Assembly (NCBI RefSeq): GCF_001194135.2
Contig: NC_069004.1
Span: forward strand, 32,118,580-32,182,122
Direction of reading: 5' to 3'
DNA from: Octopus bimaculoides
Taxonomy: Eukaryota
DNA length: 63,543 nt
Each line of letters starts with the position of its first letter. The first letter of the stretch is position 1. This document shows positions 1 to 63,543 of this stretch, piece by piece. The position numbers and the translations under genes were made by a program. A model generated the notes under the pieces. That model searched no databases. It was not told the DNA's origin and worked only from the letters and a program-made list of their open reading frames with translations.

Positions 1-1107
1 AAACATTTCATTACATTTAAATTTCTATCTTACAAACTGAAAAGGGAGCTTGACAAAATTAACTAAATTAGCATAGAATAAGGGTTTCATATTTTTTATG
101 ATTAAGATCTAAACTGTTAATATATGAATGCGAAAGAGATAGTTGAATGACTGTAAATCTACTTTTGGGCCACCCTATATGCGTGTGGGTGTATATATAT
201 ATATGTGGGGGGGTGTATATATATATATATATATATATACCAAGACTAATTGTGTTTGTCTGCATCATTATGTGTATTTGTTACAAACATGTGTAAGTAT
301 ATATATCACGTTTGTATGTGCATGTGTGCTTAACACACAAACACACATATCTACATGTATGTATGTGTGTCTGTCTATATATATCTATATATATATACAC
401 ACACACACACACACCCAAAGGTATAACCGCAATCGTCCCCTCCTGTTTTCTATGAGGTTTTGTTTTTATTATTATTTTCTATTCTCCAATTCCATCTGTT
501 TCCTGTAAAGGAAGAGCAGGTTTTTCTACTACACACACACACACACACGTACATACACACATATACAAACACATGCATATGCACACACAAGTATACATCA
601 TCTATCATTAATTCTCATCAACTTGGGGCTAGAACATCCTCATCACTACCACCACCACCACCACCACCACCACAAATACCACCCTCGCCACCAAGACTAC
701 CACCACCACCACCATTTTCATCAAAACACATCACCATCATCATCAATAACAGACCATCATCATCACCATCATCAATAATAATAACCTCTACAAACAACAG
801 AATTTCAATTCCTCTCTCTACCACTAAAAGACTAAAAGTTGGACGCATTAACAGGCAATAGTATAGTCCTAGATACACTATGCCAGAAAGACAGGATAGC
901 CATTGCTGGAGGGTTTTTGATCTTAGGTCTGCTGGCTCAGTAACAGACATGGAGCAAACGGAACAAGGAAAATCACATTGCTTCAAATTCCACCGAGGTA
1001 GACTTTGCCCTTCGTCCTTTTGGGGTCGATAAAATAAGTATGAGTCAAGAACCACAAAATTTCAAGCCTTTCACCCATAGACGGAAGGATTATTATTATT
1101 ATTATTG

Positions 1108-1550
1108 AATGAGAGAGCAATGCATGCTGTCAAAGTGACGCTGGGGTAAAATATACGAAGCTCAGTATATCCATCATAAGTATATCCATCTCATAAGTGT
1201 ACACCAGGCACATGCATCACAACCATATGTGCGCAACATGGTGATCTCATATCAAGATAAACAGTGCATGACCTTGCAGGTGGGGCCCAGTTAGGATTTT
1301 GTTCAGGCTGAGTAGCCCATCCTGCTCAAAAGGTCCCTGAATAATGTTTGTTGAAGGATGTTGAATGAAACACCCCTATTTCCAGAGGTTAATTATCCAA
1401 ACCTCAAAGAATCCCTCTCAACACATGGCTATGACGTTCTTCCCCGATACTTCTGCTCATGATCAGAGATGCACATATTGTCAACCCCCAAGGGGCATTC
1501 TCCACTGGTTAAGGTCAAACAACTCACAAGCAAATCTGTGGTATTGAGCA
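1108..1550 (+). repeat. Unclassified interspersed repeat of about 440 bp (family D)
   Basis: Full inverted copy at about 37808-38245 and a fragment at 9960-10055, each adjoining an (ATT)n run. Confidence 0.75.
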
Positions 1551-2369
1551 AAATATTTACTGTAGCATTATTATTATTATTATTATTATTACACCAGGAG
1601 GAATTTTCCTGATTCAAAGAATTTCATTCATTAAGCAACAAATGTCGCAAGATGTAATTCTCCACCAGAGACCCACCCTTCCACCGCTGCCAGTTTCCAA
1701 TGAACTCTTCTTCCGGTACATTCCAGTTTGTTTATGACAATCTAATTAGTATTTATTAATAATTATTACTAGTTTGGCTTTTTGGGGGGGGTTTTTTCCA
1801 GAGGAAGGAGGACAAAGGCCCAAAGCATTTCAAGTCTTTCACTTTGGTCACACAGCGTATGTATGTGTGTGTGAGTGTGCTCACACACACACACACACAG
1901 CAGTTTTGGCAGCGCAAACAAGATAAATAGAATTCAAAACACGAGAGTGTGTATGTATGTACACACATATATATAGATACATACACACACACACAGCTAC
2001 ATTTAATTTTAAACAGCAAAAAGTTACAAAACAGCTAAATGTCTGAGGGTTTTGTGCATGGCACATATCAAGCACTGAATCATACACACACACACATACA
2101 CACACGTGCGCGCACAGTCCAGTTAGTTCAGTTGGTAAAGCATGAGACTCAATCTCGGGGTTGTGGGTTCAAGTTCTGCATTGGGCAAAATATATCTTTG
2201 TTTAGAAAAAAACTGTCCGACGAACAGGAACGTGAAACTCTGAGTAGCAGTTTTTGTGATATTTTTGCTGCTTTTTAATAAAGCATATTACTCTACCTCT
2301 GGTATTCGAGTACTATTTTTTCCCACTTTGTTTTGCATTTATGTGATTACTCTGGTACATATATATGTC

Positions 2370-2572
2370 GATCAAAACAGTTTGATTCGGAATTCTCGGT
2401 ACTCTGAGTTTCAAGCACATGGCTAGTCTTCGGCCACTGGAGTCTGAATGAGGGTTCGATTGAAGAGTCTCTTCAATCGAACTCTCATTCAGAGTTCAAT
2501 GGCCGAAGACTAGTCACAGCCACATGCTTAAAACTCAGAGTACCAAGGAACCTGAATCAAACTGTTTTGATC
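2370..2572. repeat. Foldback inverted repeat with arms of about 100 bp
   Basis: Centre CGATTGAAGAG-T-CTCTTCAATCG at 2457-2479; pairing extends out to GATCAAAACAGTTTGATTC and GAATCAAACTGTTTTGATC. Confidence 0.85.
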
Positions 2573-2638
2573 TGCACATGTAACTCCCAATGAATATGTT
2601 GAGTGACCTTCTTTCACTTGTCAACTCACTCGTACATG

Positions 2639-2683
<45 letters not shown>

Positions 2684-3419
2684 TTTAAAACCAGGCATCA
2701 TGTAGTGAGCTTTCCCTGGACACTATCCCACAGCAAATGGACATTATTTAAACAAAGCCAGCATCAGTTGTCAAGCGTTGGTGGGGAGATAAACACAGAC
2801 ACACAAACATATACACATATACATATATACGACGGGCTTCTTTCAGTTTCCGTCTACAAAATCCACTCACAAGGCTTTGGTCGGCCCAAGGCTATAGTGG
2901 AAGACACTTGCCCAAGGTGCTATGCAGTGGAACTGAACCCAGAACCATGTGGTCGGGAAGCAAGCTACTTACCACACAGCGACGCCTGCGTTTATATGCT
3001 TTGCCAAAATACCTTTTGCTGAACAGTTCATTATGGGTAGAGGAGCAGGCATCCAGACATACAGACAGACATACGTACAAACATGTATACAGACACATAG
3101 ATATAAGTAGACATACAGACACACAGAAAGATAGACACATACACACACATGCATACATATATATATATATATATATTAGCATACACATATACATACATGC
3201 AGACAGACACAGACATAAAAGGACACACAGACAAAGATAGACATACATACAATACAGACAGACACCACATGCACAGCAATTTAAGACCAATTATAACACT
3301 CCCCCATCAGACTCATTCACACACACACTAATGAGAGAAAAGTAGGGTTGGGGTGGGGGACAAGGGAAAGAAGCAGTTTGGGGTCAGGTGGGGGAGGAGG
3401 GGGTGCGCTTAACCCCCAT

Positions 3420-4207
3420 NNNNNNNNNNNNNNNNNNNNNNNNNNNNNNNNNNNNNNNNNNNNNNNNNNNNNNNNNNNNNNNNNNNNNNNNNNNNNNNNN
3501 NNNNNNNNNNNNNNNNNNNNNNNNNNNNNNNNNNNNNNNNNNNNNNNNNNNNNNNNNNNNNNNNNNNNNNNNNNNNNNNNNNNNNNNNNNNNNNNNNNNN
3601 NNNNNNNNNNNNNNNNNNNNNNNNNNNNNNNNNNNNNNNNNNNNNNNNNNNNNNNNNNNNNNNNNNNNNNNNNNNNNNNNNNNNNNNNNNNNNNNNNNNN
3701 NNNNNNNNNNNNNNNNNNNNNNNNNNNNNNNNNNNNNNNNNNNNNNNNNNNNNNNNNNNNNNNNNNNNNNNNNNNNNNNNNNNNNNNNNNNNNNNNNNNN
3801 NNNNNNNNNNNNNNNNNNNNNNNNNNNNNNNNNNNNNNNNNNNNNNNNNNNNNNNNNNNNNNNNNNNNNNNNNNNNNNNNNNNNNNNNNNNNNNNNNNNN
3901 NNNNNNNNNNNNNNNNNNNNNNNNNNNNNNNNNNNNNNNNNNNNNNNNNNNNNNNNNNNNNNNNNNNNNNNNNNNNNNNNNNNNNNNNNNNNNNNNNNNN
4001 NNNNNNNNNNNNNNNNNNNNNNNNNNNNNNNNNNNNNNNNNNNNNNNNNNNNNNNNNNNNNNNNNNNNNNNNNNNNNNNNNNNNNNNNNNNNNNNNNNNN
4101 NNNNNNNNNNNNNNNNNNNNNNNNNNNNNNNNNNNNNNNNNNNNNNNNNNNNNNNNNNNNNNNNNNNNNNNNNNNNNNNNNNNNNNNNNNNNNNNNNNNN
4201 NNNNNNN
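3420..4207. other. Assembly gap (one of 14)
   Basis: Other N runs: 6635-6847, 11938-12108, 17221-18110, 21958-22097, 24559-25487, 28534-29278, 30264-30345, 31720-31729, 42546-42874, 44484-44719, 50750-50799, 52036-52844 and 62049-62229. Most abut microsatellites. Confidence 1.
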
Positions 4208-7200
4208 CACCACCACACACACCCACACACATCTATACACCTACATCCACCCACCCATACAAACTCACATATCTACCTAAACCCACACAAGACAAAGACA
4301 ATACATACACCCATACACCTACATTCATCCACCCTCTAATACACCGCCATCTAACTCCTCCACACACACACACAGCCAACCACCCAACCCCACCCACACA
4401 ACACCCTCTCCAAATAACACATCAAATCCTGAAGATGAATCAGAGGAAGTCAAGAAATGATGATGGATTAAGAAATCATATTGTTCCAAATATGCTGCAG
4501 GGGTTAAATACAAAAGTGTGTGTGTAGTGGGGTCTGTGTGTAAGTGGGTGTGTTTCTTTTAGTTGCCCCTGTTTTGGACGAATAACGATTTCTTTTTTTA
4601 TGTACAGGGATGGCTATGGGGTTAAGAAGTTCACTTTGCAACTACATGGTTTCAAGTTCATGGCACACAGTGCTGCATCTTGGTCAAGTTTCTTCTACAC
4701 CTCTAGGACTGACCGATGCCTTGTGAATGGATTTGGTAGATTTAAACTCTGTGTGTGTGTGTGTGTTGAGTCCTATCATGCTGTAAGCACCGATTCTAAG
4801 ACCTCAGCACAACACTGGAGTTAAGCAGTGTCTATCTTGCACAATAGTCAGATGGTTGGTCACTTAGGAAGCCTTAGGGTGTTGTAAGCATTCTATGTGA
4901 AAAAGGTACCTCAATATGGTCTCAAGACCATATTGAGGTACCTTTTTTTTACACAGAATGCTTACAGTACCACTGGACTGAAGCTATTAACACACACACA
5001 CACACACACAGCTGTATGTGTGTGTCTGTGTATACATATATACACACACACAAAATTCCAACCTAGTCAGATTTTCCTGTTTTATTATTTACAATTTTCT
5101 ACATCATAACAGAATATTATATATTTACTGTGATAAAACTAGTACTTTCATGTGTTACACAATCATCAGGTTTATGTAGTAGTAATAGTGACAGCCATGT
5201 TCCACAATTGACAATTGTAGTGAAATGATTAAATGTCCTTTAATCACCTTCCAATGGGCTCCAGTAGGTTGTATCTTATGAACTGTATTTTGACCAATCA
5301 GTATGAGGCTTAGATGTCATGGTTTGGTGAGTGCACCAACTATATATCATCATTGTCATTGTTTGATGTCTGCTTTCCATGCTGGCATGGGTTGGACAGT
5401 TTGACTGAGGGCTGGCAAGCCAGAGGCTGCACCAGGCTCCAATCTGATCTGGCAATGTTTCTACAGCTGGATGCCCTTCCTAATGCCAACCACTCCAAGA
5501 GCGTAGTGAGTACTTTATAAGTGCCACTGACATGGGTGCCAGTTACATAACACCACTATTTCTCTTGGCTTGATGGGTCGTCTTCTCAAGCACAGCATAT
5601 TGCCGAAGGTCTCAGTCATCTGACATTGCCTCTGTGAGGCCCAGCGCTATATATGTGTGTGTGTGTATTTCTATGTTTATGCTTGTCCCCTACAATTGAC
5701 AACCTATGCTGGTGTGTTTATGTCCTCATAACCTAGCAGTTAAGCAAAAGAGACTAACTGAATATTTACCAGGCTTTAAAAAAAAAATAAGCACTGGGGT
5801 TGATTCATTTGACTAAAATGCTGCAAGACGGTGCTGCAGTATGGCCATAGTCTAACGATTCAAACAAATAACAGCTAAAAGATAACCAGGAGCTCATGCC
5901 TCTGCTGCAAAGGCACGCTTCATTATTGCCCCAAATTAAGAAATCTTCATGTAAATGACATTTGATTCCATTCAAGAGATAAATGGTAACGGTAAACTAA
6001 GAACCAACTTTGAGGGATTGAAACGTTCAAGTGAGGGCATGATGTAATGAGAGAGCAGGGAAAGGGGCTGGTGAAGGATGGGGAAGAGGATTTACCCAGG
6101 AGGGATCGACAAAACACAGGTTTAAACAAGGTTTTGGTAATTTAGGGTGTAATGTGAACGGATATATAAATACACCTGAAGGGTCCCAGGGAGCCCCGTG
6201 TAATTCAAGCAAAGCTGTTAGTTATAGCACTGAAATCTTACCGACACCAGACATTGTTGTCATCATCATCATCATCATCATTGCATTACCAATCATCAGT
6301 GTCATCATTATCCTTATTGTCAACACCGTCATCGCCAACGCCAGCCATAGAAAATCTGCCTCAAATAAATTCTGTCCAACCCATGCCAGCATGGAAAACT
6401 GGACGTTAAAAACGATGGTGATGATAATCCTTTCTACTAAAGGCACAAGGCCTAAAATTTGGGGGGATGAGGAATTATGTACATTATTTACATTCAACGG
6501 ATATTTGTCCTCATCTTGTTTGTTGCTAACACAATGTTTCGGCTGATATACCCTCCAGCCTTCATCAGGTGTCTTGGGGAAATTTCAAACCTGGGTTCTC
6601 ATTCCTAAGGTATTTTTCGATGTTATTAAATAATNNNNNNNNNNNNNNNNNNNNNNNNNNNNNNNNNNNNNNNNNNNNNNNNNNNNNNNNNNNNNNNNNN
6701 NNNNNNNNNNNNNNNNNNNNNNNNNNNNNNNNNNNNNNNNNNNNNNNNNNNNNNNNNNNNNNNNNNNNNNNNNNNNNNNNNNNNNNNNNNNNNNNNNNNN
6801 NNNNNNNNNNNNNNNNNNNNNNNNNNNNNNNNNNNNNNNNNNNNNNNCTGCTTGTGCCACATAAAAAGCACTAAGTCCACTCTGCTGAGTGGTTGGTGTT
6901 AGGAAGGGCATCCAGCTGTAAAAATCCTGCCAAAACAGACACAGAAGTTTGGTGCAGGCTTCTGCTTGGTCAGCTCCTGTCAAACCCTCCAACCCATGCC
7001 AGCATGGAAGGCAGACGTTAAATGATGAGGACGATGATGATGATGATTAGAGGGTTAAGTTCCAATGTCCAAAAGTAAATTTATAACTTTTACCTTCACT
7101 AATTTTATCGTTTCACTGTCAAAAGCTTAGACAATCCATTTTTAGAGTGAAATTTATAAAACATCAACCACATTAAGTTAGTTTAGTCGTAATACCTCAC

Positions 7201-8842
7201 TCACCACTTAGGTGGGCACAAGGCCTAACAACTACTTAAAGTGGGGGGCTACAATAAAAAAAAGGTTAAGAACCAATGGACACGTGCACACACACACACA
7301 CACACACATACATACAGAGGTTCCTGGCCAAACTAGCCGGACGTTTAACAACAAGTGGTTTTAGTGGCATGTGGTACTAAGATCAAATGGTCAGCAATGT
7401 CTAGCACACAAGTGGAACTGAGGAAATGAACAAGAGTTAATATTAGTAGTGACCTCACAGGCCAGTGACAAAGTGTGGATGTAATCACTTGACCTTAATA
7501 TAAGCAGGCCAAAGCTTCATCAACAGATACACCCCACCACCACCACCACCACTCTTAAAAAACTGTTGTCTTGGCAAGACCACAGGTTCATTAAGCTGGT
7601 ACCTAATACTGTCTGTGAAGTGTTAAGAGACAAAGTATGAGACTTTAGCCCTGGATGGGATGCTAGCCCATTGCTAAGTTAAATCCCATCTCACTCCCAC
7701 CACGTGTTACTGGTATCCATTTTCAACTAGTTACACTGGAGCAACATCAAATGAAGTACACATATGCGCAAGCACGAGTGCTTGTGTGTATGTGTGTGTG
7801 TGTGTGTGTGTGTACCCGTGTTTGTCACGCTCCATCGCGTGAGGAATGGTGTCAGTGTGCTTACAATCCCCACAACTTAGTGGTTCAGCATAAGAGAATG
7901 ACAGAATAAGTACAAGGCTTAAAAAACAAGACTTCGCCTTTCAGGTGCCGGTGCCACTTAAAAAGCACCCGAGCCGGCACTGCATGGGCATCCCTGTGTC
8001 CATACTATGTAGATGCACCCACACCTGTGCTCCGTAAATGCACCCGTGTCTGTGCTGCGTAAATGCACCAATGTTGGTGCTGCATAAAGGCACCCGTGAC
8101 AGTGCCACATAAAAAGCACCCAGCACACACTTAAGTGGTTGGCATGAGGAAGGGCATCCAGTTGTGGAAACCATGCCACAACAGACAATAGGAGTCTGGA
8201 CAACTCCCCAGCTGGTAAGCTCCATGTCAAACTGTCCAACCCATGCCAGCATGGAAAGCAGACGTTAAACAATGAGGATGGTCAATATATTTAAATATGG
8301 TTCTTCAGAGTGGTACCCCAACACGGCCACCACCTAATAACCGAGACAAACAAAAGGTAAAGATTACCCCTGGCCCTACCCTAACTTAAAGGGTTACTAT
8401 ATTAACCACAGTTCAGCCAACAACTCGGTGAACTCGGTGAGGGTCTGCAGAGTTAAACAATGTCCAGGGTCACCTTCTGAAGGTTTTAACAAGGGCTGCA
8501 CAATAACCTTGATGCGTGATACAGCATCATAGATTTTTATGTGGGTACACGAACAGCACAACACCTGTAGGCATAACCTGTCCTTAAGGAAAGGGGCAAT
8601 ACCATTAACTTTATCAGCTTCCTTAAGAGAAATAGAATCGTTTCCCCCTTGTCGTTTCTGGAGGGGAAAAACAAGGTGCTTGTATGTTTTAAAATAACAA
8701 CAAAGCATTTCTTTGTCAGTTTGCCCTCCCAGTGCTTCTGTCCATTGACCTTTTCCGTTTTGTTATTCATAACGAGATGGAGGAAATTCTAGAGTTAACT
8801 AACAAGGTAGAAATAACAACTGAAACAACGAGACATATATAT

Positions 8843-8883
<41 letters not shown>

Positions 8884-9101
8884 CACAGATATTCACATAC
8901 ACTCACACAATTTACACACACACATTCACTCAGACATACACATACACTCACATATACATAGAGAGAGATACACTCAGAAATATTTACACATACACACACA
9001 CATTTATATAGACAGACATACACATACAGTCACATATTTACACACACACACACACATATATATATACACATAGACATACATATACACTCATACAAATATT
9101 T

Positions 9102-9175
<74 letters not shown>

Positions 9176-9619
9176 TTGTTATCAAAGCAAATTGGCTGCA
9201 ATCCAATGAGCTGAACAGTATCAAGAACAATGAATAAATTAAACAGGTCCTAATTGAAGGTCATCATTAATATCCCCATCATCATTATCATTACTGAAGG
9301 TGGTAAGCTGGTATAATCATTAGCACACTCGGTAAATTTCTTTGTGGAATTTTGTCTGTCTGTGCATTCTGAGTTCAAATTCCACTGGGGGTCAACTTTG
9401 CCTTTCGTCTTTTTGGGGTCAATAAAATACCAGTCATGTACTGGGATCGATGAAATCAACCAACCCCTTGTCTAAAATTTCAGTCAAACGTATAATAGAG
9501 AAGACCTTGCCTTTCATTTTTTGGGGGTCAATAAGATAGGCACCATTTGAGCACTGGGGTCAGTGTAATCATCTCATCCCTTCACCCCGAAATTGCTGGC
9601 CTTGTGCCAAAATTTGAAA

Positions 9620-9643
9620 CCATTATTATTATTATTATTATTA

Positions 9644-9677
<34 letters not shown>

Positions 9678-9703
9678 CATTATTATTATTATTATTATTA
9701 TTA
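9620..9703. repeat. (ATT)n microsatellite, representative of very many simple repeats
   Basis: Other long runs: (GT)n at about 13700-13752, (GATA/GACA)n at about 20830-21110, and (TA)n at about 35651-35708, 36526-36591, 49209-49282 and 59693-59759. Confidence 0.95.
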
Positions 9704-9960
9704 ACTCCGCCTTAGTGAAGGTGGAGGTATTGTTTTCAGTTGTGTTTGTTTGTCCGTGGACAAGATATCTCAAGAACCGCTGGATGGATTCGGATGAAAC
9801 TTTCAGAGATGTTTGGCCTCGTGACTGGCTCAAACTGATTAGATTTTGGGATTGATCTGGTACCAGACAAGGATTCTGGATTATTTTACTTGTTCTTTTT
9901 CACTTAATTTTTGAGAGCGATTGGGTTCATTTTTAGTATTCTCGTTTGTGAGAGCAGTCA
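9704..9960 (+). mobile_element. 3'-truncated HINE/DINE-1-like element
   Basis: Colinear with the reverse complement of about 15165-15433. Confidence 0.65.
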
Positions 9961-10051
9961 AGATCAAAATGAACAGTGCATGAGCTTGCAGGTGGGGCCC
10001 AGTTAGAATTTTCTCCAGGTCGAGTAGCCCATCCTGCTCAAACGGTCCTTG

Positions 10052-10088
<37 letters not shown>

Positions 10089-10416
10089 CACTTGTCGAAC
10101 AGCTTTTCATGGCACTCACATGAGGCTAGTCTTACTCCCAGCACAACACTCACATGAAATTAGACTCAGTCCAACACTCACAGAAAACTGGTCTCACTCC
10201 AACACTTCACCACCACCCAACATACAAAAAAAAATAGTCTCCACTCCAACACTCACACTCACAGAAAGTGAGTCTCACTCCAGCATCCCCACCTGAAGAA
10301 GCTAGTCTCCACTCGAAGACACCCCCAAACCCACCCCTCCATTTGATACAATATACACCAGACTACATCCAGCAGACAGTAAAATAAATAAATAAAATAA
10401 AATAAAAATAAAATAC

Positions 10417-10489
10417 CTGATTCTGTGAGCAAAGTCTATCAGCTGGCTCTTGTTACCTTGGTAACAGGCACCATGCTAGATAATGTGAT

Positions 10490-10520
<31 letters not shown>

Positions 10521-10620
10521 GGAGTGGGGAATAGACTGCAGGGAGGTAGAAGGGCGGGGAGGGGACAGGAGATACCCCAAACAAGAATTACAGTCAGCTG
10601 CTAACAGCTGATTGGTCAAA
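10417..10620 (-). promoter_or_regulatory. Candidate internal promoter and short non-coding first exon
   Basis: CTGATTGGTC (NF-Y CCAAT) 10608-10617; CAGCTG E-boxes at 10605, 10595 and 10440; GGGCGGGG 10552-10559; GTTACCTTGGTAAC (RFX X-box) 10452-10465; CAG|GTATTT donor at 10417|10416. Confidence 0.5.
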
Positions 10621-13600
10621 AGTATATATATAGCCAACCACCAACACCACCCCACACACACATACATCATGCAGTCACCACCAGAACTAGCCACCACCAC
10701 CACCATTATCACCACTACTACTACTACTACTACCAGCACCACCTCAACTATTATTATTACAACACCACTTCTACTACTACTACTACTATTACTACTATAC
10801 TACTACTACTACTACTACTACTCTGTTGTACATTAAGCAACACGTTAAGTGGATATTAAGAACCTGCAAAGTTAATTCTGACAGAGCTGATAAAATGTAA
10901 AGAATTAATTAATAAATGCTCGCAGCTACGTGTATATATATATATATAGGTTATATAACGAGATATATAGGTTATATGTAACGATATAGGATATATACAG
11001 GTTTATAGATGAGACATGTCATATCTAGGTGAATGGGTTAAACTAGGTACATCTGGTATATATTACAGATAACTAGGTTATAGAGGAGATATCTCGTAAC
11101 TAGGTACGTATGGTTGAACTAGGTACATGCTTTAAATTAGATACAGGGGATATATTAAGAGATATGACCGTCACTGAGGTACCCAGGTTAAAACAGATAT
11201 ATAGTTTAAAGAACAGTAAATAAGCGGCCCCACACCACACTCACTTTCTCCCTACGCCCATCTCCCTACACAGATGCACCCCCTGTACATATGCACAACA
11301 CCCTGTTTTTTCTTCTCTTCGTACTCCTCCCCATAGAGCTGCATTTCCATCTGGGGCCCTAAACTTTTAGCTTCTCTCCATTACCAATATAGGTGCAGGC
11401 GTGGCCATTTAGGCGGAGGCATGGTTGCGTGGGAAGAAGCTGCCTTCTCAGCAACATGGTTCTGGGTTCAGTCCCACTGTGGGACACCTTGGGAGGAGAG
11501 GGGAAGAGTTCATGTCATTCATGTTCAATCAATAAATCATCTCTCTCTCTCTCTCTCTACACACACGCATGTACCCATACTAGTGGCATATAAAAGGCAC
11601 CCTTCGAATGTGGGGCCTCACAGAGGCAATGATGAGTGACCAAGACTTTTGGCGATACACCTTTCTTGAGAAGACACGTGAAGCTAAAAGAAATCATAGT
11701 TGTGGCCAATGCTGGTATCACGTAACTGGCACCTGTGTGAGTGGTGCATAAAAAGTACCCATTACACTCTTGGAGTGGTTGGCGCCAGGAAGGTTATCCA
11801 ACTGTAGAAACATGCCAAAACATATTGGAACCTAGTTTAGCCCTACAGCTTACTAGTTTCAGTCAAACCGTGTAACCCATGCCAGCATGGAAAACAGATA
11901 CTAAATGATGATGAGGATATATATATATATATATATANNNNNNNNNNNNNNNNNNNNNNNNNNNNNNNNNNNNNNNNNNNNNNNNNNNNNNNNNNNNNNN
12001 NNNNNNNNNNNNNNNNNNNNNNNNNNNNNNNNNNNNNNNNNNNNNNNNNNNNNNNNNNNNNNNNNNNNNNNNNNNNNNNNNNNNNNNNNNNNNNNNNNNN
12101 NNNNNNNNAAGAAACACACAAAAACCGTTAGATTCACTTCAACATTTAAATTTATTTTGCCAAAATATTTTCATCGCTTTGAAACTGCGACCGATTCACT
12201 GTGCAGCACGGAATTTTGTCAGTGAACAGGTCATGGTCTCAAAGCAACAAAAATATTTTGACAAATTAAATTTAAATGATGAAGTAAATCTAATGGATTT
12301 TTTGTGTTTTTAAATGACTTATAAACACCTTCCACGCTGCAATTGTTTTCGTTCCAGCAAATGATCTCAGATCAGGTCACTTGCTATGCAAGTACATCTC
12401 CATAATATATATATGCAAGGACTGTGGATTGACTCTTGACCAATGCCTCCATCTACCAAACTTCACTCATAAGCCATTGGTTAACCGAAAGCTACGATGA
12501 AAAGTGTTACCACCTGACAAATGTGTATGTTCCATGCAGTAACATTGAACACAAAACCATGTGGTTGGCTGAGAGGCAAACTTCTTAACCATACAGCTAT
12601 ACCTATGCAACATGAACATCTATGCTCGAGAAGGGCAAAATAGGGAAATGCAACAATCTAGTCTAGCCCAAAATATAAGTAGGCATAGGATCAAAGACGT
12701 TCCACCTATGACCATCCCATCCTATCCTTTTCTCAAAGTATTGTATGTCAAGGATTACAATTATCCAATGCGTCCCCTCCCTTTGCAAGATGTTAAGAGT
12801 ACCACATAAAGGGGATTTGGCTACAATTTCTAGCAGGCTGGGCGACCACATGCATGCTCCATTAGAAGTACCAACTGCATGTGAAAAACCATGCTGTAGA
12901 GACAGCCATCTTTGGGAAAGACAGAGTTTATTGAGGTGGATTTTCTACAGCTGGAAGCCTTTCCTGTCACCAACCCTTACCTGTTTCCAAACAAGGTAAT
13001 ATTTCCCCAGGGCCAGATATGGCTTTCCATGGAAGACTGGAAATAAATGACACTGCTTGTGTAACAGTGATGTTTATTTACAACAATTATATGTCAAGAC
13101 AAAGATACATACACACAAAGTGAGGGACTTTAGGTGATGGCCAACCAGCATGGAATTCTATAGAAGGAGGGGGAAAATGGCAGGGGGAAGGGCTTTTCAA
13201 AGTGTGGGATCTTGTATGAATAGTTGAAGTAAAACAAGGGCTTGGGTCCCCCAAGGCCTGTTGACCAATGTCCCTGATAATCCAATATACCTCTACCCCT
13301 CATTTATTACAATGTCCACTTTCAAACACTTATGTAGTTAAATGACTAATAAATGTATATATATTCATACCTATGTATATATACATCATCTCTTGCCTAA
13401 TTATACACACACACATATATATGTGCATATACACACACATATACAAGGTGTGTGTGTGTGTGTGTGTAAAACAAGTATACACATTTTCAAAATTATTTAA
13501 ATGCCTGATAATAATTAGAACAAAACATCACCCACACACATATATACACACAGGCACACATAGTGTTTGTATACACACATAATACACACACATACACAAA

Positions 13601-13695
13601 TATAGCAAAACAGTGCTTCTATTAAATGTGCTGTGAGAGTTTGTGTACGTGGTGTGTGTGTGTTTGTATCACAGATACATATATAATAGAGCAAG

Positions 13696-13754
<59 letters not shown>

Positions 13755-14107
13755 CTGGTTAAATTTGATGTAGTTCACAGAGAAAGAAGATGTGAACCGC
13801 AACAAGTGACATGACTCGTCCAACACAGGTAACAGAAAGAACAGCTGTGAAATAATGATGATGATGATGATGATGATGATGATAACTATGGTGATGATGA
13901 TGATGATGATGGTATAGTTTGCAGAACAATTAAGTCAACTTCGTTTTCAGAATTACTTTTGAATTATTTGTTTGGAATATGTAAAAAAAAAAAAAAGTTA
14001 AAAATAGAATATTCTTTAAATAAAAACAAAGAAATGTATGTATATACCCAGACACACACACACAATGTATATTTTTATTTATATCTTAGTTCAATTATAA
14101 CAATGAG

Positions 14108-14169
<62 letters not shown>

Positions 14170-15063
14170 CATACAAACACACACACACATATACACACAT
14201 CATTCCTCGCTTTGTTTCCTCAAAACTCTTTTTTAGCATGCATAGTTCTAAATGACATTTCGCAGGAATACGTTCACGGGAATGTAGATTACGTGATGTA
14301 GAAGTTTGCAACATAAATATATGGAAATAAAAAGTTAACAGTGCTAAAGATAATATGGAAACTGGTTGTAACATAAATGATGGAGCAGGGAGAGAAAGAA
14401 AGAAACGATTCCAAACACCCTTGATAATACTTTTTTACCCTTCTTTTTTTTGTAAATGTTGTCAACATAATCGTAATCTACCCACTTGAAAACGTATATC
14501 TGCAAAATTTCATTAAAAAATATAAGTTTTTCAAAAAGTTATGAGGGAACAAATTGTTGGGGCGCTAAACTATAGTTATGCCTGCAAATTTTATAACTAG
14601 TTATGTTGTTTGCGTGTGTGCGTGAATGGTGTGTGTGACAGTAGGTTGTCTTGGTATAACAAACAAACGAAAACAGTTCCACATTTACCGAGTTCTGTGA
14701 CACAATAATTATATTTAGGTAAGTTTCCAAAGAGCCAAACTTGGCTATCCACCCACGCCAGTCACCAACTACATTAAACCTCCGAAAGGCAGGAGGCAAG
14801 CAAGCAGTCTGTCCGTCTTTCTACCGATTCTGCACATCCAAACAATAATAATAATAATAATAATTCTTTCTACTATAAGCACAAGGCCTGAAATTTAAGG
14901 GGGAGGGGAATAGTCGATTACAGCGATCCCAGTGCGTAACTGGTACTTATTTTATCGACCCCGAAAAGATGAAAAGCAAAGTTGACCTCGGCAGAATAAC
15001 AATAAGAACAAGAAATGATAATGAGAAAATTAATGACAATAATAATAATAATAATAATAACAA

Positions 15064-15433
15064 CAAGAGCACTCAGAGAGCGCAAACCTCCGCCAAGGCA
15101 ACACCAATGTCCTCTCAACGATTAGCCGGAGATGATTTTTAAAATGAGAATATCTAAAATAAACTCGACTGCTCTCACAAACGAAGGAGACTAAGAATGA
15201 ACCTGACCGCTCTCAAAAATTAAGTAAAAAAGAAAAAAAAACAGGAAAAATAATCCAGAATCCTTGTCCGGTACCGGATCGATCCCAAAATCTAATCAGT
15301 TCGTGCCAGTCATGTGGCCAAACATCCCTGAAAGTTTCATCCGAATCCATCCAATGGTTCTTGGGATATCTTGTCCACGGACAAACAAACAAACACGGCT
15401 GAAAACAATACCTCCGCTTTCTCTAAGACGGAG
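15064..15433 (-). mobile_element. Helentron-associated (HINE/DINE-1-like) non-autonomous element
   Basis: Subterminal ACCTCCGC inverted repeats, short (GTTT)n and a 3' hairpin GCGCTCTCTGAGTGC. Matches 9704-9960 in the opposite orientation. Confidence 0.65.
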
Positions 15434-16039
15434 TAATAATAATTCTATTACAAGCTGAAGGTCTGAAATTTAGTGGGTGGGGACTAGCTGATTACCAACG
15501 ATCCCAGTTCTCGGCAGATCCTTTTTTTATCGATTCCGATAGGATGAAAGCAAAGTCGACCACGGTGGAATTTGAACTGCATACAACAACAACAACAATA
15601 ATCCTTTCTATTATAGGCACAATTTGGCGGGGTGGGGGCTAATCGATCACACCGACCCAGTGCGGAATTGGAACTTATTTCATCGCACCCCGGTAGGATG
15701 AAAAGCAAAGTCGATCTCGGGGGGAATCTCAACACGGAACGTAAAGACGGACGAGACGCCGCTAAGCATTTTATCCGGCGTTCTAACGATTCTGCCAGCT
15801 CGAATAATAATGATAATAATAATTCCTTTCATTGGCCGGAAGGGCCCAAGATATTGAGGACTACATCAAAAGACAAAATGCAACACACAACGGTTGGGGG
15901 ATGCCGTTGGGGTTGGCATCGACCAAAGAGAGATTCAACAATAAGGGTATAACAATAGAATTCGGGAAACTAAAAAGAATCCCCAACAGCGATGCAGTCC
16001 ACCTCAGGTGATAATAATAATAATAATAATAAAAACAAC

Positions 16040-16071
<32 letters not shown>

Positions 16072-16226
16072 TGATGATGATATTTGCCACAAGGGCATCA
16101 GATGAGAGGGATAATACAAAGACAGTTTACAATATATGAGGGGGAGAAGTTACATAAAAGATGAGAGGAAGAAATGGAAAGGGACGGGGGGAGAGAAATG
16201 AGATAAAAATATATGTAGTATACAGA

Positions 16227-16390
16227 CTAGCGTAGCTCGGGTGTGTGCCGCCCGCGGTGGCCCTTCCGTTTTCCACCATCCACCCCCGGACCCCACAAAA
16301 AACATTGCTTACAGCGATAGCCTACAACAAGATGAAAAATGCCGCCTGGGGGCGGACCGTCCCTACCGCGCCCACCTCTAGCTACTCTAG
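16227..16390. mobile_element. GC-rich MITE; related truncated copy at about 58042-58160
   Basis: Imperfect TIRs CTAGCGTAGCT and AGCTACTCTAG; internal AAAAAACATTGC.TACAGC shared with the 58-kb copy. Confidence 0.5.
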
Positions 16391-16684
16391 TGAGTATACA
16401 AAAATAAGGGAACACATTCTGTGATGCAGTCTTCCTGATAGAGCAAAACCTCCAAGGAACCCCACAGATCGTGGTTTCGAATTCTGGCACAAGGCCAGTA
16501 ACTTCAGGGAAACAGGTAAGTCGATTTGATCGACCCTAGAGCTTAACTGGTATTTATTTTATCGACTCCAGCAGAATTTGAACTCAGAACGTAAAGACGG
16601 GCGAAATGCCGCTAAGCATTTCGCCCGGCGCGGTTACGATTCTGTAAGATCGCCATCTTAAGAATCATAAATATTAAAAGTTAA

Positions 16685-18190
16685 AATTCCTCGCCCGAAT
16701 ACATTTTTGTAGGATCCTGTTGTTGTTTTTGAAAGGGGGACATTCGTAATACTTGCCGGGATTTGAACTCGGGATGTAATACGGACAACAATAAATGTAT
16801 AAAACAGTGAAATGAAAGCAGTGTTCCTGCATGGGCGCAGTGCAATAGCTGGAACCAGTTAAAGAAATGAATCTTTAAAAAATGTTAAAATATTGATCTG
16901 GAAAGCAGTACTCCTGTATGGGCTGAAACGATCACAAGAATTTCGTTGTCCAAACGAACACAATTTTAAAACTTCAAATTCCTCGCCAAAAACAAAAGCG
17001 AAATAAAAAAAAAAAAACAGATTCAAAACAATTCGGTATCTGCTGCTTTGAACGAGGGGCATTAATAATTCTTGATCGGATTCGAACATGGATCGCAAAA
17101 ACTATATTAAATATATAAAACAGTGAACTGAAAGTAGTTTTCCAGCGTGACTGAAGCAGTGTCGTAGCCTGGTCTGAAACTGGTCAAAAAAGTGGAAGAA
17201 TTCCTAAGGATTCCCTCACCNNNNNNNNNNNNNNNNNNNNNNNNNNNNNNNNNNNNNNNNNNNNNNNNNNNNNNNNNNNNNNNNNNNNNNNNNNNNNNNN
17301 NNNNNNNNNNNNNNNNNNNNNNNNNNNNNNNNNNNNNNNNNNNNNNNNNNNNNNNNNNNNNNNNNNNNNNNNNNNNNNNNNNNNNNNNNNNNNNNNNNNN
17401 NNNNNNNNNNNNNNNNNNNNNNNNNNNNNNNNNNNNNNNNNNNNNNNNNNNNNNNNNNNNNNNNNNNNNNNNNNNNNNNNNNNNNNNNNNNNNNNNNNNN
17501 NNNNNNNNNNNNNNNNNNNNNNNNNNNNNNNNNNNNNNNNNNNNNNNNNNNNNNNNNNNNNNNNNNNNNNNNNNNNNNNNNNNNNNNNNNNNNNNNNNNN
17601 NNNNNNNNNNNNNNNNNNNNNNNNNNNNNNNNNNNNNNNNNNNNNNNNNNNNNNNNNNNNNNNNNNNNNNNNNNNNNNNNNNNNNNNNNNNNNNNNNNNN
17701 NNNNNNNNNNNNNNNNNNNNNNNNNNNNNNNNNNNNNNNNNNNNNNNNNNNNNNNNNNNNNNNNNNNNNNNNNNNNNNNNNNNNNNNNNNNNNNNNNNNN
17801 NNNNNNNNNNNNNNNNNNNNNNNNNNNNNNNNNNNNNNNNNNNNNNNNNNNNNNNNNNNNNNNNNNNNNNNNNNNNNNNNNNNNNNNNNNNNNNNNNNNN
17901 NNNNNNNNNNNNNNNNNNNNNNNNNNNNNNNNNNNNNNNNNNNNNNNNNNNNNNNNNNNNNNNNNNNNNNNNNNNNNNNNNNNNNNNNNNNNNNNNNNNN
18001 NNNNNNNNNNNNNNNNNNNNNNNNNNNNNNNNNNNNNNNNNNNNNNNNNNNNNNNNNNNNNNNNNNNNNNNNNNNNNNNNNNNNNNNNNNNNNNNNNNNN
18101 NNNNNNNNNNNGATTTCGAAAACAATTCTTCTACCTGTTGTTTTGGCAGGATTCGAACAGGGGGTAAATAACGCCAGAATAAAATAATCG
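16685..18190. repeat. Degenerate tandem array of units of about 300 bp running through the 17221-18110 gap
   Basis: AATTCCTCGCC at 16685 and 16977; GGATT(T/C)GAAC at 16759, 17078 and 18149; TATAAAACAGTGAA at 16798 and 17114. Confidence 0.55.
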
Positions 18191-18285
18191 ACAAAATCAA
18201 TCAAAAAGTACAAGAATTCCCAAGAATTTCCAAGTCCAAAACGCCAAAACACACACACACACAAAAGAGCGATTTCGATACGTAC

Positions 18286-18543
18286 CTGAGAGGCACTGGT
18301 ATTCTTTTGGTGACTTTCGCATGCGAAAGTTGATTTGGAAGGAAAGGGAGGCGGCGTGCACCAGCCGTAGTGTATGGCACCACAGGTAAGCTGGAGCCGT
18401 TTGAGTTCGGGTACATCGCAGACGGGGCAATAGTGGACGGAGCGCTGCCAATGGATGTCAAGTTTACTGCTGTAGTACAAAGTCAACCGGGAATAGAGAA
18501 CTTGGGCAGAAGCAACTTTGGTCACCACATGCCTCTGCTGCAT
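18286..18543 (-). CDS. Candidate alternative first coding exon (86 codons, MQQRHVVTKV...KNTSASQ)
   Basis: Non-repetitive, roughly 50% GC, CpG-rich. ATG has A at -3 and the segment ends at CAG|GTACGT in phase 0. Weak recalled similarity to the PR130 N-terminus. The reading frame is ambiguous because the other two minus frames and one plus frame are also open over part of it. Confidence 0.4.
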
Positions 18544-19260
18544 ACTACCACGACGACGACTACCACAAGAGCAGCTACTACTGCTTCTGCTACTACCACT
18601 ACTACTACTACAACAACAACTACTACTACTATTTCTACAATGCCACTGCCAAAGACTTCGACAACGCAGCCCTTCTTTTTTTGGCAGATGGCAAGAACTT
18701 TTCAGCACAGGCCGAAGAAACGGCAGCGGCGGCGTCAGAGGAAGAAGCAACAGCAGCAGCAGTAATCGTAGTAGTAGTAGTAGTAATCGTAGTAGTAATA
18801 AATGGTATTAATCGCGATGGTGGTGGTGGTGGTGTTGGTACCGAAAGGTGGAGGAGAGGATAACTCATCACACAATAGTTAAATAGCCAGATGCCAAGAG
18901 CAACAGAGAAAATAAAATGAAAATAAATGAATAAATAAAGAAATAGTTTGGCGAAGTAATTCCCTGATTCTTTCAGACCAAACTCCAAAAACTTGATGTA
19001 AACCCGACAACTTTGAAACAAATTATCCAAAGTTTGCTTCTGTTTTTCTTTTCCTTTTTCCGTTCGTTTTTGTTTTGGTTTTCGTTCTTCCTGAGCTAAG
19101 GGACCGAAAAAACTTATTTACTAGTATCAACTGCTGTTTGGAGTGGTGTTACGACGATTATTTGCAGTTTTCTACTACTGTTATTGCAGCGGCGGCGGCG
19201 GCGGTTGCCCTCCCCCCATGCGTAGATGTATAAAAAGATCCGAGTTTATATATATTGAAG
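18544..19260 (-). promoter_or_regulatory. CpG-enriched, triplet-repeat-rich probable 5' UTR or promoter of the 18.3-kb exon
   Basis: GCG, CAG, TAG and GGT triplet runs and many CpGs against a CpG-poor background, directly upstream (minus sense) of the 18543 ATG. Confidence 0.35.
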
Positions 19261-19719
19261 ATAGAAATGTGATTGAGGTAGAAATAATTTAAAACGAGGA
19301 GGAAAAAAAACACGTAAAGCTGTATATAAATATATATATCCGTGTGTATATGTGTGTGTGTATATATATATATATATATTAGCCGCTAGTTTAAGGCGAG
19401 AGAAAGAGAGAGAGAGAGAAACACGTGTTCCTCCTCTTCTCAAAAGTTTGGTCTCCTGAACATACGAGAAAAAGATGGTGTTGGTGTAGTTGTTGATGGT
19501 GGTGATGATGATGATGATGATAGGAGTTATGTGGAGGGAGGAGGCGGTATGTGAGTACCAGTAGACTGATAGAGAGTGGGAGGAGAGAGAGAGAGAGAGC
19601 CAATGGTGTGGGTTTTAGCAGGCAACACTAACTACCAAATATCCTTGATGATAAAATAAACAGAACCAAAAACGAAACGAATGCCAGAACACACACACAC
19701 ACATTTATATATATATATA

Positions 19720-19765
<46 letters not shown>

Positions 19766-19965
19766 ATAAATACACACACAAACACAGACATTATATAAAC
19801 ATACATGTGTCTGTGTATACATATATACATACGTGTGCGCGTCTGTATGTATATATATGTATATGTGTGTGTGTATATATATATATATAAATGTGTGTGT
19901 ATCTATACACACACATACGTGCGTGTGTATGTGTGTATTTGTGTGTGTGCATACGCATTTATTAC

Positions 19966-20007
<42 letters not shown>

Positions 20008-20049
20008 CAATTGCTTATATTAGACTCAAAGAATTAATTTTCCTCTCAC

Positions 20050-20500
20050 ACTAATTAAGAAGTTTTATTGCTGCTGCTGTTGTTGTTGTTGTCAGGGGTG
20101 ATGGTGGTGTGGTGTTGGTTGATAGGTCTTGCTGCTGTTCGCAGTGGTGGCCACGACGCCATTGGCGGCGGCGGCGACGACGCTGTTGGGTAACGACAGT
20201 ATTGTTGGCGTTCGTGCTGTGCCACCCCCCTCCCGCCACCTCCCGCGGCAGCGGTGGTGGTGGTGGTGGCAGTGTTGTTATTGTTGTTGTTATTGTAATG
20301 ATGCTTGGCATTAATAAGACTTATTGTTAATGGTGTTTGTTGTTAGTGATGTCACAGTGGTGGTCATGGTGGGGTTATAGCACTGATGCTGTTGTTCAGC
20401 CTTTGGCTTCAAACTAATTGAGCCGATTGACCTCCTGACTGACCTCCCTCCCGTCATCAAAGACAATCCAACGGCGACCAAACCAACTTTTGGTCCATAT
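20050..20500. promoter_or_regulatory. GC/CpG-rich non-SINE island with a transcription-factor motif cluster
   Basis: (GGC)n and (GGT)n runs; TAATTG 20415-20420; TGACCT-N6-TGACCT 20428-20445; ATCAAAG 20456-20462. Confidence 0.3.
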
Positions 20501-20974
20501 TAAAACAAAAGAAAAAAAAATGCGTAATGAGAGTGATTCGAGGAAATTTGGTTGCTATTTCTAGCAAGTCAAGTAACAGCATAGGTTTGGTGGTGTTGCT
20601 GCTGTTATAGTTTAACCCCAGGTCAGTCCTGAATGAACAGACTTATATGATCAGACATTTCAGTTGTGACCATCCAGTTTTATTCAGTTCGCATAGTTTA
20701 AACCAAGATAATGTGTCCTTTTTTAAGACACTATGGTACAAATCTGAGGGAGACTTTGGCTGTTGTTTCATGGAGACGAGTCATCTGCATGTTAATTAAC
20801 AGAGGAAGCAGTGGGATTTAAAATAGAGACAGACAGACAGACAAATAGATAGATAGATATACACATGCACTAGACAGATAGATAGATAGATAGATAGATA
20901 GATATACATATGCACTAGACAGACAGACAGGCAGAAAGATAGATAGATAGACAAACAGCTAGCTAGCTAGATAG

Positions 20975-21025
<51 letters not shown>

Positions 21026-21036
21026 TACATATGCAT

Positions 21037-21068
<32 letters not shown>

Positions 21069-22097
21069 TAGACGGGGCTAGTTAGAGATAGACAAACAGA
21101 CAGACAGAATAAATGGTTAGATGGATGGAGGTGTCTGATAGATGGTTAGAGAAGACAGACAGATATATACATAGATATACACACATAGATAACTGGCTGG
21201 GGGCTGGCTAAATAGACAGTTAGACAGAAAGAGGGGGGGAGTGGGGACAGAGAGATAAATATACAGATAATTAGATAGACAGAGAGATAACCATAGCTAT
21301 AGAAATAAATATACAGTGATATAATTGTGAGGAAGCAAAGTCTTTCGAAAAGGTTGTCTACATGTAGGAAGGAACCAAAAGTCTTGGATAGTTTTGGAAA
21401 TTTGCAGTGAGATAGTCTTTCTCAAAGACTTCTCTTCTGTAAGGTATTACATAGCTGACTAACACAGATTCACCCAGATCTAGTTACTTTCTCTCTCTCT
21501 CTCTCTATCACTCACTCACCTTCTCTCTCACTCCCCTTTTCTTTCTCTCTCAATTCTTATCTTACATTTTCTCTTCACATTATCTCCAGTTGTTTCCTCA
21601 AAGTTACACACACACACATAAATGTAGGAACGGTTGTATATAGTTGTATGTGTGTGTATAAATATAAATATATTTACATTCATATACGTCTGTTATATAT
21701 ACGCGCGCATACACACACACACAAACAGGGTGGGCCAAAAATCACAAAGGTGCTTCAATATTTAAGTTTTTAATATTTTGTTTTAAATTTACAACAACCC
21801 AGTATCATGTGTGTGTGTGTGTGTGAGTGTGTGTGTGTGTGTGTGCGCGCGCACACACAAAAATAATATTTCAATAATTTAACGCAACAAATGGAAAATT
21901 TCACAAAATCATAAACAGAAAATTCGTAGCTAAATTCTCATCAGTCAATATATATATNNNNNNNNNNNNNNNNNNNNNNNNNNNNNNNNNNNNNNNNNNN
22001 NNNNNNNNNNNNNNNNNNNNNNNNNNNNNNNNNNNNNNNNNNNNNNNNNNNNNNNNNNNNNNNNNNNNNNNNNNNNNNNNNNNNNNNNNNNNNNNNN

Positions 22098-22128
<31 letters not shown>

Positions 22129-22298
22129 ACCGATGTTGGTGTGTTTACATCCCCATAGTTTAGCAGTTCGGCAAAAGAGACCAATAGAATAAGTACTAAG
22201 CTTACAAAGAATAAGTCCTGGGGCTGGTCCATTCAACTGAAGGCGGTGCTCCAGCATGGCCACCATCAAATGACTGAAACGAGTAAAAGAATAAAAGA

Positions 22299-22335
<37 letters not shown>

Positions 22336-23069
22336 TATGTATAGATGTCATCATCATCATCGTTTAATGTCCTCCTTCCATGCTGGCATGGGTTGGATGG
22401 TTTGACAGGAGCTGGCCAGACAGAAGACTGCACTAGGCTTCTGTGTCTGTTTCAACAGGCTTTTTACAGCTGGATGTCCTTCCTAACACCAACCACTCTG
22501 CATAGTCCCAGTACAGGTGAGGTAAGTTTTGACTAGGTTTTTACAGCTCGATGCCAACCACTTTACAGTGTGGACTGGGTGCTTTTTAAGTGACCCCAGC
22601 ACTAGCAGGGTCACCATCTGTAGAATCTTCAAGTCATAGTTATTTCTGTGCAAAATGGTATCAGCTGGTTACAAGTTCTCATGGAATGGATTTCATTTCA
22701 GAGATTTCCTTCTCCTAAAAGGATTGTCTTTCATTACCACCAATGAACACCATCAACCCTTCACGATATCGGATGTCCATTAACTCTCCTGAGTTCCTCC
22801 ACTCTTTGATGGGCCTCATTTTTCATCCTGCAGGGTGTCCAGAAGTCACCCTCCTGCCCAAGCCAGCTTGCTGCGGTCGCTGGTTTAGTCATCAATGACC
22901 CAACTATGCAACAGGTTGTACTGGATTACATGTAACCTATAGCACAAGAGCAACCTGACATACATACATACGTGTGTGTGTGTGTGTGTGTAATCTCATT
23001 AAAATCCTCTCATACCCAAACATACAGGAACAGAGAGAGTGCAATGCACATACTCACACACACACATAC

Positions 23070-23965
23070 TAGGGGCTGCTAAAAAGTTCATGGCTTTAAG
23101 GGTGTCATGAAAGGCCTGGTTGGAGGACCAACCTTCTGGAAACTGTAGTGGAAGCGGATACATCTCAAACTATGCATGAGTTAGCAGCAAGGTAAAGAAG
23201 CTGGACAAGTGGGTACTACATGAACTGAACGAGCATCAAATGACATATCTTGAAACCTGCTGGTCTTTGCTGTCACGGCATAAAAGCAAACCATTTTTGC
23301 ATCATATTGTTACATGTGATTGGATTCTTCTCAACAATAGCAAGCATTCTGCACGGTGGTTGGATAGAGATGAAGTGCCAAAACACAATCCAAAAAAGAA
23401 TATTCACCAAAATAAGCTAATGGTGTCTGTTTGGTGGTCCAGCACTGGGGTCATCCACTACAGCTTCATGAGACCTGGTCAGTCAATTACAGCGGATGTA
23501 TATACATCAACCAGTTGGATGAAATGATGATTGAACTTGCAATTAAATAACTGAGACTGGTCAATAGAGACAGGCCAATTCTCTTGCAAGGCAATGCTTG
23601 ACCACATGTCGCACAAAGAACGCTACTCAAGTTCCACAAACTGAACTTAGAAGTACTCTGTCATCCACCATATTCACCAGACCTTGCACCAACTGACTAT
23701 CATGTTTCCCAGGCATTAGACAACTTTTTTGCAACGAAAAAATCTTCAAATCTGAAGAAGATGCAAAAACAGTCTTTCATGATTTCATCACCTCTTGCTC
23801 TCTGGAATTCTTCGCTGCTGGAATAAATAAGCTACTGATAAAATGACAAAATTGTGTTGATAATTTAGGTGCACACTTAGATCAGCTGCACTGCTTTTTG
23901 TTGAGATAAAGTAAAATAAACTTTCAGTTCAAAATCAGACATTTCATTCTTAATGACTTGATTAT
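23070..23965 (+). mobile_element. Degenerate mariner transposon (SETMAR/Hsmar-like transposase pseudogene)
   Basis: Frames give KLDKWVLHELNEHQ, FLHHIVTCDWIL, KLMVSVWWS and HPPYSPDLAPTDYH (the mariner YSPDLAPxD motif), interrupted by stops and frameshifts. TIR-like 3' end near 23935-23962. Confidence 0.9.
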
Positions 23966-24322
23966 ATATATACATACATAGATATATTAGTCTTAATATT
24001 TGTTTTTATGTTCAGTAATAATAAAAACAATTTTATAATTTTACATTAATCTGATGAGTTAATCTAAACTTTTATAGACTATAAATTTATTACTCTTTAA
24101 TCAAAATATTGATTGTGACTTTGAAGTCACTGTCAATAATACTTTTGTTTATGGATAATAAATACAGATATAAATATATATTTCCATATACATATATATA
24201 TATAAACATGTGTTGGTGTGTGTATATATATATATATCTATATTCTTTTTGTCTTTTGTGCGTAAGCGCACCAACATCACTTGTCAAGTGACGGTGGGAG
24301 GAGACAAACACAGACACACAAA

Positions 24323-24353
<31 letters not shown>

Positions 24354-26113
24354 GATGGGCTTCATTCAGTTTGAGTCTTCCAAATCCACTCTTTGGTCAG
24401 CCTGAAGCTATAGTAAAAGACACTTGCCCAAGATGCCAAGCAGTGGGACTGAACCCAGAACCATGTGGTTGGGAAGCAAGCTTGTTACCACACAGCCACG
24501 CCTGCTCTTATATCTATAATCTATAATATATATATGTATATATATATATATATATATANNNNNNNNNNNNNNNNNNNNNNNNNNNNNNNNNNNNNNNNNN
24601 NNNNNNNNNNNNNNNNNNNNNNNNNNNNNNNNNNNNNNNNNNNNNNNNNNNNNNNNNNNNNNNNNNNNNNNNNNNNNNNNNNNNNNNNNNNNNNNNNNNN
24701 NNNNNNNNNNNNNNNNNNNNNNNNNNNNNNNNNNNNNNNNNNNNNNNNNNNNNNNNNNNNNNNNNNNNNNNNNNNNNNNNNNNNNNNNNNNNNNNNNNNN
24801 NNNNNNNNNNNNNNNNNNNNNNNNNNNNNNNNNNNNNNNNNNNNNNNNNNNNNNNNNNNNNNNNNNNNNNNNNNNNNNNNNNNNNNNNNNNNNNNNNNNN
24901 NNNNNNNNNNNNNNNNNNNNNNNNNNNNNNNNNNNNNNNNNNNNNNNNNNNNNNNNNNNNNNNNNNNNNNNNNNNNNNNNNNNNNNNNNNNNNNNNNNNN
25001 NNNNNNNNNNNNNNNNNNNNNNNNNNNNNNNNNNNNNNNNNNNNNNNNNNNNNNNNNNNNNNNNNNNNNNNNNNNNNNNNNNNNNNNNNNNNNNNNNNNN
25101 NNNNNNNNNNNNNNNNNNNNNNNNNNNNNNNNNNNNNNNNNNNNNNNNNNNNNNNNNNNNNNNNNNNNNNNNNNNNNNNNNNNNNNNNNNNNNNNNNNNN
25201 NNNNNNNNNNNNNNNNNNNNNNNNNNNNNNNNNNNNNNNNNNNNNNNNNNNNNNNNNNNNNNNNNNNNNNNNNNNNNNNNNNNNNNNNNNNNNNNNNNNN
25301 NNNNNNNNNNNNNNNNNNNNNNNNNNNNNNNNNNNNNNNNNNNNNNNNNNNNNNNNNNNNNNNNNNNNNNNNNNNNNNNNNNNNNNNNNNNNNNNNNNNN
25401 NNNNNNNNNNNNNNNNNNNNNNNNNNNNNNNNNNNNNNNNNNNNNNNNNNNNNNNNNNNNNNNNNNNNNNNNNNNNNNNNNNNNNNNATATAATGAAATA
25501 TATGCATTATGTTTACAGTAGGCATGCTTCTCTTTCCCCTCTGATCCACAAAACACTTGTTTAACGCCAGTGATGGACAGAGATTGTTGAGAAACAGTAG
25601 CTTGGCTTCGTTTTATTTATAAATTAAAATTGTTTTAATTCCCACCCACCCCCGCACCCTTTCACCAACAGGACTACAATTCACTTAACCCTACCCCACG
25701 CCCTCCTGACCCTGCTTCTTACTCCTCCTCCTCCTCCTCCTATTCCAATATGGGCCCTCTCCATTCACCGTTATCTACTCTTACCGCTCCTCGCATAAAA
25801 CTGTACCAAATGTCACACCAACTGGCAAGATAGACACACTGTTTAGTCTACCTTGCTCCATCAATCACATCATACAGAGGCACAGACATGCATGCACACA
25901 CACACACACACGCACAAATACACACAGCAACTCTCTCACACACACATGCATATTTTGTGTATTAACCACCACCACTACCACCACAATAGTGTTGCTGTTG
26001 TTGTTGTTGTTGTTGTTGTTGTTAATGGTGGTGGTATGACAGACACATTCAGATTTTGAATTTGAAATGAAAAATAAATTCTGTAAACGTATAAATGCAC
26101 ATGTGCAAGAAGA

Positions 26114-26145
<32 letters not shown>

Positions 26146-26233
26146 CTGCCACCACCATCATCACCACCACCACTACCATCATCAAGGGTTGGATGGGTTG
26201 TGTGAGGCCCTGTCAGTCACTAAGCATCTAAAT

Positions 26234-26479
26234 CAGTGGTTGTCAACAAGGGTCCCTATGACCATTGGCGGGGTGAGGGGCCCTTTAAGATTCTCTTGCT
26301 AAAATTTATCTGCAACAAATCACTTCTACACAAAATATTTCAATATTTTTATTCAATTCCTAATAATATTTAATTATAGAAATATGGGATTTTTTAAAAC
26401 ATCAAATGGCTGTGAGGGTCCAGTAGAATAAAATAGCAACCAAAAAGGACCATACGAGAAAAATGGTTGAGAAAGAATG
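26234..26479. mobile_element. hAT (Charlie-type) MITE
   Basis: CAGTGGTTGTCAAC...GGTTGAGAAAGAATG ends; 8-bp TSD ATCTAAAT/ACCTAAAT. Related fragments near 31432-31865, 33602-33670 and 53230-53310. Confidence 0.7.
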
Positions 26480-26878
26480 ACCTAAATGGTTCTCAGTCAT
26501 ACATTAGTCTTATGGTATGATCTCTACAGCTGGATGCTCTTCCTATCACCAACCACTTCACAGAAGGTACAGGAGAAGGGGGTGCATTATACCATTGTAC
26601 CAAAACTAGAGCTGTTGCCATGTCCTCAGCCAAACTTATGGAACCTATTTTGTTTCTGCTCATTTGCCAATTCGTTTACAAAAGGCACTGGGTGCGTTTT
26701 ACCCACACCTGGGCACCAAACCATTAGTTAATCATTAATTAATGACATTAACATTTTTGTTAACAAGTTAACTTTGGAAATCATTATCACACTAATTAAC
26801 AGATTTTTTATATGCTAGGCCACTTGGTTTTAAATTGAATTAATACTCAATTTATCACCCTCTATATATAAATACATA

Positions 26879-26951
<73 letters not shown>

Positions 26952-28461
26952 ATACTTCAAAGCAATGCCCATTACCAAAATTTCCCAAGCAGGCTGTTCC
27001 ATTGATGAGACCACTTGAAATTGGTCATAACCAATGGCATGCCAGTCAAGCTGCCCTTCTATCACGTATCACACATCCTTCTCATCACATGTCCTTCTTA
27101 TCTCATCCATATCTCTTTACCACTCAAATATGTCTGTCGCTCTTACTGCAGTCACCAGTTAATCTATCACCCACGCATTTATCTCTTGTGCATCTCTCGC
27201 ACTCATCTTCCTGTTGTTCGTCTCTCAACCCTCCCCCCCTCCTCCTCTGCTCAGCCTCGCTAAACTATCTTTTATTTTTTCTCTCGCTTCATTCTTCAGA
27301 CTGCGGCCATGCTGGGGCACCACCTTGAAAGGTCAACCCTTTTAACATTCAGACTATTCTGTCAAATGTAAAGCCCGTCTATTCATGAGTCTTGTACCAG
27401 TGCTACATGAGAGCATTCATGTGGTGCCACATTAAAAGCACACAGCAAACTTTATAAAGAGGTTGATGTTAGGAAGAGTATCCTGGCTGGAGAGATCAAG
27501 CCAAATCAGGCTGGAACTTGATGCAGCTCCCCAGCTCTGGTCAAACTATCCAACCCATGCCAGCATGGAAAACGGATGATGAGGATGCATTATCCCATAG
27601 CTTCAATATTTCAATGATGTGGTTGTGTATATTTCGAATGGCATTTATAGAGTATATATGAGCAGCTGGACCTGGTCAGTTGGAATATAAATCAAGTAGA
27701 ATATTTGGGGTCAGAATTGGTCAGTTGAATTGCTGAAGGGTTAATCAGATAAATCAACTCCAATAATTGTTAAGTTAGGAACTCTTTTGCCAAACAGCTA
27801 TGTTACAGGGCATGTAAACAAACCAACACTGGTCATCAAGCAGTGGGAATAAGGGCAAACACAACACACACACATACATGCATGTACACACACACAGAGG
27901 CTTCTTTCAGTTTTCATCTTCCAAATCCAAGACATTGGTCAACCCTAGGCTATAATAGAAGACACTTGACCAATGTGCCATGTAGTGGGGCTGAACCAGG
28001 AACCATGCGGTTGGGAAGCATGCTTCTTACCACACAGCCACACCTGGGCCTACACAGACAGACAAAAAGTAAAACCAGCAAATGTACAAATACAGTCATC
28101 ATCATCATCACCATCAACACCATCACCATCACCATCACCATCAACATCACCATCAACATCACCATCATCATCACCATCATCATCACCATCATCACCAGTG
28201 TTTATAAGAATCCATTAAACGCAGGAATAAAACTTAATGTTTTATTCGTTATTTTCATGCCTTCCTTTTTTTAATTTAGAAGGCCCTCCCTCCCCTCACC
28301 AAATATGTGATGTGATGGCCCTAAGCAGGTGATACACCAGGCAACTGCCCCACTTGATGGTAACCTTCAACTCGCCTTGGTTCTATGCTGAACTTTATTA
28401 TGACAGAAAGCAGGATTCATGTCCTGTTTTCTGGCTCAAATCTTACATACACCCCACCCCA

Positions 28462-28496
<35 letters not shown>

Positions 28497-29345
28497 GATA
28501 TGTGCACACAAATGCATGCACGCATACACACACNNNNNNNNNNNNNNNNNNNNNNNNNNNNNNNNNNNNNNNNNNNNNNNNNNNNNNNNNNNNNNNNNNN
28601 NNNNNNNNNNNNNNNNNNNNNNNNNNNNNNNNNNNNNNNNNNNNNNNNNNNNNNNNNNNNNNNNNNNNNNNNNNNNNNNNNNNNNNNNNNNNNNNNNNNN
28701 NNNNNNNNNNNNNNNNNNNNNNNNNNNNNNNNNNNNNNNNNNNNNNNNNNNNNNNNNNNNNNNNNNNNNNNNNNNNNNNNNNNNNNNNNNNNNNNNNNNN
28801 NNNNNNNNNNNNNNNNNNNNNNNNNNNNNNNNNNNNNNNNNNNNNNNNNNNNNNNNNNNNNNNNNNNNNNNNNNNNNNNNNNNNNNNNNNNNNNNNNNNN
28901 NNNNNNNNNNNNNNNNNNNNNNNNNNNNNNNNNNNNNNNNNNNNNNNNNNNNNNNNNNNNNNNNNNNNNNNNNNNNNNNNNNNNNNNNNNNNNNNNNNNN
29001 NNNNNNNNNNNNNNNNNNNNNNNNNNNNNNNNNNNNNNNNNNNNNNNNNNNNNNNNNNNNNNNNNNNNNNNNNNNNNNNNNNNNNNNNNNNNNNNNNNNN
29101 NNNNNNNNNNNNNNNNNNNNNNNNNNNNNNNNNNNNNNNNNNNNNNNNNNNNNNNNNNNNNNNNNNNNNNNNNNNNNNNNNNNNNNNNNNNNNNNNNNNN
29201 NNNNNNNNNNNNNNNNNNNNNNNNNNNNNNNNNNNNNNNNNNNNNNNNNNNNNNNNNNNNNNNNNNNNNNNNNNNNNNTTCACAAGCAGGCTGTTCCTCG
29301 TCGTCACAACTGACAGAGTGCCACGACATATATATTGTATGTATG

Positions 29346-29387
<42 letters not shown>

Positions 29388-29465
29388 CACAATGTAGACA
29401 TGCATGTATGTTTATTATATATATATATATACATATTTCCCAGCATAGAAAACAAACATTAAATA

Positions 29466-29868
29466 GGAGCAGGCATGGCTGTGTGGTAAGAAGATTGCTT
29501 TCTAACCACATGGTTCCGGGTTCAATCCCACTGTGTAGCACCTTGGGCAAGTGTCTTCTACTATAGCCTCAGGCCAACCAAAGCCTTGTGAGAGTTTAGG
29601 AGATGGAAACTGAAAGAAGCCCATCACACGCACATATATATGTGTGTGTTTTTCTGGCTGTTTGTTCCCCACCATCACCACTTGACAACCAGCGTTGGTG
29701 TGTTTATGTCCCTGTAACTTAGCAGTTGCGGCAAAAAGAGATCTATAGAAAAAGTACCAGGCTTTAAAAAGAAAATGTGGGGTCAAATTGTTCGACTGAA
29801 ACCTTTCAAAGCGGTGCTCCAGCATGGCCGCAGTCAACTGACTGAAAGCAAGTGAAAGAATGAAAGAA
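29466..29868 (+). mobile_element. tRNA-derived CORE-like SINE (family A)
   Basis: Head GGCATGGCTGTGTGGTAAG...GGTTCAATCCC, CORE-like CCTTGGGCAAGT, conserved 3' part. Other plus copies or fragments at about 5665-5885, 11393-11480, 22118-22300, 33183-33505 and 60090-60470. Confidence 0.85.
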
Positions 29869-30094
29869 CAGACACACACTTGCAAACGTTTGGCTGTACA
29901 AACAGAAGGCAATGTACTTCCACACGTCATAGAGGCCATCTGTTCATTCACAGCTAATGACTCACTTTGGCACTTATCAGATTTTCTGGTTACAATGCGA
30001 AACTGTCACCACATTGGCAGAAACAAAACTTGGCAGCGACAGAATGGAAACCATAACCTTCAAACAGATACAACATATTATATTATATTACTTT

Positions 30095-30345
30095 TTTACA
30101 CTTCTACTTGTTTCAGTCATTTGACTGTGGCCATGCTGGAGCACTGCCTTTAGTCGAGCAAATCGACCCCAGGACTTATTCATTGTAAGCCTAGTACTTT
30201 TTCTATTGGTCTCTTTTTGCCGAACCTCTAAGTTACAGGGACATAAACACACCAGCATCGGTTNNNNNNNNNNNNNNNNNNNNNNNNNNNNNNNNNNNNN
30301 NNNNNNNNNNNNNNNNNNNNNNNNNNNNNNNNNNNNNNNNNNNNN

Positions 30346-30380
<35 letters not shown>

Positions 30381-30540
30381 TACGACAGGCTTCTTTCAGT
30401 TTCCGCCTACCAAATCCACTCACAAGGCTTCGGTTGGCCCGAGGCTATAGTATAAGACACTTGCCCAAGGTGCCACGCAGTGGGACTAAACCCGGAACCA
30501 TGTGGTTGGTAAGCAAGCTACTTACCACACAGCCACTCCT
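30095..30540 (-). mobile_element. Family A SINE, minus orientation
   Basis: Reverse complement of the 29466 copy. Other minus copies at about 2760-2990, 24262-24505, 27795-28050, 32430-32600, 32998-33155, 39610-39760, 46045-46215, 49115-49410 and 49415-49775; mixed fragments at 40930-41240. Confidence 0.85.
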
Positions 30541-31729
30541 ATATATATTTTTATTATGTGAAGGTGCATGGCATAGTGGTTAGGTTGTTGCACTCACAAT
30601 CGCTAGTTTGTGGGTTTGATTCCATGACTGGGCAACACTTCATTTCACGTTGCTCCAGTCCCCCCCCCTTCGATCAGGGAGGAATGTTGGCCTGCTTGCC
30701 TAGCCAGTGGAAGAAGGGGCGTCATTTGGAGGCTGAAACAATGCAAAAAGCGCATTGTGACCAGCGATGTGTAATACCGTCTGATAGTCCGGTCGGTCAC
30801 GTGACGTGATCACGTGATATATATTATATTATATTAGTTTCAAATTTTGGCACAGGGTCTGCAATTTCGTGGAGAGGCCAAGTCGATTACATCGACTCCA
30901 GTGCGCAAGTAATACTTATTTTACCGACCCCCGAAAGGATAAAAAGCAAAATCGACCCCCGCTGCTATTTGAACTCATAATGTAAAGTCGGAAGAAACGC
31001 CGCTCAGCATTTTCCCTGGCGCGGTAACGCTTCTGCCAGCTCGCCACTACTACATTATTTTTCGGTAGTTCTGTTTTCAGGGGAGACTACTCAGAGCGTA
31101 CAAACTGCTTACACACACACACTGATTGCTCCATCTTCACAGATCGTTGGCATCTGGTGCTTCCCCATTGTCGATAACTTTCTTACTTTCCATTTTATGA
31201 CCTTTCGAATGACTATTCAGCCTGACCGCAGATCCTTATGGTTTGAAGCACAGAGGTGACACACGAACGCTGTAGCTTCCAACTGGTTAGGTCTGTACCA
31301 GTCGCCACTCTTCCATTGCCACTGGACTTCCAGTGAATGGAATGACAAGTGAGGTCACCTCAAACAGACGTCTGTACGTCACTGGACTAGAGTGATAAAC
31401 GCTTCTACAACACAAGTACCATTCTCTAAAGCAGTGCTTCTCAACCTGTTTACCCTTGCGTAACCCTTAAAATATATTACGCCTCAAGGAACCCCTACAC
31501 AAAAAAAAAATTATATACCATATCTTTCTCATATTTTTTTTCATCGTAGTTCACGCAGTAAATATCACACACACACACATATCATATATATGTTTTGCTG
31601 AACTGCTACGTTACGGGGACGTAAACACACCAGTATCGGCTGTCGAGCGATGTATGTATGTATATCCTGTCCTCGTCTGTTGTTATTATTTGTATATTCT
31701 CCCATATATATATATATATNNNNNNNNNN

Positions 31730-31771
<42 letters not shown>

Positions 31772-32625
31772 CACATGCATACATACATCGAATGGTTATG
31801 GGGGTCCAGTGGAGTAAAATAGGAACCAAACGGGTTCATAGGCACAAAACGGTTGAGAAACTCTGATCTGCACCGTATGTCCACGGGTACATATTTTAAC
31901 AGAATGTCGATGGCACGTCCGGTAAGTTCACCGTCGTCAATTCAGTATTTTTTTTTCTTGTTTTTATTTTTTTTTTTTAAATAAAATAGCTTTTAACTAT
32001 TAATGGCGAGATACTATGGATATATTTTCTCGGCGAACTTTCCTCGCGGATACGATACACACACGCAACACACGGGCTTCTGAATTGCTATGTAGGGGAG
32101 TTAACTCCTTCCTCTTTCTAATAAGAATTACGTCAGCTTCACTTCAATATCTCCGAGACGTTGGTGAAAATATGGACGTGTGCTTTATCCCATAGGTTCC
32201 CAGAGTGGGCGCTACCGCCCCCCGGTGGGCGTTGAGAGGGTCCAGGTAAGCGCTGGTGTCTAAGGGGGCGGTAGAGAAAAAGGAAGCATTGGATGGGGGG
32301 ACGCTTATGAATATATAATATTATAGTATTGTATACAAATTATATGAAATATTAAATATTAAATGATTCATAGTTTATATAGATTAGTTAAATATCGAAT
32401 TTTTATTTATACATACGTATGTACATAATATATCTTTTAACTCTTACTTGTTTTTGTCATTCGATTGAGGCCATGCTGGGGCACTGCCTTGAAGTTCGAA
32501 CAAGTTAACCCCAGTAATTATTTCTTTAAAGTCTACTGCTGGACTGCTCCATGACATGGACGTAAACAAACCAACACTGGTTATCAAGTGGTAGTGTGAA
32601 GCAAACACACACACACACATATATA

Positions 32626-32889
32626 CAGGGTGTTCAAAACGTCTCTCCGCAGTAAGTATTTTTATTGCAAACTAAATATTTATAAGATGGTATAAGAAGA
32701 CTGAAAGAATATATTAGACTTTACAAGACTTTAAAAAAACTTTATAAGAGGTATTGAAAGTGTCGTCCTTCATTTTCAATACAGAAGTTGACTCTTCTAC
32801 ACATGTTTTGAAATACACCTTGGAGAGTCTGACTCTTGAAGAGTCGGAATGAAAACAATTCACTGCGGAGAGACCTTTTGAACACCCTG
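32626..32889. mobile_element. Tc1-type MITE (264 bp)
   Basis: TIRs CAGGGTGTTCAAAACGTCTCTCCGCAGT and ACTGCGGAGAGACCTTTTGAACACCCTG, in a TA-rich site. Confidence 0.8.
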
Positions 32890-33829
32890 GATATATATAT
32901 ATATAGTTTTCTTAATAATTAAACAAATTACACAACAGAAAATTCGTTGCTAATTCCTCATCAGTCAACGTCCAAAAGATTCTTACAATTTCTTGACAGC
33001 TTCTTTCAGTTTCCAAGAAATGAATCCACTCACAAGACTTTTGGTCAGTCCAGGACAACAGTAGAAATCACTTGCTCAAGGTGCCATACAGTGGGACTGA
33101 ACCCAGAACCATGTGGCTGAGAAGCAAGGTTCTCAACCACACAGCCATACCTGTGCAATATATATATATATATATATATATAGGTGCAGGACCAACTGTA
33201 TGGTTCTGGGTTCAGTCCCACTGCATGACACCTTGAGGCAAGTGTCTTCTATTTTAGCCTAGGACCAACCAAAGCCTTGTGATTGGATTTGTAGACGGAA
33301 ACTGAAAGAAGCCCGTCGTGTATATGTATGTATGTACGAATGTATTTGTGTCTGTTTGTCCCCACCAACATCACTTGACAACCGATGTTGGTGTGTTTAC
33401 ATCCCCATAACTTAGTGGTTCGGCAAAATAATCTGATAGAATAAGTACTAAGCTTATAAAGAATAAGTCTTGTCCATAGTCAAATGACTGAAAGTAGTAA
33501 AAACAATACACACACACACATGCATACTCAGGTGCTAATATGTCTGTGTGGGTCAGGAATTTGCCACAAGATGCCTAACCCCTGGTCTTCCTTCAACTAA
33601 AGCAAGGGTTCTCAACCAGTTTTTACCTATGGACCCCTTTGATTACTATTTTATTCTGGTGGACTCCCATAACCATTTGATGTTTAAAAACTAGTTTTAT
33701 AGAAACTTCTTTCAAAAAAATTCCCATTTCGTTTTGCACACATTAACTCAAGTGGGTTGAACTATGGAAAACGACAGAGAAAGAACCCTCACAGTTGTTT
33801 CTTGCTATACACTCTAATACATACATCCA

Positions 33830-34245
33830 AAAAGGCGGTAAGCTGGCAGAAACGTTAGCACGCTGGATGAAGTGATTAGCAGTATTTTGTCTGCTGTTAC
33901 ATTCTGAGTTCAAATTCCGCCGAGGTCAACTTTGCCTTTCATCCTTTCGGGGTAGATAAATTAAGTACTAGTACCAGTTACGCACTGGGGTCTATGTAAT
34001 CGACTTAATCCCTTTGTCTGTCCTTGTTTGTCCCCTCTATGTTTAGCCCCTTGTGGGCAATAAAGAAATAAGAAACATTAGCACGCCGGGTGAAATGCTT
34101 AGCGGTATTTCATCAACCACTACATTCTGAGTTCGAATTCCGCTGAGGTTGACTTTGCTTTCATCCTTTCGGGGTCAATAAATTAAGTACCAGTTGCATA
34201 CTGGGATTGATCTGACTGACTTGCCCCCTCCCCCAAAATTTCCCA
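33830..34245 (+). mobile_element. Two tandem copies of tRNA-derived SINE family C
   Basis: GAGCTGGCAGAA...GAGTTCAAATTCC head plus GTCGACTTTGCCTTTCATCCTTTCGGGGTC core. Other copies at about 975-1095, 9295-9630, 14860-15000, 15450-15800, 16480-16650, 30840-31050, 37530-37800, 38455-39000 and 58673-58880. Confidence 0.8.
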
Positions 34246-35649
34246 ATGCATACCGGCCTCCCCTCTCCATGTCACCAATGTTATCCAAGGGAAAGGCAAA
34301 GGGGCCGATACAGCTTGGCACCTGTGACGTCGCAACTCATTTCTACAGCTGAGTGAACTGGAGCAACGTGAAGTAAAGTGTCTTGCTCAAGAACACAACA
34401 CGCAGCCTGGTCAGGGATTCAAACTCACAACCTCACGATTGTAAGCTCGATGCTCTAACCACTGAGCCATATGCCTTCACAAATGTATATATGGACATAT
34501 AATACACATACATACACTGTCCAACCGATGCTAGCATGGAAAACGGATGTTGAAGGATGATGATGATGATGATATACACAGACACACATACCATCATCAT
34601 CATCATTGTTTAACATCCGCCTTCCATGCTGGCATGGGTTGGATAGTTTGACAGGAGTTGTCCAAGCAGAAGCCTGCACCAGGCCACTGTCTCTGTTTTG
34701 GCAAGGTTTTTACAGCTGGATGCCCTTCCTAACACCAAAACAAATCTCATACACATATACACACACATACACACATTCATACAGATATATGCATATACTC
34801 ACACACACATTCATTCATATATACATATACAAACACAAACATATACACACATACATACACAAACAACACATAGACTCTCACACACACACATTATGCAAGA
34901 AAGTTTCTAATATATCTATAATATTTAGATGGATGTTTATATATATTATATTACAGTATATATATATATATTACATTTACATGGATGGCTGTACTTTTTA
35001 CAAATTCTCAAGGCCAAAGGTATCACCAGGAGCAACAATAGACGAACAGACAGACAATCAGTCAAACAGACAGACAGGTTGGCAAACCGTTAACAGCAAA
35101 CACAAAAACACAGAGGTCATGGCCAACCTATACATATACATATGTCAAGGTCACTCAAAACATGGATACAAACGCACATACACACACATCACTTCCTAGA
35201 TATGCATGCAGAACATATCACATCATAAACATATACATGCAAGCACACACATGCGTGCACACATACACACAACATCACAAAATGTATGCATGATATACAG
35301 ATACAAAGCGGTATGCATACATGCATACAAACACACTTCATAATAGGTTAACACACACACACACATACCACAAAGAAGACTCAAAGAAATATACATGCCA
35401 TCACATACATATGTGTGTGTGTGTGTGTGTGTGTGTATAGGAATATACATACAGTGATACAGAAAATACACATATGTACACACACACATATATAAAATAG
35501 GAAACACATATAGATAGACAGATAGAGAGAGACAGACAGACAGACAAACATATAGGCAGAGAGATAATTACATAGATAGATATATAGATAGATAAATATA
35601 TAGATAGATAGATAGACAAATATACATATACATAACCATAAAGGCCTAC

Positions 35650-35713
<64 letters not shown>

Positions 35714-35802
35714 GTACACGTACACACACACAGGTGCTTGCACACACACACACACGGATGTATAGAAAGGCCAAATGCAAAGAGGTTACAATCGACACTC
35801 AC

Positions 35803-35832
35803 TTGGTGGCTAAAGAAGCAACAACTTCTCAT
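35803..35832 (-). CDS. Candidate alternative first coding segment MRSCCFFSHQ
   Basis: ATG with A at -3, in-frame stop shortly upstream (35844-35842), 10 codons, then CAA|GTGAGT donor in phase 0. A possible acceptor (long pyrimidine tract, CCCCAG|C) at 36317|36316 would give a 514-nt exon. Confidence 0.3.
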
Positions 35833-36447
35833 TCTACGCCATTATTAGCAGAGCGAAGCTGCTAGCTGTAATCACTGGGTAGCAGGATCAAACCCAGCTG
35901 ATTGCACGCCATCATCCTGTAGCACGAACAATTTCAGCCTGTTCCGCACAGACAGACAAACTTAAGTGTTCTTCTGTCTTTCTGTCGTTTATTTTTTTTT
36001 TTTCTTCTTCTTTCAGCCTGTCTTTTTTTTTTACGTTTGCTATTGTTTGTTGTTGTTGTTGCTGTTGCTGTTGGCGATGCTGGTGGTGGTGTAATTTGTA
36101 ACTTGGCTCCTACAATAACAATAACGACGACAACAACAACAACAACAACAGCAACAATAACAGCAGCAGAACAACAGGAATGAAGTAGAAAGTTCCAGCT
36201 AGCAACCGCTAAAACAATTGTACTTTCTACAGCTGATACCCGGGGTAGCTGGGTTGTCGAGTGGGTAGGTTCAGGGTATGCCAGGTCAGGTCATGTCAGA
36301 TCAGATGAGAGCAGGGCTGGGGTGATGGAGGAAAGGTGGAGAGAAGAGAGGGAAGGAACGGGTAGACTTGTTTCTTTTTATTACTTTTTTTTTTACTTAT
36401 TTTTTGTTCATTTCATTCTGTTTCATATTTTGGATACACACACACAC

Positions 36448-36478
<31 letters not shown>

Positions 36479-36523
36479 TATATATACATAGGCACCCAAA
36501 CACAAGGACACACATACGGATGA

Positions 36524-36595
<72 letters not shown>

Positions 36596-38234
36596 TGTAC
36601 AAAGGAAATATAATGAAGAGATACACAACCACATGCACACATTCATTAAAGAGAGAGATCTGTATCATAAGCACAGAAATATGAGCAAGTGTGTTTAGAG
36701 CTTGTGTGTATATGTGCATGTGTATATATGTGCATGTGTGTAGAAAATGAAAGAGAGAGAGAGAGATACATTCATTCACACACATCTCATTCATCACACA
36801 CACACACACACACTCTTCATTCTCTCAACACATTTCACATACATATATATACACACACATACACACGCACATAGACACACATACACATACATATATCTCT
36901 TTCTTACCTCTCATGCAAACACATATATACACCACACACACACACCATTTTCTCATCACTTACATAACTCATTCCTCATCACACACACACACACACACAC
37001 ATTCTTTCATGACACACTCACACGCACACACATACTGTCGTTTTCTCATCACCTCCACTCCTTATCACATACACATTCTCTCTCTCTGTCTCACAGACAC
37101 ACACACACACACACACACACGTCACATATAAACAGACAGACACGTTCGCATCACATGCAGAGGAAAGAAGAAAAAAATTATACATTGCAAATAATGAAAA
37201 ATAACAAAAAAAAAAGAAAGAAATACAACAAATAAACCAAAAAAAAAAATACACATAAAAACAGAACAAAACCATGAAAGAAAAACAAAAAAGAATATGA
37301 ACAAAAACTATGAAACAAAACAGTTTAGCAGCAACATCAGGTAGAATAGGGGGGTAGGGGTAGGTACCACTAAAATGACTTAGCTTACCTGGCAGAGCAA
37401 TCAGTGGGCAACAGGTAGGAAAACGATAGCTAGCTTCACCCTCTCAAGATAGTTGCCTTAAAGTACAAATAGCAGCTAAATCTCCCTCAAATCACATGAT
37501 CAGAGTCTTAAGAAAATAATAACAATGGTAATTTTCTTTTCTACTATAGGCACAAGGCCTGGAATTTTGAGGGGAGGGGACTAGTCAATTACATTGACGC
37601 CCCCCCCCCCCAGTACTCGACTGGTAATTAGTTTATCAACCCCTGAAAGGATGAAAGACAAAGCCAACCCCAGCGGAATTTGAACTCAGAATGTAGGGAC
37701 GAAATACTGCTAAGCATTTCGCCCAGTGTGCTAACATTCAGAATGTAAAGACAGAAGAAATGCTGCTAAGCAATTTGTCCAACACAGTAATGGTTCTGCC
37801 AGTTTTGCCACCACAGATTTGCTTGACCTTAACCAGTTGAGCATGTCCCTTGGTCGCTGACAATATGTGCATCTCTGATCATAAGCAGATGTAGTGGGGG
37901 AGCATCATAGCCATGTGTTGAGAGGAATTCTTTGGCGTTTGGATAATTCATTTCTGGAAACATGGGTGTTTCGTTCAACATCCCTAAACAAACCTTATTC
38001 AGGGACCTTTTGAGTGGAATGGACTACTCGACTTGAAGAAGAAAATTCTAACTGGGCCCCCACCTGCAAGGTCATGCACTGTTTATCTTGATATGAGATC
38101 ACCATGTCACACGCATATGGTTGTGATGCATGGGCCTGGTGTACCCTTATCAGAGAGGTAGTCATGATGGGTATACTGGACTTCATATATTTTACCCCGG
38201 TGTCAATTTGATGGCATACACTGCTCTCTCACTC

Positions 38235-38271
<37 letters not shown>

Positions 38272-39538
38272 GCCTTGATGCAGTACCAGGCAGTGGCTCT
38301 CATGGCTTCTGATCCTAAATAATCAGAAATATTAACATGTACATGTTTCATTTTGGTGTAAAAAATGGGCTACAGCAAATATTCTGCTAAACTTGGTATT
38401 GACACCCTTCACTCCTCAGACTTTCTGGCCTGGTGCTAAATCAAAAGCTATTATCAAAGGCATTGAGCTGGTAGAACTGTTAGCATGACAAAAAAAAATG
38501 CTTAGCAGTATTTTGTCCATCTTTATATTCATCGTCGTTTAACATCCGCTTTCCATGCTAGCATGGGTTGGACGATTTGACTGAGTACTGGTGAAACCAG
38601 ATGGCTACACCAGGCTCCAATCTGATTTGGCAGAGTTTCTACAGCTGGATGCCCTTCCTAACACCAACCACTCCGAGAGTGTAGTGGGTGCTTTTACATG
38701 CCACCGGCATGAAGGCCAGTCAGGCAATACTGGCAATGGCCATGCTCGAAGTGGTGTATTTTACATGCCACCCGCACAAGAGCCAGTCCAAGGGCACTGG
38801 CAACGATCTCGCTCAAATGTCTTTTCACGTGCCAGGAAGGCACCTAAGTTCAAATTCTGCCAAGGTCATTTTAGCCCTTCATCCTTTCAGGGTCAATGAA
38901 ATAAGTACCAGTTATGTATTGGGGTCAAAGTAATTGACTAGCTGCCCCCATCGAAATTACAGGCCTTGTGGCTATAGTAGAAAGGATTATTATTATTATC
39001 ATCATCATCATTATTACTAGTCATTATGCTGCCGGGTAACGACCTAATCAAGTTGAAATAGATCCTTCAGCTGAAGCCTACGACAATAACATTGATAAGC
39101 TCAACAACAACCGGTCATTATGATGAGAGTCTTTTTTTAAAGACTGTTGCGTTGTCAGTATGGTGAAAGACAAACACACACACAGAAATACACACAAACG
39201 ACAACAAAAACTGGTGTGTGTGTGTGTATTTGGTATTTATTCCATCAGCCTCTTTCTGCTGAATCACTAACTTAGAGGGACATAAACAAACCAACACGGG
39301 TTGTCAAACGGCAGAGGGGAGAGCACAGGAAAACCTAAAGACACCCATTATATACAGACATATCATCATCATTATTTAACGTCCGTTGTCCATGCTAGTA
39401 TGGGTTGGACAGTTTGATCAAGGCTGGTAAGCTGGAAGGCTGCACCAGACTCCAGTCTGATTTGGCATGGTTTTCTATGGCTGGATGCCCTTCCTTACAC
39501 CAACCACTCCAACACACACACACGTGTGTGTGTGTGTG

Positions 39539-39569
<31 letters not shown>

Positions 39570-39964
39570 TTATATGGATAGATAGAAAGATAGATAGATA
39601 GATAGATAGGCTTCTTTCAGTTTCCATCAACCAAATCCATTCACAAAGGTTTAGTTGGCCCAAGGCTATAGAAGAAACTTTACCAAGGTGCCGCACAGTG
39701 GGACTGAACCCAGAACCAGGTGGTTGGGAAGCTAACTTCTTACCTCACAGTCATACACCTGTGTGTGTGTGTGTGCGTGCGTGCATGTGTTGATTTATGT
39801 CAAACCAAGCGGTGAGTAGTGCTCAATACATGTAGAGGATATGATTTTTATCAAAATTGAAAGTTTATGTTGTGGATGTGAAGCTAGAATCTATGGGTGA
39901 GTGTGTGTGTGTGCGTGCGTGCATGTATGTATTGGGGGTGTATGTGAGTATATGTGTGTATACG

Positions 39965-39999
<35 letters not shown>

Positions 40000-40175
40000 A
40001 GACAAAGCTGCTGTTTTGTGTATGTGTGAGTGTTAGAACAATACATCCAAGTACATAGTGGGGGGGGGGGAGAAAGAAAGAAAGGAAGAATGTCTGATGA
40101 TGGAACGGTTTTGTTGGTGAGAAATCTAGGTTGGCTGATGTCCAGAGATTAGAATACCATCGAATGAGATGACAG

Positions 40176-40214
<39 letters not shown>

Positions 40215-40845
40215 GAAGAGAGAGAACAGGCCTAGTACTGGAGAATATAAATGTAATTCTATCAGTTAGCAATTGCCTCAAACAGACAGACACAGCTGTA
40301 TGGCGAGTGAAGACTATTGTAGATAGATAGAGAGAGAGAGAGAGGGAGATAGATGTAGATATATAGATGGGTTGAGGAAGAAAGAGAGAGAGAGATTGTT
40401 GATAAGTAGGTTGGGAGGTTGGTTTAGAAATAGACAACCGGGTGGGTGGATGGATAGAAGAGATAAATAGGTGGAAGGATAGATAAACAGACAAGATAGA
40501 TAAATGGATGGATGGATGGGAGAGTGGAAGTGTTCGGGTGGGACTGGGGGCATAGATTAGTGGGTGGACAGACAGATAGATAGATAGACAGACAGACAGA
40601 TACATGCATGCATGCATACATACATATATAGACGGAAAGATAGATAGATGGATGGCTGGCTATAGACAGACAGACAGATAGATAGATATAAAGATAGACA
40701 GACAGATAGATAGATAGACAGATAGATAGATAGACAGATATAAAGACAGACAAATATAAAGACAGACAGACAAACAATTGGGTGAAGGAGATACACTATG
40801 AACCATGGGTCAGCAACTTCATTTAGTAATGACTTTCTCTTGATA

Positions 40846-40885
<40 letters not shown>

Positions 40886-42874
40886 CCAAAAGTAAGTCTG
40901 AAGCTATTTTGTCCTATCAGAGCTGAGTAGATTTCGTAGACGGAAACTGAAAGAAGCCCATCATATACGTGCACCCACATGATTCTGGGTTCAGTCCCAC
41001 TGCATGGCACCTTGGGCAAAAGTCTTTTATTATCACCTCGGGCAGACCAAAGTCTTGCGAGTGGATTTGGTAGACGGAAACTGAAAGAAGCCCGTCATAT
41101 ATATATATATATGTGTGTGTGTGCCTCTGTGCTTGACAACTGATGTTCGTGTGTTTACATCCCCGTAACTTAGCGGTTTGAACCCGGAACCATGTGGCTA
41201 GTAAGCAAGCTACTTACCACACAGCCACAACTGCGCCTATTTCAAAACATTTTTGCGGAAGTAACATTATGAAAATAGTTTAATTGATAAATAAACTCGA
41301 CGAAGACAAAAAAATCGATATATATGAATTCGACGTGATGAACGTCTAGAATTACAAACAGAACAGAAGAAAATGTTACATAAGACTACTGATACGCCGT
41401 CGTCTACTTCAGATCCCTGCGATGAGGAAAACATAGGTCGCACTCTTGAATTTTTATCGAAATTTTTGGGTAAAAAAAAAAACGAGTATATATATATACG
41501 GTACACCGATATCACAGCCGACATCATTTAAAAATAGATATGAAGATAAAAAATGTTGTACAACTGTGAGATATACATAAAAAAGCATTTCATTCTGTCC
41601 CCACCAGCACCCTACCCAAGGCACGAACTCTAATCCTGGTTTGTTGATAGGAGGAAATTCGAACAGAAACCATGCAAAGGGAGACAAATTCTGTTTTAGT
41701 TATAAAATTTACCTCCCTTGAAATATCTTCTCATTCCATTAAATCTTTAAATATCTTCTCATTCCATTAAATCTTTAAATTTAAGACAGGCTGTTTGACT
41801 TCCTCAGTCCCAGATTATCGTTAATCTAAGTCAGACTTGTGATCAAGTTGTTCCAAATTTAACCATCCTATCTCTTTAGAGGGATCTAGGATTACAGGAG
41901 CCTTTTTTTGTTTTTACTCTGCATTTCAAAAATGAAACAAAATAGTCATAACTACAGTTTGGTGCCCCAAACGTTGTTTCGTTAAAAAAATTCTTAAAAA
42001 TACATTAAAAATACGTATTTTTAAATAAAATTTCACCGACATACTATATATATAAGAAAGTAAGTAAATGGAGATGTAACATTTAATAAAAAATTTGTTA
42101 TCAGCAAAAATCAAATATGTTCCCTTACAGCCATTTCAATTAGGCCTAACAAATTACATAGTAATTAATAAAATCATTATATTAGGCAAAATCTCTTCAA
42201 AGGGGTAGAAAAAAGATATACCGTTAGGTTTTTAAGTGTTGTATTTTTGAATCATCACAGCAGACTCATGTATATATATATATATTCAGATCTGCTTCAC
42301 AAAAATAAAAGAGAGATAGACAGAAAAAGGAAAATGTCCTACCTATTTGAAGACTATGGAAGTATTTTTTTAAAAATATTTCATTTAATTTTTCCACAAT
42401 TTAATTGTTTTCCTTGCTTTATTCTAAGTTGAAAAAGTCGAAAAGACTGAAACCGGTACTAAAAGGTTCTTCATGATAAAATCTTTACAGCATTTTCTAC
42501 CTTGTCTTATTTTCCTTATATACATATATATATATGTATATATATNNNNNNNNNNNNNNNNNNNNNNNNNNNNNNNNNNNNNNNNNNNNNNNNNNNNNNN
42601 NNNNNNNNNNNNNNNNNNNNNNNNNNNNNNNNNNNNNNNNNNNNNNNNNNNNNNNNNNNNNNNNNNNNNNNNNNNNNNNNNNNNNNNNNNNNNNNNNNNN
42701 NNNNNNNNNNNNNNNNNNNNNNNNNNNNNNNNNNNNNNNNNNNNNNNNNNNNNNNNNNNNNNNNNNNNNNNNNNNNNNNNNNNNNNNNNNNNNNNNNNNN
42801 NNNNNNNNNNNNNNNNNNNNNNNNNNNNNNNNNNNNNNNNNNNNNNNNNNNNNNNNNNNNNNNNNNNNNNNNNN

Positions 42875-43066
42875 AGGTATACAGTTATGTAAAAAGAAAA
42901 CACGTACAATACCCATTTATTTTTATCAAAAAAATTAAAAGTTAGCCTGATTTTCAATATTTTCAGTGCCATTAAACATGATAATACTTTTATCATAACT
43001 TTTAATTTTTTTTGTTAAAAATAAATGAGTATTGTACGTGTTTTCTTTTTACATAACTGTATACCT
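42875..43066. repeat. AT-rich foldback or MITE with arms of about 70 bp
   Basis: AGGTATACAGTTATGTAAAAAGAAAACACGTACAATAC and GTATTGTACGTGTTTTCTTTTTACATAACTGTATACCT. Confidence 0.75.
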
Positions 43067-43606
43067 ACTTTTGCACACACACACATTCCTGTATATACAC
43101 ATACACGAGGGTGGGCTTCTCAGATTCACACACTTATTGCAGTGGTCCTTCAGTTTTTCTAAGCCCTCTGAAAGAACTCGGACAGTTGGACCTCCAACCA
43201 AGCCTTTCACAGTACCCTCAAAGCCAGGAACTTTTCAGTGCCCCCCACCAACTTCATATGTCCTGACATGTCCATCGTCTTTTTCTTTCTTTTAAGATGA
43301 TGATGATGTATGATTCTGAGAGAGATTTGGCTGCTGTTTCCAGCAGATTGAATGATCACATAGAGATTCAGTCACTGCTTTCAGAAGTTAACGCAGTAAC
43401 AAGTTTAAAAAACAACTGATCCATACACAGCAGTCATACTGATAACAGGTGCAGCTGAGATAAGACAAGATAGAGCTGCCGTGATATCTTGCGCTGAGTT
43501 CTAGCATTTCTGGGGTTTTTATCTGGAAGTTTATAAATAAAATTTTTAAAGTTGGTACTCCAGTATAGCCAGAGCTAAGATTGATAAAACAAACTTTATA
43601 TTTATA

Positions 43607-43663
<57 letters not shown>

Positions 43664-44440
43664 GTATTTCTCATTTATTTATGACTGGTTTACACTACTG
43701 AAGTATTGAAAACAATTTTAATATCGTAAACCAGGAAATCTTGAGATAGTGTCCATAATATTTTATAAATCCTTTCTGTCCATTTTCCTCGCATACAACC
43801 TTGTGGTAATGGAGTGATAACTTAAGTGGTTTATAGACCATTTGGGGTCTACTTCTAGCATACAGGCATTGTAGGTTCAGCACTCTTATTATAATTATTT
43901 TGTAATTATACTTAAACATAAATTAACCATTATGGCATTGTTAGTACACTGGCCACTGATAAATCATTAAATAATGACTTCATCCTATTTATATATATAT
44001 ATATATATGCATATGTACATATGTATATGTACATACTTTCATCTATACGTATATATATATATATGCATATGTGGGCACAGGATGTCATGAAACGTGTACA
44101 ACAAAAAAGTATGAAGCACAAGTACATGGAACATGAACTGTTCTTTCGACCAACGAAAGACACAAATGGAAAACAAAGCAAACAACATAAAGAACGACCC
44201 TTCATCAGTCCCTCCCCTCCTGTTCCCGTCTTCTCTCAACAATGTGTTGAGAAGGATAATTGCAAATGCTGTGAAAGTTAAGCAGCTCTTGATATACATA
44301 TTTGATTCATGTAATTTTATTTTTTAATTATTTAATTAATTATGTTGGAAAAAGGCTGAGAAAGATTGTCTGCGTTATTAATCAATGTAATATGAGAACA
44401 CAAAGGCAGCAGATTTTGGCAAATAAAGGGTGCTATTTTA

Positions 44441-44483
<43 letters not shown>

Positions 44484-44719
44484 NNNNNNNNNNNNNNNNN
44501 NNNNNNNNNNNNNNNNNNNNNNNNNNNNNNNNNNNNNNNNNNNNNNNNNNNNNNNNNNNNNNNNNNNNNNNNNNNNNNNNNNNNNNNNNNNNNNNNNNNN
44601 NNNNNNNNNNNNNNNNNNNNNNNNNNNNNNNNNNNNNNNNNNNNNNNNNNNNNNNNNNNNNNNNNNNNNNNNNNNNNNNNNNNNNNNNNNNNNNNNNNNN
44701 NNNNNNNNNNNNNNNNNNN

Positions 44720-44775
<56 letters not shown>

Positions 44776-45229
44776 ATTCACATACATTTACATGCATACA
44801 TACACACACAAAGATACATACATACAGATATATATACATGCACACTTCATTTGTAGATTAACAAGGCAACTCATATATGTATGTATGTATGTATGTATAT
44901 CACAACAAACGTCTCTCATTTCTCTATTGTTTTTAATGACTAGTATCATTTACTATAGTAGCATTATATATATACACTTACATAGGCATAACAGCACTTT
45001 AAACACACCCTTCCAAACACTGCTTGTCACAACTGACTAGTTTGTAGAATCCAGTTGAGTTGTGAAGAAAATTTGGAAGTTCGCTATATACAATAAGTCT
45101 TTGTGTCTAACTGGAAACTTATGACATGCTTTGTGACATGCTCATGACATGCTTTGTGTCTAACTCAGAAACTTATGACATGCTCCACATTGCTTATGGA
45201 TCAACTTGTATGAGACGACCATCAGCTTT

Positions 45230-45765
45230 TTTACTAGCACAAGAGATTCAAGAATGGTAAAGAGGAGGTGAGAGATGACGAGATGTGTGAAAGGGAGAGG
45301 GAGATCAAAACATCAGAGCCGGTTGAGAAGATACACAATTTTCTGGATGAAGACCATTGTGAGTCTACAAAGACAACACGCATGCTTTTGGAGTTGGTGT
45401 GGCAATCATATGCAGTATTATTGAAGAAGATCTGTACAGGCGCATAATTTGTGCAAAGTTTCTTACCAGTTAGAAACAGAAGGAAAGACACTTTGGTGAC
45501 AGCAGAGAGATGGTTGGGCTCATTATATTCAACCCAAGAGTATTTGAGTCTCTGGTGACCTGTGATAAAAGTTGGCTTTACTGTGATGAGCCAGATTGAC
45601 CAATGGAAGCAGCCTGGTTGCCCAAGACCCAAGAAGACCAGCCAAAACAAGCCGATGATCTCTTTTACAACAGCAAGGCCATCATCTATATCCACTGGGT
45701 TCCCTCTGGCCAGACAGGCAACACAGAGTATTTTGTGGAGGTTTTCAGGAATGCAAGACACCTTT
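45230..45765 (+). mobile_element. Degenerate mariner transposase fragment
   Basis: RFKNGKEEVRDDE..., ICAKF, SLVTCDKSWLYC, QWKQPGCPRPKK and IIYIHWVPSGQTGNTEYFVEVFR, broken by frameshifts. Confidence 0.8.
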
Positions 45766-46266
45766 TCTGCTCCTTGATACAACTCCCTTCCTTCAGTTCA
45801 GGGGTCTTGTCCTGCAAGTTACTTGGTAACTTCACTGGTGCTGGTTCCATATAAGAAGCACCCAATACAGTCTCTAAAGTGGTTGGCATTAGGAAGGACA
45901 TGTAAAAGCCATGCCACAGCAGACAACAGAGCTTGGTGTTCTCTTCTTCTTACTTTCCTGTCCTTCTCAAATTGTTCAACCCATGCTAGCATGGAAAAGA
46001 GACATTAAATGAGAAAGAGAGAGAGAGAAAGACAAACAGATAGATAGATGCACAGGCTTCTGCAGATTCCCCCCAATCAAATTCCACTCTCGCAAGTTAT
46101 TTATGGGTCAAGCAGAGGCTACAGCAGACAAAACTTGCCCAAGGTGCCATGCAGTGAGATGGAACCCAAAACCTCATGTTTACAAAGAGCCAACTTTGTG
46201 ACCACGCAGCCGCACCCTGCCCAAACACCCATACCCTCACCCACGTGGAAGATGCATACGACTTAC

Positions 46267-46572
46267 CTGAACATGAGTAGATGTGGTCGATGTACTGACA
46301 GATTTACTTAGATATGTCCGGCGTGGACTCCTTGGACTGGACACCTTTCCGATGACGGGAGCACATGGCGGTGATCCTGGACAGATTCGTGGGGTCGTTC
46401 GGATACCTCTTGGAGAACTCTCAACACCGAGCACTGGCAACAGCTGAGGGATTATGTCCCCTTTGGCAATCTGCAAGAGGTTCTGACGAAGTAACTGTTG
46501 TGTGTCAGGCTCTGACAACCAATGGAGGAAGAGTTCGTCCACTTTGTTGCGTAACACTGGTTTCAGTGCCAT
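46267..46572 (-). CDS. PPP2R3B: First coding exon (102 codons) of a serine/threonine-protein phosphatase 2A regulatory subunit B'' (PR70/PR72 family)
   Basis: Translates as MALKPVLRNKVDELFLHWLSEPDTQQLL...SSPRSPRR...STHVQ, matching the recalled N-terminus of human PR70 (LQPVLKMKVDELFLYWLSEASTQRML). It ends at a CAG|GTAAGT donor in phase 0 (46267|46266). An upstream acceptor TTCTTTTTTTCTTTGCAG|G puts the exon start at 46639. The single invertebrate gene probably corresponds to both PPP2R3A and PPP2R3B. Confidence 0.9.
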
Positions 46573-46639
46573 CACACCATTATATATTCCACTAAGAATA
46601 ATCTACCGATTTTGAAACATTCTTGGGGGGCAAAAAAAC
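46573..46639 (-). other. 5' UTR part of the PPP2R3 exon, containing a 2-codon uORF
   Basis: Strong acceptor at 46640|46639. ATG GTG TGA at 46580-46572 overlaps the main ATG (TGATG). Confidence 0.65.
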
Positions 46640-46984
46640 CTGCAAAGAAAAAAAGAATGAGGATTTTAAACCTTATGCATTTGAACTGTCCATATCAAGT
46701 CAAAATATTTTACTTGTTTGTTTTATGTTCAAAGTGGCCATATCTGGCCTCTCACACCAGCCCTAGAATATTGTCCTATAAATTGACTGTTACCTCATCA
46801 AAATCTCATAGCTACAAGACAATGCAGGATTAATTCAAAACAACCTGACTAAATAAGCATTACTTTTGACAGAAAAATAGGTACGAAATAAAGAGTTAAA
46901 ATAGAAAGATTTAGAATTATAGATAATAATTTTAGAATTATCAATAATTATCTTAGGATTGTCAACTGTAATTTTAGAAATTAA

Positions 46985-47305
46985 GTAGGCTCCACTGGAT
47001 GGGTAATGTCAGGTTGCACACACGACAGAGTGTAAATGATTTAAGGGGAAAACTGGGAATAAGAGGCATCAGATGTTGTGTGCAAGAGAGAGGACTGCAT
47101 TGGTATGGTCGTGTGGTGTGTATGGATGAGGACAGCTGCATAAAAAAAGTGCCAAGCTCTAACTGTGGAGGGTACTTGTGGAAAGGGTAGACCCAAGAAG
47201 ACATGGGACGAAGTGGTGAGAAAGGATCTTCGGACACTGGGCCCCACTGAGGAAATAAGAGATTGGAGGATGTGGTGATTTGTTGTACTTGATAAGACAC
47301 ATCAA
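46985..47305 (+). mobile_element. RTE-clade LINE 3' fragment
   Basis: LRGKLGIRGIRCCVQERGLHWYGRV then, after a frameshift, VEGTCGKGRPKKTWDEVVRKDL: the typical RTE C-terminal RLRWxGHV and GRPxxTW motifs. Confidence 0.8.
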
Positions 47306-47913
47306 GAGCAGGAGGAGGAAGAAAAGCAGGAGGTGGGAGGAGGAAAAGGAGGAGGAAGAGGAGCAGGAGGAGGAAAAACATGAGGAGGAGGAGTTGATGG
47401 AGGATGAAGAGGACAAAGCATATGGAGAGAAAGAAATGAACAAAGATGGAAAGGGACACACAGACGGACAGACCCTAAATGTGAGGTAGGAAATTATGTA
47501 ACAAAATTAACCTGTAAAAATATCCAAAGAAAAAAAAAACAACGAAAATTGAAACAAAAATAATTAAAAATTCAAAACGAAAAAAAGAAAACAGCAACAA
47601 AAAAAATTCAGAAAAAAAAACAAAAAAAGAAATGAGCAAAATCTTGAAAAAGGAAGACAGCATGTAATTGTTAACCAATGGAAGACTCACAGAAAATATC
47701 AGCACCATATCAGGTGAAGTCTTTGAGAAAGAAGCAAAAACAAAATGCTAGATTTGGAGAATACCTTTTACCATTTGTTGCAACAAGAACAAGAACAACA
47801 AAGATCTAAGATAGGACAGTATTTTGAGTTTACTGAGGAATTAAATGGGAGAGAGATAGAGGGGGGGGATTCCTTTGGCATTTAATTTTGGTGATGTTAT
47901 TTTATATTTATAT

Positions 47914-47944
<31 letters not shown>

Positions 47945-48593
47945 CACATATATAAACATATTGTGCATGTACAAACATAATATAAATTCTATACATATAA
48001 ATACATACGAATACAGATATAAATTGCATATTTATATACATTACATACATCTATATATATATAAATACACACGAATATATATACATGCACACACATATAT
48101 GTATATGCACATACAACTGCATGTGCACATATACACATGTGCACATATACACATGCACACAAACACAGACATATATATATATTATATAATACACACATAT
48201 ATCCACACACAGATACAAATATAGGTACACACACACATTATGTATATATGTCTATATATATATATGTATATATGTATAAACACACACATACATTTCTAGT
48301 GTTCCTCATTTATTACATTTCCCCAGTTGGTGGTAGAGGTTGGTGTAGTTTGAGATGGGAGAGGACGGGGAGGGACAGGGCCCTCCAGTAATCTACAACA
48401 TATGCAGATGACACACAAGGTAAAGCAAAAAAAAAAAAAAAGAAAAATCGAAAACAAAACAAAACAAAACATCAAAAACATATATCACAGGTAAAATAGA
48501 ATTGGTAGGGAATGGAGGAGGGGGGTGGAAGAACGGTTGATTTACAGTCTTCATTTTGTTCATTATTGACAATTTCTGTTTTTTTTCTTCAAT

Positions 48594-48625
<32 letters not shown>

Positions 48626-48759
48626 TATCACTGTTACAGATTGTTTGCTTTTGGGAATTTAATTAGTCTGAAAAATAACAGAGTGGATGTGTGCATGTGT
48701 ATGTATATATATTTCTGTGTGTGTATCTGTATACATGTATGAATGTATGTGTGTTCGCA

Positions 48760-48797
<38 letters not shown>

Positions 48798-49197
48798 AAT
48801 ATAGAGCTGTCGAGTTGAAAAAGTATATATTCTCTCCTAAGTATTCTGTTTTTTATGGTTTATGTAAATTTATTTGTCTACACACACACGTATGTGTTGG
48901 TGTGTATATTTATACATATATCAAGCCTAATTATGTTTATCTGCATCATTATCTTTCCCTCTCTCTCTGTTACATACATAGATAGATAGATGTGTGTGTG
49001 TATATATGTCTCTATATATACACCTATTTCATCTGGCATTTATATTTTCCTTGTTTCCTATCTTTATGTGATCTCATTCAACACATATATCTGTGTGCAT
49101 GTGTGTACCTATCAGTCTCTTTTGCCAAATCACTAAGCTACGGGGACATAAACACACCAACATCGGTTGTCAAGCGATGGTGGGGGGACAAACACAA

Positions 49198-49286
<89 letters not shown>

Positions 49287-49886
49287 AGGCTTCTTTCTGT
49301 TTCCGTCTACCACATCCTCTCACAAGGCTTTGGTTGGCCCGATGCTATAGTAGAAGACACTTGCCCAAGGTGCCATGCAGTGGGACTGAACCTAGAGCCA
49401 TGTGGTTGGTAATATCTTTTACTTGTTTCAGTCATTAGACTGCAGCCATGCTGGGGCACTACTCTGAAGAATTTTCAATCAAATGTAACAACCCCAGTAT
49501 TTACTTTTTATTCTATTAGTCTCCTTTGATGAACCGCTAAGTTACAGGGACATAAACACACCAGTACCGGTTGTCAAGTGGGAGAGGGGGACAGGCACAA
49601 ACACAAAGACACATACACATAGATAAATATATGCATCTATATGACGGGCTTCTTTCAGTTTTCGTCTACCAAATCCACTCGCAAGGCTTTGATCAGCCTG
49701 AGGCTATAGCAGAAGACACTTGTCCAAGGTGCCACGCAGTGGGACTGAACCTGGAACCATATAGCTGGGAAGCAGGACACACACACACACACACACAAAC
49801 ACTCACAAATAGAGACAGACCACGAGTGCTGTAAGATTTAATATTTTCAGTTATCAAACATTAATCTACATTACTCATGCAAGAAG

Positions 49887-49917
<31 letters not shown>

Positions 49918-50852
49918 ATACACGTGTACACCTCCACACACACGTATGTATGTATGGATGTACATAGACAGGATTAGGCACAAAATCTGAGACCATTTTT
50001 GTAACGTTATATCTTAATAAGTATCACAAATTAAGAGCTAATTACTTTGTATGTTAGATGCTTAAGAAATTAAATTTTAAATATTTCATTCCAGATTGCA
50101 ATAGATTGTAGAAGAATTACGGAATGATTGCAAAAAAATATAATAATTGAAATAAACCATGTCAGGTGTTAGTTCTTGCGACACCATTGCCCATACAGGG
50201 TATCCAATGGCAGCAATGTACCAAATTCTAATCAGGCTTAATCCTCCTGTTGCCGTATTTCTATTGAAATATATTTCAATTAATTTTTAAAATAATGAAG
50301 AATTCACTAAAATAACTTTGTCATTATGAAGCTGGGATGTGGAACATAAATTAACACAAAATTTCGATAGATTTTAATTTAGTTCACTTTAGCCCTTTTC
50401 TTACCATATTTGTGAGTGGAGGCGCAATGGCCCAGTGGTTAGGGCAGCGGACTCGCGGTCATAGGATCACGGTTTCGATTCCCAGACCGGGCGTTGTGAG
50501 TGTTTATTGAGCGAAAACACCTAAAAGCTCCATGAGGCTCCGGCAGGGGATGGTGGCGAACCCTGCTGTACTCTTTCACCACAACTTTCTCTCACTCTTA
50601 CTTCCTGTTTCTGTTGTACCTGTAATTCAAAGGCCAGCCTTGTCACACTGTGTTACGCTGAATATCCCCGAAAACTATGTTAAAGGTACACGTGTCTGTG
50701 GAGTGCTCAGCCACTTGCACATTAATTTCACGAGCAGGCTGTTCCGTTGNNNNNNNNNNNNNNNNNNNNNNNNNNNNNNNNNNNNNNNNNNNNNNNNNNA
50801 ATTTAGTATTGTAACTTTGTCTTTAAATTGGTGTTTGAAACATAAATTCTGG

Positions 50853-51410
50853 GGATCTTTTTTAAAACGGAGGCCACATTTTTCATTAATGTTTTATGTA
50901 GTGTTTTTGGTACCGAAAGACTTTCAAACTTCGTATACTTATCTATTTTGTGTTATAGAACAGAAAAATATTTTTGTATTCGAATTTATTTCATGTAAAA
51001 AATTGTCTTATTTCGATAATTTCAACCAATCACTGACAAGTATTCAGTTGTTTACATTTACTCCTTTGGCTGATTAAGCGGTGTAAAGCGTATTTAATTT
51101 CCATAGCTTCGTTTTGCATTTTTCTTTTAAAATTTGCTGTTTTACCCTAACCCTAACCCTATCACCGACAGATTGTTTCAGAATCGTTTGTTTATGTAGC
51201 CGGCACTTAATGTATATCGGCTGAATGGACGTCAGTGATTGGTTGAAATTACAGAAATACGACAACTTTAACATGGAATAACTTAGGGATTTCTTTTTTT
51301 TTTAAGAAGACTAAGAGAAAAAGATGTTTTATATGACACATTCTACCAGTGTTCCAAGTTTCAAAGTGTTTCGTTAATGAAAAATGTGGCCCCCGTTTTA
51401 AAAAAGATCC
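50853..51410. mobile_element. Non-autonomous DNA transposon with GG ends, about 37-bp TIRs and a perfect 8-bp TSD
   Basis: GGATCTTTTTTAAAACGGAGGCCACATTTTTCATTAA versus its reverse complement at the right end (1 mismatch). TSD AATTCTGG at 50845-50852 and 51411-51418. Confidence 0.8.
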
Positions 51411-52984
51411 AATTCTGGTGGAAGGTTTTAATTTAGATCACTTTAACCCTTTTGTTACCATATTTCTGTTGAAATACACAGAGTTTGTTTCACTTAATTT
51501 TGAAAATAATGAAAAATTTAGCAAAACAACTTTATCATTATTAATCTGGTATTTGGAACATAAATTTGCATGGCATCTTAATGGAAGATTTTAATTTAGA
51601 TCACTTTAACCTTTTTGTTACCATATTCCTACTGAAATATATATGTACCTATAGATATATATATATATATACACATACAAACACATATATGTAAATATAT
51701 ATACATACATCTACACACACAAACACAGCCACACATGTACACATACACACATATAGAATTCATTAGCAAGCACAGATTATGTTAAGCACCTCTACCATCA
51801 TCTCCCCCACACACACACACACACACACATACAGTGTCTGGTCACGGAAATGCTTCTGTTCTGTTCTGAACAATTAACATACCCTAATCCACCACTGCAC
51901 ACACACACACACATACACAAGACCTATTTGGCAATCCCTCTCTCCAGTTCTGTTCAAACATCTTAGAAATTTGGGTAGGGGTGTTGCTAGTGGTGGTGGT
52001 GGCGGCGGCGGTGGTGGTGGTGGTGGTGGTGGTGGNNNNNNNNNNNNNNNNNNNNNNNNNNNNNNNNNNNNNNNNNNNNNNNNNNNNNNNNNNNNNNNNN
52101 NNNNNNNNNNNNNNNNNNNNNNNNNNNNNNNNNNNNNNNNNNNNNNNNNNNNNNNNNNNNNNNNNNNNNNNNNNNNNNNNNNNNNNNNNNNNNNNNNNNN
52201 NNNNNNNNNNNNNNNNNNNNNNNNNNNNNNNNNNNNNNNNNNNNNNNNNNNNNNNNNNNNNNNNNNNNNNNNNNNNNNNNNNNNNNNNNNNNNNNNNNNN
52301 NNNNNNNNNNNNNNNNNNNNNNNNNNNNNNNNNNNNNNNNNNNNNNNNNNNNNNNNNNNNNNNNNNNNNNNNNNNNNNNNNNNNNNNNNNNNNNNNNNNN
52401 NNNNNNNNNNNNNNNNNNNNNNNNNNNNNNNNNNNNNNNNNNNNNNNNNNNNNNNNNNNNNNNNNNNNNNNNNNNNNNNNNNNNNNNNNNNNNNNNNNNN
52501 NNNNNNNNNNNNNNNNNNNNNNNNNNNNNNNNNNNNNNNNNNNNNNNNNNNNNNNNNNNNNNNNNNNNNNNNNNNNNNNNNNNNNNNNNNNNNNNNNNNN
52601 NNNNNNNNNNNNNNNNNNNNNNNNNNNNNNNNNNNNNNNNNNNNNNNNNNNNNNNNNNNNNNNNNNNNNNNNNNNNNNNNNNNNNNNNNNNNNNNNNNNN
52701 NNNNNNNNNNNNNNNNNNNNNNNNNNNNNNNNNNNNNNNNNNNNNNNNNNNNNNNNNNNNNNNNNNNNNNNNNNNNNNNNNNNNNNNNNNNNNNNNNNNN
52801 NNNNNNNNNNNNNNNNNNNNNNNNNNNNNNNNNNNNNNNNNNNNAATCCATACATTAACAGAAAAAAAGCAAAGAACTTAGATGCACTAACGTGAATGGG
52901 GGAAGCTATATATATATATATATATTTATATATATGCACATACACACACATACATACATGTATGTATATATATATATATATATA

Positions 52985-53225
52985 TATAGGTGCACACCGT
53001 TGCCAGTACCGCCTGACTGGCCTTCGTGCCGGTGGCACGTAAAAGCACCCACTACACTCTTGGAGTGGTTGGCGTTAGGAAGGGCATCCAGCTGTAGAAA
53101 CTCTGCCAAATCACATTGGAGCCTGGCGCATCTATCTGGTTCGCCAGTCCTCTGTCAAATCATCCAACCCATGCTAGCATGGAAAGCAGACGTTAAACGA
53201 CCATGATGATGATGATGATGATGGT
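52985..53225 (+). mobile_element. SINE/LINE-tail family B ending CCAACCCATGC(C/T)AGCATGGAAAGC...GTTAAA(C)GATGATGAT
   Basis: Recurs many times: plus at about 6849-7045, 7940-8280, 11590-11915, 27420-27590 and 45830-46010; minus at about 5345-5640, 22345-22600, 34590-34740, 38531-38843 and 39362-39510. Confidence 0.8.
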
Positions 53226-54097
53226 GATGATCAAATGGCCGTGAGGGTCCAACAAAGCAAAATGGTAATCAAAAGGGTCCCTAGGTAAAGAACGGTCAGG
53301 CACCACTGAGTGGGGATATTGGATAGAATGCCTTGCAGTACATGTTATGGGCCTCTATGCTCAGTATATGTTATATGGGCCTCTAGTGCAAGCACTTGGC
53401 TTAGTGGTTAGGGTGTTGGACTCATGATTGTAAGATTATGGTTTCGATTCCTGGACAAGGCAATGCCTTGTATCCTTGAGCAAAACCCTTCATTTCACAT
53501 TGTTCCAGTCCACCCAGGTGGCAAAAATGAGTAATCCTTCGACGGACCAGCATCCCATCCAGGTGGGGAATATATATACCATAAAACCGGGAAACCGGCC
53601 CTTATGAGTCAATATGACTTGAGAAGGTAACTTTACCTCTATGCTCTGAGTTCAAATACTGGCATGGTCAACTTTGCTTTCCGTCCTCTTAGAATCAATA
53701 AATAAAGGGCCAGTTCTGCACTGGAGTTGATTTCTCTCTTTCTTTCCGCGTATCATTCTCTCTTTTAGTCAAAGAAGTTGATTGTGGTCAGACCTGGAGA
53801 AAGAGGGTTTCGGTTAAGTCTAAAAATGCCTAAGACATGTCTTATGTCATGGCAGTAACCACATGACTTCATTAGAGTGCAGGCGGCTGAGCACTCCACA
53901 GACACATGTACCCTTAATGTGACAAGGCTGGCCCTTTTGAATCATAGGTACAACTCATTTTTGCCCGATGAGTGGACTGGAGCAACGTGAAAATAAAGTG
54001 TCTTGCTCAAGGACACAATGCACTGCAAGGAATTGAACTCATGACCATACAATCGTCACTGGAATGCCCTAACCACTAAGCCACATACCTTCACTAT

Positions 54098-54129
<32 letters not shown>

Positions 54130-54189
54130 TCAAAGGGTAGAGATCCCTTCAGTCATGACCATGGGATTGCACCTAGAAAGTTCCCCTCT

Positions 54190-54475
54190 TAGGCACAAGC
54201 CAAGGTAAGGTTGTTTATGGAAGGCCATCAGTCCCCCATGCATACCAGCCTCCCCCTCTCCATACCACTGATGATATCCAAGGGAAAAGCAAAGGGGCCG
54301 ATACAGCTTGGCACCTGTGACATTGCGACTCATTTTTACAGCTGAGTGAACTGGAGCAACCATGAAATAAAGTGTCTTGCTCAAGAACACAACACACAGC
54401 CTGGTCCGGGAATCGAACTCACTACCACATAACTGCAAGCCCGATGCTCTAACCACTAAGCCATGCACCTTCACT
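54190..54475 (-). mobile_element. tRNA-derived SINE with a CTTGAGCAAGACACTT core
   Basis: Closely similar copy at 34250-34480 (-); relatives at 30560-30820 (+), 53390-53635 (+) and 53870-54090 (-). Confidence 0.75.
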
Positions 54476-55255
54476 TATATATACATAGTAATGTGAACTG
54501 CAGGAAAGCTAATTGATATTTTTAAACTTTATGTAAAATACACGAGTTCCAACCAGCCTTTTCCGCAAGCCAATTGGTGCAGAACATTTGGCATGTTTCC
54601 TCGTTATTAGCACCAAATGTGCTGTGTCTTCTAGCACACTTTTAAATCACACACACACACACACAGACACACACACACATATACAATTATACATTTATTG
54701 TATAACTCTTGCTTTATAACTTTTTTCCCCTTCTCTGACAGTCAGCACATTAATAAAAAAATTATGAATATCCCTTGGGCTTTTATAGCTGATTTCGTCT
54801 TTTGTTATTGATTTTATATTTATATATAATATAATATTTGTGTGTACGTATTAATATATATTTTATACTGTGAAGCTTAATTTAATTTTAATTTTTAATA
54901 AATTGATTTTAATTGAGTTTTTACCTGTAATTTTGGATTTTATCCCTAATATTATTATATATATATTACCTACATACATACACACGCGTGCACACATCGC
55001 TGATTCTGTTTCATGCTTCTGTCTTAAATTTCTTACAACGCTTAAGTTGATATAAGAGAGACACACCAGGCAGTCTACTGTATTTGGGAGAGAACCCAGA
55101 TGCTGTTGTGTGATATTACCAACAGATGATACGCCAGAAGGTGGTAAAATAAGATGTTTGTGAAATATCACACTACAGAGTCAGGTGTGGTATAACCAAG
55201 GCAGGATGAGAATAGATTTGCCATGACAGATATAAACACTATAGTATCGTATGAT

Positions 55256-55639
55256 GGGGAGGCGCAATGGCCCAGTGGTTAGGGCAGCGGACTCACGGTC
55301 ATAGGATCGCGGTTTCAATTCCCAGACCAGACGTTGTGAGTGCTTATTGAGTGAAAACACCTAAAGCTCCACGAGGCTCCGGCAGGGGATGGTGGCGAAC
55401 CCTGCTGTACTCTTTCTCCACAACTTTCTCTCACTCTTATTTCCTGTTTCTGTTGTGCCTGTAATTCAAAGGGTCAGCCTTGTCACACTGTGTCACGCTG
55501 AATATCCCCGAGAACTACGTTAAGGGTACACGTGTCTGTGGAGTGCTCAGCCACTTGCACGTTAATTTCACGAGCAAGCTGTTCCGTTGATCGGATTGAC
55601 TGGAACCCTCGACGTCGTAAGCGACGGAGTGCCAACAAC
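55256..55639 (+). mobile_element. Full-length tRNA-derived SINE (family E); other copies at 50418-50749 and 58160-58420 (5'-truncated)
   Basis: A box TGGCCCAGTGG, B-box-like GGTTTC(G/A)ATTCCC, shared body, (CAA) tail; flanked by a 50-bp direct repeat. Confidence 0.85.
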
Positions 55640-55691
55640 ATGAGACTAGATTTGCCATGACAGATATAAACACTATGCTATCGTATGATAG

Positions 55692-56130
55692 TATGGCATC
55701 AGATCAAAAAGTATCCGGACTGGTGCTATGAAAAGGAAAAACCACAACACATTAAATGCTGTACATAGTATTCCCTGTCTGAAGTTAGAGATTTTATCCA
55801 GCAACTGTTTCCATTGATGGAAGTATTCCTGGAAGTATTTGGGGGGGGGGGGGACAGCGAGCAGATGACTTGTCATATTCTCTTGGATTTCCTCAATGTC
55901 ATGAAATCTTGTTTCCTTCAAGCCCTGGTTTCCAGATCATAGCCATAGACCCACAATTCGTCACCTGTTATGACCGTTTCCAAAACATTTCCGTCTTCCT
56001 CGACAAAATCAAGAAGTTCCTACTGGGCAGCTGAAACCCGACCCTCTTTTTGAGACTACCACACTCAACACACTTTACCGCCAAACTCTGCTACAAACAA
56101 CAGAAGTCTGCGACAACATTATAACTTATT
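55692..56130 (-). mobile_element. Internally deleted mariner remnant with one terminal repeat
   Basis: Minus frames give VITGDELWVYGYD and TRFHDIEEIQENMT...FQEYFHQWKQ. TIR-like GATCAAAAAGTATCCGGACTGG near 55700. Confidence 0.75.
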
Positions 56131-56549
56131 GTGCATGCACAACAGAGTCCAAGGTCAACCTATCCCAAGTGGTTTCACTCAGCATACTTTAGTTCTGTTA
56201 CCATAGCAACAGTCCCATTATTTTTTTTTATCAAACCTTATATAAAATACAAGGGTACGACTGGATATGATGATATGTTAGTGGGGCACTATAGAGTACG
56301 AGGAAAGGGGGTTTATGGCATGAACAAAACCCTCTAATGGTTTGCGGTAACTAACTGTCCATGAAATATGTCCCATAAAGAAAACAAAATCTATTATAGA
56401 CATGTGACAGAATATTAATGATCTAGTAATTTTGTGTAATCTGACACCTCTTAAATGTTAAGTGTAGCAGTAATTGGTTCATAATAAATGCAATAGGGGG
56501 CATTGGCAGTTATTGCGTGTGTGTGAGTGTGTATACACACACGTGTATG

Positions 56550-56615
<66 letters not shown>

Positions 56616-56637
56616 CACACACACATGTATGTATGTG

Positions 56638-56669
<32 letters not shown>

Positions 56670-56749
56670 TGCGTGTATGTATGTATATATACACAGGGTA
56701 TGATGTGTAAACCATGCGGTTGGAAACAAACTTCTCGACTATACAGGAT

Positions 56750-57050
56750 GCAATGGGTAAATTGTCGCTATTTTATAACTTTAATTTCATGCATGCACAA
56801 CGAGAGACCAACAAAACTCCTTGTAACACCAAAGATGAACTGAAGGCAACTTAAACAAGGAGACCATCCAGAAGAATTGCAGAAGATTCTGGAGACCATG
56901 GCTGAAGCCAAAAGCAATTTTATTGAATAAATTTACTGTTTAGTATTTCAAGATATTTTTATGTAATTTTGGTAAATATATCTTTTAAAATGAGATATCA
57001 GTGATATCTTCATTTTTGCATAATTTAGATGACAATTGGGGGAAATATTA
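56750..57050 (+). mobile_element. Tc1/mariner-superfamily transposase C-terminal remnant
   Basis: NTKDELKA...LNKET.QK...MAEAKSNFIE* pattern resembling a maT-type transposase end; heavily decayed. Confidence 0.5.
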
Positions 57051-57501
57051 GCTTGCTTGGAAACAGGTGAGGGTTGGTGGCAGGGAAGGCACCTGCCGTA
57101 CAAAATCTGCCACAAATAAACTCTGTCCAAGCCATGCAAGCATGGAAAAGTGGACATTATGATGATGCTGGTGCTGATGATGTTGGTGATGGTTTATCAG
57201 CAATTACCACTGAGGTGCTTAGAATATCTGGTAGGATAAAGCGCAGGCTGGATTCCCACATAGCCAAACAGATAGTCTGAGAAGGTGCCATAACAAGTGG
57301 CTGGCAGAGTGGCACCATCATCATCATCATCATCACCAACTGCTACAAGGGAAAAGGAGATATAGATTATCAAGAGAAACCTATAGAGATATCAAACTGT
57401 TGAACCAGGTTATGAAAAATTATGGAAAGAGTTATGACTGAATTGATTAGAAAGACAATTAATTAGCTTAGATGAGATGTCATTCTTGCCAGAAAGAATT
57501 A

Positions 57502-57665
57502 CCATATTTTAACATGTATAAAAAAAAAACCTAATTTTGGGGGGCTTAAAATTTGGAAAAAAGGTTTTGTAAGGGATTATAATACTATCCATGTATAAGA
57601 AACTCCCATATTTTTTTTACCTAATTTTTTACAAAAAAGGGTTCCTTATACACGTTAAAATACGG
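57502..57665. mobile_element. pogo/Tigger-type MITE
   Basis: TIRs CCATATTTTAACATGTATAA and TTATACACGTTAAAATACGG with TA on both flanks. Confidence 0.75.
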
Positions 57666-57783
57666 TACTTTCAATGCCATTTCTGCTATGAGACAACTAC
57701 AGAAGTACAACACTCAGAGTAGGCCTCCATATCCAGCATTTGTCAACATTGAAAGTGTCTTAGGAAGGGTCATCACTCTATAA

Positions 57784-57972
57784 CAGTGCCCCACAACCTT
57801 TTTTTTACTTGCAGTACACTTATATTGTTTTCATAATTTGGCGGTACACCTGAACTAAAAATATAACTAGAAGTATAGGGAAAAAAATTATATTCAGTTT
57901 ACACCCTGGCACACCTAGCATTGCCTCATGGCACACTAGTGTGCTGCGGAATATATCAGTTGTGAAGCACTG
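57784..57972. mobile_element. hAT (Charlie-type) MITE
   Basis: TIRs CAGTGCCCCACAAC and GTTGTGAAGCACTG; 8-bp TSD CTCTATAA/CTCTATGA. Confidence 0.75.
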
Positions 57973-58459
57973 CTCTATGATATATATAAAAATATATGAA
58001 AGACATATGGTCGTAAAAAATTTGCCTCAATATACTCTAACCACTAGGGTAGCTAGAGTGTATGCCACCTGGGGTGACCTTTCTGTTTGCCACCCCTAGA
58101 CCTAAAAAAAAACATATTGCCTACAGCAGACCCAAAAGTGCCATCCAAGGCAGACTGCCCTTAAAGCTCCACGAGGCTCCATCATGGGAGGTGGCAAACG
58201 CTGCCATACTCTTTCACCACAACTTTCTCTCACACTTACTTCCTGTTTCTGTTGTGCCTGTAATTCAAAGGGTCAGCCTTGTCACACTGTCACACTGAAT
58301 ATCCCCGAGAACTATGTTAAGGGTATACGTGTCTGTGGAGTGCTCAGCCACTTGCATGTTAATTTCACGAGCAGGCTGTTCCGTTGATTGGATCAACTGG
58401 AACCCTCGTCGTCGTCACCAATGGAGTTCTACGATGATATATATGTGTGTGTGTGTGTG

Positions 58460-58519
<60 letters not shown>

Positions 58520-59030
58520 TACACAGTCCACTGAAGGCTAGTGGGCCAAAACTTCGAAGTCACTGTCATCCCGCTTCTTGTATAAGTTTAATAAACCTTT
58601 TATTTTTTTGCAAAAAAGTATTGAGGAATTCTTCAGTTTAATGTTAAATTGTTTTTGATAGATTGCTTGGCATAAGGCAGCGAGCTGGCAGAATCGTTAG
58701 CACACCCAGAAAATGCTTAGCGACATTTCAACTGCTGAGTTGAAATTCCGCTGAGGTTGACTTTGCCTTTCATCCTTTCGGGGTCAATAAAACAAGTACC
58801 AGCGAAACACTGGGGTCGATGTAATTGACTAGTCCCCTCCCCCAAAAAATTTCGGGCCTGTGCCTTTAACAGAAAGGATATATTACTTGACATAAAAACA
58901 ATTAACACACACACACACACATACATACACATGCATGTATATATATCTGCTTGTGGGTGTATGTATGTCTACATACAGATATTGTATGTAGATAGATAGA
59001 TAGATAGATAGATAGACAGACAGATATGTG

Positions 59031-59113
<83 letters not shown>

Positions 59114-59686
59114 TAAGCTGCTCAAGGTGACAGAATCCACGATAGGGTGTGCAATGCATGAAGGCACCAGATGAAAGCCTTACATGACAAGAGATGGCAT
59201 TTTATATCCCCAACAAAACATCTGATCATGTGACCCATAATATCATGAGGTTGTGGTCTGCTAGCTTCTGATTAGAACCCTCTCGTGATACCCAAAGGCA
59301 TCATTGAGGCAAGGGTCAAACAACCATCAACCTACGCCAAGAATACCTTGAGCACTACCATCGTAACCATGGTGTGCAGCATAGGAGGGGGCTTTGTTGA
59401 TCCTGGTATGAAGTTACTTCCGTGGTCGCACTGGGGCCAACATAGGGGCTGAGAGTGGTTTCATTCAATGGCTTGTTTTTTCCATGTGTTGGGTTAGGTT
59501 CACTGTCTGTGTCTTTTATCTGGGACTGGGTTGGGCTTATTTTTGTTTTTGTTGTTTTTATATTTCCTTGTGAATGGTTTTCTACTTGGTCGTCTGGCAC
59601 ACCCTCTACACACACATAAACACACACATATAAACATAATATGCATGCATATAGAAACAAACTACATATATACATATTAAACATGT

Positions 59687-59781
<95 letters not shown>

Positions 59782-60254
59782 ATATAAGCATGCTACACAC
59801 TCAAAATACACATATATAACCTTAATACCTAAAACAGACTGAACACACACCCAAAAGCACATTTCGTCAAGAAGCTACATCAGTGGCACAAAAGCCTAGA
59901 ATTTCAAGACATGACAAGTGTTCTGACACAAAACTCCAGACCCCGAGCCACTAAGGTAGCTTCACAACAATTAATATGATAGTAAAATAATAAATGCATT
60001 TTTCTATATTGATTTCTATTTCTCTTGCCTGTATGAATTGTATTATACACAAACACGTGCATGCATGTATGTACATATTATATGTATTTTTAGGCGTAGG
60101 CATGGTTGTATGGGAAGAGGCTTACTTCCCAACCACATGGTTCCGGGTTCAGTTCCACTGCATAGCATCTTGGCCAAGTGTCTTCTACTATAGCCTTGGG
60201 CCGACCAAAGCCTTGTGAGTGGATTTGGTAGATGGAAACTGAAAGAAGCTCATC

Positions 60255-60292
<38 letters not shown>

Positions 60293-60573
60293 GCTACCGC
60301 TTGACAACCAGTATTGGTGTTCTTATATCCATGTAACTTAGCGGTTCAGTTAAAGAAACCGAAAGAATGAACACTAGGCTTAAAAAAAATAATACGTGCT
60401 AGGACTAAAATTCGACCAAAATTCTTCAAGGCTGTGCCCCAACATGGCCGCAGTCTAATGACTAAAGCAAGCGTACGTACGTACGTACATACATACATAC
60501 ATACGTACATACATAGCTCTCACCCTCTATCAATTCATCTATCTATCTCTCTACCTCTCCCGGCTATTTCTAG

Positions 60574-60873
60574 CGACAACGAAGGGGAAACGAAACGAAA
60601 ATGGACCGTCTCGAAGCTGTAATCCAAACCGTTGTTGGTAGTTTTTGTCGTCATGAAATGTGGGGTGGGAGGAAATGAGTGTAAGCAAGATGATAGTGAG
60701 AGTCTACGGAGGGCAAGGAAGTCTGATTTCTCCATTGTGTGTGGTTCAAGAGTTTCAGCTAAGTTCTGGGATGAGAACAACAACATTGATAACGATCGTC
60801 TCTTCTGGCGGAAGAGAAACTGTCAAGAGATTGTTTCTCCGTTGACTGGACCTCCCGTACAGTTGAGGAAGAG
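60574..60873 (+). other. Candidate 300-nt exon of a plus-strand gene; ORF 60653-60873 (MKCGVGGNECKQ...PVQLRK)
   Basis: Pyrimidine-rich acceptor CTCTCCCGGCTATTTCTAG|C and donor GAG|GTGAGA. ATG in GTCATGA context, open to the donor in phase 2. No homology recognised. Confidence 0.35.
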
Positions 60874-61300
60874 GTGAGATAAGGAGGTCGCCATAAATTG
60901 GGAAGTCGCAGACGACACTCCGCAGATGACACCCATACACAAATTGGGAAGTCGCAGACGACACTCATACACACATGTACATACGGTGTGTGCGTGTTTG
61001 TGTGTGTCGGGAATTATGAAGTAGTTACTCAAAGGCGAAAACTTCCGTGCTTAAATAAATTTCAGAAAGTGTTTCGGGACGAAAGCCAAGGTTTCTGGTA
61101 AACTACACACTTACACAAGTGCGTGCAAGCACGCACACGCATATACTTGTGTATACATATATACATATAAGCATAGGTGTGTGAATATACGTGTGTGTAT
61201 ATGTATGTATAAGGTATTATGTATGCGTATTTACAAGTGCGTGTGTGGGTGCGAGTGTATGCACGCACGAACACAATGCAACACATAGGTGTTGCTTTAT

Positions 61301-61335
<35 letters not shown>

Positions 61336-61449
61336 ATTTATGAAATCATCTCAGTACCATAAACATGTAAAACGTCCCTAAAACAACACGCGTGCAAACA
61401 CACACACACAGAAAGATGGATACATAGAGAGACGAACAGATATATATAT

Positions 61450-61484
<35 letters not shown>

Positions 61485-61841
61485 CATGGATGGATAGATA
61501 GATAGATGGATGGATAGATGGATGGATAGACGGATAGATAGATCGACACGTGCCCCATTGAATAAGTGAGGGATATTCTAAAACACATTCACAGTCCAAC
61601 AGACATTATCTTTTAGAAGTTAATTAAAAAAACAAAAATCAATTGTAAATATTTACATTAAATTGTCTTTGCTTCAACACCAACACACACACAGTCTTAC
61701 ATACAAATCTATAACAATATGCATATACTAATAGATATTTATATATTGTATATCACCTCTCTCTCTCTCTCTTTCTATATGTGTGTATACACAAACGTTT
61801 ATATATGTGCGCATGTGTGTCTGTATGGTACACCTAGGCCT

Positions 61842-61908
<67 letters not shown>

Positions 61909-62269
61909 AACACATCCATACACAACCAAAAATTCTAGTTTTTTTAGGGGGTGGATGCAGTGTTTGTAACATTTTCCCATAATTTTTTTTCCTCTGTAGG
62001 GGTGGGTTACCTTTTACATATGTACCTAGCCTCACCCCTCATCCACACNNNNNNNNNNNNNNNNNNNNNNNNNNNNNNNNNNNNNNNNNNNNNNNNNNNN
62101 NNNNNNNNNNNNNNNNNNNNNNNNNNNNNNNNNNNNNNNNNNNNNNNNNNNNNNNNNNNNNNNNNNNNNNNNNNNNNNNNNNNNNNNNNNNNNNNNNNNN
62201 NNNNNNNNNNNNNNNNNNNNNNNNNNNNNGAAATGGAAAGAGGAGGGGGTGAGGAGGAGGAGGAAGAGA

Positions 62270-62485
62270 AGAAGAAGAGGGGGCGGCGCAGGATCTTTAT
62301 AAAGAGAAACAAATTAAGTGGGGAACACTGTGTCTGTGTGAGAGTGGAGTGTCCGAGTGTGTGTGTACGAATGAGTATGCGTGTAAGTGTTGTTGAGTGT
62401 GCGCGTGTGGATGCGTCTGTGAGTGTGAGTGTGTGTGCGCGTGCGAGTGTGCGGCCGTCAGCTCCCTTTTTTGGAGGGGTTTAAG
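62270..62485 (+). other. Candidate non-coding 5' exon of a plus-strand gene (start uncertain)
   Basis: CpG-rich, ends in AAG|GTAAGC. A matching strong acceptor (long T/C tract, CTTATAG|) 326 nt downstream defines intron 62486-62811. Confidence 0.45.
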
Positions 62486-62543
62486 GTAAGCAGGATTTTT
62501 TATAAGGGTTCAGCACATACAGTCACGCGCAGATAGATAGATT

Positions 62544-62575
<32 letters not shown>

Positions 62576-62811
62576 TAGATAGATAAAGAGATAATCAGAG
62601 AAATAGATGGATAGATAGATAGATAGATGGAGAGAGAGAGAGAGAGAGAGGCAGGCACATACATACATGAAATACACACATACACACACACATACAATGA
62701 AACAAGTAAAAGAATAAATAAATAAATCAATAATGAATTTGTATGTGTATTTACCAATTCTTTCCTTTTTTTTCCCCCTTCCTTTATTTTTGTCCTTTTT
62801 TTTTCTTATAG

Positions 62812-63543
62812 ATTTACATCTATTTTCTACAGCAGAAATTTTGAAATTGTTTCTGTCTTTCGCGAAAAGCAGCAGTGATGGAGGGAAGTGAAGAAAATAA
62901 CCAGAGGAAGTAAAACATAAAGAATAATTGGCGAAAAAAATGACGAGGGTGATGGTGGTGGTGGCGGTGGTGGTGATGGTTGTGATGATGATGATGATAG
63001 TGGTGAAGATGATGGTGTGATGACGGTGATGATGATGCTGGTGGTGATGATGCTGGTGGTGATGATGGTGATGATAATGACGATGATGATGATGACCACA
63101 AAGCAATTCTTAGAGAAAGGAACGGTTAAAGAAATCACAATCAGAAATGCTCGGCCGGAGTGGTGGGAGGAAAGGGTTCCCTCCTCCCCTTTAATATTTG
63201 TTTATGTTCATACGTCACACTACGTGTGTGTGTGTGTGAGATAGAGAGAGAGAGAGACCGTGTGTGTGTGAGTGTGTGTGTGTGTATGCGCGCGCTTATA
63301 AACGAAGGAGGGAGGATGGGTGCCGCGAAGTGTTGTGTTGCACTGGTGATTTATCAGTCACAACTAAAAATCTTTTAAATCATGCAAATAGTATTCAAAT
63401 ATATTCGGAACCGAGAAGATCCGAACAAGGTGATGGCGTCGGGCGCGGCGACGTAGCCTGACTGGCTGGCTGGCGTGCGGGCGGGCGGGATCGGGACAAT
63501 CGAGGAAGAAGGAATATAAATAGTCGGGCCCCAACCGCCACCG
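62812..63543 (+). promoter_or_regulatory. CpG-rich probable 5' UTR or promoter region running off the window end
   Basis: Follows the acceptor at 62811. Short uORFs at 62878-62913 and 63433-63456, octamer ATGCAAAT at 63382-63389, GGGCGG repeats near 63480. Confidence 0.4.

Follow-up and report, generated by a model that had tools for sequence, protein, structure and literature searches.

The N-terminal extension is the part that differs between PR130, PR72 and PR70 among the vertebrate B'' subunits of PP2A, and N-terminal splice variants are a known route by which B'' genes diversify. The octopus case described here is unsurprising in kind. In mouse PPP2R3A, exon 1 (2434 bp) is specific to PR130 and exon 3 to PR72, and two N-terminal splice variants have been described for PPP2R3B (PMC2529318). 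Arrays in which several 5' exons stand in a row and join one shared downstream exon are also presented by the clustered protocadherins and UGT1A.

The window analyzed here is the whole stretch of 63,543 nucleotides of Octopus bimaculoides, in which a PP2A B'' gene lies on the minus strand and is transcribed from right to left. We estimate at roughly 85% the probability that octopus has one orthologue of vertebrate PPP2R3A/PPP2R3B (PP2A regulatory subunit B''/PR72 family), whose 5' part falls within the window. Its three 5' coding exons would exclude one another and would each be joined, in phase 0, to one common exon starting IPKEKE, located to the left of the window. As in vertebrate PPP2R3A, a single B'' gene uses different 5' exons to put varying N-termini on the same EF-hand body. 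However, the octopus exon comparable to PR130 encodes 86 aa against a PR130-specific region of ~660 aa, and an N-terminus of the PR72 type was not seen in octopus. Furthermore, vertebrates have the PR70-type and PR130-type N-termini on different paralogues, whereas octopus has them as alternative exons of a single gene. This supports the earlier suggestion of a diversity that vertebrates spread over paralogues, since one octopus exon is of the PR70 type (PPP2R3B) and another of the PR130 type (PPP2R3A). Compared with the protocadherin and UGT1A arrays, the octopus exons are only three and mutually unrelated in sequence, at least one of them has an acceptor and hence is probably not a first exon, and neither a promoter per exon nor stochastic choice is supported in octopus. 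The array of alternative 5' exons is real, but it is already present in the public annotation of sister species.

Results

The preliminary description of the locus had listed four non-repetitive islands ending in splice donors. All four donor strings were recovered on the minus strand exactly at the positions given there, at 46267 (CAG/GTAAGT), 35803 (CAA/GTGAGT), 18286 (CAG/GTACGT) and 10417 (CAG/GTATTT); the first three close ORFs of 102, 10 and 86 aa, all in phase 0 as that description had stated, and the last is without an ORF. The islands are indeed unique within the window, which contains 68 such stretches of at least 150 nt. The absence of core exons between them was also corroborated: tblastn with real octopus B'' proteins gave nothing in the window beyond the three 5' exons, the motifs FYFP, LYWK and EYWFR did not appear in its six-frame translation, and Pfam searches on its 150 longest non-simple ORFs found a mariner transposase alone and no B'' domain. 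The common IPKEKE exon was not found in the window, nor in the 51-kb locus (L024) carrying the core.

When the island ORFs were used as queries, they retrieved O. vulgaris CAI9740312.1 and its cluster, composed of O. sinensis and O. vulgaris isoforms with three N-termini followed by an identical IPKEKE sequence and annotated as "PP2A regulatory subunit B'' subunit beta-like". It should be noted that most of these isoforms are computational models, and that the XP_ entries of O. sinensis are predictions. Isoforms starting MALKPVL (XP_029650440.1, CAI9740310.1), MRSCCFFSHQ (XP_036368572.1, CAI9740311.1) and MQQRH (XP_036368571.1, XP_029650441.1, XP_036368570.1, CAI9740312.1) map by tblastn onto the window at 46572-46267, 35832-35803 and 18543-18286, respectively. 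The two sister species share the three N-termini with the window (identical or 96-100%) and have the same common exon, into which every N-terminus leads at the protein level. These gene models thus support the earlier proposal of one B'' gene with several 5' exons joined to a common exon left of the window, and splicing of the O. bimaculoides exons would proceed as in its congeners. In O. sinensis the gene spans 208 kb, which is compatible with 5' exons tens of kb apart.

The sister-species isoforms that carry the exons of the window contain the Pfam domains P2R3B_EF-hand, EF-hand_13 and EF-hand_7, and the closest body to their core is the PR70 structure 4I5L (match at 1e-168). SIPQFYFP, an instance of the A-subunit contact IPxFYFP, is present in XP_029650440.1. 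According to this arrangement, the Ser/Thr-rich linker, the IPQFYFP contact and the EF-hand core would be common to all B'' isoforms, and the N-terminal extension alone would differ. In one other cephalopod, to which the runs were assigned by 99.5% identity, the MALKPVL-type (L009) and MQQ-type (L014) mRNA contigs have one and the same sequence downstream of the junction but are unrelated upstream of it. Outside cephalopods, locus CHS0354_032776 of the bivalve Potamilus streckersoni presents the same pair, with one PR70-type and one Cys/His-type isoform on a common body, whereas the Cys-Cys exon was found in Octopus only.

The PR70-type exon (46267-46639, 373 nt) encodes 102 aa (MALKPVLRNKVDELFLHWLSEPDTQ...THVQ; MALKPVL...THVQ) from the start codon at 46572-46570 to the donor after 46267. 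The peptide is 100% identical to the N-termini of XP_029650440.1 and CAI9740310.1, which continue with IPKEKE, and it carries the PR70-type motif LKxKVDELFLxWLSE. The vertebrate PPP2R3B product has the same kind of start (LKPVLxxKVDELFLxWLSE), with 73% identity over 22 aa to human PR70. Exon fragments homologous to it are spread across molluscs, and two carry the name B'' subunit beta. In a contig of a related octopus (L001), the CDS is conserved at 94.5% in nucleotides and 100% in amino acids, compared with 91% for the leader and 78-82% for the intron. The acceptor at 46640/46639 (AG at 46641-46640; CCTCATTCTTTTTTTCTTTGCAG/G) ranks 1st of 2887 on the minus strand and is conserved in the same contig. 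The nearest gaps are at 44484-44719 and 50750-50799. The claim of a PR70-like exon therefore stood as regards a real 5' coding exon; on the other hand, because the best acceptor of the window precedes it, it is probably exon 2 and not a first exon, and it would follow a non-coding first exon located farther right.

The Cys-Cys exon CDS (35803-35832, 10 aa, MRSCCFFSHQ) lies between gaps 31720-31729 and 42546-42874 and ends in phase 0 at the CAA/GTGAGT donor. Its peptide constitutes the first 10 residues of XP_036368572.1 (624 aa) and CAI9740311.1 (625 aa), followed by IPKEKE, and MRSCC occurs once in the six-frame translation of the window. Among the clusters seen, this N-terminus did not appear outside Octopus. 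With 30 nt, the CDS is too short for a test of constraint.

The Cys/His-rich, PR130-type exon CDS (18286-18543, 86 aa, MQQRH...SASQ) ends in phase 0 at CAG/GTACGT. It is identical at 83 of 86 residues to O. sinensis XP_036368571.1 (...NTNASQ/IPKEKE) and at 65-70% to the N-termini of full-length B'' mRNAs from two other cephalopods and to a cephalopod genomic exon (L003). The exon encodes a module shared throughout molluscs (H-x-C-x2-C...C-x3-H-x3-C). Bivalve and gastropod B'' proteins have conserved it: full-length proteins of Sinanodonta and Potamilus carry it at the N-terminus, and so does a partial Patella model that includes the beginning of the core. The pattern at the very N-terminus of B'' reads Y...H-x-C-x2-C-x(9-12)-C-x3-H-x-G-x-C, with Y23, H37, C39, C42, C54, H58, G60 and C62 invariant in 14 sequences. 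Its profile aligned with residues 3-56 of human PR130 (Q06190), that is, the first ~55 residues, with an hhalign probability of 92% and an E-value of 5e-7, whereas the reversed control reached a probability of 0.2%.

Close to this exon, a segment LPKQQ (CTG CCA AAA CAA CAG, 18135-18149) was found once in the six-frame translation of the window, followed by a weak donor of its own (CAG/GTAGAA, GT at 18134-18133). Neither the segment nor the 18135 donor had been noticed in the preliminary description. Isoforms XP_029650441.1 and XP_036368570.1 of O. sinensis and CAI9740312.1 of O. vulgaris read NTNAS-LPKQQ(Q)-IPKEKE, and no canonical GT-AG splicing can produce the NAS-LPKQQ junction from the sequence of the window. 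In L003 the Cys/His exon is uninterrupted and ends CCA AGA AAG/GTAGGT, and an mRNA (L015) is colinear with it up to AAG/GTAGGT. LPKQQ corresponds to what was ancestrally the end of the Cys/His exon, and in the window it could act as an optional extension. The region 18544-20450, a putative 5' leader and promoter, has a CpG o/e of 0.84-1.01, compared with 0.48 over the window as a whole, and forms a block of ~2 kb; among the confirmed exons, only this one has CpG-rich surroundings. The Cys/His exon may thus be driven by its own CpG-rich promoter.

The remaining candidate, a non-coding exon at 10417-10535 (minus strand), found no support. The acceptor-like site at 10536/10535 lies inside a CT-rich tract, the CpG o/e is 0.06, and neither the B'' isoforms nor the mRNA 5' leaders of other cephalopods matched it. 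Consequently, of the "four or more N-termini" suggested, three were upheld by isoform identity, but the fourth, "truncated" one was not, its donor being at chance level.

Discussion

Could the smaller islands be chance donor-like sites and short ORFs of a long, repeat-filled intron, with only the PR70-like exon being real? With a simple donor weight matrix applied to 4274 GT sites of the minus strand, 46267 ranked 1st, 18286 10th, 35803 18th and 10417 about 159th. Nine same-strand sites equal or surpass 18286 and sixteen equal or surpass 35803, and decoy donors with phase-0 ATG ORFs were found at 38064, 2973 and 8025. Because 17, 24 and 173 plus-strand sites score at least as high as 18286, 35803 and 10417, respectively, the donor strength of these three is not above chance. 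Nevertheless, 35803 and 18286 stand above chance through peptides that match annotated isoform N-termini exactly or almost exactly, and 18286 also through conservation from bivalves to cephalopods; for these two an accident is excluded, and we consider this explanation highly improbable for the set. For 10417 alone it is the leading one, since 123 same-strand sites within 1-46266 equal or exceed its score of 1.6 and no feature supports it. Equally remote is a scaffolding artefact in which misjoins brought together exons from separate loci. Nine gaps (~3.5 kb of N in total) lie in the interval, and the Cys/His exon adjoins one of 891 nt (17221-18111), with 18543-18135 ending 24 nt short of it and the gap-side sequence giving the unsplicable LPKQQ junction. 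The confirmed exons are all free of gaps. However, the three phase-0 donors share one strand, and the same three N-termini belong to one gene in two sister-species assemblies whose contigs measure 31 and 48 Mb.

Another aspect to be considered is whether the exons are first exons or alternative second exons behind a single promoter and a non-coding exon right of 46640. The textbook acceptor of the PR70-type exon, the CpG-poor DNA upstream of it (o/e 0.26) and acceptor-like sites upstream of the other two exons (19456/19455 and 36317/36316) would fit the single promoter. We find it unlikely, given that the two isoform mRNAs of the other cephalopod have nothing in common in leaders of 404 and 641 nt, the MQQ leader (587-641 nt in other cephalopods) follows the genomic sequence without a break over at least the 181 nt preceding the ATG in another cephalopod, and the MQQ exon lies inside the CpG-rich block. 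More plausible, even if we do not favour it, is that 35803 marks a genuine alternative 5' exon that in practice works as a non-coding leader, with translation beginning elsewhere and MRSCCFFSHQ being the annotators' longest-ORF choice. Its ORF of 10 codons is short, two upstream ORFs (ATGATGGCG...TAG and ATGGCGTAG) lie within the 90 nt immediately 5' of it, the peptide lacks homologues outside Octopus among the clusters seen, and the upstream DNA is CpG-poor. Against this, the peptide is the same in three Octopus species, in frame with the body, and appears in two separate genome annotations.

These results indicate that the models labelled O. bimaculoides, which are fragments (an N-terminal piece of 111 aa and proteins of 394 and 405 aa limited to the core), all belong to one B'' gene, of ~200 kb in O. 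sinensis and with at least three 5' coding exons. The octopus N-termini may steer the phosphatase to different partners. The production of PR70-type and PR130-type N-termini by one invertebrate gene implies that these targeting modules predate the vertebrate paralogues, and the ~55 conserved Cys/His-rich residues at the start of PR130 become a candidate functional domain. At about even odds for the reading as a whole, the ancestral bilaterian B'' gene would have had PR70-type and PR130-type alternative 5' coding exons, both kept in one mollusc gene from bivalves to octopus and, once the vertebrate duplications had occurred, divided between PPP2R3B and PPP2R3A. On this reading, the PR130-type piece would be a putative compact, undescribed zinc-binding module and the sole part of the PR130 N-terminus conserved across phyla, and the octopus-specific Cys-Cys start a possible dual-palmitoylation signal for membrane targeting.

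Three N-terminal exons of one B'' gene

When the ORFs of the three islands were joined end to end and used as one protein query, the search retrieved both a 3.5-kb transcript contig from another cephalopod and CAI9740312.1 of O. vulgaris, which bears the name "PP2A regulatory subunit B'' subunit beta-like isoform X3". The isoforms of the sister species read MALKPVL...STHVQ-IPKEKE... (XP_029650440.1 and XP_036368569.1 of O. sinensis, CAI9740310.1 of O. vulgaris), MRSCCFFSHQ-IPKEKE... (XP_036368572.1 of O. sinensis, CAI9740311.1 of O. vulgaris) or MQQRH...NTNASQ-IPKEKE... (XP_036368571.1 of O. sinensis). When they were compared with the window by tblastn, three genuine matches were obtained, at 46572-46267, 35832-35803 and 18543-18286, the last with 83 of 86 residues identical. 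These matches bear out the coordinates, phases and peptides proposed in the preliminary description for the exons ending at 46267, 35803 and 18286, and the proposal that they feed one common exon is supported at protein level by the IPKEKE... sequence that follows all three N-termini in both sister species. B'' Pfam domains are present in the isoforms, whose core matches the PR70 structure 4I5L at 1e-168. The common part found no tblastn match in the window, and the motifs FYFP, LYWK and EYWFR were absent from all six frames, in agreement with the earlier statement that no B'' core exon lies between the islands.

On donor strength alone, the minus-strand sites at 18286, 35803 and 10417 are not above chance. 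Sites scoring at least as high numbered 9 within 1-46266 of the same strand and 17 on the opposite strand for 18286 (score 5.9), 16 and 24 for 35803 (score 5.2), and 123 and 173 for 10417 (score 1.6); furthermore, decoy donors with phase-0 ATG ORFs were found at 38064, 2973 and 8025. It is the sister-species isoforms with the three N-termini on IPKEKE... that decide the reality of the 35803 and 18286 exons.

The gene models apparently from the window's species are split: one piece is a 111-aa protein (P0001), in which the PR70-type exon is read on into its own intron, and the others, of 394 and 405 aa (P0043 and P0050), contain only the core. The core exons from residue 310 onward lie in O. 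bimaculoides CM046624.1 at 32,038,167-32,089,124 and do not overlap the window; for residues 103-309, no exons turned up in that core locus or in the window. The B'' gene spans 208 kb in O. sinensis, and the locus of the bivalve Potamilus 134 kb. In the literature search no paper linked PPP2R3 to octopus, and neither the N-terminal peptide of PR130 nor the SRA run numbers turned up in any.

Gaps and repeats

The exons lie on the minus strand, so that lower coordinates are downstream. The window contains 14 runs of N, nine of them within 10417-46639 (together about 3.5 kb), and none interrupts an exon discussed here. The PR70-type exon (46639-46267) lies between gaps 44484-44719 and 50750-50799, the coding part of the Cys-Cys exon (35832-35803) between gaps 31720-31729 and 42546-42874, and the Cys/His exon together with the segment LPKQQ (18543-18135) ends 24 nt short of gap 17221-18111. 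Of the bases, 37% fall in repeats present within the window and 26% in simple sequence; the non-repetitive stretches that reach 150 nt or more number 68. A short interspersed repeat, with the translation "...CPRCHAVGLNPEPCG...", occurs in both orientations at many sites, for example at 2895-3019, 29505-29600, 33048-33117, 40920-41000 and 49300-49409. Triplet repeats beside each island were considered as a common architecture and rejected, as about 20 period-3 arrays are scattered over the window. Mariner-type transposase remnants are present on the plus strand of the long intron at 23180-23823 (Pfam Transposase_1 over 23180-23524, 1.9e-22) and, by eye, at about 45300-45900, where the ORFs at 45559-45851 resemble a decayed transposase C-terminus.

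The PR70-type exon

On the minus strand this exon is ordered as TTTTTTTCTTTGCAG|GTTTTT..., an ATG at 46572, 102 codons, and CAG|GTAAGT after 46267. The search with its peptide matched only short, exon-sized mollusc ORFs, two of them named B'' subunit beta and all sharing MALKPVLKxKVDELFLRWLSEPDTQ...LPSPRSPRRPL; human PR70 matches only this exon in the window. By a crude weight matrix, the donor after 46267 ranks 1 of 4274 GT sites on the minus strand, and the acceptor 46640|46639 ranks 1 of 2887 AG sites. A contig of a related octopus from Logan (L001) aligned over 46682-45588, with 94.5% nucleotide identity and zero amino-acid changes in the CDS, 91% identity in the leader after the acceptor and 78-82% in the intron; the alignment also spans 45588-45900, the area of the second transposase remnant. 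Because of the best donor, the best acceptor and this conservation, the exon spans 46639-46267, and a non-coding exon most likely lies before it, further to the right. It is therefore the first coding exon, but probably not a first exon: of the earlier claim of a PR70-like first exon, the phase-0 end at 46267 stands, whereas the first-exon status probably gives way to the top-ranked acceptor.

Possible promoters and the site at 10417

The CpG observed/expected ratio is 0.48 for the whole window, 0.84-1.01 over the Cys/His exon plus the 2 kb preceding it, 0.26 above the PR70-type exon, 0.37 above the Cys-Cys exon and 0.06 in the 10417 island. This pattern is only suggestive, but it agrees with an internal promoter at the Cys/His exon and with the lack of one at 10417. 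Upstream of the PR70-type exon, the CpG-rich blocks 60351-61150 (1.03), with a donor-like AGG|GTGAGA at 60524, and 63151-63500 (1.22) are candidates for the promoter and non-coding first exon of a transcript entering at 46640|46639. Downstream of the Cys/His exon, at a distance of 1.5-3 kb, there are more CpG-rich segments (15451-16850; 1.0-1.5). Part of this stretch bears the motif DPxxMKxKVDLGG, present in several other places of the window, and so it may be a recently copied repeat instead of a regulatory element.

The preliminary description had proposed four or more N-termini; three of them hold, and the fourth exon, at 10417, was rejected. Its weak donor lies within a (TAAAA)n tract in CpG-depleted DNA, and the island has no ORF and matches no isoform or cephalopod mRNA leader. 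The site is best read as a chance one, a non-coding exon being the less likely alternative.

The Cys-Cys exon

Outside Octopus, the Cys-Cys start was not encountered. Directly before the MRSCCFFSHQ start, at 35833-35925 on the minus strand, there are two upstream ORFs (ATGATGGCGTGCAAT...TAG, of 17 codons, and ATGGCGTAG), which cast doubt on an efficient use of this ATG.

The Cys/His exon and its end

Three isoforms of the sister species read ...NTNAS-LPKQQ(Q)-IPKEKE. In the window LPKQQ occurs only once, at 18149-18135 (minus strand), and is followed by a weak donor, CAG|GTAGAA. Between ...NTSAS and LPKQQ stand about 139 nt (18288-18150, minus strand) that are missing from the equivalent exon of L003, a genomic contig of another cephalopod. 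Since that exon runs uninterrupted up to the equivalent CCA AGA AAG|GTAGGT, the exon ended ancestrally at LPKQQ, and the 18286 donor lies inside a stretch that is extra in octopus and looks like an insertion or an intronisation within a coding exon. Deleting 18288-18150 restores the frame; its ends are not GT-AG, GC-AG or AT-AC in this assembly, there is no AG between 18285 and 18137, and read-through ends up in phase 1. The NAS-LPKQQ junction could reflect a difference between species, a fault in the assembly next to the gap, or splicing of an unusual kind.

Conservation in molluscs and the relation to PR130

Beyond gene models, the exons were sought in other cephalopods, as had been suggested, and the PR70-type and Cys/His N-termini were found on mRNA contigs. 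A MALKPVL-type (L009) and an MQQ-type contig (L014), from different sequencing runs, are 99.5% identical in their shared part, and on this identity are taken to come from one other cephalopod species; the identity begins at the junction, the upstream sequences being unrelated over 404 and 641 nt of leader. A second species supplies an MQQ-type mRNA (L015) that follows L003 colinearly over the 181 nt preceding the ATG and on through the exon as far as AAG|GTAGGT. The 5' leaders of squid-like mRNAs have diverged so far that they do not align with the window, the sole match being 20 colinear nt at 18949-18930 (E 0.12). In addition, Potamilus streckersoni locus CHS0354_032776 has one isoform per N-terminus (PR70-type and Cys/His) on a common body. 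Because cephalopod contigs and this bivalve locus carry both, the pair is old, at least mollusc-wide.

An exhaustive HMMER search with the 86 Cys/His residues found 42 relatives, including full-length B'' proteins of Sinanodonta and Potamilus, a partial B'' model of Patella, and fragments of Bulinus and Elysia. Y23, H37, C39, C42, C54, H58, G60 and C62 are invariant in 14 aligned sequences, a pattern that suggests metal binding. The module has no Pfam family, a PDB profile search gave no relative, and AlphaFold2 with the 14 sequences reached a pLDDT of 55. In a provisional comparison, the start of human PR130 aligned with the module profile over 53 columns (probability 92%, E 5e-7), and each of the six Cys/His positions was matched; reversing the sequence gave 0.2%. 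In Patella caerulea the module opens a single 810-nt coding exon of 270 aa (L025, 10001-10810), a feature reminiscent of the PR130-specific exon, very large in vertebrates (PMC2529318, Table 1); neither the 10 kb upstream nor the first intron yielded a PR70-type exon.

The three-exon array is thus real and conserved, but already present in the public annotation of sister species. What is added here is the PR70-type acceptor, the LPKQQ segment with its second donor, the rejection of 10417 and the tie between the Cys/His exon and a mollusc-wide PR130-like module. One gene is described as giving rise to both PR130 and PR72 as N-terminal splice variants, and two N-terminal variants are likewise given for PPP2R3B (PMC2529318). 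Should the match to PR130 hold, PPP2R3B-type and PPP2R3A-type N-termini would be united in the octopus gene, as the preliminary description had guessed in general terms.
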